Positions 1-64,000 of a stretch of DNA of 64,000 nucleotides are shown here, one piece after another. A program made the position numbers and the translations under genes. The DNA comes from an uncultured Candidatus Saccharibacteria bacterium. GTDB lineage: Bacteria > Patescibacteriota > Saccharimonadia > Saccharimonadales > AWTP1-31. The first letter of the stretch is position 1; the number at the start of each line of letters is the position of its first letter. The notes below the pieces were generated by a model. That model searched no databases, was not told where the DNA came from, and saw only the letters and a program-made list of their open reading frames with translations. The stretch covers positions 232,760 through 296,759 of the forward strand of contig CALCZR010000059.1 of assembly GCA_937903325.1 (NCBI GenBank). Reading direction: 5' to 3'.

Positions 1-246
1 GCAGATAAATTACAGAATATTATGGAACCGTTTAGTCGTGGAGAGCCTACTGAAACGTTCGACCAAGAGGGCCTTGGACTCGGACTGTATACCAATAAAC
101 TGCTAACCGAGAAACTCGGGGGCAAATTGAATATCACGAGTGGTCGTGGTGGTGGAGTGGTGGCAACGGTATCGCTACCAACGCAGACTGCCGAGAGTAG
201 TGGTATGGTTAACGGCCTTATTACCCCTACAAGTTCGGGCGTTTAA
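1..246 (+). CDS. 3' end of a sensor histidine kinase (HATPase_c G2-box region); the 5' part lies upstream of the window
   Basis: The frame is open from position 1 (ADKLQNIMEPFSRGEPTETFDQEGLGLGLYTNKLLTEKLGGKLNITSGRGGGVVATVSLP). It matches in pattern the C-terminus of the 2536-aa kinase at 40962-48572 (HLFEPLTRGVDTATFDHEGLGLNLFITQMILHKHGGDISVASKPQQGTTVTMHLP). TAA at 244-246. Confidence 0.75.
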   Translation, partial: ADKLQNIMEPFSRGEPTETFDQEGLGLGLYTNKLLTEKLGGKLNITSGRGGGVVATVSLPTQTAESSGMVNGLITPTSSGV

Positions 247-253
247 AACAGAC

Positions 254-868
254 CTAAGCTGGCAGGTTGTCTAAGCTTTTCCAGATGTACCAGCAGGCAA
301 CCGATTCATACGGGTGCCAGTGATATTGAGTAGCTAGACTTTCTATATCTGCGCGGCTTGGTAGGTGGTCAAGACCATACAGTTTCTGGATACCATTTCG
401 TACGCCGAGGTCTCCGGAGGCAAGAATGTCGAGGCGTCCCATGCAGAAGATGAGAAACATATGTACCGTCCACTCGCCAATACCTTTAACGGCCGTAAGT
501 TCAGTAATGATTTCCTCATTGCTGAGACTGTCTAGATGGCCAAAGGTTACCCGCCCATCTACAACGTGCTGTGCTAAGTCTAATATATAACTGGCCTTGG
601 GACGGCTGAGGCCTGCTGAGCGTAGTGTCTCAATATCTTTAGTCAGAATCTGCTCTGGGGAAGGGAGGGTCGTGGAGCCAAATAGCTCACAGAAACGTCG
701 CTGTATAGTGGCAGCTGCTTTGACGCTGAGCTGCTGGCTAATGATGCTGTCTACTAGTTCTTGGTAGTAGTTGGCATGGGGTTGTACGGTGAATGGTCCA
801 TGGGCGGCAATGATTGGAGCCAGGAACGGGTCGTGTTTTGTCAGATGGTCGGTAGCGACACTACTCAT
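254..868 (-). CDS. alkA: HhH-GPD DNA glycosylase, 3-methyladenine glycosylase II (AlkA-like)
   Basis: 204 aa. Helix-hairpin-helix/GPD region LTAVKGIGEWTVHMFLIFCMGRLDILASGDLGVRNG and upstream SQQLSVKAAATIQRRF are typical of AlkA/Mag-type glycosylases. Confidence 0.8.
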   Translation of the reverse strand: MSSVATDHLTKHDPFLAPIIAAHGPFTVQPHANYYQELVDSIISQQLSVKAAATIQRRFCELFGSTTLPSPEQILTKDIETLRSAGLSRPKASYILDLAQHVVDGRVTFGHLDSLSNEEIITELTAVKGIGEWTVHMFLIFCMGRLDILASGDLGVRNGIQKLYGLDHLPSRADIESLATQYHWHPYESVACWYIWKSLDNLPA

Positions 869-874
869 ACAAGG

Positions 875-880
875 ATTGTA
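875..880 (-). promoter_or_regulatory. -10-like hexamer TACAAT, 6 nt upstream of the alkA ATG (leaderless-type start)
   Basis: Reverse complement of 875-880 is TACAAT. A 6-nt spacer precedes the ATG at 868-866. No Shine-Dalgarno sequence. Confidence 0.4.
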
Positions 881-936
881 GCAGGCTGACTGGTATCTCG
901 GGTGTCGTTATATGTTATACTTTTTACATAACAACT

Positions 937-2709
937 ATGCATATTCGACGCTCTATTTTTAGTTTTGTTGTCATAGGTCTCATGATTACTAGTCTGCTTG
1001 TTCATATGCCCCATGTGAGTGCCGGGGATTCGTGCGATCCGGCTGCTGCAGCAAATACGGAGCTTATTCAAGAATACGTGTTGCCGGAGGGTATTTGCGC
1101 TCACTACATTACCGAAGGTCCGGACAATACTGTGTGGTTCCAGAACCTTATAGACCACACCAAGATTGGTAAGGTGTCGGCCAGTGGTGCGACTACCATG
1201 TATACCATTTCTGAACTCAACTCTGACGCTCATTGTTTTATGCTTGGCCCCGACAGTAATCTATGGGCTGCTACTAAAGATAATCGAATGGCTAAGATAG
1301 CATCCAATGGTGAAGCGACATACTACGATCTACCTACTGGTGTAGAAGCTGCCGCAAAAGGATGCGCAGTCGGTCCAGACAATAACATTTGGATCGTGCA
1401 CCTAACTTCAACAAGCATACACATGCTCAAGATGGCACCTGCAAATGGTCAGGTGCTTGATTCATACGATATCCGAGCTGAAGACGCTTCAAATGATAAT
1501 GCCGGTGCCGTGTCAAAAGGGCCTGGTAATAAACTCTGGTTTTTCTACTATGCAGGTAATGATGAGCAGGATGGTGACGATGACACATCCCAGTTAGTAT
1601 CCATAGATACGAGTGGCACCATGGTACGTCACGACTGGTCAAATAACCCTTTTTACCAAGACGTACTACATGGTGACGATACGGCACTATGGTATGCCTC
1701 AAACGACTATGGCAAGGTTGTCAAGATTGCGCCAAATGGTACGCCTTCATTCTACCAGGTCCCCGGAAATGGTGACGCCTATCTATATGGCGGCTTCAAA
1801 GGGGCAGATGGTAACAGATGGTTTATTGCGGAAGGCAGCAATGCAGATGACGCATTGCTCCGAGTTACAGACAGTGGCGTTATTACTTCCTTTGCTCTTC
1901 CGTCGGGGAGTAGTGTTACGCCAAGCAGTATTGGTGCAGATAATCTGGGTAATATATGGTTCGGATCAGGGGGTAAGCAGAAAATTTCTAAGGTTACGCT
2001 GTATGGAGCACCCGACGAGCCTGTTACTCAGAAAACTATTACCAACGCTGTTACAAGTAAATCCGTAGTCATACAAACACCTCAAGATACGGACATTACT
2101 TGTTCTGGGGCACAGAAGGAAGTTGACCAGAATTCCCAAGACAATGGCTTTGACTATCCCCTGGGGCTTGTTAATTTCTGCTTTACAACGGAAGAAGTAG
2201 CTAACCAGGTAGAAGTTACCTTCGTGACCGACCTAAAGCCGGAGCAAGTTTCGGTCCGTAAGTATAATCCAACGACCAAAACCTACGCAGCAGTTACTGG
2301 CGCTACAGTCACTCAGACTAGTGTGCAGGGCCAAGCAGCCGTAAAGGCAAGTTACAACATTACGGATAATGGGCCACTAGACGTAGACGAAGCAACGGGT
2401 ACCATCCACGACCCTATCGGGCTGGCCGTTGCTGCCGAGACAGGAATAATACCGGTATTAGCCAACACGGGTGCTGTGGGAGTGTCTATAACTATACTGC
2501 TGGGGCTTATTATTGCCTCAAGCTTGGTAGTGTACTTTGACTATCGTAAACACAAGAAGCCATTAGCCGAGGAAGATCCAGCAGCTGGGGCACGATATAC
2601 CTTGCTGCACCATGTGCGGGTGGTAAGTATTCCACTCCTGAAGTACCGTTTGCAGATTAGTGCGGTGCGCGTCCAAGATGGATCACCAGACGGAATTCAC
2701 CGCTTCTAG
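937..2709 (+). CDS. Secreted repeat (beta-propeller-like) surface protein with LANTG sorting signal and extended C-terminal tail
   Basis: N-terminal signal peptide (IFSFVVIGLMITSLLVHMPHVSA). Recurring blade-like motifs GPDNTVWF, GPDSNLWA, GPDNNIWI, GPGNKLWF, DDTALWY, GADGNRWF, LGNIWF. C-terminal domain YPLGLVNF...ITDNGPLDVDEATGTIHDPIGL. LANTG at 2458-2472 followed by a hydrophobic helix and a 58-aa tail. Confidence 0.8.
   Translation: MHIRRSIFSFVVIGLMITSLLVHMPHVSAGDSCDPAAAANTELIQEYVLPEGICAHYITEGPDNTVWFQNLIDHTKIGKVSASGATTMYTISELNSDAHCFMLGPDSNLWAATKDNRMAKIASNGEATYYDLPTGVEAAAKGCAVGPDNNIWIVHLTSTSIHMLKMAPANGQVLDSYDIRAEDASNDNAGAVSKGPGNKLWFFYYAGNDEQDGDDDTSQLVSIDTSGTMVRHDWSNNPFYQDVLHGDDTALWYASNDYGKVVKIAPNGTPSFYQVPGNGDAYLYGGFKGADGNRWFIAEGSNADDALLRVTDSGVITSFALPSGSSVTPSSIGADNLGNIWFGSGGKQKISKVTLYGAPDEPVTQKTITNAVTSKSVVIQTPQDTDITCSGAQKEVDQNSQDNGFDYPLGLVNFCFTTEEVANQVEVTFVTDLKPEQVSVRKYNPTTKTYAAVTGATVTQTSVQGQAAVKASYNITDNGPLDVDEATGTIHDPIGLAVAAETGIIPVLANTGAVGVSITILLGLIIASSLVVYFDYRKHKKPLAEEDPAAGARYTLLHHVRVVSIPLLKYRLQISAVRVQDGSPDGIHRF
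2533..2706 (+). other. Conserved post-TM tail module, copy 1 (YFDYRKHKKPL...YTLLHHVRVVSIPLLKYR...HRF)
   Basis: 58 aa following the sorting-signal TM helix. Shares the order and spacing of Y-F-D-[YF]-x-[RK]-H-[KR]-K-P-L, HH-[VL]-[RK]-V-V, I-P-L-L-K-Y-R and terminal R-F with 50063-50230, and the core with 41235-41351. Confidence 0.7.
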
Positions 2710-3525
2710 CTAGAGTATTGCGCCCTGAGTAGTGCCGTGATTGGTGTCGTGGTCATAGGCCTCGTTAGCAGCATCGAGCGACCCAATAACTGCACGAGCC
2801 TGTCCGTTAACCGCAGCGACAATACTAGAACAGCTGGTGGGCGGGAAGTTCTGTATCCTATTTAATATCTGGCTGGCGTAAGTACGAGCTAGGTTGGCAT
2901 GCTCATTCTCATGAGTCGTGAGGTTCTGCATAAAGGTCTGCCATGCGCCGCTAACCCCAGGGTTGACACCGGCGCTGGCTTGCCAAGCAGGATACTGTTG
3001 CCCAATAGCTAGCCCAACGGCAGCACTTCGGACACTACAAACGCCGCTACCATTATCTTGGTAGCTGAATGTCCAGTTTAGCGCGTAGCTCGTGTTTGCA
3101 CTAAATCGTTCCCCGTTGCTCATAACTGGCGCACAGGCTGCAGATTGGGTACGAATCTCGTTGAGGGTGTTGCCATATATGGTGTACTCGTTTCGCACTA
3201 ATGGGGATTCAGTTACGCCTGGAGTAGCCAAGCTAATGTTTGGTGCAGCCACCGGCTGCATGAGGGTAGCGGGAGTACAGTTTGGGGCAGGAGTGGTTCT
3301 ACGAACGGCAGCGGGAGTAGAAGGAGTTGGGGTGCCGCCAGTAGTTGCTTGACTAGTGTTGGTGCCAGCTACCGCCTGAGACGTAGCGGTCGCAACTGCG
3401 CTAGGCGCTGCCTTTGTGGCTTCAGTCGTCGGGCGTGTTGCATATGCCGCATAACTGGATACGCAGCCAATAACAGAACCAATGAGAATCGTTGCCAAAA
3501 TACACGCTTTGAGGTCAGCACGCAT
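2710..3525 (-). CDS. Secreted DUF922-like putative Zn metalloprotease
   Basis: N-terminal hydrophobic anchor and Thr/Pro/Ala-rich linker. The pattern YTIYGNTLNEI...TSYALNWTFSY...CSVRSAAV...PAWQ...W..F...L..HENEH matches my recollection of the DUF922/COG5661 secreted protease family, including an HExxH motif. Confidence 0.6.
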   Translation of the reverse strand: MRADLKACILATILIGSVIGCVSSYAAYATRPTTEATKAAPSAVATATSQAVAGTNTSQATTGGTPTPSTPAAVRRTTPAPNCTPATLMQPVAAPNISLATPGVTESPLVRNEYTIYGNTLNEIRTQSAACAPVMSNGERFSANTSYALNWTFSYQDNGSGVCSVRSAAVGLAIGQQYPAWQASAGVNPGVSGAWQTFMQNLTTHENEHANLARTYASQILNRIQNFPPTSCSSIVAAVNGQARAVIGSLDAANEAYDHDTNHGTTQGAIL

Positions 3526-3653
3526 AGTTGTAACTCCTTAAACCCCACAAATAGTGAAGTTGGAGTATAATATCACAAAAGATCTAAAAAGTCAATACTC
3601 TGACAGAAGTGAACCTTGCTCCTAAGCAGGTCGGTGCGATATATAAACGATAC

Positions 3654-4061
3654 CTAGGCGATTGCTGTGACAAGCTCGTCTTTATCAACAAGGGATGTAA
3701 ACGCATCGAAGAAAAGATCTTTCTCTAATGCTACTCGTTCCATTTCTTGTACGTCACTAGAAGAGGTGTCTTTGTCTTCAAGCACACGCAAAACGGGCTT
3801 AAGTTCTTTGTTGTGCTCAAGATAATTGTTACTGAAATACTCAACAAACATACCACTTATACGTGAATTCTTATTCACAAATAGACTTATCTCATCATTG
3901 ACCTGAAACAGGAAATAACCCTTAGGAATTCGTGAAACACCATAGAATAGTTGATCAACTTCAGGATCATATTCAAGAGTCCAGCTGTTGGACATACTTT
4001 GCAGAACCTTCAATTGAGAAAGGATTTTTGCCTTGTCTAGCTTTAGTTCTCTAGCCATCAC
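3654..4061 (-). CDS. DUF2283-like protein, candidate antitoxin partner
   Basis: 135 aa. LEYDPEVDQLFYGV resembles the Y-D-x-E-x-D-x-L-Y motif of DUF2283. The ATG overlaps the upstream gene's TGA (ATGA at 4058-4061). Confidence 0.4.
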   Translation of the reverse strand: MMARELKLDKAKILSQLKVLQSMSNSWTLEYDPEVDQLFYGVSRIPKGYFLFQVNDEISLFVNKNSRISGMFVEYFSNNYLEHNKELKPVLRVLEDKDTSSSDVQEMERVALEKDLFFDAFTSLVDKDELVTAIA

Positions 4062-4441
4062 TGCTCCTTAGTGTAATACGTTGGGGTAAACCCATACTTT
4101 AATTCTTGAATATGATCGGTCTTAAATGCGGTCATGACTACGCAATGGGGGTCTGAGTTGTTGCGACGATTAGTCTCCCGAACAACTACCTTTGTAAACT
4201 TTATTATATCACGAACGCGGAATAATTCAAGATAGTAGCAAAGGGTACCTTCTTGGTTACCGTCGATTGTTAATGTAGGGCGTTGGAGTGCCATAGTTAT
4301 TTGTTTTGGGAAGAATTGTTTGTTTCTGAGTTCTGGATGTTTATCCTTATGCTTATCATAGTTCTTTTGCTTAAACTTCACAATAGTACCGAAGTAGTCG
4401 GTGACTTCTAGAACGCTCTTCTCCTCCTCAGCAGTCGTCAT
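4058..4441 (-). CDS. Small RelE/BECR-fold-like protein (DUF4258-like), candidate toxin
   Basis: 127 aa. KHKDKHPEL near the N-terminus and HCVVMTAFK near the C-terminus resemble the H-x-x-R and ...V-I-T-x-Y signatures of DUF4258/BECR-type small nucleases. AT-rich two-gene cassette. Confidence 0.35.
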   Translation of the reverse strand: MTTAEEEKSVLEVTDYFGTIVKFKQKNYDKHKDKHPELRNKQFFPKQITMALQRPTLTIDGNQEGTLCYYLELFRVRDIIKFTKVVVRETNRRNNSDPHCVVMTAFKTDHIQELKYGFTPTYYTKEQ

Positions 4442-4449
4442 TGTAGTGC

Positions 4450-4455
4450 ATTATA
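4450..4455 (-). promoter_or_regulatory. -10-like hexamer TATAAT, 8 nt upstream of the ATG at 4441
   Basis: Reverse complement of 4450-4455 is TATAAT. 8-nt spacer. No SD. Confidence 0.4.
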
Positions 4456-4530
4456 TAGTTTCACTTCAGTAAAACATATTACTAATGGCGGCAAATATTA
4501 AATCGCACCCTTTGTGAGTACTGTGTAATC

Positions 4531-5727
4531 TTAGCTGGCGAAATCGCTGTTATTACCCCAGGCCAGTAGCGTAATAGGCACTACGGTCAGAACCCCTATA
4601 AGCAAATACGTGGTATTACCAATATGTGACAGCAGCAAACCTGTTCCAATACTGGAGATCATGAAGCCGGTAACCGCGAACATGCCATATAGGCCAGTAG
4701 CGGTAGCGTATACTTCCGTAGGTACAATTCGTACCAGCCAGGTTTTGACGGTGACTTCAAAGGTACCGTCAAACAGTCCGTAGAGCATAACAGCACCAAC
4801 GGCAACCCAGGACGAGAAGTCTAATGAAAGCAGTGAGTAGACGCAGCAGAAAACGGTCATACAGAAGAGCATGGTTATGCGTACCCCAAAACGGTCTAGA
4901 AGCCACCGAGAATTTCGGGTGACTACAGCATTAATCAGGTTATACACACAGTACACGGCCACGACCTTTTGGAGTGACAAACCGAGCTCGTTGAGACGTA
5001 GTAACAGAAACGCATCCGAGCTATTAATTAGTGAGAACAATCCAAGAATGAGTAGCATATGGCGAAAAGCCGGCAGCCGCCAGACACGGGTCACCAGCTC
5101 CTTATCTATCCCACCGGTCTTTGGCTTGGCCACCCGGAGCTTAGCGCTAGTGAGTTTCTTAGGCTCACGAATACGTGACGCCAGATACATAGCTGCCAGG
5201 CCAGGAACGATTGAGGCAATGAAAACAGCCGACAAAGATCCATTGGTGAGCCACAGAACAAGAAGACAGAGTAGTGGTCCAATGACCGAACCAAGGGTGT
5301 CCATGGAACGATGGTAGCTAAAGACACGGGCTTGTGTTTCGGGCTTTGTTTCTGCTGCTAGAATAGCGTCACGTGGAGCGGTCCGTATGGCTTTACCAAG
5401 TCGTTCTACATTACGGAGAACCAAGGGCCAGACAAATGAACTACCAATAAAGAGCAGTGGTTTTGCGAGAGCGGACAGGGAATAGCCGATCCAGACCAGC
5501 GGCTTATATCGACGCAGTGAATCTGACAGTGCGCCCCAATAGCCTTTAGAGACTCCGGTTACGAAACTGGCTATGCCCTCGATCATGCCAATAGCAGCAA
5601 AGCTAATACCACGTTGTTGCCAGAGAATCGGCAAGATGGGGTAAAGCATATCGCTGGCGGCATCGGTGAATAAACTTACCCAAGACAGTAACTTCACGTT
5701 ACGGGGGAGTTCTGAATTCCTTTTCAT
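4531..5727 (-). CDS. MFS transporter
   Basis: 398 aa with about 12 hydrophobic segments. Loop motifs GALSDSLRRYKP (MFS motif A-like) and RNVERLGKAIRTAPRDA. The ATG overlaps the upstream TGA (ATGA at 5724-5727). Confidence 0.8.
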   Translation of the reverse strand: MKRNSELPRNVKLLSWVSLFTDAASDMLYPILPILWQQRGISFAAIGMIEGIASFVTGVSKGYWGALSDSLRRYKPLVWIGYSLSALAKPLLFIGSSFVWPLVLRNVERLGKAIRTAPRDAILAAETKPETQARVFSYHRSMDTLGSVIGPLLCLLVLWLTNGSLSAVFIASIVPGLAAMYLASRIREPKKLTSAKLRVAKPKTGGIDKELVTRVWRLPAFRHMLLILGLFSLINSSDAFLLLRLNELGLSLQKVVAVYCVYNLINAVVTRNSRWLLDRFGVRITMLFCMTVFCCVYSLLSLDFSSWVAVGAVMLYGLFDGTFEVTVKTWLVRIVPTEVYATATGLYGMFAVTGFMISSIGTGLLLSHIGNTTYLLIGVLTVVPITLLAWGNNSDFAS

Positions 5728-7037
5728 TTCACCAGCACTTTGTTAGGTGAGATGCTTACTGACGTAATGACTCCAGGGAATTTTACGTCTTGCTGCAATT
5801 CACCACCAGATTGCCATTGTCTGCGGCCGATAATGTGCAGCAGGGATGAGTCTTTTTTGTAGGCTGCCAACATGTCTTTACCGCCAACGATACTGTCTAC
5901 ACTATCTAGCAGCTCGGCTGGTTTAATCCTGGCCTTTAGTTGCTTAGCATCTTCAAGACCGTAGATTTTCTCATCGGTATTCTTGGCTTGCTGAGCCGAG
6001 GCAATAACATCCATATCTAGTCCAAGGTACCAAACGGTCGAGTCGCGCAGAACATAGGTATCACGGTAGCCGGCAGCAATAGCCGTGGCCGGAATGCTAG
6101 ACAGTAAATCAGAGCGTTCAAACTGCAGAGTTGAACTGTCGATCCGTCGACTATCACGACCCAGTTGTCCGAATAGGTTACAGCCTGACGTGTATACATC
6201 GCCTTGGTTAGTCAGGGCAACTATGTGCCCATAGCCAAGGTCCGCGTCCATGAATTGCTGCTGGTCATCGCCAATGCGTGTCGGTTTGGCAGACTGGATA
6301 AAGCTGGCTGCTAAAGTCTGGTTGCAGTCACCTTCGGTGCCGCTTGATCCGCCAACAGGGTCAAAGTAGCCACCTATACCAGAGGTGAGGGTTTGTTTTT
6401 CTTGGATTGAAGTATTAGGGCTGGTGTTGCAGACACCGCCCCACGCGTAAATCCGCCCTGACTTAGTGAGTGCTGCAGAGTGTCTCCAGCCAGCAATAAC
6501 CTTGGCGACGGACTGGTTATCAGGAATCTTGACTATCTGTATACGGTCTTCGGGCCCGCCACTACTGAGCTGCGAAGTGTGGTTCGATCCCCAAGCTAGT
6601 ACTCTATTTTTACTTGTTAAGGCCAGGGTGTGGTGGGCCTTGGCGCTGAGCTGTACAACATGTTCGTTCTGTTCCAGCCCAAGGTCGATCTTTACTGGTT
6701 TTACAAACGTGGCATCTTTGCTTTTGGGTTGGATCTGACCATCTTGGTTTGTGCCTAATCCGTACACGGACCCGTCGGTAGTGAGTAGTAAGGTATAGCC
6801 ATCTCCGGCAACAACAGACTGGAGGGTGGTATCGAACTGGTTGCCAAAGTTGAGGGCTGTTGGATCGGTGTAGACTCGTTCACTCGAATCGTTACCAAGT
6901 TCAAATTGTTTGTTGGAGCCCAGGCCGTATACATGCGCCAGACGAGTAGTGCTACGGTGACCTATGAGCCATGTACCACCGACTACCAAGAGGCAGATAA
7001 CAATAGGAAGTAGCCGGAGGATGTTACGCTTCTGCAT
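5724..7037 (-). CDS. Membrane-anchored RCC1-repeat (beta-propeller) protein
   Basis: Repeats GDGYTLLLTTDGSVYGLGTNQDGQ, HHTLALTSKNRVLAWGSNHTSQL, RHSAALTKSGRIYAWG, GHIVALTNQGDVYTSGCNLFGQLG. Start placed at MQKRNILRLLPIVICLLVVGG (ATG 7037), which overlaps the cupin gene end by 14 nt. The longer ORF to 7163 would overlap the cupin gene extensively. Confidence 0.8.
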   Translation of the reverse strand: MQKRNILRLLPIVICLLVVGGTWLIGHRSTTRLAHVYGLGSNKQFELGNDSSERVYTDPTALNFGNQFDTTLQSVVAGDGYTLLLTTDGSVYGLGTNQDGQIQPKSKDATFVKPVKIDLGLEQNEHVVQLSAKAHHTLALTSKNRVLAWGSNHTSQLSSGGPEDRIQIVKIPDNQSVAKVIAGWRHSAALTKSGRIYAWGGVCNTSPNTSIQEKQTLTSGIGGYFDPVGGSSGTEGDCNQTLAASFIQSAKPTRIGDDQQQFMDADLGYGHIVALTNQGDVYTSGCNLFGQLGRDSRRIDSSTLQFERSDLLSSIPATAIAAGYRDTYVLRDSTVWYLGLDMDVIASAQQAKNTDEKIYGLEDAKQLKARIKPAELLDSVDSIVGGKDMLAAYKKDSSLLHIIGRRQWQSGGELQQDVKFPGVITSVSISPNKVLVK

Positions 7038-7440
7038 CTGCTTTTGTAGGGTGAATGGTGCCATGAGGGTGCTCGGGCCCGGCGTAGATGGAGTAGAGCT
7101 TAAGAGGGCTTTGACCACTATTACTAATGTTATGCCAGGTTCCGGCAGGGACAAAGATAGCATCTCCAGTTGTCGCTTGCCAGGTTGTTACATCTTTGGC
7201 ATTGGGGCCCATCTGTACTTCTGCCGCGCCTGCTTCTATGCGTAGGAATTGGTCGTGGTCGTCATGCACTTCCATACCGATGTCATCACCGACGTCTATG
7301 GTCATGAGGGTTAGTTGGAGGTGGTCTCCGGTCCATGCGGCAGCACGAAAGGCATTGTTAGCTCGGGTGATTTGTTGCAAGGCAATAACAGATGGTTGCT
7401 TACCTTGATCACCATCAAAACTACTTGTAGCTTTAGCCAT
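7024..7440 (-). CDS. Cupin-domain protein
   Basis: GMEVHDDHDQFLRIEAG...GDAIFVPAGTWHNISN is a two-motif cupin signature. Start chosen at the ATG preceded by GGAGGGACGT (SD). Confidence 0.75.
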   Translation of the reverse strand: MAKATSSFDGDQGKQPSVIALQQITRANNAFRAAAWTGDHLQLTLMTIDVGDDIGMEVHDDHDQFLRIEAGAAEVQMGPNAKDVTTWQATTGDAIFVPAGTWHNISNSGQSPLKLYSIYAGPEHPHGTIHPTKADAEA

Positions 7441-7496
7441 ACGTCCCTCCATTACCGTTACTCTTAGCATACAGGCTGTAGCTAGCAGAGGCCAGC

Positions 7497-9824
7497 TTAG
7501 TTATATCGTCGACGGAACCGGGCGATACCAATGAGCGACAGAACGAGTAGTGATGTGGCTAATATGGTTGGCATATTTTCACCGGTCACTCCCAGGGCCT
7601 GGGTGACTGGATTGCTTGGACTGTTGGTGTCTGCAATGGTTGCTCCGCAAACCCTACCGTTACTGGCCATAAGGGCGAGCTCACCGTCAGCTTCTTGGGT
7701 GTCTTCGCTTTCATCGTTAAGCTGGATGGTTGTACTGTCTGCAAGGTTGTAGATGGTTGGTATTTCACAATCGTCCGGAGCAACGGTTTCGTAACATATC
7801 TGGGCATCGTCACCTGCAAACGTAGCCGTTGCGTACGGTGCGTCGTTACCAGCCCATGGGTCGTCGTTGTGGGCGATGAACAGCACTTGAATCTGTAGAT
7901 CTTGAGTGGTACCAGTATAAGGAATACCTGAAATATCTAACTCGCCACTTGGTAGTAGGCTGACGCCTTCATACCCACTGACGGGAGTGCCATTGCTGTC
8001 CAGTATAGTGACGAGCAACTGGTCGAGGTCGGAGAAGTCAATATTGCTAACCTTAACTTTGTCCCATCCAGTAATGTTACCGTTACCATCACAGTAATAG
8101 GCAGATGGGTTTATGTCTACGTTAGCAACGGTCTGTCGGCAGGGCACTGAACCGTCGTCAGCACCGAACGACCATAGCCACCCTGAGTCGCCAAGTCCCA
8201 GCAAGCAGCCGTTCTCGTTAATAGCATATCCGTAGTCACGAGTGTCTCCACTGTTTACGCTTGCCCACGTCGTTTCACCGTCTCCGCTAGAACCCCAGCC
8301 GGCACACTCATTACCGCTCGTCCAGTTGTAGCAGCCGCCCACACCTGTTTCAGGACTGGTGAATTGACCAAATTTACTAAAAGGGAAGACCGTTATCTGG
8401 TCGCCATCTGAGTTGGTAGTTGTTACTTCTTCATATGAGGCAACGACATTGTAACTGTCACCGGTGACGAGTGCTCGGGCATCGGCGAATACATTACTAG
8501 CTAGATTAGCTGGAACAGCTGCAGACGCTCCGGTCACTTTGTTATAGCAACTAATGGTAGAACTACGGACGCCAGGTGCAGAGTCTATTAATACGACACA
8601 AGGGTTATTGTTGTTGCCCTTGTCCTGAAAGACGGTGGTAATAAGCTGCAATGGCTGTCCAGTAGAGCCAATACTTGGTACGCTCCAGCCGGCACAGGCG
8701 CCGTTAGAGGCAGTTGGGTCAAAGCATACTAAGCGTTGTGATTCACAGTAGTTGGTAGATGAGAAACCACATAAGAAGTTAATATCTGCCTTAAAGGTAT
8801 AGTTGACGTTAAAGTAGACCTTGCCGTCGATTACCTCAGCGGTCCCAACGGGTCCGTAATAAGATGAAGATAAGTTATGTTCACTAGGATTGTAGTTCGG
8901 TAGGGAGTACGTAGTACCAACCGTATAATTACCCGCCAGTCCACAGGTTGCTGCATAGGTAGTAGGGTTATAGCTATATACCTTTAGTCCGGTATCCCAG
9001 GCGTACAGACAGTTTCCGGCTTTTGCTACACCAAGTAAGTTAGAAGGTTGTTCACTGCTCAATACGCTTCCTGTTGCAGAAAGCTGAGTGTACCCAGTAG
9101 CGCACCAGTTATCGGTCTGCAGGTTCCAACAGACGATGCCGTAGCCGGTCGTTCGTTGGGCGGCAAAGTACAATTGTCCCGTTGTTTTGTCTAGATAATG
9201 TAACGGGTTAATAGAGGTGTAAAAGTCAGTCTGACCACTTAAGTTAAAGGCTTTTGGGTAACCAGTACAGGTTGTGCCGTCTTGGTTAGTACAAACGAGT
9301 TCGTTACCGACTTGTGTGCTGTGGTGGGCAATACCCAAGATCCGATCCTTGAATGGGATAGGGACATAGGCGTCTTGCCCAGTAGATGACTGGGCAGTAC
9401 TGGTAAGTGGTTGGGTAGCTACTTCACTGGTGCCGTTGGCAGATTCTGCGAGCAGCGGATTACTAAAACGTAGGTCAGTAGTGTTGGCGCCGGTGTCGGT
9501 GCCACTGTATGAACCACCATTGTCGTCGGAATATGCTGCGTCCCATCCGGGAGGTAATTGGACACTGCCAGGAGACAGTGTAGAGCCAGAAGGAATCTGG
9601 TTGTTTATCTCGACAGATGCAGTTGAACCACTGGTATTGTTATAGCCTAGTACCCATCTTGTGGGGTCGTTGGCGTGTGCAGTTGTAGTGCTATTACTGT
9701 TTACGTCATATCCCTGCATGGTCAAAGTGCTACTTGCAGCTAGGGCAGTTCCGGTATGGGCGCCAACAATGAGCAATGCCATCAACAGCGGTATGATTTT
9801 TTTCGCAGCGGTCTTTATTTTCAC
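7497..9824 (-). CDS. Large secreted surface protein with LGVTG-type sorting signal
   Basis: 775 aa. GTG start preceded by GGAGAAG. Signal peptide IIPLLMALLIVGAHTGTALA. Cys/Gly/Thr-rich body. C-terminus ALGVTGENMPTILATSLLVLSLIGIARFRRRYN (LxxTG, hydrophobic stretch, basic tail). Confidence 0.7.
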   Translation of the reverse strand: MKIKTAAKKIIPLLMALLIVGAHTGTALAASSTLTMQGYDVNSNSTTTAHANDPTRWVLGYNNTSGSTASVEINNQIPSGSTLSPGSVQLPPGWDAAYSDDNGGSYSGTDTGANTTDLRFSNPLLAESANGTSEVATQPLTSTAQSSTGQDAYVPIPFKDRILGIAHHSTQVGNELVCTNQDGTTCTGYPKAFNLSGQTDFYTSINPLHYLDKTTGQLYFAAQRTTGYGIVCWNLQTDNWCATGYTQLSATGSVLSSEQPSNLLGVAKAGNCLYAWDTGLKVYSYNPTTYAATCGLAGNYTVGTTYSLPNYNPSEHNLSSSYYGPVGTAEVIDGKVYFNVNYTFKADINFLCGFSSTNYCESQRLVCFDPTASNGACAGWSVPSIGSTGQPLQLITTVFQDKGNNNNPCVVLIDSAPGVRSSTISCYNKVTGASAAVPANLASNVFADARALVTGDSYNVVASYEEVTTTNSDGDQITVFPFSKFGQFTSPETGVGGCYNWTSGNECAGWGSSGDGETTWASVNSGDTRDYGYAINENGCLLGLGDSGWLWSFGADDGSVPCRQTVANVDINPSAYYCDGNGNITGWDKVKVSNIDFSDLDQLLVTILDSNGTPVSGYEGVSLLPSGELDISGIPYTGTTQDLQIQVLFIAHNDDPWAGNDAPYATATFAGDDAQICYETVAPDDCEIPTIYNLADSTTIQLNDESEDTQEADGELALMASNGRVCGATIADTNSPSNPVTQALGVTGENMPTILATSLLVLSLIGIARFRRRYN

Positions 9825-9983
9825 AGTACTTCTCCGTAAGGCTTACGCTTACTATATCTGCCCGTTGTGATAATAGCAATACCCAATTCTTTACAAATAC
9901 TAAAAGTAGTTATCAGCCAGAACACATTGCTGTTTACTTGGGGTACATATGTGGCTAAGCTAGAGAAGTAAATAGGAGGGTGT

Positions 9984-10559
9984 ATGAAGAAGATTGTTGG
10001 AATAGGTATTGGCCTGCTGGTTATCGCTGGCGTAGCGGGAATATTGCTCATACAAGGAAGCCATGAAGATAAGCCAGATACCAGCGGCAAAAAGACGGCC
10101 AGCCAAAATAGCAGTGACTTCAAAGTTGTAGATGCTTGCGCCGTCGTAACTCAGGCTGTGGCAGATACGGTACTCGGTGCCGGTGCGGAGAAGGGAGTAT
10201 CTAATGGCGATACTTCAACAGATGACATCAATGTTAGTACCTGTACATATACTCTGGATACTAATACGGGGCTCCCTATTAGTGCAGATAAGATTAAAAG
10301 CCTAACACTCCTTGCTCGTAGTGCTAAAACAGCTGAGGGAATCGACAGCAATGCTATGCAGTTAAGTGAAGAAAAACCCGCTGGGGCCGAGAGTGTCAGT
10401 GGCTACGGAACCGGTGCCTACTGGGATCCGCAGTACGGTCAGTTAAATATCTTTAAGAATGGCAATTGGTACATCCTGACAAGTGGTTCTGGCACCCTGA
10501 CTGTTCGTACTCTGGACGAAGCGAAGCAGTTTGCCGACCAAATCATTACGCAGCTATAG
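9984..10559 (+). CDS. Membrane-anchored or secreted hypothetical protein
   Basis: Strong SD (AGGAGGGTGT-ATG). N-terminal hydrophobic helix IVGIGIGLLVIAGVAGILLI. No recognised domain. Confidence 0.6.
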   Translation: MKKIVGIGIGLLVIAGVAGILLIQGSHEDKPDTSGKKTASQNSSDFKVVDACAVVTQAVADTVLGAGAEKGVSNGDTSTDDINVSTCTYTLDTNTGLPISADKIKSLTLLARSAKTAEGIDSNAMQLSEEKPAGAESVSGYGTGAYWDPQYGQLNIFKNGNWYILTSGSGTLTVRTLDEAKQFADQIITQL

Positions 10560-10587
10560 CCGACTGGTCAGCTAGCCGTTTATCCGT

Positions 10588-10593
10588 CATAAT
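10588..10593 (+). promoter_or_regulatory. -10-like hexamer CATAAT, 8 nt upstream of the ATG at 10602
   Basis: CATAAT followed by GCTTATGT and then ATG. Overlaps one copy of the ATGCTTATG 9-mer. Confidence 0.35.
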
Positions 10594-10601
10594 GCTTATG
10601 T

Positions 10602-11249
10602 ATGATTAATGACTTTAACCCCCTTGATTTAAGTGCACCTCCAAAAAAGATCGAGGAACCGATTACTGCTCCGCAGCCGGTCCAGCCTAAGGCGACCGTG
10701 CAAAGAGTCAGTATGGGTCCGATATTTCACTCCAGGATTACTAGAATCCTAGCCCTAATCCTTGGTGTCGCACTTGCTGCACTCGTTGGCTATGCCGGTA
10801 CAAGCTACTTGTTGAACCGTAAGGAAAATATATCTACTAAACAACCTGCTATCTCTGCTGAGCAAACATCTGTCACAGACCAGAAAACAACCGGCACATC
10901 CGATACGGCAGCCAAGAAAAGCGGCCAGGACACTCCGACTACAGAGCCTGCAGAAACTAAAGAGTCACCAGTATATTGTGGAGTTGCCGGCATGCCTGAG
11001 CAGGTTTGTGTGGCCATAACTTCTATTGAAAAGTCTGGTCTCAAGAACAACCCATACGTTGGAGCAAACACGAGCCAGGTTCCTGCAGATAATAAAGTTG
11101 AAGTAGACGAGTCGAGCTGGCAATCAACGAGTACAGAGACGGGCGCAGTTAACTTTACGGCAATACTAGCAGGTAAAAGTTATGCAGGGTTAGCCTATTT
11201 GCAGATTGTTTCTGGCACGTGGAAAGTCACCAGCTACACACTTCAGTAG
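10602..11249 (+). CDS. Membrane-anchored hypothetical protein
   Basis: 215 aa. Single TM helix (ILALILGVALAALVGYAGTSYLL) followed by a Thr/Ser-rich linker and a small C-terminal domain. Confidence 0.6.
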   Translation: MINDFNPLDLSAPPKKIEEPITAPQPVQPKATVQRVSMGPIFHSRITRILALILGVALAALVGYAGTSYLLNRKENISTKQPAISAEQTSVTDQKTTGTSDTAAKKSGQDTPTTEPAETKESPVYCGVAGMPEQVCVAITSIEKSGLKNNPYVGANTSQVPADNKVEVDESSWQSTSTETGAVNFTAILAGKSYAGLAYLQIVSGTWKVTSYTLQ

Positions 11250-11253
11250 TAGG

Positions 11254-13569
11254 TTACTTATATAGTTTTTGAATAATCTCAAGCCAGGTATCACGAGCAG
11301 CGTAACTAGCAAATTCTTTTGTCTTTGGTTCATCGATTTTCACCACCAATACTAAGGTTTCAGAATTAGTCTTAACGAAACCGGCAAATACTCCAATGTC
11401 GGTTGCTGGCTTGTACGACCAATTAGTGTCGTATGCTGGTGCGGTGCCAGTTTTGCCACCAAAAGTGAGGCGGGGATCCTTAGTGGTCTTGGTATTCTTG
11501 TCAAAGACTTCCTGTAAAGAGCGTTCCATTTGCTTGCTTGTATCTGACGATATGGCTCTATATTTCTGTACGGGTGTTTGGTCGCTCATATGAGGCGTAA
11601 TGTACATGCCGCCATTAGCCAGTGTGGCGTAGGCAGCTGCAAGTTGCAGTGGGGTAACGGTTACGCCAATGCCATAAGCACTCATGGTATATTGGCGATC
11701 TAGGCTACGTCCCCCGTCCGGCGAGCGTACATAGCCACTATCTTCACTAGGTTCTATGCCGGTGGGGTGGCTGAAACCAAAATGTTCAGTAAGGTATGTA
11801 TGCCACAGCGGACGTCTTACTTGATCTGTCCCAAGCTGGCGGTATATATGTATGGCTCCGGTGTTTCGAGAAGCGTTAAGGACTCCTTGTACCGTCAGTG
11901 TCTGTGGTTCATGCGGCAGGGCGTCATACACAGCAAAATCGTCAATCTTCTGATATGTCGGATCCAGAAAATTATCGGTAAGACTAATTTTCCCGCTGTC
12001 CAGTCCTGCAGCTACAAGCAGTGGCTTCATGACCGATCCAGGTTCCCAGGATTGCAGGGCTGCGTGTTGCTTGGGGTTACGACATGACTGTGATGCGGGG
12101 CACAGTGTTGGGTTGGGGGACGCTACATCCACCGCAGCCTTGATGACCCCACTTTTTGCGTCTAGGAGCACAGCAGTTCCTCGGGGCGCGTTAGTAAAAG
12201 CAAGACGATTCTGGAGGGACTGTTCGATGTTACGCTGCAAATCTTGATTAAATGACTCAGTAAAGCCTGGCGATGTTGCTGGCCTGGTGTGTAACGTGGG
12301 TTCATCGGAAGAGGAACGTATCGTAATAAGTAGACCTGCCAGTACTAACCCGGCAGCAAAGCTGAGCGGGATGAAGCGAAGTTTACGAGTCTGTTGATGT
12401 GACGGTTTAGCGCCAAGTAGTAGTCCAAACTGAACGGCACAGAATAGAACAGCTACGTAGACAGTTGGCGGGAAAAGCAGGCCATGAACAAGGAGTAAGC
12501 TATATAGCAGAAGGTTGTCATCAGGCACGCGACCCTGGAGCCAATACTTCAAGGTCAACCCAATAGCTATGACTAAACTCAAGAGACCAAGCAGACCAAA
12601 GAACACAAAGTAGTCATAGAATAAGTTATGTTTGCCGAACGCATTACCGATTAGTTCTTTGCTCCGTACGATAGCAGAAGGCAGAGGGTTTTGGTTATTA
12701 ATGTCGGTAGACAGCGTCGCCGGACCGTTGTTATACAGAATTTGGTACGGTTTAAAGTTGTCGACTGATTGCTTGTAGAGCGTACTGAGTTCACGAGTGC
12801 TCTGGGTTATACTTGTCTGCTGCAGCCCCCAAAAGTAGCCCGTGAGTATGAGAGGAAGGACACAGCTTACTGCAGTAACGGAACCAATTAGTATTCGTTG
12901 CCTGCGACTGGTTGTATGCAGCACACCGTAGAGTAGTAACCCGATAAGGTAGCAAAAGCCAACTAAGTTCTGACTAAATAGTACAGCCGCACAGCCAATA
13001 AGTAGATATATCCATTGCACCTTTTTCTGTGCAATGCTCGTCAGTACCAGTAGGTTTGCAACCAGCACAAAGCTGACGTTGTTTACAAATACACCGGTTA
13101 CGGGCAGACCGCTAAAAACCGCTCCGTGGTCAATTAACAGGGAAACTAGGAGGATCGTGAGGTAGATGTACCCAGCTTGTTTGCTGAGCAAGGTTTTAAT
13201 GTACGGCGCCCAGAATAATCCAGCAACAAGTATGCCAAGCCATGCAAAGATACCCATATAGTCAGGGTCAAGTCCAAGAAAGTACAGGGGCTTGTGCATG
13301 ATTAGCCGGGCTAGGATTGTTGCAAGTATTGGAAAGAGCAGGCAAGTAAATAGAAGTTTACTTGCTCGAGCGGAGGGGCCTGTATAGTCACGAGTTTGTA
13401 GTGACATGATAACGCCGGCAGCAAGTATGCCAAATGATATGACTGCTTGGATCCTACCGCTGGTTGCAGGGAGGTTAGGTAACGCTAGCAGGGGGACGGC
13501 CAGAAAAGCAAGCAGAAAGTGATGTGCACGTACGTTTTGGAGCGCCTTGTTAATCGGGCGAGATAGCAT
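11254..13569 (-). CDS. Fusion protein: O-antigen-ligase-like polytopic membrane domain plus penicillin-binding transpeptidase domain
   Basis: The N-terminal roughly 440 aa has at least 10 hydrophobic segments and is homologous to the ORFs at 13585 and 16932 (GLDPDYMGIFAWLGILVAGLFWA vs GRSPEYMGILAWLSVIFFSLFFA; NGPATL...HNLFYDYFVFFG vs NGPGAL...HDLFLDISQYFG). The C-terminal half carries SxxK (GSVMKP), SxN (SRNTG) and KTG (GGKTGTA). Start placed at MLSRPINK (ATG 13569). Confidence 0.8.
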   Translation of the reverse strand: MLSRPINKALQNVRAHHFLLAFLAVPLLALPNLPATSGRIQAVISFGILAAGVIMSLQTRDYTGPSARASKLLFTCLLFPILATILARLIMHKPLYFLGLDPDYMGIFAWLGILVAGLFWAPYIKTLLSKQAGYIYLTILLVSLLIDHGAVFSGLPVTGVFVNNVSFVLVANLLVLTSIAQKKVQWIYLLIGCAAVLFSQNLVGFCYLIGLLLYGVLHTTSRRQRILIGSVTAVSCVLPLILTGYFWGLQQTSITQSTRELSTLYKQSVDNFKPYQILYNNGPATLSTDINNQNPLPSAIVRSKELIGNAFGKHNLFYDYFVFFGLLGLLSLVIAIGLTLKYWLQGRVPDDNLLLYSLLLVHGLLFPPTVYVAVLFCAVQFGLLLGAKPSHQQTRKLRFIPLSFAAGLVLAGLLITIRSSSDEPTLHTRPATSPGFTESFNQDLQRNIEQSLQNRLAFTNAPRGTAVLLDAKSGVIKAAVDVASPNPTLCPASQSCRNPKQHAALQSWEPGSVMKPLLVAAGLDSGKISLTDNFLDPTYQKIDDFAVYDALPHEPQTLTVQGVLNASRNTGAIHIYRQLGTDQVRRPLWHTYLTEHFGFSHPTGIEPSEDSGYVRSPDGGRSLDRQYTMSAYGIGVTVTPLQLAAAYATLANGGMYITPHMSDQTPVQKYRAISSDTSKQMERSLQEVFDKNTKTTKDPRLTFGGKTGTAPAYDTNWSYKPATDIGVFAGFVKTNSETLVLVVKIDEPKTKEFASYAARDTWLEIIQKLYK

Positions 13570-13571
13570 GG

Positions 13572-13577
13572 TATAAC
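13572..13577 (+). promoter_or_regulatory. -10-like hexamer TATAAC, 7 nt upstream of the ATG at 13585
   Basis: Lies in the 15-bp spacer between divergent starts at 13569 (-) and 13585 (+). Overlaps the opposite-strand hexamer. Confidence 0.35.
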
Positions 13578-13581
13578 TATA
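13576..13581 (-). promoter_or_regulatory. -10-like hexamer TATAGT, 6 nt upstream of the ATG at 13569
   Basis: Reverse complement of 13576-13581 is TATAGT, followed by TATACC and then ATG. Confidence 0.35.
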
Positions 13582-13584
13582 GCA

Positions 13585-14787
13585 ATGTCTCAAGCAAAAG
13601 TGGTTTATGAATCTTCGGGCCAATCTTTACTCAAGTACGCAGTAGCCGTAACGATTTTCTTAGGCATGTTTTTCTGGGTGGATAATTTGTATATGGCCTT
13701 CTGGCTGCGCCGCTTCTTCGTGGGCCTGGCCGGTGTTCTAGCAATCTCCTACCTGGGGTTATATCGGCGAGATATCTTGGCGTCTGCTACTCGACAGAAG
13801 TTGCTCGTCACGCTTCTGTTAACGACAACCATCTTTCTGTTCATTACCTCACCAGTTCGCAGTGCACTGTATGGGTATCCACTTGTACACCCTAGTTTGC
13901 TATCGCTCTATGCGTCGGTGGCCATCGGATTGTTTCTGACCTGCCTTCCTGTACGAAGGGTCCTAGAATATATCTTTCATGGGACGGTTATATGGGCTAT
14001 CGGGAACTTTATTTTTTGGTTACTAGATACACACGCTACCATGCGCTTAGGCTTTCTAGATTCCCAGGTAATATATGCTGCCTGCGTATTTGCTATTGGT
14101 GTCTTGCTTGGTCTTTGGCACTACAGATACGGGAAACTACCTACTCGTTACGTACGAATTGCGACAGGCTTCTTGTTGCTCTGCCTGTTGTTAACTCAGA
14201 CCCGGAGTGCGATCGTCTTACTCGTTGTCATTGTCCTCTGGAAGTTTACTGGTAGTGTTCGACGGCATTGGCACAAGACACTTGCACTCATTACTGGTTT
14301 TCTTGTAGCTGCAGTACTGCTTGGCGGGTATTTCGGGCGACTATATGACGTATCATATCTTGGCGAGAGCGTTGAATACCGCCTTAATTTAGTCCAAGCG
14401 AGTATGCCAAAAGATACAGGGAGTCTTCTTATCGGCGAAGGTGTCGGATCGATCGAACGTAATATACAAGAAAACAGCAAAAGCTACCCACTGCTGGCAC
14501 CTGACATACAGGACGGTATCCGATTTGAAAGTAGTCACAACTATGCTGTGGATCTTCTCGTTGAGCGAGGCATTATTGTTACCGGTCTGTATATCGGGCT
14601 TTGCGTACTGGCGCTCCGGCGTCGGTATACGGTCAGTAGTCCTAAGGGGATTGTCCAGGCTATTGCTATTTTCCTTGCATTGTTCCTAGCTGTTAACAAT
14701 ATTAATATCCAGATGGAAATGTCATTGTGGGTTTGCATTCTATATTTAGTACGAGCCAACAGTTCTAAGAAGCTTGACAACGCTTAA
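13585..14787 (+). CDS. O-antigen ligase / Wzy-like polytopic membrane protein
   Basis: 400 aa with at least 10 TM segments. LLLTQTRSAIVLLVVIVLW is a Wzy_C-type S/T-R motif after a helix. The G-E-G-V-G-S loop is followed by SSHNYAVDLLVERG. Confidence 0.7.
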   Translation: MSQAKVVYESSGQSLLKYAVAVTIFLGMFFWVDNLYMAFWLRRFFVGLAGVLAISYLGLYRRDILASATRQKLLVTLLLTTTIFLFITSPVRSALYGYPLVHPSLLSLYASVAIGLFLTCLPVRRVLEYIFHGTVIWAIGNFIFWLLDTHATMRLGFLDSQVIYAACVFAIGVLLGLWHYRYGKLPTRYVRIATGFLLLCLLLTQTRSAIVLLVVIVLWKFTGSVRRHWHKTLALITGFLVAAVLLGGYFGRLYDVSYLGESVEYRLNLVQASMPKDTGSLLIGEGVGSIERNIQENSKSYPLLAPDIQDGIRFESSHNYAVDLLVERGIIVTGLYIGLCVLALRRRYTVSSPKGIVQAIAIFLALFLAVNNINIQMEMSLWVCILYLVRANSSKKLDNA

Positions 14788-14830
14788 GCTTAGGACATAC
14801 TCTATAACCAAGAATAAAAAAGGAAACACT

Positions 14831-15508
14831 ATGCCCGCAACAAAAAATACCAAAGCTCAAAGAGGGGGCATACTTAGTAAGGTTAACCTCCAAACACCAA
14901 AAGGCCGGCTCATCGTAACAGTACTGGCCTTCGCTATTGTCGGTGGTGGTGTTCTCGTGTATCGAAGTTTTGCAGCTACGGCTCGTTGGACATACACGGC
15001 AGCTACCAACACAATTATTATTGGAGAGACGCCAACAGCTTCACCATGTAAAACAAATAAGGTTGAGCTGGGGGACCAGAAGAATCCAAACCCTGGATTT
15101 AACTTGACCTGTACGGCCACAACGAGCGGTGCTAACGTTGCCTATATCGCGCCTAAGGCGACAGCTATCGACGCCTCACTTCTGTATAAAGATTACCGCA
15201 TGTGCGCCGTAGTAAGTGGCAAGGGTAGTCTATCCGTCTCGTTAAGCGATCAAACTGGTCGTAAGACAACCCAAAAAGTCACCTCACCAGCCGGTGGTTT
15301 TGCTGGCGGCACAAATGTTTGTACTTACCAAATGGGTATGTATAAAGTAGGGACCCTGTTCGGTAGGGCCGAGATCAGCGACGCCGGTACTTCAGTAAAT
15401 GTATCCTCGATGTACCTCGAAGAAGTCGCCAACTATAGTTCAACAGGTTCTACTTCATCCGCTCCAGCGTCAAGTGGACCTACAACTACTCCAGCTCCTA
15501 CAAAGTAA
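14831..15508 (+). CDS. Membrane-anchored secreted hypothetical protein
   Basis: Start at MPATKN, preceded by AAAGGAAAC. TM helix LIVTVLAFAIVGGGVLVY. Ser/Thr/Pro-rich C-terminus. Confidence 0.6.
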   Translation: MPATKNTKAQRGGILSKVNLQTPKGRLIVTVLAFAIVGGGVLVYRSFAATARWTYTAATNTIIIGETPTASPCKTNKVELGDQKNPNPGFNLTCTATTSGANVAYIAPKATAIDASLLYKDYRMCAVVSGKGSLSVSLSDQTGRKTTQKVTSPAGGFAGGTNVCTYQMGMYKVGTLFGRAEISDAGTSVNVSSMYLEEVANYSSTGSTSSAPASSGPTTTPAPTK

Positions 15509-15513
15509 TCTCT

Positions 15514-16935
15514 ATGAAACTTAGTAGGTTATACAAACGACCAGCTCTTACCGGGCTGGTCGTTTGGTTTGGTTTTGCCTGGTCATGGGTATTCTTTACT
15601 GACATGCTCGACCTCGCAGGGTCTAAACAGCAAGGATTTATCCTGGCTGTGTTCGTGTATGTGCTTAACGTAACAATTACTAGTTCAATACTCTGGCAGG
15701 CGATTACATTGCTCACAAAAGTGCATAAGCGATACGGGAAGAAAGGCCTAGTGGCTATGGGGCTACCAATCTTTGCGCTGGCAGACTTCTTAGCTTGTTG
15801 GCTAACTACTATTATCTGGCTTGGCCCTCAAGGGAGTGCAGATAATGTTCTGCCTATGGGCTCACTGGCACTACCTATGGTTAACACGCCCCTCAAGTTT
15901 GCAGCCCGATTCCTCGGCTTCTATGGCATAGCTGCCGTGCTGTGGTTTTTTATATACCTAGTGGCGCGAAAGGATACCCGAAAGCTGGCATGGATACCGG
16001 TTGCACTTGTCTCAGTACTATCTATTGTAGGCTGGGCTCTGTACCGTGTACCAAATGGGCGACAGATACCGGTCAAATTGGTCAGCGAAAGATTGACGGG
16101 TCGTGTAGCAACAATTGATGGGCAGGGTAGTGAATTGGTTGTTTTTCCGGAGTACGGGCTAGAGAAGATTGATAACAAAAATCTGAAGGAGCGTATCAAG
16201 CGGACTGGTGCTGGTGAGGCAAAAACCTACTTCCTAGGGTCGGAGCAAATATACCGACCAAAAGTTATAGGGCATATTAATAACATGATGTTTGGTAATT
16301 CTACTGACGGTATTACAGATAAAGAGTATAAGTACCGTCTCATCCCGGGCGGGGAAGATTTGCCCTATGTCGTTAGGCTTCTGCTCCGGGCTACCGGCCA
16401 GAAAGGTACACTGGACTACTTCAGTTATGCCAAAAGCGTAATCAAAGGGCAATACCAACTCCAGCCGTTTGTCGTGAATGGTGACGTGCGTGTTGCGGCT
16501 GCGGTATGCTCTAGTATTATTGCTCCACAAGACTACCGAGACTTTGCCCGCAGTGGAGCTACCTTGTTCACTAATTCAGCATCCCTTTCTATCTTCAAGA
16601 ATTCACCATTATTTGCCTGGCAGCAAAAGAGCCTAGCTCGTTTCATGGCCGTTGCCAATGCTCGTCCATTCTTGCAATCGGCAAACGCAGCCAGCGCCTA
16701 TGCACTTGATATGAACGGCAAGCAGGTCGCAGAGAAAAAAGGTTATGGTACCGTAGACGTGCTCGCTCAAACCAACTCCAGGAACACACCCTACATACTC
16801 GTAGGGGAGTGGCTGGTCTGGCTGGGGCTCGTAGTTGTGGCCGGAGTAGGATTTTTGCAACTACGTCAACACCCTAAGCTGCAGAAGGGGTATAGGACCA
16901 AGATGAAGCCAAAGTCGGTGACAAGGAAAAAATGA
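15514..16935 (+). CDS. lnt: Apolipoprotein N-acyltransferase-like (polytopic N-terminus plus CN-hydrolase domain)
   Basis: N-terminal TM bundle. Candidate E-K-C triad in Lnt order: ELVVFPEYGL, KYRLIPGGEDLPY, AAVCSSIIAP. C-terminal TM helix. Confidence 0.7.
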   Translation: MKLSRLYKRPALTGLVVWFGFAWSWVFFTDMLDLAGSKQQGFILAVFVYVLNVTITSSILWQAITLLTKVHKRYGKKGLVAMGLPIFALADFLACWLTTIIWLGPQGSADNVLPMGSLALPMVNTPLKFAARFLGFYGIAAVLWFFIYLVARKDTRKLAWIPVALVSVLSIVGWALYRVPNGRQIPVKLVSERLTGRVATIDGQGSELVVFPEYGLEKIDNKNLKERIKRTGAGEAKTYFLGSEQIYRPKVIGHINNMMFGNSTDGITDKEYKYRLIPGGEDLPYVVRLLLRATGQKGTLDYFSYAKSVIKGQYQLQPFVVNGDVRVAAAVCSSIIAPQDYRDFARSGATLFTNSASLSIFKNSPLFAWQQKSLARFMAVANARPFLQSANAASAYALDMNGKQVAEKKGYGTVDVLAQTNSRNTPYILVGEWLVWLGLVVVAGVGFLQLRQHPKLQKGYRTKMKPKSVTRKK

Positions 16936-18191
16936 AAGATACGGCGCATACAGCGTTTTCGGTAAGGCTATGGCACAGGATTCGTTTGGATCCTGTCGCT
17001 AGTCTTTTCTATCTATTTTTTGCACTACCTCTTTTATATATACCAGGGCACCACACTACCTCGCGCAGCATCCGGGTATTTTATATGATGGCCGTGACTG
17101 TTTTAGTATTTGTAGTACCGAAACTTAGAGCAGTCCTAGTAACTAATATACGGGCACTAGGCAAGTGGGGCGGAGAGCTGCTCGCGGTAGTTATACTTTT
17201 CATGGTCGTAAGCTCTGTTATGGCTAATCAGGTTCCACTGCTAATGTTGTTCGGAAGATCACCGGAATATATGGGGATTTTAGCGTGGCTGAGTGTCATA
17301 TTTTTTAGTTTGTTTTTTGCAGGTCGAGTTAGAGAATTACTGTTTAGCAAAACAACTCTGCTACTGATGACCTTGGTGTTGGCGGGTTCACTTAGTATCG
17401 GAATGGATGCCATTTGGGAAGGCTATAGGATACCTGGCCTCATGATGCAGGCGACAACTATGGCCATGTACGCAGTACTGGCTGTGGTAATTGCGCTGGG
17501 TGTTGGTTTGCAGAAGGGTGTGACGTCGTGGGTTCGCAAGGTAAGTGTTGGTTGTTTCTGTTTAGCTATCGCAATCATTATTTTTACGCAGTCTCGAGTC
17601 GGATATGTGGGTCTTGTTATTGTGTTGACCTATTTTGCTACGCAGGTTGTCCATGCCCGCAAGGTGCTGGCTGGTTTGTTGGCAGCTGCTGTATTGGCGG
17701 TAACTCTTTTTGTCACCATGGGTAGTGGGCAATATGTGCAACGCATGCACGCAGCAAGTGTCGACCGTGGTATTACCTACCGGCTGGACATGTACAAGGT
17801 TACTGGACGAGATATTATTAGGCACAACCTATTTATTGGGAATGGGCCTGGTGCACTGCCAATTAGTCTAAACAATATCGACGTCGTACCAGAAGATATT
17901 GCGGTCACACTGAGCGAACGCTACTTGTTTGTATCCAGTCATGACCTATTCCTGGATATATCTCAGTACTTCGGATTGTTTGTTGGTGTCACGACGTTAC
18001 TTGCGTGTGTTTTGGCTTTTACTAAAAGGAGCAAAAACCATGTGCGAGATGGACAACTACAGATCGCCTTTGTAGTGTTACTACTGAATGCAGTGTGCAA
18101 TACCATTAGTCCCGAGATAACAGCCGTGTTTGGCATGGTCTTGTTCGGGCTGCTTATGGCGCCACGTCGGACGGCCTCGAAGCATGCGTAA
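16932..18191 (+). CDS. O-antigen ligase / Wzy-like polytopic membrane protein, translationally coupled to the downstream transpeptidase
   Basis: ATGA overlap with lnt. IIIFTQSRVGYVGLVIVL motif. Homologous to the N-terminal half of the 11254-13569 fusion. Confidence 0.7.
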   Translation: MKDTAHTAFSVRLWHRIRLDPVASLFYLFFALPLLYIPGHHTTSRSIRVFYMMAVTVLVFVVPKLRAVLVTNIRALGKWGGELLAVVILFMVVSSVMANQVPLLMLFGRSPEYMGILAWLSVIFFSLFFAGRVRELLFSKTTLLLMTLVLAGSLSIGMDAIWEGYRIPGLMMQATTMAMYAVLAVVIALGVGLQKGVTSWVRKVSVGCFCLAIAIIIFTQSRVGYVGLVIVLTYFATQVVHARKVLAGLLAAAVLAVTLFVTMGSGQYVQRMHAASVDRGITYRLDMYKVTGRDIIRHNLFIGNGPGALPISLNNIDVVPEDIAVTLSERYLFVSSHDLFLDISQYFGLFVGVTTLLACVLAFTKRSKNHVRDGQLQIAFVVLLLNAVCNTISPEITAVFGMVLFGLLMAPRRTASKHA

Positions 18192-19353
18192 ACCGTACGA
18201 ACGAGTTGCTCAACTAGCACTGGTCTTATTGGGCATAGGTTCTGTGCTGGCCATATTGGTCGTGGACAGTTCAGCTGCGCCTGGCTGCAGTGCGCACGAT
18301 AGTAATACGCGTTTCTCTGTGCAACATAGTAGCGTGGCTCCACGTATTCAGAAGATTACTGACGACGTTCTTGCAGGTGGCATGCAAACCAGCCAGAGCG
18401 TCAAAGGTCTTATTGTGGTACAGCGGATATCCACTGGTGAGTTAGTTGCCGTAGCCTCCCAGGAGGGGCCAAACAACGGAAAATGTTTTTATGGCCAAGC
18501 GGAGGCCTTTCGGGCATGGGAGCCTGGTTCGGTCATGAAGCCGTTGATTACGGCAGCCGCTTTGGACGAAGGGAAGCTTACGCTCGAGGATAGTTTTTAT
18601 AACGTTGGTCGGTTACGTATTGGGGATGACGAGATTGTGAATGCGGTCAATATACCGAAAGGCTACTACACGTACAAAGACATGGTGGAAAAATCCATTA
18701 ATCTTGGTGCAGTCGCAGCCTTACAGCGTCTCAGTGATGAGGACAAAATAGACACACAGTCTCGGAACACGTGGTACGACTACCTTACTAATATATATGG
18801 ACTGGGCCGGCCAACAGGGGCGTACGACCACGAGCAACCTGGCTATATACCTGCGCCGAACAACCGGCAAAGCACGAATACCCGATACGCCTACACGAGT
18901 TTTGGAATTGGGCTGACGGTTACTCCGGTTCAGCTAACTTCTGCGTATGCAGCGCTGGTAAACAATGGCATATACAATACTCCAACGCTGCAGCAAGCAG
19001 ACACTGCGAATAGCTCAACGGCTAAAGTCTCTCGAATTAGTCCTGGTGTCAGTGAAGCGATACGCAGCGTATTGGTGTCGACAGCTAAAAGTAGTAACAG
19101 TGCTGCACTTCGTGAGGGATATGTTATTGGCGGTAAGTCCGGCACTGGCCCGTCAGCTGACGACACTGGGACCTACCAGTTTTACCGCAGTGTTGGAACG
19201 TACATTGGGTTTGTGGGTAAAAGTGACCCTGAATATATTGTGCTCATTAAGCTCGATGAGCCCAAGACAGCAGATACGTTTGCCAGTGGCACCGCAGCAA
19301 AAATATGGGCAAGCTACGTAGGTAAGCTCATAGATGCAGGCCAGGTCCAGTAG
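18184..19353 (+). CDS. Penicillin-binding protein transpeptidase domain (short, no recognisable pedestal)
   Basis: Start at MRKPYERV (ATGCGTAA 8-nt overlap with the upstream stop). TM helix, then SxxK (GSVMKP), SxN (SINLG), K[ST]G (GGKSGTG). Only about 80 aa lie between the TM helix and the transpeptidase core. Confidence 0.8.
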   Translation: MRKPYERVAQLALVLLGIGSVLAILVVDSSAAPGCSAHDSNTRFSVQHSSVAPRIQKITDDVLAGGMQTSQSVKGLIVVQRISTGELVAVASQEGPNNGKCFYGQAEAFRAWEPGSVMKPLITAAALDEGKLTLEDSFYNVGRLRIGDDEIVNAVNIPKGYYTYKDMVEKSINLGAVAALQRLSDEDKIDTQSRNTWYDYLTNIYGLGRPTGAYDHEQPGYIPAPNNRQSTNTRYAYTSFGIGLTVTPVQLTSAYAALVNNGIYNTPTLQQADTANSSTAKVSRISPGVSEAIRSVLVSTAKSSNSAALREGYVIGGKSGTGPSADDTGTYQFYRSVGTYIGFVGKSDPEYIVLIKLDEPKTADTFASGTAAKIWASYVGKLIDAGQVQ

Positions 19354-20218
19354 CTATATTTGCTACTATGGTGCAGTGAATACCGACAATAAAGTCATCC
19401 AATCTTTTACACAAGAAGTATGGGACTACTACCATGACCATGGGCGTAGTTTGCCGTGGCGAGACGTAGAGCCGAACGATGCACTCAATCCATATAAGGT
19501 CTTAGTCAGTGAGATTATGCTCCAGCAGACGCAGGTGGGCCGCGTAATTACTAAGTACCATGAGTTTCTTGAGTTATTCCCGAGCGTCCATTCGCTGGCA
19601 GCTGCTTCACTCGGGGATGTACTTCGTGTTTGGCAGGGGTTAGGGTATAACCGCCGAGCTAAGTTTTTATGGCAAGCGGCACAAGTGATTATTAGTGAGT
19701 ATGATGGCGTATTCCCAACTGACCAGAAAGAGCTAACCAAGCTACCAGGTGTTGGGCTGAATACTGCCGGGGCAATTTGTGCATATGCCTACAACCAGCC
19801 AGTTGTGTTTGTAGAAACAAATATCCGATCTGTGTTTATTCACCATTTCTTTATTGACCGAGATGACGTGCACGATAAAGAACTCTTGCCGCTTGTAGCC
19901 GGGGCAGTACAGGAAGTAGTTGAGTCTAAAGAGTCACCACGTGAGTGGTACTGGGCCCTGATGGACTACGGTTCACACCTAAAGGCAACGGCAGGCAACG
20001 CATCACGGAGTAGTCGACACTACGCTAAGCAGTCTCGTTTTGAAGGGTCGCGCCGCCAGATCCGAGGGCAGGTACTCCGTTTGCTTACGCAGGGAGCGGT
20101 GACGCTAGTGCATCTGCAGCAGGAGGTTCACGACGAACGTTTATCTGGTGTGCTAGATGATTTAGTTGCAGAAAGCCTTGTGGCGAAACAAGGTAATACG
20201 TATCGGTTAGCTGACTAG
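19334..20218 (+). CDS. mutY: MutY-like HhH-GPD adenine glycosylase lacking the Fe-S cluster cysteines
   Basis: LPWR...NPYKVLVSEIMLQQTQV...LGYNRRAKFLW...LPGVGLNTAGAICAYAY. No Cx6Cx2Cx5C motif after the HhH domain. The start is uncertain (ATG 19334 overlaps the PBP gene by 20 nt; an in-frame GTG at 19376 is an alternative). Confidence 0.7.
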   Translation: MQARSSSYICYYGAVNTDNKVIQSFTQEVWDYYHDHGRSLPWRDVEPNDALNPYKVLVSEIMLQQTQVGRVITKYHEFLELFPSVHSLAAASLGDVLRVWQGLGYNRRAKFLWQAAQVIISEYDGVFPTDQKELTKLPGVGLNTAGAICAYAYNQPVVFVETNIRSVFIHHFFIDRDDVHDKELLPLVAGAVQEVVESKESPREWYWALMDYGSHLKATAGNASRSSRHYAKQSRFEGSRRQIRGQVLRLLTQGAVTLVHLQQEVHDERLSGVLDDLVAESLVAKQGNTYRLAD

Positions 20219-20287
20219 TAGTGTTACTAGATGCTTATGGTAAACTATAGGTAACCAATTAATACGTAATGTGGGTGTATATCTAGC

Positions 20288-21022
20288 ATGATAGCAATGA
20301 AGAAAACTCGAATTCTGCTCAGCATGGCGGCAACATTGTCAGTTTTGGCGTTTGCTCCTGTGATCAGCGCAGCTACTAATTCAGCAACGAACGGTAATAG
20401 CTCGCCAGATGCCTCAACATCTTCCACGCCTGCTAGCACACCAGCAAGCGATGGCACGAAGCAGTCTACCAAGACCCTTGCCGAACGCGTAGCAGAGTAT
20501 AAGACCAAGTTAGCTACCCAGCCAACTGCTGCACAGCAGACCACCCTAAAAGCTAAATGTAAGGCTGCACAGGTTATTGGCAAGACGTTAGCTACCAAAG
20601 TAACAGCTAGTGATACTACTCGGGCTAAAGCCTACGCAGACATTGACGCCACCCTAGGCACTATTGTCTCTCGCCTTGGAGATGCAGATGCAGACATCAA
20701 GACTCTGACCGAACAACAGACTAAGGTGAAGGAACTAATAAAGACCTATACTACTGACGCTGCTGCATATAGCGCAGTACTGGCAGACGTGAACACCGTT
20801 GACTGTGTAGCCGACCCCATAGCCTTTAAGGCAACTCTAGAGGTTGCTCGAACTGACAGGGCTGCACTAAACAAAGACGCAGCAGCTATCCGGACATACA
20901 TAACGGACACAGTAAAGCCGAGCTTGAAGACTGCGCAAGGGTCACTGGCGAAAGATACGCCAACTACTACGACTACCGACAAGTCTGACGCTGCTAATGC
21001 GACCAAGAAGGAGGACCAGTAA
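20288..21022 (+). CDS. Secreted alpha-helical hypothetical protein
   Basis: Signal peptide RILLSMAATLSVLAFAPVISA. Ala/Thr/Lys-rich helical body. Confidence 0.6.
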   Translation: MIAMKKTRILLSMAATLSVLAFAPVISAATNSATNGNSSPDASTSSTPASTPASDGTKQSTKTLAERVAEYKTKLATQPTAAQQTTLKAKCKAAQVIGKTLATKVTASDTTRAKAYADIDATLGTIVSRLGDADADIKTLTEQQTKVKELIKTYTTDAAAYSAVLADVNTVDCVADPIAFKATLEVARTDRAALNKDAAAIRTYITDTVKPSLKTAQGSLAKDTPTTTTTDKSDAANATKKEDQ

Positions 21023-21023
21023 C

Positions 21024-21857
21024 ATGGATGACGTTACACGACCAAAGCCTACCGTAACGCCACCAGCAGTAAAACCTGCTGAGCCAGCATCAGATGGGCA
21101 TTTCAGCATTCCGGTTACCAGGCGTCCTGTAGATGCATCTCCAATTAGCGTTGGTTCTGCTAGCCGACCAGTTAATGATGTTGCAGCTCCTGCTGCTTCT
21201 GTCGGCCCAGCGTCTGCACTACAGCCACCAGTAGATAACTCACCTAAGACCTTAGATGAGTTAGATACTCCGTCACCAGAAGCAGACGGCGCTCCAGAAT
21301 TACCGAATGTTCCAGCGCCTGAAGAAACTCCGGCCGTAGCTGACCCTGTTACTCCTGAGACACCTGCTGCGCCAGCTGCACCACAATCGCCTGAGCCTAT
21401 AATTCCAGCTGCCGACACGTTTGCTGCTCCAACACCAATCCTAGAAGAGAAACCCAAAGACAAAGGCCCACTCGGAGATATCCAGCTAGAAGAGAACGGT
21501 ACAACTGACTTTTCTGCTCCTGCTGACTCGAACGATGGGAAGAAAGAGGGTTCTGTCATTGCCGCCTCAACCGGTAGTGCTCCACGCAAGGGTAATATGG
21601 CAGCAATTGTCGTCGCCGTACTCATTGCTCTCGGTCTTGTTGCTGGTGCAGGGTACGCTTACTGGCAGAATAATAAGGACAAGAAGGCAGCTGAAAAACC
21701 TGCCACTCAGGCTACTCAGCAAGAACGAGTTAAGAATCCAGCCACTTCTGAAGATGTAGACAAGGCTACGGCCGATATAGACGCAGCACTCAAGAAAGTA
21801 GATGACAGTAAAGACTTCCAAGAGTCTGATCTCAGTGATGCGACACTAGGCCTGTAA
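21024..21857 (+). CDS. Proline-rich protein with a single TM helix
   Basis: Start at MDDVTRPKP, 1 nt after the upstream TAA. Long Pro/Ala/Glu-rich N-terminal region, TM helix AAIVVAVLIALGLVAGAGYAYW, short C-terminal domain. Confidence 0.6.
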   Translation: MDDVTRPKPTVTPPAVKPAEPASDGHFSIPVTRRPVDASPISVGSASRPVNDVAAPAASVGPASALQPPVDNSPKTLDELDTPSPEADGAPELPNVPAPEETPAVADPVTPETPAAPAAPQSPEPIIPAADTFAAPTPILEEKPKDKGPLGDIQLEENGTTDFSAPADSNDGKKEGSVIAASTGSAPRKGNMAAIVVAVLIALGLVAGAGYAYWQNNKDKKAAEKPATQATQQERVKNPATSEDVDKATADIDAALKKVDDSKDFQESDLSDATLGL

Positions 21858-21892
21858 GGACCAGAGTAACCATTAAATTAAGGTCAGTGTGT

Positions 21893-21898
21893 TAAAGT
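21893..21898 (+). promoter_or_regulatory. -10-like hexamer TAAAGT, 6 nt upstream of the ispH ATG
   Basis: TAAAGT followed by AAGACG and then ATG (21905). No SD. Confidence 0.35.
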
Positions 21899-21904
21899 AA
21901 GACG

Positions 21905-22402
21905 ATGTCTGAAGCGTCAAGTAATATAGTTTTTCCTGAGCACTTTGGTTTCTGTGAAGGTGTTAATGCCGCAGATCAGCTACTGACTCGAGTAGTAGAT
22001 GAGGCTCGTAGTTATGGTATTGATACGGTATATGGATTGCACGGTATTGTGCACAATGATGACGTTATTAATTTTCATGCAGAACGTGGGGTACGGTTCG
22101 TCGATGCTGTAGAGGAGGTACCACCAGACCAACTTGTTGTTACTAGTGCCCACGGTATTGGCCCTGAAGTTAATCAAGCCCTGGAAGACAATGGCGCTAC
22201 GACTTTTGACGCCGCTTGTATATTGGTCAAGGCGACACACAAGTTCGCCGAGCGGGCTCGGATGAACGGTGAGAAGGTTCTGTATATCTGTCACGGCAAG
22301 CCTGGAGAGGTTAAGAAACTCCATGACGAAGTTTTGGGCATGGTTGGCCACTTGGATTACCAGAAGACAGAACAAGGCGTTATTGAGGTGCCAGTGGAGT
22401 GA
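21905..22402 (+). CDS. ispH: IspH (HMBPP reductase) homolog, N-terminal part, ending at an in-frame TGA
   Basis: FGFCEGV (Cys1), HGIVHN, SAHGI and FDAACILVKATH (Cys2) align in order with E. coli IspH GFCAGV, HEVVHN, SAHGV and FDATCPLVTKVH. Confidence 0.7.
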   Translation: MSEASSNIVFPEHFGFCEGVNAADQLLTRVVDEARSYGIDTVYGLHGIVHNDDVINFHAERGVRFVDAVEEVPPDQLVVTSAHGIGPEVNQALEDNGATTFDAACILVKATHKFAERARMNGEKVLYICHGKPGEVKKLHDEVLGMVGHLDYQKTEQGVIEVPVE

Positions 22403-22438
22403 CACTATCTTGAACTTGGAGAAGAGCCGGACGAGGCC

Positions 22439-22975
22439 TTGTTGTCTGTGGGTGGTATATACGGAATTGTTACCCAGACTACTTTGCGAGCAGATAAAGC
22501 GTTGGGGTACAGGGAGCAGATTGCAGAATATATTAGGGCTGCCCAGCCAGAAGCACATGTACGAGTTACGCCTCGTGGCAATGTCTGCTTTGCTGTAGAA
22601 GATCGCCAAGCGGGCGTTGGCCAGTTGGTAGAGCTACGGCCACGAAGATTGGTTGTTGTTACTGACCCCGGATCTGCTAATGGTAGAGGGTATGTTGATC
22701 TAGCACGACAGTTGACCGACGGTGACGAGTCGGTGTCTGTGCACGCAGTAGCTAATGCTCGCGAGGCTTCAGAGCTTGGTCGTATCGATGGCGTGACGGC
22801 CATAACGGCAAGTGCTTCTACGCCAGATGAGACAACTATGCAGGTTGCAGAAGCTCTCGGCCTCCAGGAGCGCCCAGAAATTACACGCGGTACGTTTAGT
22901 CTTGAAGATTTGCGGCCAGGAGTGATAGCCACAAAAATTCAGAAACACATCGCTCGACTCGGGTTAGCTAGCTAG
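22439..22975 (+). CDS. ispH: IspH homolog, C-terminal part (same frame as 21905-22402; no ATG, the listed start is TTG)
   Basis: VTQTTL, NVCFAVEDRQ (Cys3), VVTDPGSANG and AITASASTP align with E. coli MTQTTLS, DICYATTNRQ, VVGSKNSSNS and GVTAGASAP. The 12 codons between the TGA and this ORF are open in the same frame. Confidence 0.7.
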   Translation: MLSVGGIYGIVTQTTLRADKALGYREQIAEYIRAAQPEAHVRVTPRGNVCFAVEDRQAGVGQLVELRPRRLVVVTDPGSANGRGYVDLARQLTDGDESVSVHAVANAREASELGRIDGVTAITASASTPDETTMQVAEALGLQERPEITRGTFSLEDLRPGVIATKIQKHIARLGLAS

Positions 22976-23999
22976 CATCTAAGGTCAGTGTAAGTTGCCG
23001 TCTTTTTGACCAACTATCAATACCACATGAGAACATGGCGACCTGGAGACCACGCTGCCAATCGTTAAGTTGTTTGAGTAATGCTTCAGGATCCTTTTGT
23101 AAGGCTGCTTCCAAAAATGGGGTAGCGGCAGCATAGAGATCTGCACCAAGTACACCAGCTTTGAGTCCGTCTAGGGGGCTGCGCACGCCACCACTGGCTA
23201 CAATGGTGGACTTTTTGTTCAGGTGATAAATTTGCGATATTGCTTGGTCACTCGGAATACCAAAGTCTTTAAACCAATCAGCAAAGTTAGCATTCTTTGC
23301 ACGCTTTGCTTCTATCCAGGCATAGGACGTTCCACCAACACCGGCAACATCTATGCCGGCCACGCCTAATGCTAGTAGTTCCTTGGCGGTTTGCGCGTCT
23401 ATTCCGTGACCTACTTCTTTTACAAATACCGGTACACCTATGTTTCGTACCAATTTCTTAATCTTTGGTAGTAGGGCTGCGTAGTTAGTGTCACCTTCCG
23501 GCTGGAGCGCTTCTTGCAACGGGTTAAGGTGTAGATACAACGCGTTTGCTTGAATCATATCGACTACTTCGCGGAAGTCATCTATTCCACGACCGTTGTT
23601 GAGTTGTATAGCTCCCATATTGGCGATAATCACGGCGTTGGGAGCATACTCACGGACTACCATAAATGAGGCTTTTGCCTCTTCTTTTTCAAGAGCGATA
23701 CGTTGTGACCCAACCCCAATAGCCACGCCACATTTTTCGGCTGCGATTGCGAGATTACGGTTTATATCCAGGGCGTGGGCTGTGCCGCCAGTCATGGATG
23801 AAATAATAAGTGGCTGAGATAGCGTGTGGCCCAAGAATTCGGTAGAAGTATCTACGTCGTCTAGATTCAGTTCAGGGAGGGCGCGGTAAGGCAAGCGGTA
23901 CTTAGCGAATACATTGCTCGTGTGCTGTGATCCTGTGTCCAAGCTCAGGCTAATATGTTCGGCCTTGCGTTGTTCTATTAAGTCATCTTGGTCGGGCAT
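22968..23999 (-). CDS. fni: Type 2 isopentenyl-diphosphate delta-isomerase (FMN-dependent)
   Basis: 343 aa. PLIISSMTGGT, GVGSQR, VKEVGHG, GIDVAGVGGTS and ASGGVRSPLD are typical IDI-2 motifs. 8-nt convergent overlap with ispH inside GCTAGCTAGC. Confidence 0.85.
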   Translation of the reverse strand: MPDQDDLIEQRKAEHISLSLDTGSQHTSNVFAKYRLPYRALPELNLDDVDTSTEFLGHTLSQPLIISSMTGGTAHALDINRNLAIAAEKCGVAIGVGSQRIALEKEEAKASFMVVREYAPNAVIIANMGAIQLNNGRGIDDFREVVDMIQANALYLHLNPLQEALQPEGDTNYAALLPKIKKLVRNIGVPVFVKEVGHGIDAQTAKELLALGVAGIDVAGVGGTSYAWIEAKRAKNANFADWFKDFGIPSDQAISQIYHLNKKSTIVASGGVRSPLDGLKAGVLGADLYAAATPFLEAALQKDPEALLKQLNDWQRGLQVAMFSCGIDSWSKRRQLTLTLDAS

Positions 24000-24058
24000 G
24001 ATCTATACACCCTACCATATTGGGACGCATCATTTAAAAGCTAATGGTTTCTATTAAG

Positions 24059-24952
24059 CTATTTCTTGGTCTTCCTGCTCGCCGGTAGCTTGTTAGCACG
24101 TGGTGACATAGGCAGGTCAATGTTATTATCCACGAATGCCTGACGCAGTCGCTTGATGAGGTCGGTCTTTACTTGCCACTGAGCGCCTGGAGTTGTTTCA
24201 CCGAGGATCTTGACCACAATGCCGCGTTCGGCAAACTGTACAACTTGAGCAAAGTAGGGAGCTCGTTTAATCTTCTTGTCAAGTTTCTCATCTGCAGCCA
24301 TGTCTTCACCGACCTTGTTGATAACTTTCTCGAGTTTCTCTAGATCCGTATCCACACTAACTGTTACATCCTGGTTAATGCCGCTGGTGCCAAAGGTCAT
24401 GTTGGTAGACACGGTAATGCTGCTATTAGGTACGTGGTGGACGTTGCCGTCAAAGTCTTTGAGGATGGTGGTACGAATAGTAATGGCTTGCACTACACCA
24501 GACACGGTATCGAACTGCACAAAGTCCCCAACACGGTACTGATTCTCGATGATAATAAACAGACCATTGGTGAAGTCCTTAATGAGGGACTGGGCACCAA
24601 TACCCAGGGCTACACCCACAACACCAGCACTAGCCAGCAGCGGGGCAGTGTTAATGCCAAGCTCGTCGACGATCATAATGACAGCAACTATCCAGACAAC
24701 AATTTTACTGACGGCACCAAGCAAACTGTCTAATGTGTCGGTACGTTTCTTGCGGTCTGTCTCGCTAGCAAAAGGGTGAGATTTAACCGCACGGTTGATA
24801 ATGCTGGTAAGCAAGGCTACGCCCAGACGGCGGAGTACCCACGCCCCGACGATGATAATAAGGATGTTAATGCCATGGGTTTCTAGCCAAGCTTTTGGCT
24901 GGTCAAAGAGTGTCACGTCTTTACTATCTAGTGTAAGGGCGAATATGTTCAT
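24059..24952 (-). CDS. mscS: Small-conductance mechanosensitive channel (MscS family)
   Basis: Three N-terminal TM helices, then IIIENQYRVGDFVQFDTVSGVVQAITIRTTILKDFDGNVHHVPNS. Confidence 0.85.
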   Translation of the reverse strand: MNIFALTLDSKDVTLFDQPKAWLETHGINILIIIVGAWVLRRLGVALLTSIINRAVKSHPFASETDRKKRTDTLDSLLGAVSKIVVWIVAVIMIVDELGINTAPLLASAGVVGVALGIGAQSLIKDFTNGLFIIIENQYRVGDFVQFDTVSGVVQAITIRTTILKDFDGNVHHVPNSSITVSTNMTFGTSGINQDVTVSVDTDLEKLEKVINKVGEDMAADEKLDKKIKRAPYFAQVVQFAERGIVVKILGETTPGAQWQVKTDLIKRLRQAFVDNNIDLPMSPRANKLPASRKTKK

Positions 24953-24958
24953 GCTTAT

Positions 24959-24964
24959 AGTGTA
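24959..24964 (-). promoter_or_regulatory. -10-like hexamer TACACT, 6 nt upstream of the mscS ATG
   Basis: Reverse complement is TACACT, followed by ATAAGC and then ATG (24952). Confidence 0.4.
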
Positions 24965-24974
24965 CCACCCCTGA

Positions 24975-24980
24975 TATACT
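24975..24980 (+). promoter_or_regulatory. -10-like hexamer TATACT, 7 nt upstream of the tsaC ATG
   Basis: TATACT followed by AATAGCC and then ATG (24988). Confidence 0.4.
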
Positions 24981-24987
24981 AATAGCC

Positions 24988-25566
24988 ATGACCATCTACA
25001 AAGACCTCAGCGATACACAACTTATTAGTGATCTACAGGCTGGCAAAGTTGGTGTCTTGCCGACTGATACCGTCTACGGCTTAGTTTGCGCAGCTAATAA
25101 CGAGCAGGCTGTTAAGCATTTATACGAACTAAAGTCACGGGACAAGAAGCCGGGTACCGTTGTTGCGACTAGTCTCGACCAATTGGTAGAGTTGGGGCTC
25201 AAGCGACGTTATCTGACTGCTGTCGAACAGTATTGGCCTGGTCCTGTAACGGTTATTGTACCGACAGATAACCCTAGCCTAAGCTATCTTGATATGGGCG
25301 TAGGTTCTTTAGCGGTTCGTGTTGTCGACGATCCTAAACTAATTCAGCTACTGGAACAAACTGGGCCCTTACTTACGAGCAGCGCAAACCAGCCTGGTGA
25401 AAAGCCAGCAGACGACATTCCTGAAGCCCAGGCTTACTTTGGTGACTCCATAGACTTCTACGTGGATGGCGGCAATCTTGCGGGTAAGTTACCGTCTACC
25501 CTTATCCGAGTTGTAGACGATGCCGTAGAAGTGCTGCGCGAGGGCGCTGTTACAATAGAGGAATGA
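24988..25566 (+). CDS. tsaC: L-threonylcarbamoyladenylate synthase (YrdC/TsaC family)
   Basis: GKVGVLPTDTVYGLVC...WPGPVTVI...LAVRV...PLLTSSANQPGE. Confidence 0.85.
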   Translation: MTIYKDLSDTQLISDLQAGKVGVLPTDTVYGLVCAANNEQAVKHLYELKSRDKKPGTVVATSLDQLVELGLKRRYLTAVEQYWPGPVTVIVPTDNPSLSYLDMGVGSLAVRVVDDPKLIQLLEQTGPLLTSSANQPGEKPADDIPEAQAYFGDSIDFYVDGGNLAGKLPSTLIRVVDDAVEVLREGAVTIEE

Positions 25567-25614
25567 GTAAAGAGCGGCAGGTAAGACGTGCCGTGAGTTG
25601 AGAGGAGACAGCAA

Positions 25615-25956
25615 ATGACATTTGATGAATACCAAAAGCAAGCACTGACGACTGCATACACCGATCCGAAGTATGTAGATAGCCTCATGGACAAAACTAT
25701 CTGGGCTATGGGCGTAGCTGGTGAGGCCGGGGAAGTGGTAGAGAAGTGGAAGAAGATCGTTGCCTACAAAGGAGGCAAGGTTAGTGAAGAAGACCGGGCG
25801 GAGCTTGGTAAGGAACTCGGTGATGTTGTCTGGTACATAGCTGTCATGGCTAATAGCTTGGGGCTATCTTTTGACGAAATCATGGAGAAGAATCTCGCTA
25901 AGCTAATGTCACGTAAAGAACGAGATGTTATTAAAGGAGCTGGGGATAATCGCTAG
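25615..25956 (+). CDS. MazG-like nucleotide pyrophosphohydrolase
   Basis: SD GAGAGGAG. YQKQALTTA...GEAGEVVEKWKK...ELGDVVWYIAVMANSLGLSFDEIMEKNLAKL. Confidence 0.8.
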   Translation: MTFDEYQKQALTTAYTDPKYVDSLMDKTIWAMGVAGEAGEVVEKWKKIVAYKGGKVSEEDRAELGKELGDVVWYIAVMANSLGLSFDEIMEKNLAKLMSRKERDVIKGAGDNR

Positions 25957-25997
25957 TCGTTGAAGCTCATATCCTCAAGCAGAAGAAAGTTACTGAT

Positions 25998-26705
25998 ATG
26001 ATACTTGATACCCATTTCGAACACTTACAAAAGCAAGATGAGATCCTTGTATGGGATCCTGAAGCGAGAGTATTTGTTGTGGCCGGTAAGGATTTCGAAA
26101 ATCCTGCAATATTCCAAGATTTCCGACCCTCTGTACTAACGGGACTTAGCCAGATTCTTGGCCGCAACATAGACCGACATTCTAATGAAGATGCTTCTAT
26201 TGCCCGGTGGTACGAACCGGATCCGGATGCTGCATTTAGTCCGCGGCCAATGGACATAACGGTAAGTGCTAACAATGGGAGAGTAGGTGCCTACTTAAAT
26301 ACTGAAACCATGCGGTGGCTTGCAGCGCAGCAGGACTGGGAAGAGCCAGTAGCTGAGGCCATGACTACAGTACTGGGCTACACCCATATGGATAGCCGTT
26401 CTGCTTTGGCTTCACTTCTTGAGCTAAACTTTAACACGCAAAGGGGACGGGTTGGCGTAAGGGGTGAGCCGCTCACCGGAACGCCGGAAGGGCTTGATCT
26501 TGTCGCTCCACGGCTTTGGCTTAGCGAAAGTCATTGTCGCTTGAATATGACAGATGGTGAGGACTGGGATGTTGTAGGTGTAAATGGTGGCGTAGATCTA
26601 CGGAGCTACAAACGGTCAGGGTGGGAAGAGAACCTTCCGCTGTTGGCTGGTGCAGCTGCTATTAATACTTTGATAATTCGTGATGTAATAGGAGCAGGAG
26701 AATAA
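25998..26705 (+). CDS. Hypothetical protein
   Basis: 235-aa ORF that packs cleanly between neighbours. No recognised motif. Confidence 0.5.
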   Translation: MILDTHFEHLQKQDEILVWDPEARVFVVAGKDFENPAIFQDFRPSVLTGLSQILGRNIDRHSNEDASIARWYEPDPDAAFSPRPMDITVSANNGRVGAYLNTETMRWLAAQQDWEEPVAEAMTTVLGYTHMDSRSALASLLELNFNTQRGRVGVRGEPLTGTPEGLDLVAPRLWLSESHCRLNMTDGEDWDVVGVNGGVDLRSYKRSGWEENLPLLAGAAAINTLIIRDVIGAGE

Positions 26706-26706
26706 T

Positions 26707-27171
26707 ATGCAACAAGTAGAAGAACTAATCCGTGAATATCTAAAGACTAATAACGTAATCCAGCTGGCTACCTGTGTAGATAACAAGCCATGGCTGTGTA
26801 ATGTGCACTTCTATGCAGATGACGACCTCAATATCTATTGGCGCAGTACTACTGAGCGACGTCACTCTAAAGAGATTGCTCAGAACCCTAATGTGGCAGC
26901 AGTAATAAAGGTGCACGAGAATACCCCGGAAGAAAACTACATTATTGGCATGTCCGTAGAAGGCACAGCAGAGCTAATCGCAGAAGCCACTGACCATGCA
27001 GTAGTAGACGCATATGCTGCGAAGCACGACAAAGATAGTAAGGCAGTTATCGCCATGAAAGACGGAACAGATACAGCAAAGTTTTATCGAATCACTCCTA
27101 AGAGCTTTGTAGTCTTTAGTACTCGTGACTTTGAAGGAAATCCACGGGTAGAGTGGAGAGTAGGCGAATAG
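26707..27171 (+). CDS. Pyridoxamine 5'-phosphate oxidase-like (FMN-binding split barrel) protein
   Basis: IQLATCVDNKPWLCNVHFYADDDLNIYWRSTTERRHSKEI is typical of PNPOx/general stress protein 26-like proteins. Confidence 0.65.
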   Translation: MQQVEELIREYLKTNNVIQLATCVDNKPWLCNVHFYADDDLNIYWRSTTERRHSKEIAQNPNVAAVIKVHENTPEENYIIGMSVEGTAELIAEATDHAVVDAYAAKHDKDSKAVIAMKDGTDTAKFYRITPKSFVVFSTRDFEGNPRVEWRVGE

Positions 27172-27669
27172 ATGCGCGTCACGTTGATGAACGCTATTAG
27201 TGTGGATGGTTTTATAGCAAAACCGGATGGTGATTCTGACTGGGTCGTGGACGACGACCAGTTTGACGCTGCAATAGCTGAGTTTGGCTGCTTGCTTATT
27301 GGTCACAATACGTTTAAGCAGTACGAGGGTGATCTATACCCCATAGACGGAGCGGTGACATTTGTATATTCTAGTGTGCCCACAGAAAGTACGTATGAAA
27401 ACGTGAAGTTTGTAACTGGAACGCCGCAGGAAGTATTAGACAAGATTACGACTGCCGGGTTTAATAAGGTACTGCTTGCTGGTGGTGGGAAGGTGAACGG
27501 AAGCTTTGCTAAAGCTGGCCTTATCACCGAGATGATTCTAGACGTTCATCCGTTGGTTCTAGGCGATGGTATAAAGTTACTTGGTGACTTTAGTGGTCAG
27601 CTTGGCCTAGAGTTTGTCGGTCAAAAGAATTTTGAGCAGTTTATTCAGTTGCACTATAAGACAAACTAG
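27172..27669 (+). CDS. Dihydrofolate reductase-like / RibD C-terminal domain protein
   Basis: MRVTLMNAISVDGFIAKPDGDSDWV...LLAGGGKVNGSFAKAGLITEMILDVHPLVLGDG. The ATG directly abuts the upstream TAG. Confidence 0.7.
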   Translation: MRVTLMNAISVDGFIAKPDGDSDWVVDDDQFDAAIAEFGCLLIGHNTFKQYEGDLYPIDGAVTFVYSSVPTESTYENVKFVTGTPQEVLDKITTAGFNKVLLAGGGKVNGSFAKAGLITEMILDVHPLVLGDGIKLLGDFSGQLGLEFVGQKNFEQFIQLHYKTN

Positions 27670-27708
27670 GTGTCGATTACCCCTCTAGCTGTTTAGCTGT
27701 GTAGAAGA

Positions 27709-27714
27709 TATAAT
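27709..27714 (+). promoter_or_regulatory. -10 hexamer TATAAT, 7 nt upstream of the ATG at 27722
   Basis: TATAAT followed by CACGGTA and then ATG. Confidence 0.4.
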
Positions 27715-27721
27715 CACGGTA

Positions 27722-28117
27722 ATGCTAGATATTAATGCCGACAGTCGCATCTACTCTACCTTAGTTATCTCTGCTGGAATCTTTGTTCTAGTGCTCATCG
27801 GTCTTGCTATTCGTCGTCATGGCCAGAAAGTAGTCAATGTTACTCAGAATCAGGCGAATACGCAGCAGGGACGAGTGATGCAGACTTTGCTAGCTGGCCT
27901 TGCCATACTGCAATCCGCGGTCGTGTTCCTAGGTAGCGGAAAGTTATTCCCGGGTCTTGCGGCTAGTCTTGGTATCGTCGTGCTGTGGCCATTTCTTGCA
28001 GGATGCGTTCTGCTGGCTTACCGCGGGTACAAAACGGCCGCTACTTCTGGATGGATAGCTATCCTTGTTGCCGAGAATATACTCCTTGGCAGGATTCTAT
28101 TTGGGATATTTGGCTAG
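27722..28117 (+). CDS. Small integral membrane protein
   Basis: 131 aa with four hydrophobic segments. Confidence 0.55.
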   Translation: MLDINADSRIYSTLVISAGIFVLVLIGLAIRRHGQKVVNVTQNQANTQQGRVMQTLLAGLAILQSAVVFLGSGKLFPGLAASLGIVVLWPFLAGCVLLAYRGYKTAATSGWIAILVAENILLGRILFGIFG

Positions 28118-29409
28118 GCTTTAAATTCTTTTCTGAGCCACTCATCCAGGCTGTCGCCACCACCACCGGCCATACCAACTACCATGACACCTTGGTCTAG
28201 GTATCCCTGTATGGCTGCTTTGAGCTTGTCGTCTCGTTCCATGGGAACTGCAAGCTTAGGGTCGGGCAAGTGACTAATAAGTTCTTCGGGTGGGATTATC
28301 CGTTGGTTGGGGTCTTCACGGGCTAGGTAGCTGGGGATCCAGATAACTTGTTTAGCTCCAGCAAAGCAGTCTTGGTAATCATCCAGCATATAGTGCTGGC
28401 GGCGGTTGGTTAGGCCTTCGTAGACCACGATGACGTCTTGGTTCTTCTCGGCTGCCATTTCCAGTGCTACCGATAGGCCGCCCCGGATCTTCTCGGGTGT
28501 GTGCGCGTAGTCACTGTACAGGTTTGGGATAAGCTGCTCCATACGGCGCTGCAGGCCAGGGAACTTGCTCATGATCGGGATCAGTTCTTTGACGGGAGTC
28601 TTAGTAAGTTCATGTACACCCTGGATAACCAACCAAGCGTCTAGTCTAGTAAACCGGCCAGGCAGCGTGACGTCGTTTATATGGGGGTGGTCGGAATCAA
28701 GTACGTCCATGTGAGTCGTGCCGGTAAGGCCGAGATAGTCGTAGTCTTCCTGCCATAGTAAGGTGTGCTTGCTTTGACCCATGAATTCCTTAAAGGCTTC
28801 TTGGTAGTCCTCACGGGTAGGGAAGATCTCGTGGTGGTCCCAGCTCACACCCGTGATAAGGCTGAGGTGTGGTTCGTAGGCCAGGAAGTTACGGTCAAAC
28901 TCATCGCATTCGTAGACAAAGTACTTACTGGTTGGGTCAAAGTGGCCCATGTCAGCAAAGCTAGTTTTAGCGGGCAATATGTAACTGACGGGCACCTTTA
29001 ACTGCGTAAGTAGCCAGACGGTCATGGCAGTCGTTGTGGTCTTGCCGTGGGTACCAGCAATGGCCACCATTTGCTGTTTCTTGTCAGTGAGTATCTGGTT
29101 AAGGAGTTCGTCTCGTTTGCTGTGCTTAATATCCTGATCTTTTACGAACAATAGTTCAGGAGCGTCGGCGTTTTCTTTCTCTACGGCAGAGGAGTAGACA
29201 TACCAATCAATCGGAGTTTCATTATGGATCTTAGCAATGGCTTCTTCTGTTTGGCCAATATGTACAGTGGTTATTCCGTGCTTCTTTAGATAGCTAATAT
29301 ACTGTGAATCTTGCTTGTCGCTACCACTAACAGTGTAGCCCGCTTGCTGGGCAGCCATGGCCAAGGGGCCAATACCAGCGCCACCGATGCCTGAGAAAAA
29401 GATATGCAT
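28114..29409 (-). CDS. Mur ligase family enzyme (MurC/Mpl-type UDP-N-acetylmuramate ligase)
   Basis: N-terminal Rossmann motif FFSGIGGAGIGPLAMAAQQAGYTVSGSD. ATP-binding P-loop AIAGTHGKTTTTAM. ECDEFDRNF. Confidence 0.75.
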   Translation of the reverse strand: MHIFFSGIGGAGIGPLAMAAQQAGYTVSGSDKQDSQYISYLKKHGITTVHIGQTEEAIAKIHNETPIDWYVYSSAVEKENADAPELLFVKDQDIKHSKRDELLNQILTDKKQQMVAIAGTHGKTTTTAMTVWLLTQLKVPVSYILPAKTSFADMGHFDPTSKYFVYECDEFDRNFLAYEPHLSLITGVSWDHHEIFPTREDYQEAFKEFMGQSKHTLLWQEDYDYLGLTGTTHMDVLDSDHPHINDVTLPGRFTRLDAWLVIQGVHELTKTPVKELIPIMSKFPGLQRRMEQLIPNLYSDYAHTPEKIRGGLSVALEMAAEKNQDVIVVYEGLTNRRQHYMLDDYQDCFAGAKQVIWIPSYLAREDPNQRIIPPEELISHLPDPKLAVPMERDDKLKAAIQGYLDQGVMVVGMAGGGGDSLDEWLRKEFKA

Positions 29410-29415
29410 ACATAC

Positions 29416-29421
29416 AGTTTA
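29416..29421 (-). promoter_or_regulatory. -10-like hexamer TAAACT, 6 nt upstream of the Mur ligase ATG
   Basis: Reverse complement is TAAACT, followed by GTATGT and then ATG (29409). Confidence 0.4.
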
Positions 29422-29532
29422 GCATTGCCGCATTTGTGATCCGCATCACTAAGGACGAGCCCTGTTGGTCTAGTGCTGATAACAAACCTAGTAAAGTAAG
29501 CCTAAGGAATATTCTGCCAGGACTAGAGGCTG

Positions 29533-29538
29533 TATAGT
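29533..29538 (+). promoter_or_regulatory. -10-like hexamer TATAGT, 7 nt upstream of the ATG at 29546
   Basis: TATAGT followed by ACAGCTC and then ATG. Confidence 0.35.
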
Positions 29539-29545
29539 ACAGCTC

Positions 29546-29929
29546 ATGGCCAAGTATCGGGTTACTCTACCAACCAATCTCAAACCATCTCCAGCTCGTT
29601 ATGAACTTAGTGCGGCCCAACTGCTCGCTGAATACTTTAAGACTGATGTTGAGTTTATACCCCGATCTAATCTTAAGACACCAGACTTCTTGATCGATGG
29701 AGTTAAGTGGGAGTTGAAGAGTCCGACTGGTGATGGCAAGCGAAACATTGAACGGCAACTACAGATCTGTATTAAGCAGTCGAAGCATATTATATTCGAT
29801 GCTCGTCGCTCCAGATTACACATAACCAAGATCAAGAACGTTCTTAACTACCAATTCCGATTGGCAAAGAGTATTAAACGATTGCTACTGATCGATAAGA
29901 GTAAAAACGTTATTGAGCTCACAAGGTAG
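29546..29929 (+). CDS. Small protein with a PD-(D/E)xK-like nuclease motif
   Basis: 127 aa. ...KTPDFLIDGVKWELKSP... gives D-x(n)-E-x-K spacing preceded by E...A..L. AT-rich surroundings. No partner gene recognised. Confidence 0.35.
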   Translation: MAKYRVTLPTNLKPSPARYELSAAQLLAEYFKTDVEFIPRSNLKTPDFLIDGVKWELKSPTGDGKRNIERQLQICIKQSKHIIFDARRSRLHITKIKNVLNYQFRLAKSIKRLLLIDKSKNVIELTR

Positions 29930-30108
29930 TCCATGTTATACTTTATGCATTGAAGGCTCGACAGCGTTGGATTACGCAGGTTCTGAACCTTCTTTTTTTT
30001 ATGATCTGAATTTTGATGCTATCCCGGGCTGGGGTTGTCAGTATCTAATACTCCTTAGTGCTGGTCCATTAGCAGATTAGTGATCTGTACTTACGGCTGT
30101 TGAATCGG

Positions 30109-30114
30109 TAGTAT
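30109..30114 (+). promoter_or_regulatory. -10-like hexamer TAGTAT, 7 nt upstream of the ATG at 30122
   Basis: TAGTAT followed by AAAGCTA and then ATG. Confidence 0.35.
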
Positions 30115-30121
30115 AAAGCTA

Positions 30122-30733
30122 ATGGATAAAAAGTGGTTTAAGCATCTCTACAAAATCCTGAAGCACGTAAACCTGTGGGCCTTTTTGGTAGTAGCAGTGG
30201 TCAGTGCTGTTGTTTGTGCGTTGGCACTGCGTAACAACAACCTGACAGCACTAAAGCTCCGAGATAACGTCATTCAGGTAGATAAAGATAATGGGGACGT
30301 GGAGAAGGCTCTGCGGGAGCTGAGGGAGTATATGTACGCCCATATGAACACCGACCTGACGGCAGGGGACAGTGGCATCCAGCAACCTATTCAGTTGAAG
30401 TACCGCTACGAACGGCTCGTTAAGGCCGAGCAGGACCGTCTGAGCGTGGAAAACACTAAGATATATACCGAAGCGCAGGCAGAATGTGAAAAACGTTTCC
30501 CAGTAGGTCTATCGGGCAGTGGACGCATTCCATGCATCACGGAGTACGTATCTGCCCGTGGGGTACAGCAGAAATCCATACCAGATAGTTTCTACAAATT
30601 TAACTTTGTATCTCCTCCATGGTCCCCAGATCTGGCCGGTTGGAGTCTGGTGCTGGCGAGCATTTCCTTTGCCTTATTCGTGCTCCGTTTTGGCATGGAG
30701 CGGTGGGTTAAGGCCGAGCTCCACGATCTGTAA
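30122..30733 (+). CDS. Hypothetical membrane protein (N- and C-terminal TM helices)
   Basis: 203 aa. LWAFLVVAVVSAVVCALAL and GWSLVLASISFALFVL flank a soluble domain. Confidence 0.55.
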   Translation: MDKKWFKHLYKILKHVNLWAFLVVAVVSAVVCALALRNNNLTALKLRDNVIQVDKDNGDVEKALRELREYMYAHMNTDLTAGDSGIQQPIQLKYRYERLVKAEQDRLSVENTKIYTEAQAECEKRFPVGLSGSGRIPCITEYVSARGVQQKSIPDSFYKFNFVSPPWSPDLAGWSLVLASISFALFVLRFGMERWVKAELHDL

Positions 30734-30850
30734 TACACATATTTTTACAGGGGTAACACCGGTCAAAGTGTTAAATGTTATTGACAGGTGGGAAGCCACC
30801 GGAGTATGTTAGTGATGCACTACTAACGTTTAAGAGAGGGAGCAAAAATA

Positions 30851-31048
30851 ATGGCTTACAAGCACACAAACTCAAAGGGTGTTACTTACTACCTAAACTC
30901 AAAGGCAGTTGTCCTTCGTGGTGGTAAAGAACAGACTATCTACTACTTCAGCAAAGATTCACGACCAGAAGCTACTGACCTACCAGCAGGCATGGAAGTA
31001 AACGAAAACCCACGTAACGGTTTTCTTACCGTTAAGCGAACTAAGTAA
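30851..31048 (+). CDS. Small basic hypothetical protein
   Basis: 65 aa. SD GAGAGGGAG. Followed by a strong terminator. Confidence 0.5.
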   Translation: MAYKHTNSKGVTYYLNSKAVVLRGGKEQTIYYFSKDSRPEATDLPAGMEVNENPRNGFLTVKRTK

Positions 31049-31070
31049 TTAGATTTACTTTGAGCGAATC

Positions 31071-31101
31071 CGACCCGGGCACCCCCTGGGTCGTTTTCTT
31101 T
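31071..31101 (+). terminator. Rho-independent terminator
   Basis: CGACCCGGG-CACCC-CCTGGGTCG (9-bp stem including one G-U pair, 5-nt loop) followed by TTTTCTTT. Confidence 0.65.
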
Positions 31102-31166
31102 GCTCATTTTTATCCTGCAAGGCTAAAGACTTAACACGTTAAGACTCCTGGTATATAGTGGTTGGT

Positions 31167-31934
31167 ATGATAAAAAAAGATGAAGTTATTCTTGAGGTTG
31201 TCGGCCTCACCAAGAAGTACGACGACAAAACGGTAGTTAAAGGTATTAGCTTTGAAGTAAAGCGTGGCGAGATCTTCGGTATCCTGGGTCCGAACGGAGC
31301 AGGTAAGACGACTACGTTGGAGATGATTGAGACCCTTCGCCACATTGACGGCGGTACGGCGACTATCGACGGTGTGGACGTAGCCAGCAATCCGTACGAA
31401 ATCCGGGGCATGATTGGTGTGCAGCCACAGACGCCTGGGTTCCAGGACAAGACCAAGCTCACTGAACTTATCCAGATGTTTGCTGCAGCATACGGCGAAA
31501 AAGTGAACCCAAAGAAGTTCTTGGATGAGGTTAACCTGGGCGACAAAGCAGATAGCTACGTAGAACAGCTTTCTGGTGGCCAGAAGCAACGCTTTAGTAT
31601 TGTTGCCGCTCTGGTGCATAGTCCCAAAGTATTCTTCCTAGACGAGCCCACCACTGGTCTTGACCCACAGGCTCGTCGTAACCTGTGGAAGCTAATCGAA
31701 GAAGTGCGAGACCGGGGTATTAGTGTGATCCTGACCACTCACTATATGGACGAGGCAGAGATTCTGTGTGACCGCATTGCCATTATGGATAACGGTAAGA
31801 TTATCGCCCTCGATACGCCAAAGAACCTTATCAAGGACCTACTAAAGAAAGGCTTCAAGAAAGCCACCAAGGTAGAGCAGGCAAATCTAGAAGATGTATT
31901 TATTGAAATGACCGGGAAGGGGTTATCTGTATGA
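31167..31934 (+). CDS. ABC transporter ATP-binding protein
   Basis: Walker A GPNGAGKTT, signature LSGGQKQR, Walker B FFLDEPTTGLD, H-loop TTHYM. ATG at 31167 is preferred over GTG at 31158. Confidence 0.85.
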   Translation: MIKKDEVILEVVGLTKKYDDKTVVKGISFEVKRGEIFGILGPNGAGKTTTLEMIETLRHIDGGTATIDGVDVASNPYEIRGMIGVQPQTPGFQDKTKLTELIQMFAAAYGEKVNPKKFLDEVNLGDKADSYVEQLSGGQKQRFSIVAALVHSPKVFFLDEPTTGLDPQARRNLWKLIEEVRDRGISVILTTHYMDEAEILCDRIAIMDNGKIIALDTPKNLIKDLLKKGFKKATKVEQANLEDVFIEMTGKGLSV

Positions 31935-33049
31935 GTTTACGCCGACAATTCTTTACCGTTTGGGTATTCTTTGTAACTAACTTTAAGCGACTGTTCCGTG
32001 ATACGACAGCGCTATTCTTTACCTTTCTGTTTCCCATGATCTTCCTGTTTGTGTTTGGCTTCGCCAACAAAAACGGAGGAGTGTCTTTCCGTGTAGCTTT
32101 GCTGGATGAATCCAAGACCCCTTCTGCTGTGCAGTTCGTAGAAGCATTGGGCAAGCAAGACGTGCTCAAGGTAGATAAAGAGGTGACTAACCTCGATAAA
32201 GCCAAGGAAAAGATGAAGCGTGGCCAACTGGACGCAGCCATTATGCTACCTGGTAGCTTCGGGCAGACTAAGCAGGGTGCAAACGTTCCAAGTGGAGAGG
32301 CTAAAGTAGTCTACACCCAAAACGGTGCACAAGCAGGCCAAGCTATCCAGTCAATCCTACAAGGACAGTACTTCTCGCAGATAAATAACGGACTAGTTAA
32401 GACCACGACGCCGTTTACGGCCAAGGCTGAGCAGCTCAACGAAAAGAGTTTGTCGTCCTTTGACTATGCCTTTGCAGGGCTACTGGGTTTTGCAATCTTG
32501 GGTTCTGGTATCTTTGGTCCTATTAACATCTTCCCAGAACTTAAGAAGCAGGGAATTCTCAGGCGACTTCACACCACACCACTGCGTTCGTGGCAGTACT
32601 TCCTATCTGTCATGATGGGTAACGCTGTTGTTGGCCTTATGACTCTTGGCCTGATGTTCGCCGTCGCTATGTCGCCACTGTTCCATCTGAAGGTGGCTGG
32701 TAACTTCTTTGAGCTAGCCATCTTCTTAGTCTTTAGTATCGTGCTGATCCTCGGCATTGGCCTCAGTATCGGTGGTTGGGCTAAGAACGAACGTCAGGCT
32801 GCACCACTGGCTAACATTATTGTCTTCCCCATGATGTTCCTGTCAGGTACCTTCTTCCCTCGTTTCGCTATGCCGGGTTGGCTACAAGGAGTAACAAACT
32901 TCTTCCCACTCACTCCGGTTATTGATGGCGCACGCCTCATTGCTACCGAAGGTCAGCACCTGAGCCAAATGGGCCCACAGCTGGGTATTATGGCTATCTG
33001 GTTAGTAGTGATCTACGCTATTGCGTTCCGTGTTTTCCGCTGGGAATAG
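31931..33049 (+). CDS. ABC-2 type transporter permease
   Basis: ATGA overlap with the ATPase gene. One N-terminal TM helix, a large extracytoplasmic loop and five C-terminal TM helices, which is the typical ABC-2 exporter layout. Confidence 0.8.
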   Translation: MSLRRQFFTVWVFFVTNFKRLFRDTTALFFTFLFPMIFLFVFGFANKNGGVSFRVALLDESKTPSAVQFVEALGKQDVLKVDKEVTNLDKAKEKMKRGQLDAAIMLPGSFGQTKQGANVPSGEAKVVYTQNGAQAGQAIQSILQGQYFSQINNGLVKTTTPFTAKAEQLNEKSLSSFDYAFAGLLGFAILGSGIFGPINIFPELKKQGILRRLHTTPLRSWQYFLSVMMGNAVVGLMTLGLMFAVAMSPLFHLKVAGNFFELAIFLVFSIVLILGIGLSIGGWAKNERQAAPLANIIVFPMMFLSGTFFPRFAMPGWLQGVTNFFPLTPVIDGARLIATEGQHLSQMGPQLGIMAIWLVVIYAIAFRVFRWE

Positions 33050-33107
33050 TGGTCTAGTAGTAGTATTTCATATAGCTAAATCAAGAAAAGTAAGCTTTAC
33101 TGGTTAT

Positions 33108-33350
33108 ATGGACGAAACACCTAATAACCCAGATACACCCAACAATGTAGTGCCTATCGAAGATGGGCAGTCTCAAGAGGGAGTGAGCACATATATTCCT
33201 TCTTCCGATGCAATGCCAGATAATCCGTACGACCATGGAGATGACCAAGGGCTAATCCCTAAGGGCTCTATTGGCATCCCGACCCCTATAGCGCCACCAC
33301 AACCAGAGCAGCCTGCCGAGCAACCCAGGCAACACCCAAGTGCAGGGTAG
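33108..33350 (+). CDS. Small acidic Pro-rich hypothetical protein
   Basis: Start placed at MDETPNNPD, the first Met after the upstream gene's stop. Low complexity. Confidence 0.35.
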   Translation: MDETPNNPDTPNNVVPIEDGQSQEGVSTYIPSSDAMPDNPYDHGDDQGLIPKGSIGIPTPIAPPQPEQPAEQPRQHPSAG

Positions 33351-33389
33351 TATATAGTCAACAGTATTGCCAAATAAGCAAAAATATGC

Positions 33390-33395
33390 TAATGT
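33390..33395 (+). promoter_or_regulatory. -10-like hexamer TAATGT, 6 nt upstream of the ATG at 33402
   Basis: TAATGT followed by GTAATT and then ATG. Confidence 0.3.
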
Positions 33396-33401
33396 GTAAT
33401 T

Positions 33402-33740
33402 ATGCAAACATTAGCACCTTCTGCAGCCTGCCCGGAACGTTCACCATACCAAGATCTTGGTGGTTTTGAGCCAGCCCCAAAAGGTACTCCTTCCATGTAC
33501 GATGAGCTTACGCGAATGGCTCAGACTGACTATTCTACAAACCCTGGCGTTACCGTTAACCATTCAAATGTCACTTCTCCTACAGATGTCAGAGTAATAC
33601 TTGCTAACCGAGATGAGCTCAGTGTCGGTCAGGTTATGCTGGCAGATCACCAAGGACGTGTTGCTGTCACCGAGCAAACAGACCAGGCCTATCGAGAACA
33701 AGCCCAACAGGCTCTTCGTGATTTCCACGACGTTGCCTAA
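33402..33740 (+). CDS. Hypothetical protein
   Basis: 112-aa ORF. No recognised motif. Confidence 0.45.
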   Translation: MQTLAPSAACPERSPYQDLGGFEPAPKGTPSMYDELTRMAQTDYSTNPGVTVNHSNVTSPTDVRVILANRDELSVGQVMLADHQGRVAVTEQTDQAYREQAQQALRDFHDVA

Positions 33741-33771
33741 GTTCTATTAGCATTACAGGGGTAGGGTAAGG

Positions 33772-33777
33772 TAAAAT
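33772..33777 (+). promoter_or_regulatory. -10-like hexamer TAAAAT, 6 nt upstream of the dus ATG
   Basis: TAAAAT followed by AACGAG and then ATG (33784). Confidence 0.4.
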
Positions 33778-33783
33778 AACGAG

Positions 33784-34755
33784 ATGTCTATTACAAAGCT
33801 AACCGAACTACCCAAGCCATTCTTTGTATTGGCCCCTATGGACGATGTTACTGACACGGTCTTTCGGCAGATCATCTCAGAGACTGCTGCGCCCGATTTG
33901 TACTTTACGGAGTTCGTGAACGTAGACGGGCTGCAAAGTCCGGGCAGGGAAAAGCTGATTCATAAGCTTCAGTTTACGGATGCAGAACGCCCCCTTATCG
34001 CTCAGGTGTGGGGCAAGAATCCAGAGAATTATTACAAGACAGCCAAAGAGATTAAGGAAATGGGCTTTGCTGGAATAGACATCAATATGGGGTGCCCAGC
34101 TAAACCAGTCTTCCAAAATGGCTGTTGCTCAGCACTGATAAATAACAGAGAGCTAACAGGGGAGATATTGAAGGCGGTTAGGGAAGGGGTAGGCCCTGAC
34201 TTCCCTGTCAGTGTAAAAACTCGATTGGGCTTCGGGCAAGTAGATCTTTCGTGGCATGAGTTCTTATTATCGCATAAACTTAACATGTTAACTATACATG
34301 GCCGAACCGTGAAAGAAATGTCTAAAGTACCTGCTCATTGGGATCTCATTGGCGAGGTTGCAAAGCTGCGCACTTCCCTTGCCCCGGATACCTTAATCGT
34401 TGGTAATGGTGACGTCGAAAGTCACGCCCAAGGATTAGAGCTTGCTAAACAATACGGGCTAGACGGCATTATGGTTGGTCGCGGTATCTTCCACGATCCA
34501 TATGTATTTGCGGAGCAGAGCCCATGGGCAGAGATGAACAAGAACCAGAAAATTGACCTGTATACCAAACACGTGCAACTATTCCTGGAAACATGGGGAA
34601 CTGAGAACTCTGCTCGCAGGCTAGTGACACTCAACAAATTCTGTAAGATCTACATAGAAGGCTTCCCTGGCGCTAAAGAACTTCGCGAACGACTCATGGC
34701 TACCGAATCCATTCCTGAACTACTCGAGCTACTAGAACAGTCTCGAACAAACTAG
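33784..34755 (+). CDS. dus: tRNA-dihydrouridine synthase
   Basis: LAPMDDVTDTVFRQI...AQVWGKNPE...GIDINMGCPA...VKTRLG...LTIHGRT...GNGDV. Confidence 0.85.
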   Translation: MSITKLTELPKPFFVLAPMDDVTDTVFRQIISETAAPDLYFTEFVNVDGLQSPGREKLIHKLQFTDAERPLIAQVWGKNPENYYKTAKEIKEMGFAGIDINMGCPAKPVFQNGCCSALINNRELTGEILKAVREGVGPDFPVSVKTRLGFGQVDLSWHEFLLSHKLNMLTIHGRTVKEMSKVPAHWDLIGEVAKLRTSLAPDTLIVGNGDVESHAQGLELAKQYGLDGIMVGRGIFHDPYVFAEQSPWAEMNKNQKIDLYTKHVQLFLETWGTENSARRLVTLNKFCKIYIEGFPGAKELRERLMATESIPELLELLEQSRTN

Positions 34756-34889
34756 CCTCTTCTACTTACTCATCCGAGATTTTCTTCTTGGTATGTAACA
34801 TGTCACGTCCGTTAGGTTCTTTACAGATTTACGACACGTTATTTCCTACAATAGAAACTGCCAAACAAAGCTAACGAAAGGAGGCTTAT

Positions 34890-34985
34890 ATGGCAGAACG
34901 ACGTAATGGAAAGGTGAAACAAGGAACAGCGTTTAGTAGCGCCATACACTTGAATCGCCAGGGGGATACGCGGGCAGGCCTTTAA
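34890..34985 (+). CDS. Candidate 31-aa small ORF (not in the supplied track)
   Basis: AAAGGAGG, 5 nt, then ATG. MAERRNGKVKQGTAFSSAIHLNRQGDTRAGL. The TAA lies in the loop of the 13-bp hairpin. No homology known to me. Confidence 0.2.
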   Translation: MAERRNGKVKQGTAFSSAIHLNRQGDTRAGL

Positions 34986-35008
34986 GCGGGTGCCATGCCC
35001 GCGTATCC
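34964..35008 (+). other. Perfect 13-bp inverted repeat (hairpin) in a 310-bp intergenic region
   Basis: GGATACGCGGGCA (34964-34976) pairs with TGCCCGCGTATCC (34996-35008). The 19-nt loop contains an extra GGC/GCC pair. Confidence 0.6.
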
Positions 35009-35016
35009 AAGAAAAT

Positions 35017-35041
35017 GGGGAGCCCTGATGGCTCCCCTTTT
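35017..35041. terminator. Bidirectional Rho-independent terminator
   Basis: GGGGAGCC-CTGAT-GGCTCCCC followed by TTTT on the plus strand. The complement is followed by ATTTTCTT on the minus strand. It sits between convergent dus and the PRTase gene. Confidence 0.7.
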
Positions 35042-35065
35042 ATTGTTTAACGCACTTTAAACTTC

Positions 35066-35704
35066 CTATGCCCGGAACGTTGCAAGGTCTTCGCTGCTGT
35101 GGGCTACTATGATACCCCCAACCCAGCGTCCTGCTTCTGGCGCAACTCGTGCGTCGTTAGCACCCATGCCGGTCACCCAGAAGTCATCAACGTCAAAGCC
35201 ATAGAGTAAAGGATCTTTATATAGTTGTTCGTCTCCCGGGACGTCTTTAAGTAATAGCGTTACAAGTTCAACCTCTACTGCACCAAGTTTACGCAAGTAG
35301 TCGTCTACAAACGCAGCTGTGCCACCCCGGTCACGCATGTCGTCCAGGATAATGGCCAATCGCCCTTCTACGTTACCGCTTTCGATAAGCTTGGGCGGTA
35401 GTCCCAATACAAGTCCAGGCCCATCACCAGCTTTCTGCTTGTCTGCGTAGTGGCTCACGGTCATATACTGGTTATCTGGATGAAATCCAGGGTCCAATGA
35501 AGTCATCGCTGACATAAGTTTTTGGGCAAAAGGTGCGCCGCCGTTTAAGAGAGTTACGAATAGCGGGTTTACGCCTTCGTCGCGGAACTTTCTAAGAAGT
35601 GTGTGGCCCATGCTGTAAACTCTGTCGTTTACTTCATCTGGCGAGATGATCATGGTCCCCAGTGGGCCGACATCGTTAATCTCTCGTAACTCTGGCTTTG
35701 GCAT
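35066..35704 (-). CDS. Type I phosphoribosyltransferase (purine/HGPRT-like)
   Basis: SD AAAAGGAGAAG. PRPP-binding loop LAIILDDMRDRGGTA. 212 aa. Confidence 0.7.
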   Translation of the reverse strand: MPKPELREINDVGPLGTMIISPDEVNDRVYSMGHTLLRKFRDEGVNPLFVTLLNGGAPFAQKLMSAMTSLDPGFHPDNQYMTVSHYADKQKAGDGPGLVLGLPPKLIESGNVEGRLAIILDDMRDRGGTAAFVDDYLRKLGAVEVELVTLLLKDVPGDEQLYKDPLLYGFDVDDFWVTGMGANDARVAPEAGRWVGGIIVAHSSEDLATFRA

Positions 35705-35934
35705 AACTTCTCCTTTTCTATTACAGCAATAGTAAGCAACAGCTTAGATATATGCAAGAAGTTTGCTTATCGGTCTAAGTTCTACAACAATATGTATATA
35801 TTGGTGTAATAAAATGCAGAAAATGTCACAAAAAATACCTAAAACCACTACCACTTTCATTCTGCTTACGGTATGCTGGAAGTAACTAGACTAAGGAAAA
35901 CTATACAAACATTCCAGTAAGAAGAGGGAAAACA

Positions 35935-36361
35935 GTGAGAGTAACACAAAGAATATCTTCATTATCAGCGACCTTGCTATTGGTACTGTCTATGGCAGTA
36001 CCGTTTTTGAACCCACTGGTAGCGAATGCCTTCAGTGGATCAGGTGCGGGCAGTAGTGCTAGTCCATATGTAGTTACAACCTGTGCGCAGCTGCAATCCA
36101 TTGACCAGGATGCCCAGAACGAAGCAACCGAAGATAAGCGCTACGAGCTCGGTAACGATATAGACTGTTCCATGACCAACCCTGACGATCCAGATTGGAG
36201 CGATACAGGCACCTGGAGTGACGAGAAAGGTTTTGACCCAATTGGCGATAATTCACATCACTTCAATGCTCCTCAATAACCCTTACGCTGTAATTGGTCT
36301 GACAACTATGAGTGCCGCAACAATCTTCGTCATTTCAAAACGCACGAAAGTATCAAAATAA
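35935..36361 (+). pseudogene. Deletion remnant of a surface-protein gene (signal peptide plus first domain joined out of frame to a C-terminal anchor)
   Basis: The 114-aa ORF (GTG start) matches giant-protein residues about 158-230 (ANAFSGSGAGSSASPYVVTTCAQLQ...YELGNDIDC vs ASAFSGDGLGTEQSPYQIQTCIQLQ...YELAGPIDC). After its TAA, a different frame reads MLLNNPYAVIGLTTMSAATIFVISKRTKVSK*. This matches the anchor LLLNNPYVVVGLTSVSACALLCMSRRAGRNN* of 57930-59600. Confidence 0.6.
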
Positions 36362-36409
36362 ATCAAAATACTCCAACGTCTCACACATAATCTGCAGGGT
36401 GATATGGGC

Positions 36410-36415
36410 TATACT
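36410..36415 (+). promoter_or_regulatory. -10-like hexamer TATACT, 6 nt upstream of the mgtC ATG
   Basis: TATACT followed by GATTAG and then ATG (36422). Confidence 0.4.
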
Positions 36416-36421
36416 GATTAG

Positions 36422-36847
36422 ATGATAGATACACTTTTGTCCTCGAATGAATTCAAATTTTTTGTTGATCTGCTTCTGGCACTGATCTGCGGTTTACTAA
36501 TTGGCGGTGAGCGAGAACTGAAAAAGAAGCCAGCTGGTATTAGTACGCAGACTTTGGTGATTACTGGATCTATGATGTTCGCCTTTTTGTCTCAGACTGT
36601 TAATGTAGGCGATCCAACGCGTATTGCAGCTCAAATTGTTTCCGGCATAGGCTTCTTGGGCGCTGGCATAATCCTAAAATCTGAAACAAAAAAGACGGTG
36701 ACCAACGTAACTACTGCGGCCAGCATTTGGTATTCGGCGGGAGTAGGGATGGCGCTGGGCTTCAACTTTCATATTATCGCCGTCATGGCAGCAGTCTACG
36801 CTGTTTTGATATCGCGGATTCCACGTCTTAGTCGTAGTAACGACTAG
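36422..36847 (+). CDS. mgtC: MgtC/SapB family membrane protein
   Basis: LLALICGLLIGGERELKKKPAGISTQTLVITGSMMF...IVSGIGFLGAGIIL is a typical MgtC N-terminal domain. Confidence 0.8.
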   Translation: MIDTLLSSNEFKFFVDLLLALICGLLIGGERELKKKPAGISTQTLVITGSMMFAFLSQTVNVGDPTRIAAQIVSGIGFLGAGIILKSETKKTVTNVTTAASIWYSAGVGMALGFNFHIIAVMAAVYAVLISRIPRLSRSND

Positions 36848-36922
36848 CTAAGGTTAACCCCAAGAGTGGTTGCATAAGCATAAGAGGTGGGCTACAATAA
36901 ATTCGTTAAGTAAAAAATAAAC

Positions 36923-38620
36923 ATGTATAAAAAGTTATCAGTGAAATTCCTCATGAGTGCTGTCGTCAGTTTGGCGGCTGCGTTCGTGCTGCAAAACGGC
37001 CATGCTAGCGCCGCTACCATAACAGTTACTCCTGATGCAGTAGACCAGACCATCAACGGTAACTGTTCGCTATACGAAGCGGCAGAGGCAGCCAGTACTA
37101 ATGCCGCCGTTGATACTTGCACGGCAGGTTCAGGAGCTGACACTATTGACGTTCCGGATGGTACTTATGTGCTTGATAGTAATACCGCACTCTCATTATC
37201 GGATGGCGTGTTAAATGGTGCTTCACAAGCAGATACGATTATAGATGCCAACGGTACCGGCCTGGTATTTGTGGGTTCAGGCACTATAACGGTTACTGTA
37301 CAGAATCTGAGCATCATTGACCCTTATAGAGCCATAGACGTGTCTGGTCAGGACGTGAATATAACGATGGACAACGTCATTATCGATGGTGGGGCCAATG
37401 GTCCGTATATCCAAAGTAGCGCCAACGCCACCTTCACCATGACGAATTCCATCATTCGCAATCTTTCTAGTGCTAGTAGTGGTGACTATGGCTTAAGGCT
37501 CGACGGTATTGCTACCACTGTACTGGACGGCGTAGCTATATACGGCAATAATTTTAGTGGAACCAGTTTTACGGGTACGGCCGATATTCGCAGTCAAGAC
37601 ATTATCGCGAGCGACGTGGTAGTTTATGACAATGAGATCGCCGGAGGCAGTTTCTTCGCATTGTCAGGCCGGACGGTAGATGCCTCGGGCATCGTGGTGC
37701 GTGATAATACCAGTACTAGTGAAGGCGGAGCCGTCTTTATAGTGGGTAGCTACGACAGTGGGTCGTTTGAGGCAGATGTTACAAATGTTGCTGTGGTGCG
37801 CAACGAAGTTCCGGGCGGTTTGGTGGCTGGAGCTTTCTGCGATACGAGTTCTGCATCGTGTGCGGTGACAATGAGTAATATGACTGTCGCCGAGAACACC
37901 TCGTTGTATACAGCAATATTTCTCAATAATAGGGATGAACATCCTATGACAGGCGCATTACAGAATGTGACTATCGCCAATAATGTACGGGCTGGCAACA
38001 CAGGTGGTCCCACGTTCTCAGGCGGACTGCTAGTAGTGAGCGATGATGGTTTAGGCGGTGCACCAACAATGACCATACAGAATGTTGTGCTCGACAATAA
38101 TCTAGATGAAACTACCCCACGTAACTGTGTAGCGGCAAGTGATCCGTTTTTCAATTTAGTGTCCCTTGGCAGTAATGTATCATCCGACGCCACCTGTAAC
38201 AGCATGTTTAACCAGCCCAGTGATCTCAATAGTACAGATCCATTATTAGATGACCTAACAGAAGATAACGGAACGTGGGTCTTGCCACTTTTGTCTGGAT
38301 CACCAGCAATTAATAGTGGCGACACGATCGGGAGTATACTAACCGATCAGCGCGGCACATTGCGCCCTCAAGGTAGTGCATACGATAGGGGTGCTTATGA
38401 AGTACTCGGAGCCTCCATTCCTGACCCAGACCCAGATCCAACAGGCAATGGTGGTGGCAGTGGCGTCAATGCCGGATCTGGCCAAGCGGGGACCACACCA
38501 GGCGTGCCCAATACCGGTTTTCTTTTGCTTACCAATAACCCAGTGGCCGTACTTGTGCTCACATCGGCTTGCGCCGGAGCCATTCTCCTCCTTACTAAAA
38601 GAGCCAGCCGCAAATCCTAA
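36923..38620 (+). CDS. CSLREA-motif right-handed beta-helix surface protein with VPNTG sorting signal (paralog A1)
   Basis: Signal peptide. NGNCSLYEAAEAA...CTAGSGADTIDVPDGTYVL (CSLREA-type N-terminus). Beta-helix repeats. C-terminal DQRGTLRPQGSAYDRGAYEV (choice-of-anchor-Q-like). VPNTG at 38504-38518, followed by a hydrophobic stretch and KRASRKS. Confidence 0.8.
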   Translation: MYKKLSVKFLMSAVVSLAAAFVLQNGHASAATITVTPDAVDQTINGNCSLYEAAEAASTNAAVDTCTAGSGADTIDVPDGTYVLDSNTALSLSDGVLNGASQADTIIDANGTGLVFVGSGTITVTVQNLSIIDPYRAIDVSGQDVNITMDNVIIDGGANGPYIQSSANATFTMTNSIIRNLSSASSGDYGLRLDGIATTVLDGVAIYGNNFSGTSFTGTADIRSQDIIASDVVVYDNEIAGGSFFALSGRTVDASGIVVRDNTSTSEGGAVFIVGSYDSGSFEADVTNVAVVRNEVPGGLVAGAFCDTSSASCAVTMSNMTVAENTSLYTAIFLNNRDEHPMTGALQNVTIANNVRAGNTGGPTFSGGLLVVSDDGLGGAPTMTIQNVVLDNNLDETTPRNCVAASDPFFNLVSLGSNVSSDATCNSMFNQPSDLNSTDPLLDDLTEDNGTWVLPLLSGSPAINSGDTIGSILTDQRGTLRPQGSAYDRGAYEVLGASIPDPDPDPTGNGGGSGVNAGSGQAGTTPGVPNTGFLLLTNNPVAVLVLTSACAGAILLLTKRASRKS

Positions 38621-38708
38621 CCCACCGGTAATCATCGGGCAAGGGTTGATTGTGTAACCACAAGGGGTGAGTTACAATAATTATTGACAGTAATAAAATA
38701 AAAACAAT

Positions 38709-40424
38709 ATGTCACAAAAATCATCCATAAAATTCTTAATGAGTTTAGCAGTAAGTTTGGCCGCGGTATTCTTTCTGCAAGGTGGCCATGCTAGTGCGAC
38801 AACGATCAATGTAACAGCCAACGCCGTTGATCTAACCACCAACGGCAACTGCTCTTTATATGAGGCCCTAGAGTCTGCAGACACTGACGCTGCTGTAGAT
38901 AATTGTGTGGCTGGTTCCGGGGCTGACACTGTGAATGTTCCTAATGGTACATATGTGTTGGCCGTCATAGCTTTGGATTTTGGTGGGACGGATCTGACAG
39001 TTTCGGGCGCGAGCCGAGCCGGAACTATCATCGACGGTGATGGAGGTTATGGGCTGAATTATGATGGAGGTAGTGGGGTGCATAGCCTTACGTTGCAGCA
39101 TTTGACGGTAACAAACACTAAAGGCCTGAGCAGCTTGGTTAGCGCTGAGGTTAATGTAATCATTGACGACACAATATGGAGCAATTCCTTTACGGAGTTG
39201 TACCACGCCCCAATTAGGATATATGGGGATGGGGCAACAGATCTCACTGTTTCCAACACGGAGATATATGGCAATACCAGTGATGATGGTTTGTGCGGAA
39301 TCGAAACACAATCTAAAGACCGGGTCAGCCTGGCTAATGTAAAAGTGTACGACAATGTTTGTACCATAGGCAGGATCCTTGGATTAAGAGGCGAGGTCGT
39401 CACGCTAGATCAGGTCGAGGCTTATGGTAACGAAAGTACGGGTATTATCTATGTGGCTGCGGCAGCTAGTACCGTTGTAGAGGGGTTAAAGGCTCACGGG
39501 AATACTGCTACTGACGAGGGGGTTGTTGGTGTTAACACTCCAGACATGGACCTGAGTTATGTCGACGTATACGATAACACAGGCTTTGCGCTGGGTCTGA
39601 GTGTAAGCGGAGCACTTGGATCGATCACACTACATCATAGTTCAGTCGTGGGCAATGACGGTTTTGGAGCGCTATTTATGACGAATGATGGGGGTGGGTT
39701 TGACGTTAATGTTAGTAATGTAACCGTCGCCAATAACACTACTGGATATTCAGCGATTACCTTTATGACAGACGAAACGAACCCACTGAGTGGCACTATC
39801 AAGAATGTTACTATCGTAGACAACCACCGCACCGGTAACTTCGGTTTTGCACTACCCGCAGGATTGCTTTTCATGTCCAACAGTCAGATCGCCCCAACTG
39901 CCAATCTCGAAAACATACTTATGTCAGGGAACCTGGATGAAGCGACCCCGCAGAACTGCGGTCCACTATCCCAGCCCCAGATGTTCTCGCCCGATTCCCT
40001 TGGGCATAACCTGAGCAACGATAATACTTGTGGTGATGTATTCGACCAAACAAGTGACCATAATAACGTTGACGCCATGCTCGACCCGCTGATAGAAGAT
40101 AATGGTACGTGGGTTGTTCCTCTTCAAACTAATTCGCCAGCAAATGATGGCGGGGCCACCGTGGCGGGCATGACCGACGATCAGCGAGGTACGGCTCGCC
40201 CGCAAAACGATGCCTTCGACATTGGTGCCTATGAAGTGCTCGGAGCTGCTACCTCAAATCCAGGTGGTGGCAGCGGTAATAACGCTGGTGCTGGCGTAAT
40301 CCCCGGCGTACCAAATACCGGCTTCGGTCTACTTACCAACAATCCATTTGCAGTACTAGTGCTAACCTCCGTTAGTACAGGAGCAATCCTCCTCATCTCC
40401 AGAAGAGTCAGCCGCAAAACCTAA
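38709..40424 (+). CDS. CSLREA-motif beta-helix surface protein with VPNTG sorting signal (paralog A2)
   Basis: NGNCSLYEALESA...CVAGSGADTVNVPNGTYVL. DQRGTARPQNDAFDIGAYEV. VPNTG at 40308-40322, followed by a hydrophobic stretch and RRVSRKT. Collinear with 36923-38620 and 57930-59600. Confidence 0.8.
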   Translation: MSQKSSIKFLMSLAVSLAAVFFLQGGHASATTINVTANAVDLTTNGNCSLYEALESADTDAAVDNCVAGSGADTVNVPNGTYVLAVIALDFGGTDLTVSGASRAGTIIDGDGGYGLNYDGGSGVHSLTLQHLTVTNTKGLSSLVSAEVNVIIDDTIWSNSFTELYHAPIRIYGDGATDLTVSNTEIYGNTSDDGLCGIETQSKDRVSLANVKVYDNVCTIGRILGLRGEVVTLDQVEAYGNESTGIIYVAAAASTVVEGLKAHGNTATDEGVVGVNTPDMDLSYVDVYDNTGFALGLSVSGALGSITLHHSSVVGNDGFGALFMTNDGGGFDVNVSNVTVANNTTGYSAITFMTDETNPLSGTIKNVTIVDNHRTGNFGFALPAGLLFMSNSQIAPTANLENILMSGNLDEATPQNCGPLSQPQMFSPDSLGHNLSNDNTCGDVFDQTSDHNNVDAMLDPLIEDNGTWVVPLQTNSPANDGGATVAGMTDDQRGTARPQNDAFDIGAYEVLGAATSNPGGGSGNNAGAGVIPGVPNTGFGLLTNNPFAVLVLTSVSTGAILLISRRVSRKT

Positions 40425-40463
40425 CACAGCTAATAATACCTATGAGGCCGAACCTTGTAGGTG

Positions 40464-40865
40464 TTATTTGATGGTTACGCGGGCGGCTTGGGTGCGGTCT
40501 GTTTCGCTCAGGAGGATGGTAACTTTTTGATCTTTTTTGAGGTCTTTTGCCGTGACTTTTTTAGCCGCACGTACATAGGTGGTTTTGTCGGTAAGGGCTA
40601 TAGTCTGATCTTTCCCGGTTGCTAACTTTATTACTAATTGCTTGTCGCTGATCTTAGTAATGGTGCCGGTACTGCTACGCTGAAAAAAATTGGCAGCGTT
40701 TTTAAAGGCGTCGTCGATGGCCTGCGAATCAACGTGTTTGGCAGCTTCATCTTTTTGACCATGTCGATACCCTCGTTGGTAACCACCGTAGGCAGTAATT
40801 CCCAATGCAACTAGTGCAGCAGCTATCGAAAGAATAATGCCCTGTTGTTTCCTTGGTATCTTCAT
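40464..40865 (-). CDS. Membrane-anchored hypothetical protein
   Basis: 133 aa. TM helix GIILSIAAALVALGITAYGG followed by a small Lys-rich beta-type domain. Confidence 0.55.
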   Translation of the reverse strand: MKIPRKQQGIILSIAAALVALGITAYGGYQRGYRHGQKDEAAKHVDSQAIDDAFKNAANFFQRSSTGTITKISDKQLVIKLATGKDQTIALTDKTTYVRAAKKVTAKDLKKDQKVTILLSETDRTQAARVTIK

Positions 40866-40961
40866 ACTTATGCTTAATTGTACTGATCTGGCGGCATTTT
40901 ACAAAATAAGCTGCTAATAAGTTGCATCTCTAGTACAATAGAGGCAAGCATAAGAGTTTAT

Positions 40962-43900
40962 ATGAAGAAGGCAACAGTAAGAATTGTTCAGCGCAAACGG
41001 CTTGCCGATAAAGCCAATGGCCTAGGAGATAAAATATACCAGCAGCGGATCAAACTTCTGCCGGTTTTTGTCATGCTGGCGTCTGTTACGGCCTTGATAT
41101 ATCTGCGCGTTCAGCCAGAGTCCGCCAAGGTTGTCAGCCGCGTAATTGAATCCAGTTTGAGCCAAATAACTCGCATGTCATTTCTCTGGTCGCCGCTCGC
41201 AGGCTTGATCGCATTGTCTGCCGCGGCTTTGCTGTACATGTGGATGGACTACCAGCACCACAAAAAGCCTCTTATTCGTGTGTCGCCTAAAACAAAGTAC
41301 GGCATGTTGCACCATCTTCGGGTTGTTGTGTTGCCACGTTTCAAATACCGCTGGCGCCCTGCATTGTACTGGTTGGCCGTAGCAGAAGTTTGCGCTGCAG
41401 TCTTTATCGCAGTTGTCGCTATTGTGGGCGTGCCATCCGCTTCAGCTTTTTCAGGTGACGGCCTAGGTACCGAGCAAAGCCCGTACCAGATCCAAACGTG
41501 CATACAGTTACAGGAAATGCATGATGATCTTGATGGCCACTATGAACTGGCAGGACCCATAGACTGTACTGGAACGAGCTCGTGGAATGGGGGTAATGGA
41601 TTTTTAGCTATTGGCACAAGTTCTGGCAACGAATTTACGGGCACACTAGATGGGAAAGATTTTGCCGTAGATGGGCTATACCAGAGAGTTGTAGATAACG
41701 ACGCACCCTCTGGGCTACTGGGTTCGGTAGTGGGTGGAACGGTTCACAATCTAAAGCTCACCAATGTAGACATTGCCTCCAGTACGGGTGGATCTACAGT
41801 CGCTCCGTTCTCCTCCGAGATTTTAAACGGCCAATTGTCGGATATTTCTGTTACTGGAACAATACAGGCTACCGGTAATGATGGTGCAATATATACCTCT
41901 GGTTTCGCGGGCTTGGTCGCAGTGAGTACTGTTAGTCGGGTGAGCGTCAATGTTGCCATTGTTAATAACAGCGTTGATGACGATGATGAGATCGGTAAGG
42001 GAGCATGGTCTGCTGGCTTGGCATTTGTGCTGCAGATGTCTACGGTTACCGATTCCTACACTACCGGTACTATAGCCGGTAACTTTCCTGCGGGTGGCAC
42101 TGCTATGTACGCCGGTGGATTTGCTGGGCAGATAATGATGGGGTCAGTTAGTAATAGCTACAGCAGTATGTCGATCTCTATTACGCGAAATCCGAGCTTG
42201 GCCCCAGCCATTATGGTGGTTGGCGGTTTTACAGCTTTCGTAGCGGCTGCCGACATGAGTAATAATTTCGCTACGGGGCAGCAATCTATATCAGTGGGGA
42301 GTATGGTGGCAGACTATCGTGGTGGCTTGGTGGGAGGAGTGATGTTTGTTGAAGATGCCGATCCACCTTTCAATGAGAATATAACGGGTTCTAATAACTT
42401 CTATGATATTACGAGGGCTAATCAGGCTGGATGTGTCGGTGCATATGCTGGAGAGGAACTAGAAGTACCTGTGCCCGACCAAACTCCTGGTGGTTTCTGC
42501 ACGGCAGTAAATACCGGCAGTTCTCAGCCAAACTACTTCTTCAATAACTCCACCAACCCACCATTCAAAGTAGGAAGCACGCAGGTTTGGGATTTTACAA
42601 ATGTATGGCGAACGGTTAGTGGTGGAGCACCAATTTTTGGTACGCAAGTTCCTGGTGTGCCAGCACTACCGGGTAAGGTCCGTTCATTGACGACTTCTAG
42701 CACTGACGCTACCAGCTTAACGGCCCAGTGGCTTGCACCAAGTTCCAATGGTAATTCGGCCATTACTAACTATGCAGTTGCCTATAAGTTACATAGTGTA
42801 AGTACTTGGACGCCTGTAGCGCGAACGCCTTCGACCACCACTTCACAGCTGATTACTGGCTTAACGGGTGGGCAGCTATATGACATACGAGTGGCTGCCA
42901 TTAACACAGTTGGTCAGGGAGACTGGGAGACTACTCAGAATGTTGGCACTAGTCAGGTGCCATCGGCAGCTCGCAACCTAGTGGTTAGCGGTGTGGCCCA
43001 AACGGGGCAACTTGAGCCGTATTATTTTCCAAAGCTTGACTGGCAGGCTCCGGAAGTTGGCGCCCCCATCACCGACTACGTTATCCAGTACAAACCCAAT
43101 GCTGGGGAAGATTGGGACTTGATTGCAGATGATATGCAGGGCGAATTCGACTGGGCAGAAAACATTGGGTCCTGGACGACGCTCAACGACGGCGTAGGCA
43201 CGGCGCTTAGTTTTAATGCGAGTACTTCATCCGACGCCGACTTTATTGGCTTATTGGTTGCCAGTCTGCCCGGAGAGGTACGTGCCATAGGCGATATTGA
43301 ATTTCGAGTGGCAGCTGTTAACTCTTATGGTCAAGGTCCGTGGAGTAATCTTGATAGTTTCCAGGTATTCATTGGCTTGACCGCCTGCCAACAAATGCAT
43401 GATGTGCTCGATGAATATCCCGGCGGTGTTTTCCAGCTGCTTAACAATATCGATTGTAGTGACACCGTGAATTGGAATGGTGGCCAGGGTTGGGAGCCGA
43501 TTCAGGATGAGTTTACGCCATTCCAAGGAGATCTAGACGGCAACGGCTTCACTATTAGCAACTTACATATGGAGAACCAAGACGATTACGTAGTGGGCCT
43601 GTTTGCCTACGTCGAAAATTCAATAATTAAAGATCTGACCTTGAGTAATGTAGCTATCCGCTCACTCAGACAAGCTACGGTTTCTTCCATGGTAGGTCCT
43701 CTGGTGGGCGTAGCTCAAGGCGACACAATACTATCCAATGTGCATGTTACTGGCTCGGTCGTTGGGCCTCGAGGTGCTGGCGGCATTGTGGGAATAATGG
43801 GCAATCTGACAGGGTCGGTCACGTGGAGTAACTTGACGTTTACTGGGGTAGTAAAAGGACAGGAAATGGCTGGCGGATTGCTTGCTGGCTTTGGTACTCC

Positions 43901-46900
43901 CGGTCAATTAACTATCGAGAATTCACAAAGTCACGGTTCGTTGGAGGGTATTCAGGGGGCAGGTGGCGCAGTGGCCTTTGGTCAAGGGTTGTCGCTGTCT
44001 CATGTAACATCTGATATGTCTATACTCTCGGGTTGCAAGTCGGCGGGCGGGCTCATCGGTACCTTGCAAGTCGGCTCGTTAGCAGACTCTGAATATACCG
44101 GCTCTATCCAATGTACTGCAGAGAATGCCGGGTACTTTAGTCAGCCCACATCGGTAGCGGTTGACGCCCAGAATCAGGTGTACGTCTTGGGTCATACCAT
44201 CAGCAGTACTATCTACAAGTTTTCATCTAATGGTGATTTATTAGCGCAGTGGAATTTTGCAGAAGGTAACTCAACTAATGGGAACCCCAAGGGCATTGCC
44301 GTCGACGCGCAGTCTCGGGTATACGTCACCGATGACGCCTACGATGAAGTCCGAATCTTTAGCAGTTCAGGTGTGTTATTGGATACATGGCCGACGCCAG
44401 ACCCCGGTAAGTTAACGGTCGATGCTAATAATAACGTATATATTGTCAGTGGTGATAGCGTCCGGAAGTATACCCAAGACGGCAATTTGCAGCATACCTG
44501 GGACGGTGAAGGTGCTTTCGAGCAGTTATATGATGTAGCTGTTGCAAGTGACGGCCGTATCTATGCGGCGGATATTGGTCAAGATCGTATCCATGTGATG
44601 GACAGTGACGGGGAAGTGATTACGTCGTTCGATAGCGAAGGCGCGCCATCCGTAGAATTCCAAAGTCCGGCTGCAATCGTGTTGGATAGCGCAAACAACC
44701 TATATGTACTGAATGGCAGTGCGCACCATGTGGTCGTTTTTGACTCTTCCTACCAGCCTATCGGAGATTGGCAAACACCTAATAGCGAGGTATATTCCGG
44801 GTCAGACATGGCGATGCGCGCCGACGGCAAGCTAACCTTACTCGGTACAAAAGTATATCAACTTAGCAGTAATGGTACGGTAGACAGTCATTGGGGCGGC
44901 ATCAGCAACTGGTTTGGCTCTGATCCTGGCGGCATAGCAGGCGGTTTGGTAGGTGTGTATGGCGGCACTACAGAACCACTCACCATACTAAGAAGCGCCA
45001 GCACAGGTACCATTACTTCACTCGACGGTACGGGTAAAGGCATTACCGTAGGGGGATTACTTGGTGCGACTGGTCAAATCAGCGGTGTAACCATTGATGC
45101 CAGCCATCCAGAGCAGTCGCTGACTCATGGTGTAATCATCAATGACTCTAACTCATCAATGGACATTACTGCTGCGGGCCAAGTGATTGTGGCCGGTGGT
45201 TTGGTAGGTTACTCAGACATTTCTGATATCAATAACTCTTCGGCATCTGGCGATATTGCCGTGTCTCATGATGCAAACTTCGCCGTTATACAAAGTGGTA
45301 TGGCTGGCGGTTTCATCGGTACAGGACAAAGACTAACTCGCATACGTAATTCGCATGCTACGGGCCAAGTAGCCATGGAGGGCTTCATCCCGACTAATGG
45401 ACAGGGCCCAATCGTGGGTGGTTTGTCAGGTAGCTTGGCAGGCTGGACACATCTCGATAATGTCTATGCAACCGGCAGCGTGACCGTATCAGCCAATCAA
45501 GATTGTAACCCAGGGCAATGTGCAGAGCAGGTAAGTTCCTATGCTGCAGGCCTGGTTGGTTTAATGAGCTCAAAGCCAAGCATTCCGGCGCTGTCTGTCG
45601 TGAATAATGTCTATGCAACCGGAAGCGTCAACTATAGTGCTCAAAGATCGGGTGTTTTTGCTGGGGGGCTGATTGGGCAAGCACAAATGCAGTATTTACA
45701 GCTTGGTAGTGTCCACGCAAGTGGTAGCGTCAGTATTACGGGGGCTGATGTAGTTGCCTTTGCAGGAGGATTGTTTGGTACGCTGATGACTGATCGTGAC
45801 ACAACGGTTCAACGTTTGTATGCCACCGGCAGTGTAACTAACGGCGGTAGACTTTACAGCCTTGGCGGCTCACCTTCGAGTTCTGCAGGATTGATCGGGC
45901 TTATGTCAGGCCCCATTACGCTTCAGACCTCATATGCCACCGGGGATGTAGAAGGCCCTGGGGTGGTGGCGGGGCTGGTGGGTAATGCCATACCATTCGC
46001 CTATGCTCAAGGGGGTGGGCCTGCAGACGAAAGGACTATCGAAAATAGCTATGCAACGGGCAATGTCGCTGGCAAAAATAGCGAGATGTACTTCAGCGAG
46101 AATTCTGAAATTGGTGAAGGGTATGTGGAGTTTGGAGCTGTTGCGGGAGGGTTAGCAGGGTCTATTATCGAGACTAATGTTACTGCCACCTATGCCAGTG
46201 GCACGGTATCAAATGAGACACCAGAGTTTGCTGACACCGTTCCACTCGTATTCCAATCACTATATGGAACAGCTACCGGCGGCTTGGTCGGTTCGGTTAT
46301 GGTTTGGCCTCTCGAATCTGCACCGAATGATCTGACCAAGGTAACCAATTCTTTTAGTGCGACTACCATCCAAAATGGTGCAAGCGACCCTAAGGGATTA
46401 ATTGCGGGTAGGATTTTTAGATGGGTAGAAGAACCATATGACCAAAGCCAGCCGAGTCTCAACCCCGCAAATTTACTGGATAATAACTACTATGACGTAC
46501 AAGGCGGTGCGACCGTGCCCTGTGCTACAAATCAGTTGCTGGTTGTGGCCGAAAATACTGCAGACTCAGATTTACAATCCACAGAATTCAACGGCCAGGA
46601 GGCTTGCCATCCAGTTAACGCCAACAATCAAACGCCAAACTACTTCAAAAACAGTAACACTAATCCACCACTCGATACTTGGGATTTCTCGACACCAATT
46701 TGGTACAAGCACTTAGCTACCCACCCAACTTTTGTGGTAGGTGAGGCAGTCCCTGGGCCACCCCGAAACCTTGCTGGCGTACCAACTACTTCCAGTGTGG
46801 CACTGTCATGGCAAGCACCAAGTAGTGATGGCGGTAGTGCAATTACCAATTACCGAATTCAGTACAGAGTACACGATACCAATACGTGGAGTGAATATGA

Positions 46901-48572
46901 ACACCCAGAAGGCGTTGCTACCAGTTACACGATTGGCGGCTTGACGTCCGGTGTTCGCTACGACTTCCAGGTTTCGGCCGTAAATGCCGTCGGACAAAGC
47001 ACCTGGGTATTGGGCATCTATGATGTATTGGTCCCAGGTAACCCCACTAATCCCACAGACCCTACCACACCAACAACTCCTACTAATCCAACGTCACCAA
47101 ACGGTCCTACGCGTCCAACTACCCGCCCATCATCTGGTGGTGGCACCGCGACGTCAAACAATGGTGGGTCGCCCAATCAAGAAGAGCCAGAGCTGTTAGA
47201 TATCTCAAAAATTCCAAGTACTGAGCTGCCGCCGAATATTTTTGCAGTCGCTCCACGCCAACAAAAAGTAAGCATAGTGCCATACTTCTTCTTGTCGTGG
47301 TTGCTACTTTTGGCAGCATACTACGGGTATCGTGCAATCAAAGAATATCGCTACCAAAAAGCTGCAGCGGGCTTGGTCGCCCGGACTGCTAAGACCGAAA
47401 AGTCTGTATCTGACTTCTTGGCGATAACAACTCACTACCTGGGGACACCACTGAGTATTCTAAAGGGTGCCATGGAGTTGATCGCTTCTAAGCACGCACT
47501 ACAAGCGGAATTCATGGCCACTTTCAATGCAAAGTTGACCGCACTACAGACAACTGCCGAAACGTTAACCCTACAAAACGAACAAGCACTCAGTGCTAAT
47601 CAAGCGGTGGTTGCTGATGATGTTGAACAAACGACTTCTGCTAAGTGGCTATGGCTGTCAATGGCGGGTATTGCCGTGGCCGTCGTCGTTACCGATATCG
47701 TGTTGATGGTCTCGAAATCATACAGCCAGCCATGGGGTAGAGCCCTCAACCACGCTATTTGGGCAGTGCTTGGTGCGGCTATCGTGGCAGTAAGTTTTGT
47801 TGCCTGGTCCAAACAAAAGAAACTCCGAACACAATATCATCAAACACTAGCTCGTGAGCGGGCATTGCTTGAACAAAAGAATGCCTTCCTTGGTGTGGCC
47901 GCTCAGCAACTTACTACCCATGCAGCTCAACTGCGACAAGGTACGCAGGGTCTTGAGCAGTTCCCTGATACGAAGTTGCTGCTGAATGGTTTGGCCATGC
48001 TCGATAAAGTTGCCTTGGCCCTCGGCAAGGTGCAGCGTTTCAGTACCATTAACGATGCTTCACCGAGCCTGAATGTACAGGAGATCTTTACGCGCGACAT
48101 CGCACCAGCGTTATCACAAGAGGCCCAAACAAAGGGTGTTAAGCTCACAAGCGGACTTTCTGCAGAGGCAAACGTGCAGATGCAACCCGAAGAACTACAG
48201 CAAGTAGTTGGTTCGGTAGTCCAGAATGCTATCCAGTTCAGTAATTCAGGTAGTACGGTAACTATTAACGCTCAAGCGGGGCATAGCAAATCGACTATAG
48301 CTGTGCAGGACAGTGGTCAAGGCTTCACCGCCGAAGCTCAGCAGCACCTTTTTGAGCCACTCACTCGCGGTGTAGATACTGCAACTTTCGATCACGAGGG
48401 ACTGGGGCTCAACCTATTTATTACCCAAATGATTCTGCACAAACATGGTGGTGACATTAGTGTTGCTAGTAAACCACAACAGGGAACGACCGTAACCATG
48501 CACCTACCAAACAGTGGAGCAGTTGCAACCGGAGTAGCAACACAAGTGATTAGCCCTTCATCTAGTTCCTAA
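40962..48572 (+). CDS. Giant (2536 aa) membrane protein: adhesin-like ectodomain (GLUG-like repeats, FN3, NHL-like) fused to a C-terminal histidine-kinase core
   Basis: Single uninterrupted ORF. About 20 GG[LF][VILA]G...N[ST]YA[ST]G[SDN]V repeats. Three FN3-like modules. Six or more V-D-x-x-x-x-[VI]-Y-V propeller-like repeats. P/T linker. TM helices. H-box FLAITTHYLGTPLSIL. N box VVQNAIQFS, G1 VQDSGQGF, G2 GLGLNL. Confidence 0.85.
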   Translation: MKKATVRIVQRKRLADKANGLGDKIYQQRIKLLPVFVMLASVTALIYLRVQPESAKVVSRVIESSLSQITRMSFLWSPLAGLIALSAAALLYMWMDYQHHKKPLIRVSPKTKYGMLHHLRVVVLPRFKYRWRPALYWLAVAEVCAAVFIAVVAIVGVPSASAFSGDGLGTEQSPYQIQTCIQLQEMHDDLDGHYELAGPIDCTGTSSWNGGNGFLAIGTSSGNEFTGTLDGKDFAVDGLYQRVVDNDAPSGLLGSVVGGTVHNLKLTNVDIASSTGGSTVAPFSSEILNGQLSDISVTGTIQATGNDGAIYTSGFAGLVAVSTVSRVSVNVAIVNNSVDDDDEIGKGAWSAGLAFVLQMSTVTDSYTTGTIAGNFPAGGTAMYAGGFAGQIMMGSVSNSYSSMSISITRNPSLAPAIMVVGGFTAFVAAADMSNNFATGQQSISVGSMVADYRGGLVGGVMFVEDADPPFNENITGSNNFYDITRANQAGCVGAYAGEELEVPVPDQTPGGFCTAVNTGSSQPNYFFNNSTNPPFKVGSTQVWDFTNVWRTVSGGAPIFGTQVPGVPALPGKVRSLTTSSTDATSLTAQWLAPSSNGNSAITNYAVAYKLHSVSTWTPVARTPSTTTSQLITGLTGGQLYDIRVAAINTVGQGDWETTQNVGTSQVPSAARNLVVSGVAQTGQLEPYYFPKLDWQAPEVGAPITDYVIQYKPNAGEDWDLIADDMQGEFDWAENIGSWTTLNDGVGTALSFNASTSSDADFIGLLVASLPGEVRAIGDIEFRVAAVNSYGQGPWSNLDSFQVFIGLTACQQMHDVLDEYPGGVFQLLNNIDCSDTVNWNGGQGWEPIQDEFTPFQGDLDGNGFTISNLHMENQDDYVVGLFAYVENSIIKDLTLSNVAIRSLRQATVSSMVGPLVGVAQGDTILSNVHVTGSVVGPRGAGGIVGIMGNLTGSVTWSNLTFTGVVKGQEMAGGLLAGFGTPGQLTIENSQSHGSLEGIQGAGGAVAFGQGLSLSHVTSDMSILSGCKSAGGLIGTLQVGSLADSEYTGSIQCTAENAGYFSQPTSVAVDAQNQVYVLGHTISSTIYKFSSNGDLLAQWNFAEGNSTNGNPKGIAVDAQSRVYVTDDAYDEVRIFSSSGVLLDTWPTPDPGKLTVDANNNVYIVSGDSVRKYTQDGNLQHTWDGEGAFEQLYDVAVASDGRIYAADIGQDRIHVMDSDGEVITSFDSEGAPSVEFQSPAAIVLDSANNLYVLNGSAHHVVVFDSSYQPIGDWQTPNSEVYSGSDMAMRADGKLTLLGTKVYQLSSNGTVDSHWGGISNWFGSDPGGIAGGLVGVYGGTTEPLTILRSASTGTITSLDGTGKGITVGGLLGATGQISGVTIDASHPEQSLTHGVIINDSNSSMDITAAGQVIVAGGLVGYSDISDINNSSASGDIAVSHDANFAVIQSGMAGGFIGTGQRLTRIRNSHATGQVAMEGFIPTNGQGPIVGGLSGSLAGWTHLDNVYATGSVTVSANQDCNPGQCAEQVSSYAAGLVGLMSSKPSIPALSVVNNVYATGSVNYSAQRSGVFAGGLIGQAQMQYLQLGSVHASGSVSITGADVVAFAGGLFGTLMTDRDTTVQRLYATGSVTNGGRLYSLGGSPSSSAGLIGLMSGPITLQTSYATGDVEGPGVVAGLVGNAIPFAYAQGGGPADERTIENSYATGNVAGKNSEMYFSENSEIGEGYVEFGAVAGGLAGSIIETNVTATYASGTVSNETPEFADTVPLVFQSLYGTATGGLVGSVMVWPLESAPNDLTKVTNSFSATTIQNGASDPKGLIAGRIFRWVEEPYDQSQPSLNPANLLDNNYYDVQGGATVPCATNQLLVVAENTADSDLQSTEFNGQEACHPVNANNQTPNYFKNSNTNPPLDTWDFSTPIWYKHLATHPTFVVGEAVPGPPRNLAGVPTTSSVALSWQAPSSDGGSAITNYRIQYRVHDTNTWSEYEHPEGVATSYTIGGLTSGVRYDFQVSAVNAVGQSTWVLGIYDVLVPGNPTNPTDPTTPTTPTNPTSPNGPTRPTTRPSSGGGTATSNNGGSPNQEEPELLDISKIPSTELPPNIFAVAPRQQKVSIVPYFFLSWLLLLAAYYGYRAIKEYRYQKAAAGLVARTAKTEKSVSDFLAITTHYLGTPLSILKGAMELIASKHALQAEFMATFNAKLTALQTTAETLTLQNEQALSANQAVVADDVEQTTSAKWLWLSMAGIAVAVVVTDIVLMVSKSYSQPWGRALNHAIWAVLGAAIVAVSFVAWSKQKKLRTQYHQTLARERALLEQKNAFLGVAAQQLTTHAAQLRQGTQGLEQFPDTKLLLNGLAMLDKVALALGKVQRFSTINDASPSLNVQEIFTRDIAPALSQEAQTKGVKLTSGLSAEANVQMQPEELQQVVGSVVQNAIQFSNSGSTVTINAQAGHSKSTIAVQDSGQGFTAEAQQHLFEPLTRGVDTATFDHEGLGLNLFITQMILHKHGGDISVASKPQQGTTVTMHLPNSGAVATGVATQVISPSSSS
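41235..41351 (+). other. Conserved TM-proximal tail module, copy 3 (internal, between TM helices of the giant protein)
   Basis: YMWMDYQHHKKPLIRVSPKTKYGMLHHLRVVVLPRFKYR. Preceded by helix FLWSPLAGLIALSAAALL and followed by helix ALYWLAVAEVCAAVFIAVVAIVGV and the signal-peptidase-like site VPSASA-F. Confidence 0.65.
42669..43346 (+). other. Two tandem FN3-like modules within the giant protein
   Basis: PGKVRSL...LTAQWLAPSSNGNSAITNYAVAY...YDIRVAAINTVGQGDWE, and PSAARNL...LDWQAPEVGAPITDYVIQYK...FRVAAVNSYGQGPWS. Confidence 0.7.
44136..44898 (+). other. NHL/beta-propeller-like repeat region within the giant protein
   Basis: Repeats of P-x-[GS]-[VI]-A-V-D-x-x-x-x-[VI]-Y-V: PTSVAVDAQNQVYVL, PKGIAVDAQSRVYVT, LTVDANNNVYIV, LYDVAVASDGRIYAA, PAAIVLDSANNLYVL. 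Confidence 0.6.
46752..47006 (+). other. Third FN3-like module within the giant protein
   Basis: PGPPRNLAGVPTTSSVALSWQAPSSDGGSAITNYRIQYR...YDFQVSAVNAVGQSTW. Followed by the Pro/Thr linker NPTNPTDPTTPTTPTNPTSPNGPTRPTTRP. Confidence 0.7.
47397..48572 (+). other. Histidine-kinase core of the giant protein (H-box, two TM helices, second DHp-like helix, HATPase_c)
   Basis: EKSVSDFLAITTHYLGTPLSILKG (His codon at 47432-47434). TM helices WLWLSMAGIAVAVVVTDIVLMV and AIWAVLGAAIVAVSFVAW. KNAFLGVAAQQLTTHAAQL. N/G1/G2 boxes. Confidence 0.7.
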
Positions 48573-48580
48573 AACTGTTA

Positions 48581-48586
48581 TATACT
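48581..48586 (+). promoter_or_regulatory. -10-like hexamer TATACT, 7 nt upstream of the ATG at 48594
   Basis: TATACT followed by AATGCTT and then ATG. This suggests the real start is ATG 48594 (or 48603) rather than 48588. Confidence 0.3.
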
Positions 48587-48587
48587 A

Positions 48588-50233
48588 ATGCTTATGCCGA
48601 CGATGACACGACTCCTAAAACACAAATACTTCCTTGGCTTACTAACTTTTTTTGCCGGGCTGGCAACCTTGCTCACGCTGGGCGGTGGTCAGGCTCAGGC
48701 AGCCACGCTCAATGTTTCGGGCGGTTGCACCATTACCATTGCTATTAACTCAGTCAATGCCGGCTCGACTCAAACAGGCTGTACTTCAACTGGTACCTAT
48801 GGGACAAACGACACTATTACCATTGCGGCAGGTACCCAGACGTTGACCACCGATCTACCATCACTGACCGAACCAGTTGTCATAAAAGGTGCAGGCATGG
48901 ACCAGACTACTATTAACGGTGACGGTGGTCAGTATGCGACATTCAAAGCGAATAGCGTAGCGGGGCCTATTACTATTACTGACATGAAAATAACCGCCTT
49001 TCGGAGTGCGGCTATTGATATTGAAATGACTGATACGAGCGTTATACTTAAAAATATTGACGTTGATGGTCATGGTGCAAAAGGTGGAGGGATATATATA
49101 AATGCTTTGGGCACACAGCCTACAACCTTTAATAGCGAGGCTATCTATGTTCATGACATCGATTGGGCCGGTGAGGATATTTACGCATTCGCGATTTCCA
49201 AGCATGATACCACTACGCTGACTGCCACTATTAGTAATACTACAATTGCCAACATAACAACCAGTGGCGATAAGCAACTGTATGGTTTTGGTCTCCTTTC
49301 CGGAGCTGGCGGTGATGGCACTGGCACATTACATGCCAACATTACTAATACCACTATAGATAACCTAACTGCCGATGCGTTCGTAGCTCCCTTCTATGTT
49401 GTTGCCTTTGGCGCCAGTGGGAACACTACCATTACCGCTGACGTGACCTATGTAACGGTTACCGAAACGCATGGGGGCACGGGGTCACTTGCTACTGAGA
49501 CGCTTAATACCGCAGCCTTTTACGCCATCGCCGGTGGTTCTGGCGTGGGCAGTATAGGTACCGCTACCATCAATGTCAATAATAGCCTTTTTGCTAATAA
49601 CTTCTCAGACAATACTTCGAGCAACTGTGGCGTCTTAGATGCGACTGCTGCTGTCGGTGTTCCGGCTCAGGCGTTCCTTCTATAAATTCGCTCGGACACA
49701 ACCTTTCTGATGATAATAGCTGCGCGAGTTTTAGCCAGACTGGCGATCAGCAGAATCTCAACAATATCATCACCACGCTTGGCTCATTGCAGAATAATGA
49801 TGGTCCGGTCCCAACTAGAGCGTTACTCGCTGGCTCGCCAGCTATCGCTGCTGGTGGGTCAGTGCTTGGCATCACAACTGATGCTCGCGGTAAAGCGCGA
49901 CCGGGCAATAGCCCGTCAGTGGGTGCTTACCAGTACGTATTGGCCAGTAGCACCGAGACGCCAACTACTTCTACAGCAGCAGGAGATAAGTTGGCAGAAA
50001 CCGGCAAGATAATTCCGTTGGTCGCCGTTGCAGGCTTGTTGCTCGGCTCGCTCTCCTACATCTACTTCGACTTCTTGCGACACCGTAAACCGCTGAAAGA
50101 GCAGGATCCAGGGGTTCGTTACTCTTTTGCGCATCACCTCAAAGTCGTAACGATTCCACTGCTCAAATACCGCGTATCTATTGGAGTTAGTAAGGTTGGT
50201 AAAAATAACAGCGATAATGTTCGTCGCTTTTAA
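48588..50233 (+). pseudogene. CSLREA-family beta-helix surface protein (paralog B1) split by a 1-nt frameshift near 49656-49661; LAETG signal and extended tail
   Basis: ORF 48588-49685 is collinear with 56349-57854 up to ...SSNCGVLDATAAVG. The homologous continuation GSGSGVPSINSLGHNLSDDNSCASF...LGSLQNNDGPVPTRALLAGSPAI lies in a different reading frame and leads into ORF 49787-50233. Restoring one G in GTCGGTG-TTCC gives VGGSGSGVP, as in the paralog. LAETG at 49991-50005. Confidence 0.7.
50063..50230 (+). other. Conserved post-TM tail module, copy 2 (YFDFLRHRKPL...YSFAHHLKVVTIPLLKYR...RRF)
   Basis: 56 aa after the sorting-signal helix. Collinear with 2533-2706. Confidence 0.7.
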
Positions 50234-50255
50234 GCCCGATTAGCTACAACTTTGC

Positions 50256-50261
50256 TATACT
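50256..50261 (+). promoter_or_regulatory. -10-like hexamer TATACT, 7 nt upstream of the ATG at 50269
   Basis: TATACT followed by TGAAAGC and then ATG. Confidence 0.4.
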
Positions 50262-50268
50262 TGAAAGC

Positions 50269-50736
50269 ATGAAAAAAGTCTTGAGGGGAATCAAAAACGC
50301 GTTGGCGCGCGTGTTCGGATCGCGAGCGTTTCGAAAATTAGCGCCGTTCATTATCGTCTTCATTCTTGGTGGAGTAGCAGGCGGATTCATTACTAATAAG
50401 TATGTCAAAAAAGACAGCACTACTAGCCGAAGTTCGACAGCTGCGGCTCGTACACCAGAAGAGATTGCTAAGCGGCAAGCTGATCAACTCGAAACGAATT
50501 ATAAGCGAGCTAAAGATGACGTAGCCAAAGACCTTAAAGACGGTGATCTTACCAAAGACCAGGCAGATATGTTGCTAAAGAAAATCGACGAAATCTACAA
50601 TTACCGAACTAAAGATCTCAAAGGTCTTTCTACTACCGATGCCCGCAAAAAACTTTCTGAAAAGCGCAGTGAATGGCGCAAGTGGGCAACTGACAACAAG
50701 CTTTCAACTCGGTACATCATCCGTCTAACCATCTAA
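50269..50736 (+). CDS. Membrane-anchored hypothetical protein (charged helical C-terminal domain)
   Basis: 155 aa. TM helix LAPFIIVFILGGVAGGFI followed by a Lys/Asp/Glu-rich helical region. Confidence 0.55.
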   Translation: MKKVLRGIKNALARVFGSRAFRKLAPFIIVFILGGVAGGFITNKYVKKDSTTSRSSTAAARTPEEIAKRQADQLETNYKRAKDDVAKDLKDGDLTKDQADMLLKKIDEIYNYRTKDLKGLSTTDARKKLSEKRSEWRKWATDNKLSTRYIIRLTI

Positions 50737-50752
50737 GCGACAGAAGGCAAGC

Positions 50753-51403
50753 ATGAAGAAGATACTCCGTTTTGCTCGCAAAAACTGGCGCATAATCCTT
50801 GTGGTTGTAGTGTTGCTGGTTGCTGGCTTTGGATTTTGGCTACTCAAACACAGTGACCAAAAGAAAATTCAGCAAAAGAAAAACGAAGTCATCACCTATT
50901 CGCCGGATAAGCCTGACGAAACTAAGCCCGACAAAGATACCTATAAGTGGTTCGGCAATGATGATGACCCGAAGTACATAACTTTGCCGAGCATTAAAGC
51001 AGAAGGATTCCTGCGCAAAGTCGGCGTAGATCAGAACAAGCAAGTAGCGACTCCTGACAATATCAACATGGCCGGATGGTTCGTGGATACCGTACGCCCG
51101 GGCCAAAAGGGAAATAGCATCATCGATGGTCACGTCAGTGGCTGGGTCAATAACGGTATCTTCAAAGATCTCATCAAGATGAAAGCTGGTGACATTTATA
51201 CCGTAGAGTTCGGCAATGGTGACAAAAAAGAATTCAAAGTAAAAGAAGTCAAAGACGTACCGGTGGCGGATGCTGCTAGTGTGCTCTTCTCGCAAGACCC
51301 GGAAATTACCAACCAACTTAGTCTGATTACTTGTGGCGGCAAATTCAACCGCTCCACCAACCAATACGAAAACCGCGTAATAGTTATCTCCCAAGCTATG
51401 TAA
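50753..51403 (+). CDS. Sortase (class E/F-like), paralog 1
   Basis: N-terminal TM anchor. Catalytic His in IIDGHVSG, Cys in LSLITCGG (TLxTC-type), Arg in ENRVIVIS. Confidence 0.85.
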   Translation: MKKILRFARKNWRIILVVVVLLVAGFGFWLLKHSDQKKIQQKKNEVITYSPDKPDETKPDKDTYKWFGNDDDPKYITLPSIKAEGFLRKVGVDQNKQVATPDNINMAGWFVDTVRPGQKGNSIIDGHVSGWVNNGIFKDLIKMKAGDIYTVEFGNGDKKEFKVKEVKDVPVADAASVLFSQDPEITNQLSLITCGGKFNRSTNQYENRVIVISQAM

Positions 51404-51476
51404 TAGACGAGTGTTCGACACTTTTACCTATTAATCTAAGATGATTATGGCTATTGTAAAATCTACGTAGTGGGTT

Positions 51477-51482
51477 TAGTAT
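51477..51482 (+). promoter_or_regulatory. -10-like hexamer TAGTAT, 6 nt upstream of the ATG at 51489
   Basis: TAGTAT followed by GCCAAT and then ATG. Confidence 0.35.
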
Positions 51483-51488
51483 GCCAAT

Positions 51489-52712
51489 ATGTATAAAAAT
51501 AAAAAAAATCTTACAAAATTAAACCAGCAGGGGATAGCTCATGTCTTTCTGGTGTTCCTAGTGCTAGTCGTTGTCGGTTGCATAGGCTTTGCAGGTTGGC
51601 AGGTGTTTCGCACTAATCGTAATAAAGTTCGGGTAGGCGACCCGGTAAATCAGTTAAAAACAGTCCTGAATAACTGTAAAGGTAACGGTCCGGTAACTAT
51701 GACCCATATGCCCATGGACATGAAAGACGTCAACGCTGTCATTCCTATCGGAGCGCTGGCTGGTGCCCATGTTACACCTATTGATCACCTGTATTTCTAC
51801 CCTAAGGACATGCGGAATCGTGATGCTGCGCCAGTGTACGCCATGGCAGATGGCTACATCGTGTCCATGCAAGAGCGCACCCAGAATGTCGATGCAGGCA
51901 CATCCCAGAAAGCCGAATACCGCATCGAAATTCAGCACAACTGCGACGTAGTAAGTTATTTCGACCTGCTAACTAGCCTAGACGGTTCTATAAAGGATAA
52001 GCTAAAGCCAGGTGGCCAGATGCATGTACCGGTAAAGGCTGGGCAGGTAATCGGACGGGTGGGTGCTCAGTCGCTGGATACTGCAATATATAACTACAGC
52101 ATGAAGCTCAAAGGTTTTGTGAATCCCGATTCTTATAACGCTGAACCTTGGAAGATTCATACCGACGACTTCTTTAAGTACTTTGAAGGTAACCTCAAAG
52201 AGCAGATGCTTGCTAAGAACGTTCGTAAGGCCGAGCCACGCGGCGGCAAAATAGACTATGACATTGCTGGCAAGTTGGTCGGTAACTGGTTCGAGATTGG
52301 CACCAATGGCTACGCCGGCGCCAAAGAATTCCAGAATGGCAATAACCCCGGCGGTGGTAAAGGCTACTGGAATGGTCACTTCTCTATTACTCCTGACGTG
52401 GTTGACCCAACTGTCACCGATATATCTTTTGGTTATTATGACGGCAGGGCCCAGCAATTTTCTGCCAAAGATGGCTCTCCTGACCCGGCAACCATTAGCT
52501 CTGCAGACGGTGTGATGAAGTACGAGTTAGTGCAGTTTATTTCGCCATCCCCATCCCCCACAGGGTCTGTGATGCAACGACAACAAACCGTTCGAGGCGT
52601 CGTGCTACTAGAGGTCATGGATGGCAATAAGCTCAAGATGGAAGCCTTTCCAGGTAAGACAGCCCTACAGGTATCAGGCTTTACTACTGCCGCTAAAACA
52701 TATACACGCTAA
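51489..52712 (+). CDS. Membrane-anchored hypothetical protein (possible degenerate M23/LytM-like barrel)
   Basis: N-terminal anchor QQGIAHVFLVFLVLVVVGCIGFAGWQVF. PVYAMADGYIV...IEIQHNCDVVSYFDLL...VKAGQVIGRVG loosely resembles M23 strand order, but no HxH motif is seen. Confidence 0.55.
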   Translation: MYKNKKNLTKLNQQGIAHVFLVFLVLVVVGCIGFAGWQVFRTNRNKVRVGDPVNQLKTVLNNCKGNGPVTMTHMPMDMKDVNAVIPIGALAGAHVTPIDHLYFYPKDMRNRDAAPVYAMADGYIVSMQERTQNVDAGTSQKAEYRIEIQHNCDVVSYFDLLTSLDGSIKDKLKPGGQMHVPVKAGQVIGRVGAQSLDTAIYNYSMKLKGFVNPDSYNAEPWKIHTDDFFKYFEGNLKEQMLAKNVRKAEPRGGKIDYDIAGKLVGNWFEIGTNGYAGAKEFQNGNNPGGGKGYWNGHFSITPDVVDPTVTDISFGYYDGRAQQFSAKDGSPDPATISSADGVMKYELVQFISPSPSPTGSVMQRQQTVRGVVLLEVMDGNKLKMEAFPGKTALQVSGFTTAAKTYTR

Positions 52713-52754
52713 CCGTTTATGGTAATCTAAGAGTAATAATTAAGGATCTCTTGT

Positions 52755-54416
52755 ATGAAGATTAAAAACAAAATGACTCACACAAAAACACTAACCGGCA
52801 GAGTACTGGTGCTTGTGCTAGCAATGCTATTCGCTGGAGCAGGGCTGTATCACCTCCCACTGGTCCACGCAGATCCACCGGCAACAGTTGGTGCGCCTGC
52901 TCAAGAAATGTGCGAGGCAGGTGGTTCTACTAACGTCCGGTGGGATAACTTAAACCATGGTTCGCCAGTAGTTCGGCCAACTATATCGGCGCTAAGTATT
53001 AAAGCGAGCTCAAACGATCCTGAGGAAGTAATCACTGGCTTTGAAGATCCCGATGTTGGAGATATTGGTGCAACCATTTGTCCGAATGTGGCATTGGGAC
53101 GACGATCTGGCCTCAATATCTATACAAATACTGTTAACGGCGGAGACTCTGACCTGGCAAATGCTGAAACGCCAGCTGGTCACCCCATTACTGCTAACTC
53201 AGAAATCACTATCACCATTGATCGTGGGGACTTTGGCGCCCTGGCAGAGTTCTATAGTTTTTCACTTATTCATGGTCACGTAGTTGACTGGGTGACGGCA
53301 GATCTTGGCACGGAAGACGCTATGTTGAGTGTGACGCTTAATCCGGTACGTACGCCTTTCGGTGACAACAGTGAGGATTTTGGTGGTTGTACAGCTACCC
53401 CTCCTATGTGTGGTGCCCTAATATCAAGCGCAGATGCACTTAGTGCCTCGTTAGACATGACATTTACTACTTCAGGAGATGAAGGTCAGCCAAATGAGCA
53501 CTATGACATCAACGGACATTACAGTGAGATGCGCGGTTCGTTCTTTGCCGTAACTGGCGCCATGGGCGGCTGGGCACAAGCGGTTGGTCCTGGCGGTCAG
53601 CCTCGATCGGTACGTGCTACCTTGGGTGGTCCTCACTTGCTTGCCACTGCATCACAGCAGTCAATTAACGATCCAGAAAATGCTGCACCGGAAGATCTCA
53701 ATACCGGAAGTCTGCAAGCATTCATGCCTGATGACGTAATCGAAAGTGTGTTTGAAACAACTGCCGATCAGCTAACCGCTGAATCGCTCAGTGTCATTAA
53801 GTCTGAAACGGGCGCAGATGACGAATCATCCGAATTCGGTTTTGCCCAAGTGGATGGCGGCATCATGATTACTGTTGACGGGTTCCACTTCTCTTCACCA
53901 GCATTCAACATCGGCCTTGCTGGCTTCAATAATGGTGGCGATGGAGACGGTGAAGGTGGTGGAGATAGTGACACTTCCAGACTGATTAATTTAGAAGGCG
54001 GCGCCAAGGCCAGTCTAGAAACACCAGACGGTACGGTTATTACCAGCTTTGGTGCTTCGAAAGAATCAGCTCTAGCCGACCAAGACGCTGGCTATTCATA
54101 CCCACTTGGTCTCGTTAACTTTAAGTTCAACGTACCCAATGGCTCAACACAGCGCGTTAACCTTGCATTCCTGACAGATCTCAAGCCAAATCAAGTCGTG
54201 CTACGAAAGTACAACCCTAACACTAAAGCTTACGCAAACGTCAGCTCAGCCACTATTACCGAAGACATGTTTGATGGCCAGCACGTGCTTAACATTAGCT
54301 ACGATATCACCGACAACGGCAATCTAGACCAAGACACCGTACTTGGCACCATCACTGACCCCGTCGGCCTCGGCGTCTTGGAAGTGGCCGCCCCAAACAC
54401 TGGTTTCCGCAGATAG
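52755..54416 (+). CDS. Secreted protein ending in APNTGFRR* (sorting motif without a hydrophobic anchor)
   Basis: Signal peptide VLVLVLAMLFAGAGLY. C-terminal domain YPLGLVNFKF...LTDLKPNQVVLRKYNPNTKAY...ITDNGNLDQDTVLGTITDPVGL is homologous to 2149-2430. APNTG at 54390-54404, followed only by FRR and a stop. Confidence 0.7.
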   Translation: MKIKNKMTHTKTLTGRVLVLVLAMLFAGAGLYHLPLVHADPPATVGAPAQEMCEAGGSTNVRWDNLNHGSPVVRPTISALSIKASSNDPEEVITGFEDPDVGDIGATICPNVALGRRSGLNIYTNTVNGGDSDLANAETPAGHPITANSEITITIDRGDFGALAEFYSFSLIHGHVVDWVTADLGTEDAMLSVTLNPVRTPFGDNSEDFGGCTATPPMCGALISSADALSASLDMTFTTSGDEGQPNEHYDINGHYSEMRGSFFAVTGAMGGWAQAVGPGGQPRSVRATLGGPHLLATASQQSINDPENAAPEDLNTGSLQAFMPDDVIESVFETTADQLTAESLSVIKSETGADDESSEFGFAQVDGGIMITVDGFHFSSPAFNIGLAGFNNGGDGDGEGGGDSDTSRLINLEGGAKASLETPDGTVITSFGASKESALADQDAGYSYPLGLVNFKFNVPNGSTQRVNLAFLTDLKPNQVVLRKYNPNTKAYANVSSATITEDMFDGQHVLNISYDITDNGNLDQDTVLGTITDPVGLGVLEVAAPNTGFRR

Positions 54417-54425
54417 TAGGTTTGG

Positions 54426-54431
54426 TACACT
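54426..54431 (+). promoter_or_regulatory. -10-like hexamer TACACT, 6 nt upstream of the ATG at 54438
   Basis: TACACT followed by GGTTGT and then ATG. Confidence 0.35.
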
Positions 54432-54437
54432 GGTTGT

Positions 54438-54860
54438 ATGGTTGAACTAAAGACTCAGAAGAACGATGCAGACGTACTCGATTTCATTCACTCCATTGAG
54501 GATGAAACTAAACAGCAGGATAGCCTAAAACTCCTAAAGATATTTGGTGAGGTAACAGGACATGAGCCCAAAATGTGGGGCACAGCCATCATTGGCTTCG
54601 ACCAATACCACTACAAATCAGAACGCAGTACTCAAGAAGGAGACTGGCCATTGGTTGCCTTCTCGCCCCGAAAAGCAGCACTGACGCTGTATTTAACAGA
54701 TGGTGGATTCGTTCTAGATGCGAACCTACTTGAAAAGCTTGGCAAGCATAAGCTAGGCAAGGGTTGTTTATACGTTAAGCGTTTGAGTGATGTCGACAAC
54801 AACGTTCTGAAGCAACTCATTACTGCCAGTTACCAAGCATCCAAAAAACAGCACGCTTAA
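54438..54860 (+). CDS. DUF1801 (YdhG-like) domain protein
   Basis: DVLDFIHSIEDETKQQDSLKLLKIF...EPKMWGTAIIGF...FSPRKAALTLYL fits my recollection of DUF1801. Confidence 0.6.
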   Translation: MVELKTQKNDADVLDFIHSIEDETKQQDSLKLLKIFGEVTGHEPKMWGTAIIGFDQYHYKSERSTQEGDWPLVAFSPRKAALTLYLTDGGFVLDANLLEKLGKHKLGKGCLYVKRLSDVDNNVLKQLITASYQASKKQHA

Positions 54861-54873
54861 TGATCTACACGCA

Positions 54874-56199
54874 CTAGTGTGGAATGTCTAAAATTACCGG
54901 ACCTTTTTGGTCGTATAGTTGGAAGTTTGTTTCTTTCAGTTTATTGTATTGGCCGTTCATAGGAATCGGGAAATTAACCTTGTTACTAATAAAGTCAGAT
55001 TGGCAATTCCAGTGTTCGTTTATACAGCTCTGATGCCAGGCGCTAATGACCGTAGGGTTCCAGCCCGCGATGTAATCAGCGTGGCGAGTAGTTCCTCCTG
55101 GTTTGTGGGCCATGGTGCTCATGTTGGTAATGTCCGAAGTCAGGAACCAGCCGTCGGTATTTTCGTTAGGAGCTAATTCCCATTGCATCAATGTTTCAAT
55201 CTCTGGCAAGACTTTGCTATAGCCAGGCTCGGTGCATGGGCCAAAAGTGCGATATGTTGGTGAGTAGTGTACATGTTCCACGAATGCACTGGAGGTCATG
55301 TCGATAGGCTGTCCATCCCAACAGCGTGGGAAGGTAAGCTTTAGGAATAATTTTCTGCCCGTTGAACCTTCACGCACTGGGATGATGGGGTCTGTGGGAG
55401 ACTGGAACATGTCAGCGCAGCCCCAGCCATCATTAAAGGTAACAGGAAAAGGCGTGGTGGCTTTTGGATTGTCAGCGAGCATCTTAAGACCCCCGGGGAC
55501 AGCCGAATAACCACCTGCCGGTGGGTCAATGGTTTCGGCTTTGTAGTACACATCCATTAGATTGGGTACACGAACTTTGTGGTTTGTATCGAGCATCGCA
55601 GGGAACCAATATGAACTTCGGTTAGCTTCAAAACCGCTACACGAGCTCCCACCACTATTTAGAATGGTATTGCCGTTGCTGTAAGCGTTGGTACCGGTGT
55701 TGCCATAGAACATATGTAGATGGGCAGCTCCGGGCTGGTTGGGGAATATGACAGGGTCATCTTTTGAAAAGTGCGAGAGCGTACACCAGGTTCGGAATTC
55801 ACCATCATCGAGTCTGGCACGCTGGCCAAAGCCACTCCCGCCAGTAGGGTCAAAATTCGGGTGGCCCACTTCTAAGTTCTTAGATAGATCTAGCTGAGCG
55901 GTTGGTACGTTTGCCTGCATGTTATACATAGGGTTGGAATTACGAAAGAGAACCTCCAATACATCGTTCTTCCCAAATTTGACAGCATACTTACCTGAGG
56001 CAGAGTCATTTTGAGTGACACGAGCCATTGTAGTATTGCCACTTTCAGCCTCTAAGGAAGCTGTGGATGTTGCTGCCTTAGAACTGACTATAATGAGAGC
56101 TCCCACGAGCGCAAACATACAGAAAAATAGAATGCGCTGTTCGGTAGAACTTTGCAAAATGTGCTTTAGCCAATGTGGTTTATGGTATCTGTGTTTCAT
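54874..56199 (-). CDS. Secreted DUF1996-like protein
   Basis: N-terminal anchor. DDPVIFPNQPGAAHLHMFYGNTG is the hallmark DUF1996-type motif (P-G-x-x-H-x-H-x-F-x-G-N). Confidence 0.6.
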   Translation of the reverse strand: MKHRYHKPHWLKHILQSSTEQRILFFCMFALVGALIIVSSKAATSTASLEAESGNTTMARVTQNDSASGKYAVKFGKNDVLEVLFRNSNPMYNMQANVPTAQLDLSKNLEVGHPNFDPTGGSGFGQRARLDDGEFRTWCTLSHFSKDDPVIFPNQPGAAHLHMFYGNTGTNAYSNGNTILNSGGSSCSGFEANRSSYWFPAMLDTNHKVRVPNLMDVYYKAETIDPPAGGYSAVPGGLKMLADNPKATTPFPVTFNDGWGCADMFQSPTDPIIPVREGSTGRKLFLKLTFPRCWDGQPIDMTSSAFVEHVHYSPTYRTFGPCTEPGYSKVLPEIETLMQWELAPNENTDGWFLTSDITNMSTMAHKPGGTTRHADYIAGWNPTVISAWHQSCINEHWNCQSDFISNKVNFPIPMNGQYNKLKETNFQLYDQKGPVILDIPH

Positions 56200-56348
56200 A
56201 ATGCGTTACTGCTTATAATACGTTGACGAGAATAGTTTGTATATCAAGGTATCTAATCACAATCCTGATACTAGATGATCCACTTCGTGCGACTTCAAGT
56301 TTCTATGTTAAAATAAGCATAGGTAGAAAATAAAACAGGAAATCCCGC

Positions 56349-57854
56349 ATGCAAAGCATCCTCAATCTCACCAAAACAAACAAACTAATCCTAGCCACCT
56401 TCGCTTTCTTGGCAGTGCTAGCTTTTGGTAGCGGACGGGCACACGCTGCTACTTTAACAGTATCTGGTGGTTGTACTCTTGACGAGGCAATTACTTCAGT
56501 TAACACCACAACTAGTGAGCCGGGCTGTAGCCCGAGTGGTGTATATGGATCGAGCGATACTATCAATATTCCTGCCGGGACGATTACGCTTAGCAGCGAT
56601 ATCGATATGATTACGGTGCCGGTGACAGTTCAAGGTGCTGGTATGAACCAGACTACTATAGATGGCAACGCCGGACAATACAGCGGATTATCTGCAGATA
56701 ATACCAATATAACTATTAAAGATCTCAAGATCACGGCCTATAGGACAGCGGCTATTTATGCGCAAAGGAGCAACGTTACACTCAATAATATTGAGGTCGA
56801 TGGGGCGGATGTCCAAGAGACTACAAGCGGTTCGCGTATGTATGGAATCTACATCAATAACTTCACCTCCGATACTCATACAGTAACAGCGGACTCTGTA
56901 TATATACACGGTATCCACGCTACAAGTACTAATGGTGAGGGAGGGCTATTCGTATATATGGTTTCTCAGTCAGGTGGTGGGACAACCAACGCTACCCTCA
57001 GCAATACAACATTAGATGATATATCGGCCTTTGATGGAACCCCAATGAATGGCTTCTCCATGGCGATTCTCGGTAGCAGGGGGACGGTTAACAGCACCAT
57101 TACTAATGCGACTATAAACGACATTACGTCTAATACGCTTGTCGCTCCATTTGCCAGTATCGCGTTTGCTGAAAGCGGTTCCGCTACGGTAACCACTAAT
57201 GTTTATAACGCTACCATTACAGGGCTCCGTGGACAGACGGGCAGTGGCGTGCCTGTAGCGGGCATAAAGTCGGCAGCCTTTTATTCTGCTACAGCTGGCT
57301 ATAACAGCGGCGATGTTGGGACGGCAACCGTTAACGTCGGTAATAGCTTGTTCGCAGACAATCTTAACGACGGAGTATCATCTAACTGCTCCACCGGAGA
57401 CATGACTTCAGTACTCGGTGGTTCTGGGTCTGGAGTCCCAACTATAACATCAGACGATTATAATATTTCTGACGATGCTACATGTACAAGCTTTACGGGG
57501 GCTCACGACCAACAAAACGTTAGCAATATCATTAGTACTCTTGGCCCGCTCCAAAACAATGGCGGCAACGTTCCTACTCGAGCATTGTTAGACGGCTCAC
57601 CAGCAATCTCAGCCGGCGGTACTGTTCTCGGCGTAACCACCGACGCTCGAGGTATCGCCCGCCCCGGCACCTGCCCATCCGTCGGAGCCTTCCAATTCGA
57701 AGGTGCTGTTTGTTCGGCTTCGACAACTAACGCAGGTGGAGCTAACGCTGGTGCACCCAACACTGGTATTGGTTCGGTGTCGATTCTAGCAACTGCCATT
57801 GTAGGTCTGTTAGGTCTTGCTGCGCTTGGGTATGCTTTTGCTAAGCGAGCCTAG
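56349..57854 (+). CDS. CSLREA-family beta-helix surface protein with APNTG sorting signal (paralog B2)
   Basis: Signal peptide. ATLTVSGGCTLDEAITSVN. Beta-helix repeats. TDARGIARPGTCPSVGAFQFE. APNTG at 57753-57767, followed by a hydrophobic stretch and AKRA. Confidence 0.8.
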   Translation: MQSILNLTKTNKLILATFAFLAVLAFGSGRAHAATLTVSGGCTLDEAITSVNTTTSEPGCSPSGVYGSSDTINIPAGTITLSSDIDMITVPVTVQGAGMNQTTIDGNAGQYSGLSADNTNITIKDLKITAYRTAAIYAQRSNVTLNNIEVDGADVQETTSGSRMYGIYINNFTSDTHTVTADSVYIHGIHATSTNGEGGLFVYMVSQSGGGTTNATLSNTTLDDISAFDGTPMNGFSMAILGSRGTVNSTITNATINDITSNTLVAPFASIAFAESGSATVTTNVYNATITGLRGQTGSGVPVAGIKSAAFYSATAGYNSGDVGTATVNVGNSLFADNLNDGVSSNCSTGDMTSVLGGSGSGVPTITSDDYNISDDATCTSFTGAHDQQNVSNIISTLGPLQNNGGNVPTRALLDGSPAISAGGTVLGVTTDARGIARPGTCPSVGAFQFEGAVCSASTTNAGGANAGAPNTGIGSVSILATAIVGLLGLAALGYAFAKRA

Positions 57855-57929
57855 TCGATTTGACAGAGAAGGCTAATATGTCGATAATTAATTACAGCTA
57901 AGCGTAAGTACGTTAAACAAAAAAACAAA

Positions 57930-59600
57930 ATGAAAACACACAAAATATTATTAGCTTTGTTGGTACTCATCGGAACCTTCTATCTTTTGGACGGTCGAGT
58001 TGAAGCAGCAACTATAACGGTCAACAGTACAGATGACACCGTTGTGTATGACGGAACATGCACCTTGCGTGAAGCCGTGATCGCCGCAGATACCGATACA
58101 AGTGCTGGTGCGGGCGAGTGTGCGGCAGGTAGTGGCAATGATGTCATTAACATACCGAACGGAATCTACACACTAACGTCTGATCTTGATCTTGGTGGAA
58201 CGAGCATTACTCTGAACGGTACCTGGCGTATGGGAACTCAAATTAAAGGTAATGGACAGTATGGGCTGCACTATGACGGTGGATCAGGGCTCCGTGATTT
58301 GACCCTCCAGCACCTAATGGTTACAGAGACGACAGGACTGCGCAGTACTGCAGCAGCAGCTGCCAACGTAATTATAGATGACACAGTCTGGACCGCTAAC
58401 TCAATCTCTACGTCAGAGGAGGGTGTTATAAATCTTGATGGCTATGGTGGAACTACGGACTTTATGCTGTCAAATTCGGCAATCTACGCCAATAACGGGG
58501 TTGAGGGGTGCGGCGTGCGAGCTAGGTTTATGGCGGTGGTTACAATTGCCAGTACACAGATATATGCCAATGAATGTAGCGATAGTAACTCAGATGATGC
58601 ATCCGTACTCTACTTACAAGGGCAAGAGGCCATCGGCCTTACCGAACTGGATGTGTACGAAAATGTGGTTAGCATTGCAGTTAGCATATCGAGCCCGGAT
58701 ATAGATATAGGTTACACCGATGTTTACGACAATATAGGCGGTGGTATATCGGCGAATGTAAACGGTGCGTTGGGTGCCTTTAGCTTACACCATTCGTCCG
58801 TGGTTAATAATAATGGTGACGTAGCGATGTTAATTGGCAACGATGGGGGTGGCTATGTAGTGAATGTCAGTAACTTTACTATTGCCGGTAACACTTCTTC
58901 GTATTCAGCATTCACCTTCTTTAGTGACGAAACCAATCCAATAAGCGGAACGGTTAAGAATGTCACCGTCGCCAACAATATACGCTCAGGTAACCTAGGT
59001 TTTTCTGTACCTGCTGCCATGACGGTTCTATCTCAAAGCCAGATTGCTCCGACCTTCACCTTAGAAAACGTATTGTTCGCACATAATCTTGACGAAACGA
59101 CGCCACGGAATTGTTCGACGCCAGCGGTTCCGATATTGTTCCAGCCTATCTCTATTGGTCATAATCTGAGTGATGACGATACCTGTGGTGATGCCTTTGA
59201 CCAATCGAGTGATATAAATAACGTCAACGCACATCTTGGCACGCTGACGCAGGACAATGCTACCTGGGTCGTTCCCTTACAGGCGAGTTCTCCAGCTAAC
59301 GATGGAGGAGCAACGGTCGCAGGAATGATTGATGACCAAAGGAGTACGGATCGTCCACAAAATGGAGCCTTTGATATTGGCGCATACGAAGTGCTCGGGG
59401 CATATACTCCTGACCCAGGCGTAGGTAATGGTTCAAACAATGGTTCGAATGCCGGTGCGGCTCAAACGCCAGTAGTCCCAGGCGTGCCAGACACTGGCTT
59501 CCAGTTACTCTTAAACAATCCCTATGTCGTAGTTGGGCTGACATCTGTGAGTGCCTGTGCGTTACTATGTATGTCTCGACGAGCCGGGCGTAACAACTAG
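57930..59600 (+). CDS. CSLREA-motif beta-helix surface protein with VPDTG sorting signal (paralog A3)
   Basis: DGTCTLREAVIAA...CAAGSGNDVINIPNGIYTL. DDQRSTDRPQNGAFDIGAYEV. VPDTG at 59484-59498, followed by a hydrophobic stretch and SRRAGRNN. Confidence 0.8.
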   Translation: MKTHKILLALLVLIGTFYLLDGRVEAATITVNSTDDTVVYDGTCTLREAVIAADTDTSAGAGECAAGSGNDVINIPNGIYTLTSDLDLGGTSITLNGTWRMGTQIKGNGQYGLHYDGGSGLRDLTLQHLMVTETTGLRSTAAAAANVIIDDTVWTANSISTSEEGVINLDGYGGTTDFMLSNSAIYANNGVEGCGVRARFMAVVTIASTQIYANECSDSNSDDASVLYLQGQEAIGLTELDVYENVVSIAVSISSPDIDIGYTDVYDNIGGGISANVNGALGAFSLHHSSVVNNNGDVAMLIGNDGGGYVVNVSNFTIAGNTSSYSAFTFFSDETNPISGTVKNVTVANNIRSGNLGFSVPAAMTVLSQSQIAPTFTLENVLFAHNLDETTPRNCSTPAVPILFQPISIGHNLSDDDTCGDAFDQSSDINNVNAHLGTLTQDNATWVVPLQASSPANDGGATVAGMIDDQRSTDRPQNGAFDIGAYEVLGAYTPDPGVGNGSNNGSNAGAAQTPVVPGVPDTGFQLLLNNPYVVVGLTSVSACALLCMSRRAGRNN

Positions 59601-59689
59601 TAGACCAGGTGCCTCTGGGTCTGACTATGGTTGGCACCTACACTAGGCTTTAGTATGGTTGTCTATGCGCTTCCGCAAGCGTTATGCGG

Positions 59690-59695
59690 TAAAAT
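59690..59695 (+). promoter_or_regulatory. -10-like hexamer TAAAAT, 6 nt upstream of the sortase ATG at 59702
   Basis: TAAAAT followed by AGGGTA and then ATG. Confidence 0.4.
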
Positions 59696-59701
59696 AGGGT
59701 A

Positions 59702-60403
59702 ATGGCCCTCAACCAGAAAAGTTCAAAGAACAAATCCAAAAAGTCCGTCGTCGGTCGTAAATGGCGCGCGCTTTCGCTTCGACAAAAAAGTCGGTTCATT
59801 GCCTTCGTTGTTGGCTTGCTCCTGATTAGTGTCGGTATAAACGCCATCCTCAAGTGGAACAAGATTCAGCACGGCGGTGTTCCGTCTGGGCATACCGTGG
59901 CCACAGTATCGACTGATCAGCCAAGTGAAGAGCTGCCATCTAAAAGCTATAGTGTGCCAGCGGATAAGCCGCTGTCTATCCAGCTTCCGTCCATTAAGGC
60001 AGAAGGCTTCATCCAGCAAGTCGGTGCAGACAAGAACAACCAAATGGTGGTGCCCGACAATGTCCATATGGCGGGTTGGTATACCGGCAGTGTGCTACCT
60101 GGCGCTGATGGGTTGAGCATTCTGGACGGTCATGTCCACGGCCTGTATGCCAAAGGCATCTTTTATAACGTTAGTAAACTCAAGACAGGCGACAGATTTA
60201 GTGTTACCTTTGGTGATAAAAGCGTCAAAAACTTCATGGTCAAGAAAGTTCAGACAACCACTGTTGAAGAGGCAGATACGGCTTTGTATGTGCGTGATAA
60301 TTCCATTGCGAAACAACTTAATCTCATAACCTGTGGCGGTAAGTATGACAAAGCTGCTAAAACATATGATGCTCGGGTGATAGTCGTTGCCGAAGCTATC
60401 TAG
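59702..60403 (+). CDS. Sortase (class E/F-like), paralog 2
   Basis: TM anchor. ILDGHVHG (His), LNLITCGG (Cys), DARVIVVA (Arg). Roughly half the residues are identical to 50753-51403 by eye. Confidence 0.85.
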   Translation: MALNQKSSKNKSKKSVVGRKWRALSLRQKSRFIAFVVGLLLISVGINAILKWNKIQHGGVPSGHTVATVSTDQPSEELPSKSYSVPADKPLSIQLPSIKAEGFIQQVGADKNNQMVVPDNVHMAGWYTGSVLPGADGLSILDGHVHGLYAKGIFYNVSKLKTGDRFSVTFGDKSVKNFMVKKVQTTTVEEADTALYVRDNSIAKQLNLITCGGKYDKAAKTYDARVIVVAEAI

Positions 60404-60470
60404 TTGCTACTGGCGTGAAACATCGGTATAATTACGGTTAAGGTTATTTATTCTTAACAAGAGGCGATGT

Positions 60471-61640
60471 ATGAGGGTAAAACAAAAATATTTGTTTGCA
60501 GGTTTTGGATTGTTGATCGGGTTATTAAGCTTTGCATCACTCGGAAGCCAGGCATTTGCTGCGCCTGCGACATTCACGGTTACAACCGTTGCCGACACTG
60601 GCGTAGGTTCTCTAAGGGCAGCAATAGAGTCCGCGAATGGTAATAGTAACGCATCCGACATGGATGTTATTACCTTCAATATTGCTGGAAGTGGGGTACA
60701 CACCATTAATCTTGTAACTGAACTGCCAGATATTACCCAAAAAGTGACCATCAACGGCTACTCGCAAACTGGTGCATCCGCAAATACGACAATTAGTCCG
60801 GCGCCAATGGATTCTGTCATTAAGATCGAGATCAACGCTAACGCCCTTAGCGGTCATCCACGAGGACTGAACTTCGAAAGTGGTGCTGCGCAGTCGGTTG
60901 TTCGAGGGCTTTCGGTGTACGGTGCAGAAACCAATATCTCGGTTCAGGCCAGCAACGTAGAAGTAAAGGGCAACTATATTAGTGTGGACGCATCTGGCCT
61001 TGCTATACCTAATGGTAGTAATGATAATGACACCAATAACGCCAGAGGGATCCAATTCCACACTAGCGGATCAGGACTAGCTATTGGTGGCGTTAATCCT
61101 GCAGACAGAAATATTATTACTAATAAACACGAGACTAATGTCGGGGCAATTGTCGTAGATCGTAATGACGCACTCATCTATGGCAATTACATTGGAATTG
61201 GTCGAGACGGAGTATCTGACCTTGGCGGGACACAGGGAATAAGCAGTGTTATTTCCGGCGGCGGATTGATTGTCGGCGGTACAAGCACAGGCATGCGAAA
61301 CGTAATATCTGGATCCAGCATAACTCAGGTGAATCTTGTTGGCGCGAAAGCGAAAGTCCAGAACAATCTTATAGGCACCGATTACACGGGTGCTGTAAGT
61401 AGTGGCATCACTAGTGGCGCAGGCATTAGTATTCCCGGCAGTACCGAGTCACTCATTGGCGGCATTGGAGCAAACGAAGGGAACGTTATTAAAGGAGTGA
61501 GTGGTGCGGGCGTGGCATCAGTTGACCTCGACTTCACGATTACGTGGCGCCGCCTGCGTGATAAGATCTTCCATGAGGTGATGGCTGGCATGTGCGATTT
61601 CTTCAATTGCACGATTGAAGGCCTCTTCGTTTACTGCTGA
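60471..61640 (+). CDS. CSLREA-related beta-helix protein, 3'-truncated (no choice-of-anchor-Q end, no sorting signal)
   Basis: Signal peptide. TFTVTTVADTGVGSLRAAIESANGN...ITFNIAGSGVHTINL. The family-like sequence stops near 61515. The last roughly 40 codons are simply the antisense of the convergent DUF2277 gene. Confidence 0.55.
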   Translation: MRVKQKYLFAGFGLLIGLLSFASLGSQAFAAPATFTVTTVADTGVGSLRAAIESANGNSNASDMDVITFNIAGSGVHTINLVTELPDITQKVTINGYSQTGASANTTISPAPMDSVIKIEINANALSGHPRGLNFESGAAQSVVRGLSVYGAETNISVQASNVEVKGNYISVDASGLAIPNGSNDNDTNNARGIQFHTSGSGLAIGGVNPADRNIITNKHETNVGAIVVDRNDALIYGNYIGIGRDGVSDLGGTQGISSVISGGGLIVGGTSTGMRNVISGSSITQVNLVGAKAKVQNNLIGTDYTGAVSSGITSGAGISIPGSTESLIGGIGANEGNVIKGVSGAGVASVDLDFTITWRRLRDKIFHEVMAGMCDFFNCTIEGLFVYC

Positions 61641-61751
61641 GGGTTTTTGAAAGCCTGAAATCTTTCGTACAAACTGCAATGCTGCAGCATGCACCTCATC
61701 GTTCGTGGCATGGGGTTTAAAGTTATAGAGTTGTTTGATGTTTCTACACAT
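61518..61751 (-). CDS. DUF2277 family protein
   Basis: MCRNIKQLYNFKPHATNDEVHAAALQFVRKISGFQKPS matches the highly conserved DUF2277 N-terminus (MCRNI..L.N..P.AT..E...AALQ[FY]VRK.SG). Confidence 0.8.
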   Translation of the reverse strand: MCRNIKQLYNFKPHATNDEVHAAALQFVRKISGFQKPSAVNEEAFNRAIEEIAHASHHLMEDLITQAAPRNREVEVN

Positions 61752-61832
61752 ACCCTTATGGTGGCAAACTAATGGTGCTGCGACTGTATAATTTGATATG
61801 CTTTATTCATAATGGACAGGCAAAAATAAACA

Positions 61833-62729
61833 ATGTGGTTCCTTTTAGCATTACTTGCTTTATCGATGCTTGTTGCACGTCGTTCTACCGAAAAGCATGT
61901 AGCTGGCAGAACGGATGCTCTAGTTTTGTCGTGGCTGCAGCAAGCCATTGCTTTGCCTTTTATTTTGGTTACTCTGTTTTTCGCAAGGTTCTACTGGCCA
62001 TCTGAGTTGCCTACAAGTTTTTGGATAACCATGGCTGTGTATGTGGTGTTGATATCTATAGATATTTACTGCTACTTTAAGGCCCTTAGTATTGCAGATG
62101 TTAGCTATATCGCACCACTCATGACACTAGTGGCCATTGGTAATATTGCTGGTGCATACATTGTACTAGGACAAAAGCCAACCATATTTGGACTGGCTGG
62201 TGCATTGCTGATCGTTTGTGGTGCAGTGCTTACGTATCGCGCTAAAAAGAGGGAGGGCACACAGTTACGCGCCAATAACGTAGCATTATTGCTGGTCCTG
62301 CTCTTAGTTGTGGTGCGCAGTATAAACTCAAACATCGAAGTAAACATGCTTAGAGTTAGTAACCCTACCACCTTTAACTTCTACTCGTCTGTGCTCGCCG
62401 TTCCGGTGCTTCTGGGAACATCGCTCATGGTGATTGCAACTAATAAGTCAAAGGGCTTTCGTAACTACTGGAAAACAGTGCACTATGATGTCACGAAGCA
62501 GCAATGGTTGCTACTTTTCATTGGACTTACCTACACTGTTAATATGCTTGCCACCTATCAGGCAAAGATTCTTAGTCCAAACGCCGGATATATCGGTGCT
62601 ATCAAGAGTGCATCTGTGTTGCCGATGATGCTTGTCGGAGCTATACTCTATAAGGAAAAGATATATAAATCACAGTGGCTGGGCCTGGGCGTAATCTTGA
62701 TTGGGCTCGTGTTGCTCGCACTAAACTAG
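61833..62729 (+). CDS. EamA/DMT-family transporter
   Basis: 298 aa with about 10 TM helices in two similar halves, which is typical drug/metabolite transporter organisation. Confidence 0.7.
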   Translation: MWFLLALLALSMLVARRSTEKHVAGRTDALVLSWLQQAIALPFILVTLFFARFYWPSELPTSFWITMAVYVVLISIDIYCYFKALSIADVSYIAPLMTLVAIGNIAGAYIVLGQKPTIFGLAGALLIVCGAVLTYRAKKREGTQLRANNVALLLVLLLVVVRSINSNIEVNMLRVSNPTTFNFYSSVLAVPVLLGTSLMVIATNKSKGFRNYWKTVHYDVTKQQWLLLFIGLTYTVNMLATYQAKILSPNAGYIGAIKSASVLPMMLVGAILYKEKIYKSQWLGLGVILIGLVLLALN

Positions 62730-62793
62730 TGTACCCCCTATCGTTAGCTTGCATTATTCTGGTATGATTGGATTACTACAATTGGAGGTCCCC

Positions 62794-63345
62794 ATGGTTG
62801 ATATTGCAGAGAACATTCTCTGGGAAGAGTATCTACCACCAGAAACGCAGAGACTCTTAGGGCGCCTAGATAGAGAACGAAAAGTAGCGCGATTTCGTAG
62901 AGAAGCTATTACGGAACATGCCCTCGGTTCACTTTCTGCCAATGTTCTGTGGGTGCCTGTCACGACCTTGGGTAGAGTAGCGCGGCAGGGTCAGGGCATG
63001 GTGCAGGAATGGGTACAGGACCTAGAGGAGCAGGGTAAGGCAGAATCGCAGGTGATGAGTGGCCCAGACTATCTGGCGCAGATTAATGGTTTAAATTCTG
63101 TGCAGGCGGGCCACTTGCGGCACATGTACACGGGAACTATTCGGTATCTCGTAGACTACCATGCTCTACATCCTGAGGAAGCAGATGCTTCACGGTTCTG
63201 TACCTATGAGGAGGGCAGTGATCTTGTGGTTGCTCGATCCTTACCAGATTCTACACCGCGGGATGGCTTGCGGTCTCCAGTTACACCGACTCTATCGCCA
63301 TGGCCCATTGCTGGGCGACTGGGTGCGGTGGGTAGTCTCTACTAG
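62794..63345 (+). CDS. Hypothetical protein
   Basis: Start placed at MVDIAENI, preceded by TTGGAGGTCCCC (SD). No recognised motif. Confidence 0.5.
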   Translation: MVDIAENILWEEYLPPETQRLLGRLDRERKVARFRREAITEHALGSLSANVLWVPVTTLGRVARQGQGMVQEWVQDLEEQGKAESQVMSGPDYLAQINGLNSVQAGHLRHMYTGTIRYLVDYHALHPEEADASRFCTYEEGSDLVVARSLPDSTPRDGLRSPVTPTLSPWPIAGRLGAVGSLY

Positions 63346-63575
63346 TACTCGTAGGTTTTGGCGCCGCCCGTGAAGGCGGAGACCTGGCTGGCGGTTTTAC
63401 CTGGGAAGGCCTCCATCTTGAGCTTTTTGCCGCCACCATCTAGTTTGGCGAGATCTTCTTTGCTGGGGCCGCTACCTTTACTAAATACTCGGTAGCCTGC
63501 AAAGCCTACAGCTATGAGCACTACGATCACGAGCGGGAGGAGCACGTGGCTAATGCCACTTTGATTTTTCTTCAT
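63342..63575 (-). CDS. Small membrane-anchored protein, miniature paralog of 51489-52712
   Basis: The N-terminus QSGISHVLLPLVIVVLIAVGFAGYRVF and C-terminus KLKMEAFPGKTASQVSAFTGGAKTYEY match the two ends of the 407-aa protein (QQGIAHVFLVFLVLVVVGCIGFAGWQVF; KLKMEAFPGKTALQVSGFTTAAKTYTR). Confidence 0.55.
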   Translation of the reverse strand: MKKNQSGISHVLLPLVIVVLIAVGFAGYRVFSKGSGPSKEDLAKLDGGGKKLKMEAFPGKTASQVSAFTGGAKTYEY

Positions 63576-63581
63576 GACTTA

Positions 63582-63587
63582 ACTATA
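63582..63587 (-). promoter_or_regulatory. -10-like hexamer TATAGT, 6 nt upstream of the ATG at 63575
   Basis: Reverse complement is TATAGT, followed by TAAGTC and then ATG. Confidence 0.35.
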
Positions 63588-63636
63588 TGCCGAGGCTAGC
63601 GCAAAAACAATAATGCTTATGCTAGGGTTCTTCGTG

Positions 63637-64000
63637 CTAGTTATTAACGGAAACGTTTGTGCCAGTAGTGTTGCCGTTACTCGCGCCACCAGAGCCTGAT
63701 CCGCCAGCTGAAGTATTCTGAGACGAGTTGCTACTGCCGGTGCTCGAGCTTTGTGAATTTACATTAGTAGTTGTGACATTGGTATTGTTGGTTGTGGAAC
63801 TTGTATTGGTTGAGCTGTTAGATATAGTGTTGTTGGAGTTTGGACCGGTGTTAGAGATGCTGCCGTTGTTACTTGGGCTGCCGGGAACGGTTGGCTTTGG
63901 CCCGCTACCGCTACCGCCATTACTGACGCCGTAGTTGCTGGTTGTGCCGTTACCGTTCTGGCCGCTGCCTGACCAGCCACTGCCTCCCCAAGTATTGGCG
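63637..64000 (-). CDS. 3' end of a gene encoding a Ser/Thr/Asn/Gly-rich low-complexity C-terminus (continues beyond the window; absent from the ORF track)
   Basis: This minus-strand frame has no stop from 64000 down to TAG (63637-63639). Hand translation: ...NTWGGSGWSGSGQNGNGTTSNYGVSNGGSGSGPKPTVPGSPSNNGSISNTGPNSNNTISNSSTNTSSTTNNTNVTTTNVNSQSSSTGSSNSSQNTSAGGSGSGGASNGNTTGTNVSVNN*. Confidence 0.45.
   Translation of the reverse strand, partial: ANTWGGSGWSGSGQNGNGTTSNYGVSNGGSGSGPKPTVPGSPSNNGSISNTGPNSNNTISNSSTNTSSTTNNTNVTTTNVNSQSSSTGSSNSSQNTSAGGSGSGGASNGNTTGTNVSVNN

Follow-up and report, generated by a model that had tools for sequence, protein, structure and literature searches.

The window analysed here is a 64,000-nucleotide stretch of DNA from an uncultured Candidatus Saccharibacteria bacterium. 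It encodes giant histidine kinases, surface proteins with sortase-type sorting signals and two sortases, and a single sequence module recurs in both the kinases and the surface proteins:

1..246, + strand: 3' end of the giant histidine kinase K1 (HATPase_c match)
937..2709, + strand: S1, surface protein of 590 aa (ORF and domain searches)
2458..2472, + strand: LANTG sortase motif of S1
2473..2538, + strand: TM helix in the sorting signal of S1, a homologue of kinase TM2
2518..2676, + strand: module copy 1, in S1 (profile envelope, 70.9 bits)
36923-38620, 38709-40424, 56349-57854 and 57930-59600: contrast genes with a short tail
40464..40865, - strand: DUF5666-like small TM protein, found repeatedly next to giant kinases and srt1
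40962..48572, + strand: K2, giant histidine kinase of 2536 aa
41181..41243, + strand: TM2 of K2, homologous to the sorting-signal TM helix
41226..41378, + strand: module copy of K2, predicted cytoplasmic, between TM2 and TM3 (profile, 71.6 bits)
41358..41447, + strand: TM3 of K2, whose end (VPSASA/FSG) resembles a signal-peptidase-I site, with putative cleavage at the slash
47268..47453, + strand: TM4 of K2 (47268-47330) and invariant putative H-box FLAITTHYLGTPL (47415-47453)
47646..47807, + strand: TM5-TM6 hairpin of K2 with a short outer loop, like an intramembrane-sensing kinase
48186..48512, + strand: HATPase_c catalytic domain of K2 (79.6 bits, cut-off 26.4)
48588..49685, + strand: S2, 5' ORF of 365 aa with signal peptide (orthologue alignment)
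49601..50233, + strand: S2, 3' part in another frame (orthologue alignment); called ORF 49787-50233, 148 aa
49991..50068, + strand: LAETG motif (49991-50005) and TM helix (50006-50068) of S2
50048..50200, + strand: module copy of S2 (profile, 83.2 bits)
50753..51403, + strand: srt1, class F-like sortase, candidate dedicated sortase for LAxTG/module proteins
59702..60403, + strand: srt2, class F-like sortase, contrast set

S1 consists, in order, of a signal peptide, a Vgb-lyase-like propeller, a choice-of-anchor U domain, LANTG, a TM helix and the module tail, with signal peptide and anchor on the same polypeptide. It scores 13.9 bits against TIGR01167, below the cut-off of 15.9, and S2 gives no match. 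The C-terminal sequences that a first-pass annotation had quoted for both tail-bearing genes are found as stated: the S1 end (2677-2706) follows the module and closes with GIHRF, and the S2 tail ends in NVRRF at 50230. The tails measure 56-58 residues, start with the basic stretch RKHKK and contain a conserved domain, in place of a short positively charged ending. Only these two sorting-signal proteins in the window are long-tailed and both use LA[NE]TG, as had been noticed earlier; the other four end 4-9 residues past the TM helix and carry [VA]P[ND]TG.

S2 had been read as one gene spanning 48588-50233, a reading that has to be given up. The 365-aa ORF, which has the signal peptide, stops at 49685, and a frameshift separates it from the anchor: alignments of intact orthologues run in frame 1 first and continue in frame 3. 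The 3' part, whose frame is open from 49601, encodes a choice-of-anchor Q domain, LAETG, the TM helix and the module tail. The split recurs in independent assemblies, the 365-aa ORF on 19 contigs and the 148-aa ORF on 13.

The consensus of the TM-plus-tail module is [YFW]xD[YF]xxH[KR]KPL…P…Y..HH.[RK]VV..P..KYR. The window copies score 71-83 bits against the module profile, and a six-frame search for HH[LVIM][RK]VV together with H[KR]KP[LIVM] returns these three copies only. All three had been recognized before; a fourth can now be added, at aa 82-125 of the upstream kinase K1 and just outside the window (full gene L001:2273-9310, 2345 aa). The core in K2 does follow a TM helix near the N-terminus, as first described, but it starts several codons later, with MDYQ from 41244. 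BLASTP aligns tail and kinase over 59-68 residues with E = 3e-12 to 5e-15, the TM helix lying inside the match, and by this measure the likeness is far above chance. Across 151 representatives, 15 module positions are 87-100% conserved, 14 of them at least 95%, and the near-invariant residues are D, Y, H, PL, DP, Y, HH, V, P and YR. Judged from these alignments, such conservation far exceeds the needs of a charged stop-transfer tail. Neither the window proteins nor 105 homologous segments match anything in Pfam, NCBIfam, PDB sequences or Foldseek, and literature searches returned nothing describing the module. The suggestion of a genuine, dedicated unit in the tail is thus borne out, and its roughly 45 residues are a conserved, predicted cytoplasmic domain without earlier description.

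Where else does the module occur? A profile search yields 190 protein clusters, and all fall into three settings. The first is the extreme C-terminus behind a sortase motif, mostly LAxTG; a sortase-type motif precedes the module in 85 of 151 homologues. The second lies at about residues 75-150 of giant histidine kinases, in the TM2-TM3 interval, and the complete kinases end in HATPase_c. The third comprises stand-alone TM proteins of 70-105 residues. A restriction to sorting-signal C-termini and kinase N-termini, to which these mini-proteins are now added, is what the first-pass annotation had named as favourable to its idea. Actinobacteria, which the first-pass annotation had suggested searching, contribute no homologue, and Saccharibacteria are the source of all 26 genomic loci recovered. 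Where module members have a source annotation, it reads "hypothetical protein". The cargo of module-tailed proteins varies (propellers, choice-of-anchor Q, choice-of-anchor U), which argues for a tail tied to the anchor rather than the cargo.

K2 is organized as TM1, TM2, module, TM3, an ectodomain of about 1940 aa, TM4, putative H-box, TM5-TM6, a DHp-like hairpin and HATPase_c. Foldseek relates it to the DHp-CA cores of DivL, HK853, ZraS and CpxA (E ~1e-11), and its HisKA score of 16.3 bits stays below the cut-off of 26.9. The invariant kinase histidine lies after TM4, in FLAITTHYLxTPL; TM5-TM6 stands between this histidine and the catalytic domain, and the hairpin adjoining the catalytic domain has no conserved histidine. 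Ectodomains of the giant kinases range from about 1000 to about 2900 residues. No response regulator was found near the kinase, and the giant kinases are orphan histidine kinases.

Both tail genes of the window do lie downstream of a kinase of the same type, on the K1 side with an HhH-GPD (AlkA-like) gene in between, and the neighbourhood of kinase and tail gene, found twice here, recurs at L016, L010 and L014. The idea that the two co-localise as a rule fails: a kinase lies within 10 kb at about 5 of 21 tail loci. Three of eight module-bearing kinases have an LAxTG neighbour, and those at L028-L030, L032, L041 and L042 have xPxTG neighbours only, or none. Stand-alone module genes are confirmed in complete genomic context at L024, L025 and L026. 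Two stand-alone genes lie amid housekeeping genes; the one at L025 adjoins a 3052-aa giant kinase without a built-in module, and its product starts exactly where the C-pep of LPxTG/VPYWFLPVP-type proteins is predicted to start.

The split between the two motif classes is complete in the sampled loci, with the module behind LAxTG in 20/20 cases versus 0/19 for xP[ND]TG. A srt1 orthologue immediately follows the tail gene in L040, and srt2 orthologues sit among xP[ND]TG short-tail substrates. For both window sortases class F gives the highest scores (97 and 114 bits), each below the cut-off of 166. Class E, the sortase class of the LAXTG type, was considered and rejected, the window sortases scoring 29 and 17 bits.

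Taken together, LAxTG, TM helix and 45-residue tail make up what is, on sequence grounds, a specialised Saccharibacteria cell-wall sorting signal. The membrane stub that anchoring leaves behind probably has a function in its own right. It is possible, and is put forward here tentatively as the favoured reading, that the stub serves after cleavage as a putative connector to the giant orphan kinases. The candidate dedicated paralogue srt1 would cut LAxT/G and join the ectodomain to the wall, and the TM-plus-module stub ("C-pep") would remain in the membrane as a functional entity, docking on the giant kinases. It might pair with the kinase's built-in copy, or take that copy's site near the membrane helices and the H-box. 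Kinase output would then report the amount of surface protein exported and anchored, in analogy to C-pep sensing in Streptococcus gordonii. Kinases without a built-in copy may be supplied with the module in trans, either by a mini-protein or by an LAxTG protein encoded nearby; since the loci were picked for carrying the module, this cis/trans argument is open to ascertainment bias.

The connector reading is favoured by the limitation to three settings, by a tail/kinase homology that spans the TM helix, by the 15 strongly conserved positions and by the perfect LAxTG/module versus xPxTG split. Also in its favour are the reality of the stand-alone genes, with L025 beside a module-less kinase, the kinase/tail adjacencies, srt1 after a tail gene and the S. 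gordonii precedent. It is weakened by the partial adjacency, the two stand-alone genes among housekeeping genes, the lack of a response regulator near the kinase, the split of one window substrate, and sortase cleavage that is predicted with a TIGR01167 score under the cut-off. In a stronger and rather doubtful version, an "export receipt", one stub for each LAxTG/srt1-anchored protein would engage kinases whose built-in copy is possibly autoinhibitory and perhaps released by signal-peptidase cleavage after TM3, with the stand-alone genes acting as stub mimics.

Alternatively, the module may be a sorting or localisation determinant only, a somewhat unlikely reading in which it marks srt1-pathway precursors through retention, positioning at a particular membrane site or binding of a partner in the cytoplasm or membrane, and in which the stub plays no part in signalling. 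The perfect LAxTG-module correlation with short-tailed xPxTG proteins, the location of each of the two sortase paralogues next to a substrate class of its own, and the "choice-of-anchor" cargo domains found with either anchor type would all fit. Kinases and mini-proteins would bear the module merely for placement at the same site, and giant kinases are indeed generally located in surface-protein and sortase islands. However, the roughly 13 cytoplasmic residues of srt1 leave little for reading a cytoplasmic domain, mini-proteins have neither sortase motif nor cargo and hence nothing to sort, and the link to srt1 is based on two loci.

It is improbable that the module serves as a tag for turnover or quality control, by which a protease such as FtsH grips the stub and the kinase N-terminal fragment, clearing stubs from a very small membrane. 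FtsH requires roughly 20 residues on membrane substrates, a length that the tail exceeds; 57 of 127 tails share an [IV]-x-[KR]-[FY] C-terminus, and ftsH lies between kinase and LAKTG-module gene in L010 and L014. These are two related genomes, however, and ftsH belongs to the housekeeping genes. Fifteen near-invariant positions are more than a degradation tag usually needs, and the copy inside the kinases does not end in a free C-terminus.

Slightly less probable again is a metal- or cofactor-binding or phosphotransfer site, with D, H and HH binding metal or a DHp-like hairpin with a modified histidine. D8, H12, H29 and H30 of the module are invariant or nearly so, the H..PL spacing recalls an H-box, and AlphaFold predicts a helical hairpin (pLDDT 90.6; 77-86 within the kinase context). 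Yet the spacing is unlike that of an H-box, there is no sequence or fold match to a metal site or DHp, and the all-helix model is doubtful because the module has three invariant prolines and a helical hydrophobic moment near zero. Hardly credible is the view that fusion between the 3' end of a surface-protein gene and a downstream kinase left the kinases with a functionless remnant. Tail genes do in some cases sit next to a kinase gene in the same orientation. Against this view, the invariant residues are kept in about 20 kinases only 22-68% identical elsewhere, the kinase copies group largely among themselves by similarity (15 of 20 have another kinase copy as nearest neighbour), and ahead of the module the kinases carry TM1 and a short loop in place of a surface protein.

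In Saccharibacteria, surface proteins attach the cells to host bacteria, and to our knowledge almost nothing is known of regulation in this group. The finding links a defined surface-protein class, a sortase paralogue and giant orphan kinases into one testable unit. Were the export receipt true, an ultrasmall episymbiont would count its deployed surface arsenal, and C-pep signalling would become a domain-encoded mechanism traceable by bioinformatics. In sortase biology the stub is treated as waste after anchoring, with S. gordonii as the one reported exception; reuse of the domain in sensor kinases and stand-alone genes argues that stubs can be functional products. The module profile offers a sequence handle for finding them and a new domain family for annotation.

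The signal described here resembles LPXTG-type signals in its pentapeptide, hydrophobic helix, basic tail start, nearby sortase genes and, on S1, an N-terminal signal peptide. It differs in having about 55 residues with a conserved 45-residue domain where those have 5-10 basic residues. The LAXTG variant belongs to class E sortases of Actinobacteria (PMC5148588), whereas the sortases here are class F-like. As in PEP-CTERM/exosortase systems and the NCBIfam "choice-of-anchor" concept, the same cargo (Q, U) occurs on alternative anchors, and each anchor type sits beside its own sortase paralogue; PEP-CTERM/exosortase-type systems, however, have no conserved cytoplasmic domain in common with kinases, and NCBIfam has no model for the tail. 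MgrB, SafA and MzrA are small membrane-protein connectors of sensor kinases. The mini-proteins look similar, being single-TM proteins of 70-105 aa that carry a cytoplasmic domain, and the gene for one adjoins that of a giant kinase. In sequence they are unrelated to those connectors, and the same unit is also predicted to arise from surface-protein proteolysis and is built into kinases. A precedent, which the first-pass annotation had described correctly, is S. gordonii, where the histidine kinase SGO_1180 is reported to sense a C-pep (PMC11326707, PMC11502775). K2 has the same two-TM hairpin with a short loop (TM5-TM6) beside the catalytic core, and here too a sortase-left membrane stub could act on a histidine kinase. 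Unlike the S. gordonii type, with two TM helices and no sensory ectodomain, K2 has six predicted TM helices and its large ectodomain, and no response regulator adjoins the kinases. Here, too, a conserved cytoplasmic domain forms part of the putative stub, and this unit is also present in the kinase.

The tail of some 45 residues that follows the TM helix in two LAxTG surface proteins and in a giant histidine kinase (hereafter the module) is a conserved domain associated with LAxTG anchors, with the N-termini of giant kinases and with mini-proteins made of little else. The first-pass annotation had recognised three copies in the window; the two C-termini that it quoted and the giant kinase are all found in the ORF listing, and a six-frame scan of the window returns HH[LVIM][RK]VV and H[KR]KP[LIVM] three times each, only inside the copies.

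Module copies in the window (module positions are profile envelopes)
937-2709: surface protein S1; LANTG motif at 2458-2472, module at 2518-2676
40962-48572: giant kinase K2; module at 41226-41378
48588-50233: split surface-protein gene S2; LAETG motif at 49991-50005, module at 50048-50200

In BLASTP, the surface-protein tails match the kinases with E = 3e-12 to 5e-15 across 59-68 residues, TM helix included. Shared cargo is rejected as an explanation for the connection of the surface proteins with the kinases: strong similarity is confined to the TM helix and module (E 1e-9 to 1e-15), and outside them S1 and K1 share a single weak propeller match (23% identity, E = 0.001). K1, the kinase ending at 246, had been taken to be of the same type as K2 and is indeed a 2345-aa paralogue, which also carries the module (aa 82-125). 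The long tail is likewise limited to two proteins of the window, as first described, the remaining four sorting-signal proteins ending 4-9 residues past the helix with [VA]P[ND]TG motifs. Four paralogous choice-of-anchor Q/beta-helix surface proteins with [VA]P[ND]TG short-tail anchors form two tandem pairs (36923-40424 and 56349-59600), the second followed by the sortase gene srt2.

A profile built on four copies and scored against 1.84 billion representative proteins gives 190 matches at E ≤ 1e-3 and 124 at E ≤ 1e-10. Across the best 150 of the 190, together with one fragment from an earlier word-index search (151 sequences), the module occurs in three settings only. It follows a sortase-like motif, mostly LA[NEKDVT]TG with some LPxTG or LxxVG, and lies within ~10-15 residues of the C-terminus in 85 of the 151; it occupies residues ~75-150 of 20-23 large proteins, of which all complete ones terminate in the same HATPase_c kinase core; and it makes up, with one TM helix, 38 small proteins of <170 aa. 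The proposed check was whether homologues keep to LAxTG C-termini and kinase N-termini; both settings are found, along with the mini-proteins and the LPxTG and LxxVG motifs. The cargo of the C-terminal class is varied (NHL/SBBP/Vgb-like propellers, choice-of-anchor Q and U domains), so the module belongs to the anchor and not to a protein family. Conservation among the 151 sequences reaches 87-100% at fifteen positions and ≥95% at 14 of these (conserved: Y4, D8, Y9, H12, P15, L16, P21, Y25, H29, H30, V34, P37, Y41 and R42); D20 is kept in about 70%, and the last four residues of about half of the proteins with a C-terminal module fit [IV]-x-[KR]-[FY].

That the module corresponds to no characterised domain is upheld: the window proteins and 105 homologous segments have no Pfam or NCBIfam match over it, and neither a profile search of PDB sequences nor a Foldseek search of a 56-residue model against the PDB gives a match. 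No description of it was found in the literature on Saccharibacteria/TM7x with sortase or histidine kinase. The AlphaFold model from a 105-sequence alignment is a hairpin of helices (2-20, 22-27 and 30-55; mean pLDDT 90.6). This all-helix model should be taken with caution, because three invariant prolines fall within the 'helices' and its second half has a helical hydrophobic moment near zero. An in-plane amphipathic helix is rejected, the moment there being 0.00-0.12, below most shuffles.

In the kinases, the module sits between TM2 and TM3.

Elements of a module-bearing kinase, in order
1: short, basic N-terminus
2: TM1
3: ~25-residue loop
4: TM2
5: module
6: TM3
7: ectodomain of about 1000-2100 residues
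8: TM4
9: invariant H-box, FLAITTHYLxTPL
10: helix
11: TM5-TM6 hairpin with a short outer loop
12: second DHp-like hairpin lacking a conserved His
13: HATPase_c

The positive-inside rule makes a cytoplasmic location of the module probable in surface proteins and kinases alike. In an AlphaFold model of a spliced K2 construct (aa 1-174 joined to 2073-2536, run with homologue segments left unpaired; read for secondary structure and pLDDT), TM2 continues to residue 107, followed by a turn and a helix leading into TM3, with pLDDT 77-86 over the module. All ~21 module-bearing kinases close TM3 with a conserved small-x-small motif (VPSASA|FSG, FAYAP, RAAN; 41430-41456 in K2). The motif resembles a signal-peptidase-I site, and cleavage there, if it occurs, would free a TM1-TM2-module-TM3 fragment from the kinase. 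The C-terminal core matches classical DHp-CA structures in Foldseek (E ~1e-11; DivL top). Its layout is unusual in K2 (47268-48572) and 14 homologues: the H-box comes right after TM4, followed by TM5-TM6, the DHp-like hairpin (with Gln, or no conserved residue, where the canonical His would be) and HATPase_c. No response regulator was found near the kinase. One assembly from a nearly identical strain (L004, 2720-4312) has only the last ~530 codons of K1 (PT-rich linker, TM4 and kinase core) upstream of alkA, preceded by unrelated genes; this is a deletion variant or else a chimeric contig.

How widely is the module distributed, and which sortase serves it? A scan of GTDB species representatives yields 26 loci, all in Candidatus Saccharibacteria and ≤5 per genome, from patterns narrow enough that absence elsewhere is not proven; a narrow-pattern scan of metagenome contigs gives only 4 loci. 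Among the recovered loci and the window, LAxTG goes with the module in 20 of 20 cases (one a duplicate of a window gene) and xPxTG with a short tail in 19 of 19. Both window sortases are class-F-like. The orthologue of srt1 (50753-51403) lies directly 3' of a module-tail gene in locus L040, and orthologues of srt2 (59702-60403) have APNTG/APDTG short-tail genes around them in L032, L041 and L042. The tail split and these neighbourhoods suggest two sorting routes with one sortase apiece, the srt1 link coming from two loci only.

Stand-alone module genes are real, three having complete genomic context.

Stand-alone module genes
L024: 83 aa
L025: 105 aa
L026: 75 aa

The L025 protein, labelled hypothetical by NCBI, begins MLPYYLLPIPLGLV…, and its start coincides exactly with the predicted stub start of LPETG|VPYWFLPVPLAIL-type proteins. 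Its gene adjoins that of a 3052-aa giant kinase that lacks the module, its N-terminus being plain, with a single TM helix.

The interval 48588-50233, first read as a single gene, is not one ORF: a 365-aa ORF stops at 49685 and the anchor part is in another frame. Intact orthologues (601 and 632 aa) align to frame 1 and then frame 3. The frameshift lies between about 49600 and 49688. Assembly error is rejected, since the same split occurs in many independent assemblies; the split is therefore real in this lineage. The 148-aa 3' ORF, its own gene in public annotations, comprises LAETG, TM helix and module without a signal peptide, and might behave as a stand-alone stub.

The proposed pairing of tail genes with kinase genes stands in part. 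Tail gene and giant kinase adjoin twice in the window; in L016 the order is LANTG protein, DUF5666-like gene, kinase; and in L010 and L014 it is module-less kinase, ftsH, LAKTG protein, the last being the orthologue of the split S2 gene. Most tail genes, however, have no kinase within ≤10 kb, and the module-bearing kinases of L028-L030, L032, L041 and L042 neighbour xPxTG genes only, or none. With several giant kinases per ~0.7 Mb genome, the overall adjacency rate, among loci sampled for containing the module, is not clearly above chance. The ftsH gene lies between module-less giant kinase and LAKTG-module gene in two genomes (L010 6442-8313, L014 4568-6433). The gene that most consistently accompanies giant kinases and srt1 encodes a small TM protein in which a DUF5666-like domain is weakly recognisable.

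Genes for the DUF5666-like TM protein
Window: 40464-40865, minus strand
L001: 1659-2162
L016: 5806-6282
L025: 9464-9898
L040: 854-1339

At 3654-4441 (minus strand), a pair of short, overlapping ORFs encoding 135 and 127 aa has the layout of a toxin-antitoxin or similar two-gene cassette.

What might the module do? Sortase cleavage would leave a stub of TM helix plus module in the membrane, and this stub may be the functional unit; our tentative preference is that it acts as a connector or signalling element, conceivably through the like-with-like contact with the kinase copy that was first proposed. The main rival, a purely sorting or localisation determinant of the srt1 route, appears somewhat unlikely: the TM-plus-module unit is built into kinases, genes for the stub alone exist, one adjoining a module-less kinase, and in Streptococcus gordonii a histidine kinase is the target of sortase stubs (PMC11326707, PMC11502775), all of which favours a connector or signalling role. 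A turnover tag is improbable and a metal or phosphotransfer site slightly more so. That the kinase copy is a fusion relic is very hard to credit.

Compared with known systems, the module-bearing anchor works like a sortase sorting signal, yet its tail is too long for such a signal and it scores below the TIGR01167 cut-off. LAxTG is the motif of class E sortase systems (PMC5148588), whereas the window sortases are class-F-like. The S. gordonii circuit is alike in concept, but here the kinases are of giant size, span the membrane several times and carry the module themselves.

Follow-up and report, generated by a model that had tools for sequence, protein, structure and literature searches.

Old, diverged genes for predicted wall-anchored beta-helix proteins lie beside genes for two sortases and a giant sensor kinase in a Candidatus Saccharibacteria locus with three fixed relics

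Several described systems come close to the surface-protein locus studied here. Contingency loci such as opa and pilE-pilS of Neisseria and vsp and vlp of Mycoplasma likewise combine a number of surface-protein paralogs, of which some are disrupted, and Gram-positive LPXTG surface proteins with class E/F sortases share with it tripartite sorting signals and sortase genes in the same locus. A. baumannii has on its surface the beta-helix protein RbtA (PMC12643943), and the C-peptide/SGO_1180 circuit of Streptococcus gordonii is an analogue for a possible monitoring of sortase processing (PMC11326707). By analysing the window, a stretch of DNA of 64,000 nucleotides, we found that the region is probably a surface-protein locus on the chromosome of a Candidatus Saccharibacteria (TM7) bacterium, stable within the species. 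The genes for its predicted wall-anchored beta-helix proteins are old and diverged and are clustered with those for two sortases and a giant sensor kinase, and three genes of the locus are real, fixed relics.

All open reading frames were found where the original prediction had placed them (Table 1). The nearest genomic loci belong to Saccharibacteria MAGs, and relatives of the B family are named Candidatus Saccharibacteria at NCBI. The putative signal peptides, the sorting signals and the sortase domain matches support the prediction that these genes, in a cluster with two sortases, encode surface proteins with sortase-type anchoring, and they support export by Sec; domain searches confirmed the giant kinase and the two sortases among the paralogs. 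The tripartite sorting signal (pentapeptide, hydrophobic helix and basic tail) was located at the C-terminal end of A1, A2, A3 and B2, and no NCBIfam LPXTG-anchor model was matched by the surface proteins in the profile search. The choice-of-anchor U protein ends without a TM helix, as do its counterpart in the relative locus L113 (85% identity) and two genes of the relative locus L106. The locus further encodes a DUF1996 protein and a protein with weak likeness to M23 peptidases.

Table 1. Features of the locus; positions are those of the window.
Feature	Position	Strand	Description
Deletion remnant, head (114-aa ORF)	35935..36279	+	signal peptide and ~80 residues, premature stop
Deletion remnant, tail	36266..36358	+	A-type membrane anchor MLLNNPYAVIGLTTMSAATIFVISKRTKVSK, different frame, PNTGF lost
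MgtC-family membrane protein	36422..36847	+	conserved locus marker; 92% identity in L106
A1 (565 aa)	36923..38620	+	signal peptide, CSLYEA cap (37064-37081), beta-helix, choice-of-anchor Q, VPNTGF (38504-38521), TM helix, basic tail
A2 (571 aa)	38709..40424	+	architecture as A1, with CSLYEA cap
Small membrane-anchored protein (133 aa)	40464..40865	-	directly upstream of the giant kinase in every relative read
Giant sensor histidine kinase (2536 aa)	40962..48572	+	TM1 and conserved tail motif (41196-41360); HATPase_c at the C-terminus
B1 pseudogene, 5' part (365 aa)	48588..49685	+	cap degenerated to CTITIA
B1 pseudogene, 3' part	49661..50233	+	-1 frame; choice-of-anchor Q, LAETG, TM helix, conserved tail (LAETG-TM-55-residue tail region 49991-50230)
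Sortase 1 (216 aa)	50753..51403	+	best match class F; 82% identical in L113
Choice-of-anchor U protein (553 aa)	52755..54416	+	ends APNTGFRR-stop, without TM helix; gene intact
B2 (501 aa)	56349..57854	+	CTLDEA cap (56472-56489), beta-helix, choice-of-anchor Q, APNTGI (57753-57770), TM helix
A3 (556 aa)	57930..59600	+	CTLREA (58059-58076), choice-of-anchor Q, VPDTGF, TM helix
Sortase 2 (233 aa)	59702..60403	+	best match class F; 43% identical to sortase 1
C (389 aa)	60471..61640	+	3'-truncated member of a different beta-helix family; GSLRAA cap, no Cys

The predicted kinship of A1, A2 and A3 was borne out at 35-54% identity (A1-A2 41-46%, A1-A3 35-37%, A2-A3 50-54%; BLAST E-values 1e-83 to 0), as was that of B1 and B2 (40-47%); two further B paralogs were located at other places of the 425,635-bp contig. 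A1, A2 and A3 each contained C[ST]L.EA, CxAGSG.D.I..P.G.Y.L, a beta-helix body and DQR[GS]..RPQ...D.GAYE, the last followed by VP[ND]TGF, a TM helix and a basic tail, whereas the A-like relatives P0006, P0007 and P0010 have LAxTG-TM-tail in place of PNTG. In the alignment C48, C66, C402 and C425 were invariant, and the conserved columns were mainly Asn/Gly/Thr ladder residues and the terminal caps. The original prediction had counted six paralogs sharing three elements. Of these, A1, A2, A3, B1 and B2 carry the choice-of-anchor Q domain, whereas C shares the N-terminal cap only. The C-[ST]-L-x-E-A motif expected near the N-terminus in all six genes was found in A1, A2, A3 and B2 but not in B1 and C (Table 1).

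Two domains had been named in that prediction, and they fared differently in profile searches. Choice-of-anchor Q was confirmed for five genes, all of which passed the curated cut-off of 25 bits of the NCBIfam model choice_anch_Q NF041518 (60.9, 55.5 and 43.5 bits for A1, A2 and A3, 52.8 bits for the C-terminal fragment of B1 and 62.6 bits for B2), with no match for C; the domain stops 25-45 residues ahead of VPNTGF, APNTGI or LAETG. CSLREA was formally confirmed for one gene, since the curated cut-off of CSLREA_Nterm TIGR04214, also 25 bits, was passed by A3 only (30.6 bits for the full protein and 32.5 bits for the N-terminal 100 aa), C scored 11.3 bits, below that cut-off, and A1, A2, B1 and B2 gave no match to this model at E<=10. 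The rhombotarget A RbtA model TIGR04212 matched A1-A3 weakly and at the N-terminus only (11.9-19.8 bits), far from its equivalog cut-off of 295 bits.

The truncation of C that had been proposed was confirmed: its relatives have 590-610 aa, homology stops near 61535-61592 and is followed by an unrelated tail and a stop, and ~213 residues are absent, the sorting signal among them. C could not be shown to be a paralog of A or B; BLASTP gave no match to A or B, the likeness detected by hhalign covered the first ~75 residues only (89% probability), and intact relatives of C have a different C-terminus without choice-of-anchor Q. The deletion remnant was also confirmed; it consists of an N-terminal ORF and an out-of-frame A-type membrane anchor, head to tail, the latter resembling the anchor of the A1 counterpart in L106 (tblastx, 61% over 26 aa, E=3e-7). 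Membership of its head in the CSLREA family was rejected, the likeness being to the first ectodomain of the giant kinase (BLASTP, 34% over 64 aa, E=2e-5).

The AF2 model of A1 (pLDDT 87.3) showed a helix at residues 50-59, beta-strands from ~74 to 391 and a low-confidence stretch at 497-536, between the choice-of-anchor Q domain and the TM helix. An A or B protein would begin with a Sec signal peptide and a short cap helix bearing C[ST]L.EA. Another conserved Cys comes 18 residues further on and probably takes part in a disulfide. The protein would continue into a right-handed parallel beta-helix of ~320 residues. The choice-of-anchor Q domain would be the C-terminal closure of this helix, followed by a Gly/Ser/Pro-rich linker and the sortase-type sorting signal, which the two sortases of the locus, closest to class F, would cut to join the proteins to the cell envelope. 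In Foldseek the best match of the A1 model was RbtA 9cdv (E=9e-8), followed by AlgE4/AlgE6 (mannuronan C-5) epimerases, pectate lyase Pel9A, GH87 glucanase and PL6 lyases; TM-scores against PDB beta-helices were low (0.34-0.43, at 12-17% identity) and say little about substrate, and no sequence-level PDB match was found. Cultivated Saccharibacteria are attached to host bacteria. Because the modelled fold is that of polysaccharide-binding or -modifying proteins and of RbtA, and because of the host-attached lifestyle, we infer that the likeliest role is glycan binding or modification at the own or the host surface.

A more specific possibility, to which we give a minor share of belief, is that the beta-helix proteins are surface-anchored carbohydrate-active enzymes working on host wall polysaccharide and not passive adhesins. 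The epimerases, Pel9A, GH87 and PL6 lyases that come after RbtA in the Foldseek matches fit this reading, as do the weak M23-peptidase-like and DUF1996 proteins of the locus; however, the proteins gave no Pfam/NCBIfam enzyme-family match and no sequence match to a solved enzyme, similarity to the enzyme folds was limited to 12-17% identity with low TM-scores, and the conserved columns held no recognisable catalytic constellation.

Both sortases passed the Pfam Sortase model PF04203 (64.5 and 59.7 bits against a cut-off of 26.6), and class F (NF033748) was the best class for both although their scores of 97.2 and 113.8 bits stayed below its cut-off of 166. The ectodomain of the giant kinase contained M26_N/GLUG-like, FN3 and NHL regions. 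We also observed a module of LAxTG, TM and a 55-residue tail that is common to B1, another surface protein and the N-terminus of the giant kinase, with the tail consensus D[YF]x[RK]H[KR][KR]PL..DP.V.Y...HH.K.V..P...[KR]YR; the kinase tail motif aligned with the B1 C-terminus at 44% over 39 aa (BLASTP, E=1e-10), and neither Pfam nor NCBIfam has a model for the TM-plus-tail module, which makes up the first membrane pass of the kinase. The core order of small protein, giant kinase, tail-anchored B-type protein and sortase was the same in the window and in L113, where sortase 1 likewise comes after a tail-anchored B gene. This conserved core may conceivably be a circuit by which the giant kinase monitors sortase processing, on the analogy of the S. 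gordonii circuit, but we rate the idea as speculative and rather improbable. In such a circuit, cleavage at LAxTG would leave a membrane peptide of the TM helix and the ~55-residue cytoplasmic tail, which could bind the kinase itself or a partner of the kinase N-terminus. If so, Saccharibacteria would have in the TM-tail module a previously undescribed element for sorting and signalling.

Four relative loci were read for gene content. L106 contained MgtC, an A1 counterpart, the small protein and the giant kinase, without A2 and without the remnant; in L111 a 5'-truncated B2 counterpart adjoins an A2 counterpart (63-65%); L108 contained Dus, an A-like gene, a sortase, a choice-of-anchor U-type gene, the small protein and the giant kinase; and L113 contained the giant kinase, an intact tail-anchored B gene, a sortase, a choice-of-anchor U gene and DUF1801. 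A1 was 68% identical to its L106 counterpart but 46% to A2, and A2 was 65% identical to its L111 counterpart but 54% to A3. Since A1, A2 and B2 are each more similar to a counterpart in another species (57-68%) than to their own paralogs, the duplications are old; pS was 0.77-0.83 for every paralog pair, that is, synonymous sites were saturated. The A and B proteins diverged ~4-6 times faster than the adjacent MgtC (dN 0.23-0.35 versus 0.054). The locus is syntenic across species with varying gene content, which fits slow gene birth and death. Of the turnover of the repertoire that had been predicted, the variation in gene content between species therefore stands, whereas ongoing expansion is not supported, the paralogs being old. 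The family probably arose by old duplications before the split from the nearest sampled species and would have evolved since by slow gene birth, relocation and death. Three genes of this genome are best read as dead relics fixed in the population, not as switchable genes: B1 with its 1-nt deletion, C with a deletion at the 3' end, and the gene at 35935-36358, which lost a large internal part.

In B1 the predicted frameshift could be traced to one G missing at 49658/49659 (GGTGGT to GGTGT), whose restoration gave a 548-aa ORF; the site reads GTCGGTG/TTCC, without slippery tract or homopolymer. A search of 5.8 billion proteins gave no intact B1 allele above 53% identity, and the positional counterpart of B1 in L113, P0217, is intact with 540 aa. 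It is very doubtful that B1 is still functional, whether through ribosomal frameshifting or by giving rise to a secreted beta-helix without anchor and, separately, a small fragment with the tail anchor. Both halves do keep long open frames around a single visible lesion, and the 3' part retains an intact tail and a choice-of-anchor Q score of 52.8 bits, but no slippery heptamer or stimulatory element accompanies the frameshift site, the cap has decayed to CTITIA, and the 5' body is only 42% identical to its positional counterpart where neighbouring genes reach 79-86%, consistent with relaxed constraint.

To see the lesions in other assemblies we compared 28 contigs from 16 samples, which were 99.84-100% identical to the window, all three lesions included, with 6 mismatches and 0 indels over ~132 kb aligned; the contigs were found by exact-protein look-up, so the sample is biased to identical or near-identical sequences, and the comparison speaks for close strains at the level of assembled contigs. 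Identical ORFs recurred across contigs (B1 365-aa on 19, C 389-aa on 12 and the remnant 114-aa on at least 7), the same B1 lesion was present in 10 of the 10 contigs whose DNA was read, and a strain variant of C had one substitution and unchanged length. Since contigs of 16 samples share all three lesions without change, the broken copies are genuine. The original prediction had counted an invariant locus as evidence against itself, and everything sampled, near-identical proteins only, was invariant.

That prediction had taken the locus for a possibly phase- or antigen-variable repertoire. Such a repertoire, switched by frameshift or recombination and with the broken copies as 'off' states or donor cassettes, now seems highly unlikely. 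Several paralogous surface genes, three of them disrupted, do lie in one locus, and the A and B proteins do diverge faster than the adjacent MgtC, but the B1 frameshift lies in GGTGTT and not in a repeat tract, the same lesion was on all 19 contigs with the B1 fragment without an indel in ~132 kb, and the search of 5.8 billion proteins returned no intact B1 allele. No simple-sequence repeats were found at the frameshift or at promoters, and TRF found no array in the A, B and C genes. No inverted repeats flanked promoters; those of the region were at most 30 nt long with 73-90% complementarity, and the sole longer one in the window was an 80-nt coding homology. Among the ORFs scanned there was no recombinase, transposase or reverse transcriptase (DGR), and the 28 near-identical contigs from 16 samples (assembled contigs, not reads) contained neither on/off nor mosaic alleles. 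The recombination suggested between A1, A2 and A3 found no near-identical DNA, the best inter-paralog repeat being 67 nt at 67-70% identity, without near-identical cassettes; since no paralog DNA stretch above 70% identity is longer than 67 nt, gene conversion has no substrate. Finally, although the source looks like a MAG-type contig and frameshifts are a common MAG artefact, the chance that the broken copies are assembly or sequencing artefacts is negligible, since the same ORFs occur on independently assembled contigs from 16 samples of several projects with DNA identical across the lesions, and the B1 frameshift lies outside a homopolymer.

Compared with the contingency loci of Neisseria and Mycoplasma, then, the locus differs in that repeat tracts, invertases, silent cassettes and population heterogeneity are all absent. 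Structurally the A1 model lies closest to RbtA (TIGR04212; PDB 9cdv). The likeness is in fold only, and the GlyGly-CTERM/rhombosortase signal is absent here, anchoring being sortase-type. As regards CSLREA proteins (TIGR04214), the A copies and B2 have the C-[ST]-L-x-E-A cap and A3 passes the model, whereas A1, A2, B1, B2 and C fall short of its cut-off. As in the choice-of-anchor Q family (NF041518), the domain in five genes sits directly upstream of the C-terminal sorting signal, and one body is combined with different anchors within the lineage (xPNTG-TM or LAxTG-TM-tail), matching the family name; the family carries no assigned function and C is not a member, and here the domain is combined with Saccharibacteria-specific variants of the sorting signal. 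In comparison with LPXTG systems, both sortases here lie under the class F cut-off, the motifs are [VA]P[ND]TG[FI] or LAxTG, the choice-of-anchor U proteins are without any TM helix, and one class of proteins carries a conserved 55-residue cytoplasmic tail.

The main outcome of this analysis is a correction: the region 35935-61640, in which the original prediction saw a possibly phase- or antigen-variable repertoire of surface proteins, contains broken genes that are ordinary fixed pseudogenes of a reduced genome and do not speak for a switching system. By exact-sequence look-ups, which reach identical or near-identical proteins only and operate on contigs, not at read level, the A-type protein A1, the 365-aa fragment of the B-type protein B1 and the 389-aa product of the 3'-truncated gene C were found on 12, 19 and 12 contigs, respectively, not counting an NCBI contig of 425,635 bp. 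The 26 contigs fetched matched the window at 99.96-100% identity over all three lesions, and a total of approximately 132 kb from 16 samples contained 6 mismatches and no indel. Two strain variants, reached via 90% clusters, carried one or two substitutions, with the truncated lengths unchanged. A repaired B1 used as query retrieved nothing above 53% identity besides the fragment itself, and a DNA pattern of the B1 site, in which the extra base was optional, had no match in JGI metagenome contigs, a negative that is uninformative because that collection does not contain this organism. Since the same lesions recur in independent contigs without any indel, and no intact B1 above 53% identity was found, the lesions are real and not assembly errors, and they are fixed as far as is visible among identical or near-identical proteins.

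Within 35.7-62 kb, the best inter-paralog repeat was just 67 nt long at 67-70% identity, tandem repeats were trivial, and inverted repeats were imperfect and did not exceed 30 nt; in the whole window, the sole longer repeat was an 80-nt coding homology between a 77-aa ORF and the M23-like gene. Recombinase, transposase and reverse transcriptase domains were absent from all large ORFs. Promoter-like and terminator-like sites occurred at the counts expected from shuffled sequence, so that scan was uninformative. With no repeat tracts, no inverted repeats beyond 30 nt in the region, none of these enzymes in large ORFs and no indels among the contigs compared, the phase- or antigen-variable reading does not stand, as far as identical or near-identical proteins show. 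Signs of a mobile island were likewise looked for and not found: there are no tRNA genes in the window and no compositional signs (GC is even throughout, 0.45-0.51).

The three lesions are of different kinds. Alignment of B2 to the B1 DNA (tblastn) placed the frame switch of B1 between 49658 and 49661, where the sequence ...GTC GGT G/TT CCG... lacks one G of GGTGGT; re-adding G yields a 548-aa protein collinear with B2, and there is no repeat tract at the site. Gene C is homologous to its relatives up to approximately residue 350-374 (61535-61592) and then continues in an unrelated tail to the stop at 61640, while the 190 bp that separate it from the next gene hold no trace of its missing ~213 residues. 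The deletion remnant named in the original prediction is real, but its origin had to be corrected: its head, the 114-aa ORF, comprises a signal peptide and then the opening part of a domain resembling the first ectodomain of the giant sensor histidine kinase (34%, 64 aa). Its tail, MLLNNPYAVIGLTTMSAATIFVISKRTKVSK, lies in another frame, overlaps the stop codon of the 114-aa ORF and is similar to the membrane anchor of the A type (tblastx E=3e-7), the whole stretch between head and tail being gone, PNTGF motif included. The 114-aa ORF had no relative in a scan of JGI metagenome contigs, and the gene upstream of MgtC in the related locus L106 was rejected as the ancestor because it is not homologous.

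The 553-aa choice-of-anchor U (caU) gene, ending in APNTGFRR-stop, was considered as a fourth broken gene and rejected: the same ending without a TM helix is kept in its 85% counterpart in the related locus L113 and in two L106 genes. Since it is conserved across species, it represents a TM-less variant of the sorting signal, not a truncation. These caU proteins end in [AV]PNTGF followed by 2-6 mostly basic residues and the stop. Separately, in the 77-aa ORF an N-terminal TM region is fused with the final 27 residues of an M23-like paralog (81% identical to the M23-like gene, with 76% DNA identity over the 80 nt); it is possibly an in-frame internal-deletion relic, which would be the fourth, or else a mini-protein, and lies outside the region first flagged.

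The region is encoded on the plus strand almost throughout, and its gene content is summarized in the table. Both sortases pass the Pfam Sortase model; class F is the closest class, with scores under its curated cut-off. Candidatus Saccharibacteria MAGs are the closest genomic relatives of the A genes, and the B-family relatives are likewise named Candidatus Saccharibacteria by NCBI. An envelope-biogenesis context is seen in the window's left half, with genes for Wzy_C (O-antigen ligase-like) proteins and for penicillin-binding transpeptidases, two of each.

Features of the surface-protein region, its surroundings and the corresponding sites in related loci
Feature	Position	Strand	Remark
Protein 937-2709	937-2709		anchor module at 2458-2706
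Wzy_C and transpeptidase genes	13585-19353
114-aa ORF	35935-36279	+	first gene of region; head of remnant
Remnant tail	36266-36358
MgtC-family gene			after 114-aa ORF, before A1
A1	36923-38620
A2	38709-40424
Small gene	40464-40865	minus	133-aa product
Giant kinase	40962-48572		2536 aa; very large ectodomain; anchor module at 41196-41360
B1, two ORFs	48588-49685 and 49787-50233		split; anchor module at 49991-50230
155-aa protein gene			between B1 and sortase 1
Sortase 1	50753-51403
M23-like gene	51489-52712		weak M23 likeness; after sortase 1
caU gene, 553 aa	52755-54416		PNTGF ending at 54390-54416
DUF1801 gene			after 553-aa caU gene
DUF1996 gene		minus	between DUF1801 gene and B2
B2	56349-57854
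A3	57930-59600
Sortase 2	59702-60403
C	60471-61640
77-aa ORF	63342-63575	minus
caU genes with PNTGF ending, L106	1250-4138 and 2-1204
caU gene with PNTGF ending, L113	12488-14137
Shared gene order, window and L113	40464-54860 and L113 919-14581
Truncated B2 counterpart and its surroundings, L111	292-1457, 1515-2675

Six genes had been proposed to form one paralogous family; this holds for the A and B genes and not for C. Full-length identities were 41-46% for A1-A2, 35-37% for A1-A3 and 50-54% for A2-A3 (E from 1e-83 to 0), and 40-47% for B1-B2, while A and B aligned weakly but significantly (A1-B2: 25%, 553 columns, E=1e-14), so that paralogy of A and B is far above chance. Against either group, C lacked BLASTP similarity, and in profile-profile comparison the A and C families shared the signal peptide and cap only (~75 residues, 89% probability). 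The intact relatives of C (P0095, P0096 and P0099, 590-610 aa) have a C-terminal domain LDTADSPSNxYRVEFFA... followed by LASTG and a TM helix, and choice-of-anchor Q is absent from them. The choice-of-anchor Q assignment was borne out: NF041518 (NCBIfam cut-off 25 bits) was passed at 43.5-62.6 bits by A1, A2, A3, the 3' fragment of B1 and B2. The CSLREA assignment survived for A3 alone, which passed TIGR04214 (CSLREA_Nterm, cut-off 25) at 30.6-32.5 bits, whereas C reached 11.3 bits and A1, A2, B1 and B2 gave no match; the cap motifs read CSLYEA (A1, A2), CTLREA (A3), CTLDEA (B2), CTITIA (B1) and GSLRAA (C). Pfam had zero matches in these six genes. On the whole the original observation is largely correct, with gene C, CSLREA membership and the origin of the remnant amended, and the reading of sortase-anchored surface proteins stands.

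A common anchor module, in which LAxTG is followed by a TM helix and a conserved tail of ~55 residues, ends B1, protein 937-2709 and the A-like proteins P0006, P0007 and P0010 of relatives. The predicted cytoplasmic tail has the consensus D[YF]x[RK]H[KR][KR]PL..DP.V.Y...HH.K.V..P...[KR]YR...G[VI][RH][KR]F, and this TM-plus-tail module recurs in the giant kinase, where it makes up the first membrane pass (residues ~79-133). A profile search gave 190 matches among 1.84 billion representative proteins, located at the extreme C-terminus (400-870-aa proteins), at residues ~70-150 (1400-2600-aa giants) or standing alone (70-130 aa); among the C-terminal and short matches whose tail core was found by pattern, LA[NEKDV]TG accounted for 37 of the 46 upstream motifs recognised. 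No Pfam or NCBIfam model covers this module. In protein 937-2709, a Vgb (streptogramin lyase)-like beta-propeller is joined with a caU domain and an LANTG-TM-tail anchor; as its gene is located 33 kb upstream, surface-protein genes also occur outside the flagged interval.

Comparison with related Saccharibacteria shows a conserved chromosomal site, the content of which shifts between species by relocation, loss and decay. L106 carries two caU-type proteins, MgtC (92%), an A1 counterpart, the small protein and the giant kinase, without the remnant and without A2. In L111, from the same sample, the A2 counterpart (63-65%) adjoins a B2 counterpart without its first ~115 residues. Replic_Relax-like and InPase-like genes directly precede this B2 counterpart, so an insertion of mobile or plasmid origin may have disrupted it. 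L108/L109 has the same left flank as the window (ABC transporter, Dus), and the order there is Dus, Crp-like, an A-like gene (44% to A1), sortase, a 935-aa caU-type protein and, further on, the small protein and giant kinase. L113 shares the gene order from the small protein, also on the minus strand, onwards: giant kinase (53%), P0217, sortase (82% to sortase 1), a 284-aa protein, caU and DUF1801 (86%), with the 155-aa gene on the opposite side of the kinase. P0217 is an intact 540-aa B-type gene with an LAETG-TM-tail anchor. The B gene is 42-61% identical between the window and L113, and the 5' body of B1 only 42% identical to P0217, against 79-86% for the neighbours; from the same position and order, B1 is the frameshifted positional counterpart of a gene intact elsewhere. 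The more distant L027-L029 have a single A-like gene and none of these neighbours, and two more B paralogs (P0242, P0244) are located at other sites of the 425-kb contig that carries the window genes. The kinase, the tail-anchored B gene, a sortase and the caU protein are conserved across species, and other parts are dispensable. The ongoing turnover proposed earlier applies on the timescale between species, but not on a shorter one.

Nei-Gojobori pS was 0.68-0.83 in every paralog and cross-species pair, being saturated for all A, B and sortase pairs, with two short neighbouring genes (the small gene and the kinase N-terminus) as exceptions. Because of this saturation no meaningful dN/dS exists for A or B and dN alone is comparable; with dS saturated, the ratio as a whole necessarily lies far under 1. 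A search for recombination breakpoints among A1, A2 and A3 is pointless at 35-54% amino acid identity with no shared DNA stretches. A1 is 68% identical to its L106 counterpart versus 46% to A2, and A2 65% to its L111 counterpart versus 54% to A3, indicating that the duplications are older than that speciation. Against the relative, dN was 0.23, 0.24 and 0.35 for A1, A2 and B2, the values for MgtC, the small protein and the kinase N-terminus being 0.054, 0.285 and 0.22. At the protein level the beta-helix proteins therefore evolve fast, as originally predicted, yet they do not outpace the locus's other exported proteins.

For A1, the AlphaFold2 model computed on an alignment of 26 sequences (mean pLDDT 87.3, pTM 0.81) has a signal peptide, a short helix starting in CSLYEA (50-59), an unbroken beta-helix from approximately residue 74 to 391, an irregular yet well-ordered choice-of-anchor Q region up to residue ~495, a disordered linker (497-536) and a TM helix. 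Four cysteines conserved in the family (C48, C66, C402 and C425) probably pair into cap disulfides. In a Foldseek search against the PDB, where TM-scores were low (0.34-0.43), the top match was Acinetobacter RbtA (9cdv, E=9e-8), followed by AlgE4/AlgE6 mannuronan epimerases, pectate lyase Pel9A, GH87 glucanases and PL6 lyases and, lower, the pneumococcal adhesin PfbA; PDB sequence searches, run with the profile of the A family and with the A3 cap peptide, gave chance matches only. The fold points to glycan binding or modification at a cell surface, and does not tell whether the proteins are adhesins or enzymes.

Cultivated Saccharibacteria live attached to other bacteria. Type IV pili are among the surface molecules that make this contact (PMC11623550), and few others are known. 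The locus supplies concrete candidates for such contact: three A-type proteins and one intact B-type beta-helix protein, caU proteins, two sortases and the sensor kinase of 2536 residues. It shares none of the defining features of contingency or antigenic-variation loci. The A and B genes are additions to the choice-of-anchor Q/CSLREA beta-helix proteins, which are catalogued but uncharacterised, and are found here in Saccharibacteria with lineage-specific sortase signals. The value of the finding lies in annotating a poorly known lineage, and it does not amount to a new kind of system.

Follow-up and report, generated by a model that had tools for sequence, protein, structure and literature searches.

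Can one bacterial protein serve both as a giant adhesin and as a sensor kinase? The question is raised by a single open reading frame in a 64,000-nucleotide stretch of DNA (the window) from an uncultured, ultrasmall Saccharibacteria bacterium. The first-pass annotation had described the frame as unbroken and its product as an adhesin-like ectodomain fused to a histidine-kinase core. Both descriptions hold: the frame reads through without interruption for 2,536 amino acids (aa), and an ectodomain of ~1,940 aa is followed by a kinase core. The giant is a genuine, conserved membrane protein with an adhesin-like outer part and an unusually built histidine-kinase core.

40962..48572, plus strand: giant (putative sensor) histidine kinase gene, 2,536 aa; uninterrupted open reading frame, stop included

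Conservation of the fusion

A protein in public data (P0001) is identical to the giant and sits on a 425-kb contig. Seven full-length homologs (P0002-P0008; 45 to 63% identity to the giant), found in NCBI, ENA, JGI, and Logan assemblies, share its collinear architecture, including the junction that runs from an FN3 module through the Pro/Thr (P/T) linker and the fourth transmembrane (TM) helix to the H-box. The same fusion, which the first-pass annotation had proposed to look for in related genomes, was found in ~30 Saccharibacteria loci. Because it is conserved in these loci and in independent assemblies, a chimeric join can be excluded. Scans for promoters and terminators around the gene returned signals at background level only.

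Hydropathy predicts six TM helices in the giant, and K/R counts along the chain agree with the positive-inside rule for this model. The helices listed in the first-pass annotation are all among them; two more, at aa 2232-2250 and 2265-2283, had been missed.

Leader and ectodomain

The part of the protein that precedes the kinase core consists of a leader and a long outer region.

40962..41441, plus strand: N-terminal leader, aa 1-160; TM1, TM2, a basic cytoplasmic loop, and TM3 (hydropathy)
41442..47267, plus strand: ectodomain, aa 161-2102, predicted to be extracytoplasmic (Pfam, run on the full-length chain and on ten segments)

The three hydrophobic helices claimed for the N terminus are seen by hydropathy at aa 30-48 (TM1), 73-95 (TM2), and 139-157 (TM3), the last of which ends in the expected VPSASA-F site at 160/161. 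Between TM2 and TM3, the loop at aa 96-133 is basic and cytoplasmic and carries the motif DYxxHKKPL..Y..HHLRVV.P.FKYR. Neither Pfam nor NCBIfam had a match for aa 1-160. The loop motif reappears at the C termini of two surface proteins encoded in the window.

The ectodomain begins with an M26_N-like module and a GLUG block, two FN3 modules, and a second M26_N-like module with a GLUG block; its second half is made up of an NHL propeller, a long GLUG block, another FN3 module, and a P/T-rich stalk. Specifically, Pfam places the two M26_N-like modules at aa 183-300 and 818-931, where only the C-terminal part of Peptidase_M26_N is matched (two stretches; 41.8 bits on the whole protein). The GLUG-like repeats, which had been described as two blocks, are borne out by a Glug match in three stretches at aa 1390-1700 (E = 1e-13; 51 bits against a cut-off of 20.5) and by ~25 GG-hydrophobic-G motifs; the long block spans aa 1411 to about 1800. 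Likewise, there are three fn3 copies, as claimed (aa 572-656, a second before aa 800, and a third at 1933-2015), the propeller-like block is a six-blade NHL/SGL propeller (aa 1062-1275), and the P/T-rich linker or stalk (aa 2020-2085) stands N-terminal to a TM helix, TM4 (2103-2121). With NCBIfam, the ectodomain returned only weak matches to the N-terminal regions of ZmpA/B/D, which fall far under the cut-off, and an NHL match to ScyF.

With its tandem Glug repeats, the giant is a GLUG-motif surface protein. Its Glug repeats, the C-terminal half of M26_N, and FN3 modules resemble those of the N-terminal parts of pneumococcal ZmpA-D/IgA1 proteases, GLUG adhesins, and haemagglutinin-like proteins. 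In contrast to these, it has no M26 catalytic domain, and the HExxH motif is absent from the whole chain, which places it outside peptidase family M26. It also differs from them in having no LPXTG motif, T9SS signal, or two-partner secretion domain. No LPXTG-like sortase motif precedes TM4, where the chain runs on into the kinase; the giant is thus not a sortase-anchored protein, and its anchor is a TM helix wired to that kinase. One relative (P0043) has a similar ectodomain held by a plain TM anchor.

Kinase core

The first-pass annotation had seen an H-box and the N, G1, and G2 boxes of a HATPase_c domain. The boxes are present, but the plain core that they implied is not, because a membrane hairpin and a second helical hairpin intervene.

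47268..47324, plus strand: TM4, aa 2103-2121; brings the chain back to the cytoplasm (hydropathy)
47367..47609, plus strand: DHp1, aa 2136-2216; complete HisKA-type helical hairpin
47655..47810, plus strand: membrane hairpin, TM5 (aa 2232-2250) and TM6 (aa 2265-2283), with a 14-residue outer loop
47838..48095, plus strand: DHp2, aa 2293-2378; degenerate DHp-like hairpin adjoining the catalytic domain
48186..48512, plus strand: HATPase_c, aa 2409-2517; N, G1, F, and G2 boxes (Pfam E = 2e-21)

DHp1 reads as a genuine HisKA-type hairpin. Its H-box is FLAITTH2158YLGTPL (His codon at 47433-47435), and when aligned by hhalign with a profile of 97 canonical kinases it scored 98.8% (E = 9.3e-17, 69 columns), with His falling on His. 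In an AlphaFold model of the C-terminal module (pTM 0.61), the chain from TM4 through the H-box helix is a single continuous helix (model residues 24-95). The domain search suggested for the last 400 aa came out unevenly: HATPase_c was recovered at E = 2e-21, whereas the Pfam HisKA model stayed under threshold on the whole protein (E = 0.14, 12.7 bits) and on a segment (E = 0.002, 18.6 bits), against a gathering score of 26.9. No single Pfam or NCBIfam model covers the whole module.

Column counts over 143 family representatives show that the kinase residues are strictly conserved. The column of H2158 holds His in 142 of 143 sequences, followed by Thr at H+4 in 135 and Pro at H+5 in 136. In the ATP-binding domain, N2422, G2452, and G2482 are found in all 143 members, G2497 in 142, and D2450, G2454, and G2480 in 140 each. 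The three hydrophobic segments of the module are also conserved across the family, and exactly three occur in 122/143 members. Mean-field DCA on the same 143 sequences gave a signal dominated by alignment-edge columns and was discarded.

DHp2 has lost its acceptor His. Its canonical His column is occupied by Q2315 in the giant and by K, Q, E, S, G, T, D, or A across the 143 members; in phmmer alignments, the H-box of ordinary kinases falls on DHp2, with its His opposite Gln. A different residue of DHp2, H2320, was considered as a phospho-acceptor and rejected because the column is His in only 42/143 members. DHp2 is apparently an internal duplicate of DHp1: TM4 with DHp1 aligned to TM6 with DHp2 at 92.4% (hhalign; E = 5.3e-7, 90 columns), a signal that is weak (52.7%) once the TM helices are left out, and DHp2 reaches only 48% against the canonical DHp profile. 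Together, DHp2 and the catalytic domain (CA) match ZraS, HK853, CpxA, DivL, and RetS in Foldseek over ~230 columns and superpose on ZraS, HK853, and CpxA with a target-normalized TM-score of up to 0.78.

The kinase core is therefore non-canonical, with TM5, TM6, and the degenerate DHp2 lying between its His hairpin and its ATP-binding domain.

Comparison with known kinases

By its GHKL ATP-binding fold with N, G1, F, and G2 boxes, the giant belongs to the histidine kinase superfamily. It shares this domain with class I, HisKA-type kinases such as HK853, ZraS, CpxA, and WalK, together with an H-box helix that is continuous with a TM helix after an extracytoplasmic sensor. Its DHp1 hairpin, whose phospho-acceptor His is conserved, also points to class I, although it scores below the Pfam gathering threshold. 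In these kinases, however, the His-bearing DHp is joined directly to the catalytic domain, whereas in the giant ~250 residues (TM5, TM6, and the His-less hairpin) lie between H2158 and the start of HATPase_c. Furthermore, the His is followed by Tyr (Tyr2159) and not by Glu or Asp; in the family, this position is Tyr in 131 of 143 members, His in 6, and Phe in 3, and never acidic. In HisKA kinases, that Glu or Asp acts as the catalytic base. Because Tyr stands in its place, the giant may autophosphorylate by a different chemistry or not at all. Its ectodomain is also ~10 times larger than theirs, and it has no adjacent response regulator.

In CheA, the helical dimerization unit that bears the catalytic domain lacks the phospho-acceptor His, which is found on a separate domain. 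The giant would resemble this class II kinase in having a separate His domain and a His-less helical unit next to the catalytic domain. Unlike CheA, it has its His on a DHp-like hairpin anchored in the membrane and not on an HPt four-helix bundle, it has no P2 or CheW-like domains, and it is itself the transmembrane receptor. Pfam searches of the giant for Hpt, H-kinase_dim, and CheW gave no match, which places it outside class II; its likeness to CheA appears to be functional only.

The top structural match for the DHp and catalytic domains is DivL of Caulobacter (Foldseek E = 9.4e-13). Both share this fold and deviate from the canonical catalytic H-box, but in different ways: in DivL, Tyr replaces the His itself, whereas in the giant's family the His is retained (142/143) and the Tyr stands one position further on. 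The sensors of DivL are cytoplasmic PAS domains, and a giant ectodomain is absent. The giant also recalls the hybrid two-component systems of Bacteroides, whose kinases have extracytoplasmic sensors that are built of repeats and unusually large. There, the sensors are of the Reg_prop/Y_Y_Y type and ~700-800 aa long, and both a receiver and an AraC output are fused to the kinase; Pfam found none of these in the giant. A 2,544-aa kinase of Stygiobacter (L032) was rejected as a comparable giant, since it proved to be a cytoplasmic PAS/GAF array.

Family and distribution

A word-index search with the C-terminal module returned four full-module matches and missed the giant's homologs; an exhaustive search of cluster representatives was used instead. 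At E <= 1e-30 it yielded at least 1,448 family clusters (50% identity), and the best 150 of the 1,448 representatives carry the whole module at the C terminus. In GTDB genomes, 31 family loci with reading frames of 1,000-2,850 aa were all from Saccharibacteria. Judged from these sequences, the family is large and Saccharibacteria-specific. Some members have next to no ectodomain and others one of up to about 4,000 aa, built of diverse repeats (GLUG, FN3, NHL, DUF285, Ig-like, PKD, and DUF11); it is the kinase module, not the giant's particular ectodomain, that defines the family.

One genome of ~700 kb, represented by the 698-kb contig CAYPDT010000001.1, holds five copies. Carrier genomes were recovered from metagenomes of water, sludge, and lakes; in cultivated oral Saccharibacteria no member was seen in a scan limited by its search patterns. 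One orthologous group lies in core-genome synteny (lepA ... hrcA-grpE) and not in a variable surface island. Our literature search found no paper that mentions the family, which is undescribed, and the layout of its core is unreported.

Paralog, partner, and neighborhood

Three further features of the window bear on the giant.

1..246, plus strand: last 81 residues of another family kinase (paralog fragment)
35935..36279, plus strand: 114-aa open reading frame resembling a signal peptide plus the first M26_N-like module of a family ectodomain
40464..40865, minus strand: partner gene, 133 aa, divergent from the giant; DUF5666-like

The kinase that ends at position 246 had been taken as a sign of a paralogous family, and it is one of its members: on ENA contigs the full gene encodes 2,345 aa, with the whole module (E = 2.4e-115), a propeller and FN3 ectodomain, the same spacing between the acceptor His and HATPase_c as in the giant, and its own divergent small partner gene. 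The 114-aa frame matches aa 160-221 of the giant (BLASTP E = 7e-12) and the N termini of many family members and is likely a gene remnant. Neighbors of the window copy are sortase-substrate surface proteins and sortases, and genes near the giant carry VPNTG or LAxTG signals.

The conserved partner of the giant had been overlooked in the first-pass annotation. Its protein has a basic N terminus, one TM helix, and a DUF5666-like domain of ~70 aa predicted to lie outside the membrane; its secondary structure appears beta-rich in a three-sequence model of low confidence (pLDDT 54.7). A homolog search found three proteins only, and HMMs built from fetched loci were more useful: in 22 related loci the family kinase has a partner homolog beside it, in 18 of these immediately upstream and divergent, and the one that goes with the paralog lies next to it in L035. 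DUF5666 is matched by 10 of 17 partner members (best E = 1.2e-7). WalK, with YycH and YycI, is a kinase with small membrane-anchored accessory proteins. The giant's family is analogous in that the kinase gene has as its conserved neighbor a gene for a single-pass protein with a small, predicted extracytoplasmic domain; the partner differs in its DUF5666-type beta domain, which is unrelated, and in its usually divergent transcription.

If the giant signals as a two-component kinase, a receiver would be expected nearby. None had been recognized in the 64 kb, and this stands: Pfam scans of ~65 open reading frames and an ad hoc REC HMM applied to all six-frame reading frames of >=50 aa both came back empty, although the HMM does find REC domains in other loci. 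Across ~30 related loci, no REC domain adjoins a family kinase; the only one within 10 kb belongs to a stand-alone receiver in L028, whose neighbor is a separate kinase of ordinary type. Neither in the window nor in these loci, then, does the kinase sit beside a receiver partner as in a linked two-component system. Four chemotaxis-type response regulators have been reported from a soil Saccharibacteria genome (10.1101/211649).

Proposed function

The reading that we favor, at a probability of roughly 55%, is that the giant is a sensor kinase with an adhesin-type ectodomain, in which a ligand on another cell or a wall polymer gates the phosphorylation of His2158 and the signal then passes to an unlinked receiver. 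The ectodomain, held outside the cell on its P/T-rich stalk, would bind the surface ligand of another cell or the wall polymer. Binding would displace or rotate TM4 relative to the unit formed by TM5/TM6, DHp2, and the catalytic domain, thereby altering how readily the catalytic domain can reach His2158 on the neighboring hairpin, a division of labor that would be functionally like that of CheA. The phosphoryl group would move on to an unlinked receiver, plausibly a stand-alone CheY-like receiver of Saccharibacteria, and the small DUF5666 membrane protein would be an extracytoplasmic accessory of the kinase. Contact sensing by the giant is plausible, the grounds for taking contact as the signal, and the adhesin itself as its transducer as the first-pass annotation did, being the domain types and the lifestyle of the organism only.

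Alternatively, the giant could be chiefly an adhesin or surface-structure protein, with the kinase-like module acting as an anchor and as a pseudokinase or ATP-dependent scaffold that, like DivL, carries out no His-to-Asp phosphotransfer. An argument can be made for this from the Tyr next to the His, the missing His in the DHp that adjoins the ATPase domain, the lack of a linked receiver gene in ~30 loci, the rank of DivL among structural matches, and the plain TM anchor of P0043. Nevertheless, we consider it unlikely. Members with <30% identity jointly retain His2158, the Thr at H+4, and the ATP-binding residues (140-143 of 143), a pattern that is hard to explain without catalysis at His2158. 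DivL lacks the His that the giant's family retains, and orphan kinases with unlinked regulators are common.

The giant could also be a sensor kinase whose signal is something other than contact, either a soluble or polymeric ligand (a glycan or wall fragment) or, in WalK-like fashion with the DUF5666 partner, the state of its own envelope. Adhesin-type repeats of 1,000-4,000 aa on a wall-spanning stalk seem oversized for a small ligand, and the window copy sits amid surface proteins and sortases, which makes this alternative less likely than contact sensing in our view even though NHL and Vgb-lyase-type propellers and FN3 modules also bind ligands or glycans, the partner is extracytoplasmic and conserved, one orthologous group keeps its place in core synteny, and the carrier genomes are from water, sludge, and lake metagenomes. 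Finally, separate adhesin and kinase genes joined by an assembly error or masked frameshift, for which only the giant's unusual length and two other frameshifted-looking window genes (49.6-49.8 kb and 22.4 kb) speak, are already refuted by the conserved architecture of the seven homologs from several assembly sources, the ~30 loci of GTDB genomes, and the paralog on two further contigs.

Returning to the giant as a sensor kinase, a bolder version is tentative at best: the family might be a new histidine-kinase class in which a phospho-acceptor and a catalytic hairpin, arisen by duplication and each anchored in the membrane, form an internal pseudo-heterodimer, movement of the adhesin-linked TM helix against TM5/TM6 gates phosphorylation, the giant ectodomains serve as host-contact or mechanical sensors by which epibiotic Saccharibacteria register their attachment, and stand-alone receivers act on type IV pili or the swarmer-to-attached switch.

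Significance

Attachment to host bacteria is the way of life of Saccharibacteria, as of other Patescibacteria. According to a recent perspective (PMC11665869), it is completely unknown how these organisms regulate the change from motility to attachment and back. The phylum-specific kinase family described here would be a concrete candidate for the sensing of hosts or surfaces because it comprises at least ~1,400 clusters, reaches five copies in one genome, bears adhesin-sized ectodomains, and has a conserved partner. More generally, a His hairpin split from its catalytic domain, together with an invariant His-Tyr pair, could inform how kinase cores are gated. If its sequence features are a guide, the giant's family could be how Saccharibacteria sense what they touch.

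The adhesin-kinase fusion and its ectodomain

Our results reveal that the fusion of an adhesin part to a kinase, which the first-pass annotation had read from the sequence alone as a candidate giant contact sensor, is real and not chimeric, since collinear homologues occur in independent assemblies and at 31 GTDB loci. Two genes are central.

40962..48572, + strand: giant kinase, 2,536 codons without interruption in the window sequence
40464..40865, - strand: partner, a DUF5666-like membrane protein of 133 aa, divergent, 96 bp upstream of the giant kinase gene

An identical protein is known from a public 425-kb contig. Seven full-length homologues (2,270-2,596 aa, 45-63% identity) were found in NCBI, ENA, JGI, and Logan assemblies, and the junction running from FN3 through the P/T linker and TM helix to the H-box is collinear in all seven. 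When one genome per GTDB species was scanned, the C-terminal kinase module was encoded at 31 loci, mostly in ORFs of 1,000-2,850 aa, and all in Candidatus Saccharibacteria/Saccharimonadota MAGs. One 698-kb contig carries five copies. Among the closest relatives, some have the NHL propeller and some do not.

Pfam was run on the complete protein and on ten segments.

Domains of the giant kinase (Pfam)
aa 183-300 and 818-931: Peptidase_M26_N, C-terminal half, two modules
aa 572-656, a second before aa 800, and 1933-2015: fn3, three modules
aa 1062-1275: NHL/SGL six-blade propeller
aa 1390-1700, with weaker copies besides: Glug repeats, E 1e-13
aa 2409-2517: HATPase_c, E 2e-21

Together with hydropathy, these matches recover the domain inventory read earlier from the translation, including the expected HATPase_c. 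Of six hydrophobic helices (aa 30-48, 73-95, 139-157, 2103-2121, 2232-2250, and 2265-2283), the earlier reading had found all but the last two, TM5 and TM6, which it overlooked along with their surroundings. Loop K/R counts agree with a six-TM topology that places the N-terminus, H-box region, and ATPase domain inside and aa 161-2102 outside. With about 25 GG-hydrophobic-G motifs in the protein, and no HExxH found in a search of it, the ectodomain has the character of an adhesin and not of a protease. It resembles GLUG/M26-N-terminal adhesins, but differs from them in having no protease domain and no sortase, T9SS, or TPS anchor.

The basic TM2-TM3 loop of the leader (aa 96-133, window 41247-41360; DYQHHKKPL..KYGMLHHLRVVVLPRFKYR) shares homology with cytoplasmic tails encoded at window 2530-2709 and 50090-50233 (E 2e-10 and 3e-9). 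These tails form the C-termini of two surface proteins, each tail following an LAxTG motif and TM helix. The loop motif recurs in many related loci, and appears to represent a previously undescribed extended tail for sorting or anchoring, embedded here in a kinase leader.

The kinase core

Alignments of 14 members, and then of 143 representatives, define a C-terminal module of fixed layout, about 450 aa long: TM4, a His-bearing hairpin (DHp1), a linker, TM5, TM6, a second, degenerate hairpin (DHp2), and the ATP-binding domain (CA). The DHp1 H-box reads FLAITTH2158YLGTPL; across the 143 representatives, His is kept in 142, Tyr at H+1 in 131, Thr at H+4 in 135, and Pro at H+5 in 136. An expected HisKA-like match was sub-threshold in Pfam, but profile-profile comparison with the DHp of 97 ordinary kinases aligned both DHp1 helices, His on His, with 98.8% probability (E 9.3e-17). 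The giant kinase is a histidine-kinase superfamily member with a HisKA-like DHp1.

Aligned onward from the catalytic domain, ordinary kinases land instead on DHp2, with their His opposite Gln2315, a column that holds K/Q/E/S/G/T/D/A across the family; DHp2 matched the canonical DHp profile at only 48%. His2320 of DHp2 was rejected as phospho-acceptor, being His in only 42 of 143 members. TM4+DHp1 matched TM6+DHp2 at 92.4% (E 5.3e-7, 90 columns, H-box register kept), falling to 52.7% without the TM helices, so that by sequence comparison an internal duplication is likely, short of proof. In a PDB profile search, alpha-1 of HK853 and SrrB matched DHp1, while their alpha-2 and CA matched the second DHp2 helix and CA.

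The ATP-binding residues are nearly invariant (N2422 and G2452 in all 143; G2482, 143; G2497, 142; D2450, G2454, and G2480, 140 each). An AlphaFold model of aa 2083-2536 (12 sequences, pLDDT 72.5, pTM 0.61) has one continuous helix from TM4 into the H-box helix, another from TM6 into the first DHp2 helix, and then a normal CA domain. Its Foldseek matches to DivL, ZraS, HK853, CpxA, and RetS cover about 230 columns, corresponding to DHp2 and CA, with target TM-scores up to 0.78 (ZraS). No NCBIfam model spans the module; all matches are limited to the catalytic end and fall far under cut-offs.

In HisKA kinases, the residue after the phospho-acceptor His is usually a catalytic Glu or Asp. Its replacement in this family by a near-invariant Tyr (131/143) is the main ground for caution, and keeps alive the alternative that the giant kinase is a pseudokinase or scaffold. 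Unlike class I kinases, the family has no acidic residue there, its His-bearing hairpin is not contiguous with CA, and the giant kinase has no linked regulator in the window. A Stygiobacter kinase (L032) is also giant, but through cytoplasmic PAS/GAF arrays rather than an ectodomain.

Partner and genomic setting

In the partner, a basic N-terminus leads into a single TM helix, which is followed by a C-terminal domain rich in beta strands; a poor structure model gives the TM helix, one helix, and seven strands. DUF5666 was matched by 10 of 17 partner members (best E 1.2e-7). A homologue adjoins the family kinase in 22 of the related loci examined. In 18 it lies directly upstream and is transcribed divergently; L009, L012, and L021 carry an upstream homologue in the same orientation as the kinase, and L018 and L021 carry a downstream one. 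The kinase fragment ending at position 246, suspected earlier of being a paralogue, is one: a 2,345-aa family member (whole module, E 2.4e-115) with a Vgb-lyase-type propeller and FN3 in its ectodomain and its own divergent partner. At 35935-36279, a signal peptide joined to the first family-type ectodomain module (ANA|FSGSGAGS...) makes up a 114-aa ORF, probably left over from another giant gene.

In about 13 Saccharibacteria loci (including L001, L010, L011, L013, L016, L019, L020, L023, L025, and L033), kinases of the P0014-type orthologous group occupy a core synteny of lepA, DUF5666 partner, kinase, ahpC, gmk, hrcA, and grpE. Because this synteny is conserved, the P0014 type appears to be an old, vertically inherited copy alongside variable paralogues. 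The giant kinase gene sits, by contrast, in a surface-protein island. Besides two sortases and an M23 peptidase, this island encodes two paralogous choice-of-anchor-Q proteins bearing VPNTG signals and a frameshifted relative.

These paralogues (36923-38620 and 38709-40424) are tandem secreted proteins of about 570 aa; each has a choice-of-anchor-Q domain and finishes with VPNTGF, a TM helix, and a basic tail. Another of this kind (52755-54416) ends in APNTGFRR. In the closest relative, L002, mgtC directly adjoins the partner gene, so in the window the pair appears to be an insertion separating mgtC from the kinase locus. ORFs 48588-49685 and 49787-50233, in different frames and starting 15 bp downstream of the giant kinase, jointly match single, intact surface proteins of about 500 aa from related genomes (L004 493-2004, L005 1361-2872), an apparent frameshift reflecting either a pseudogene or an assembly error. 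The sortase genes lie at 50753-51403 and 59702-60403; in L005, L018, and L021 the family kinase is likewise followed by a sortase gene.

Elsewhere, two more repeat proteins, predicted to be surface-located or secreted, are encoded at 937-2709 and 5724-7163; one has a Vgb-lyase-type propeller, choice-of-anchor-U domain, and LANTG anchor, the other RCC1 repeats. A cell-envelope cluster (11254-19353) holds two penicillin-binding transpeptidases and two Wzy_C/O-antigen-ligase-like membrane proteins. LytB/IspH is spread over two ORFs (21905-22402 and 22439-22975; Pfam profile positions 2-126 and 148-266), which suggests an interrupted gene or sequencing error. A 127-aa ORF (29546-29929) that matches a CdiA C-terminal toxin domain (E 4.6e-16) stands alone rather than behind a large CdiA body.

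Signaling and output

Our analyses establish the predicted topology, a TM-continuous HisKA hairpin with a conserved His, a separate TM-anchored degenerate hairpin with an intact ATP-binding domain, a conserved partner, and, for the window and the related loci, orphan status. In the most probable mechanism, a ligand bound to the ectodomain, or a mechanical load applied to it, would displace TM4 with DHp1 against the TM5/6-DHp2-CA unit, and this shift would gate phosphorylation of H2158 by the CA of the same chain or of a partnering kinase chain. An unlinked receiver, perhaps of the single-domain type, could then accept the phosphoryl group, while the DUF5666 partner may modulate the sensor from the outer side of the membrane. 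By analogy, the split of His hairpin from catalytic unit recalls the division of labor in CheA, but the likeness would be partial, as the giant kinase has no CheA domain.

The earlier impression that the 64 kb lack a receiver gene was upheld: Pfam found no receiver domain in about 65 window ORFs, and an ad hoc REC HMM, run on every six-frame window ORF of 50 aa or longer, reached no better than E 2.5. In the related loci, the same HMM found no REC adjoining any family kinase. It does detect a stand-alone receiver in L028, next to a separate ordinary kinase; Saccharibacteria thus have receivers. From one soil Saccharibacteria genome, four response regulators of the chemotaxis type are reported, with a presumed role in steering twitching motility (10.1101/211649).

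The family

Searched exhaustively by HMM, 1.84 billion cluster representatives yielded 1,448 proteins at E<=1e-30. In the best 150 of these, the whole module is C-terminal in all, and lengths range from 419 to 4,413 aa; some of the short members could reflect truncated gene calls. More than 1,000 residues precede the module in most of 143 full-module proteins. Full-text literature searches found no description of the family, no kinases in papers on Saccharibacteria biology, and no GLUG-kinase fusion. Ectodomains were surveyed in 24 diverse members.

Domains in 24 family members (Pfam)
HATPase_c: 24/24
DUF285: 10/24
fn3: 5-6/24
NHL: 5/24
Big_7: 3/24
DUF11: 3/24
PKD: 2/24
Glug: 2/24

Because HATPase_c is present throughout and the ectodomain domains vary, it is the kinase module that defines the family, with the ectodomain as a swappable adhesin-type array.
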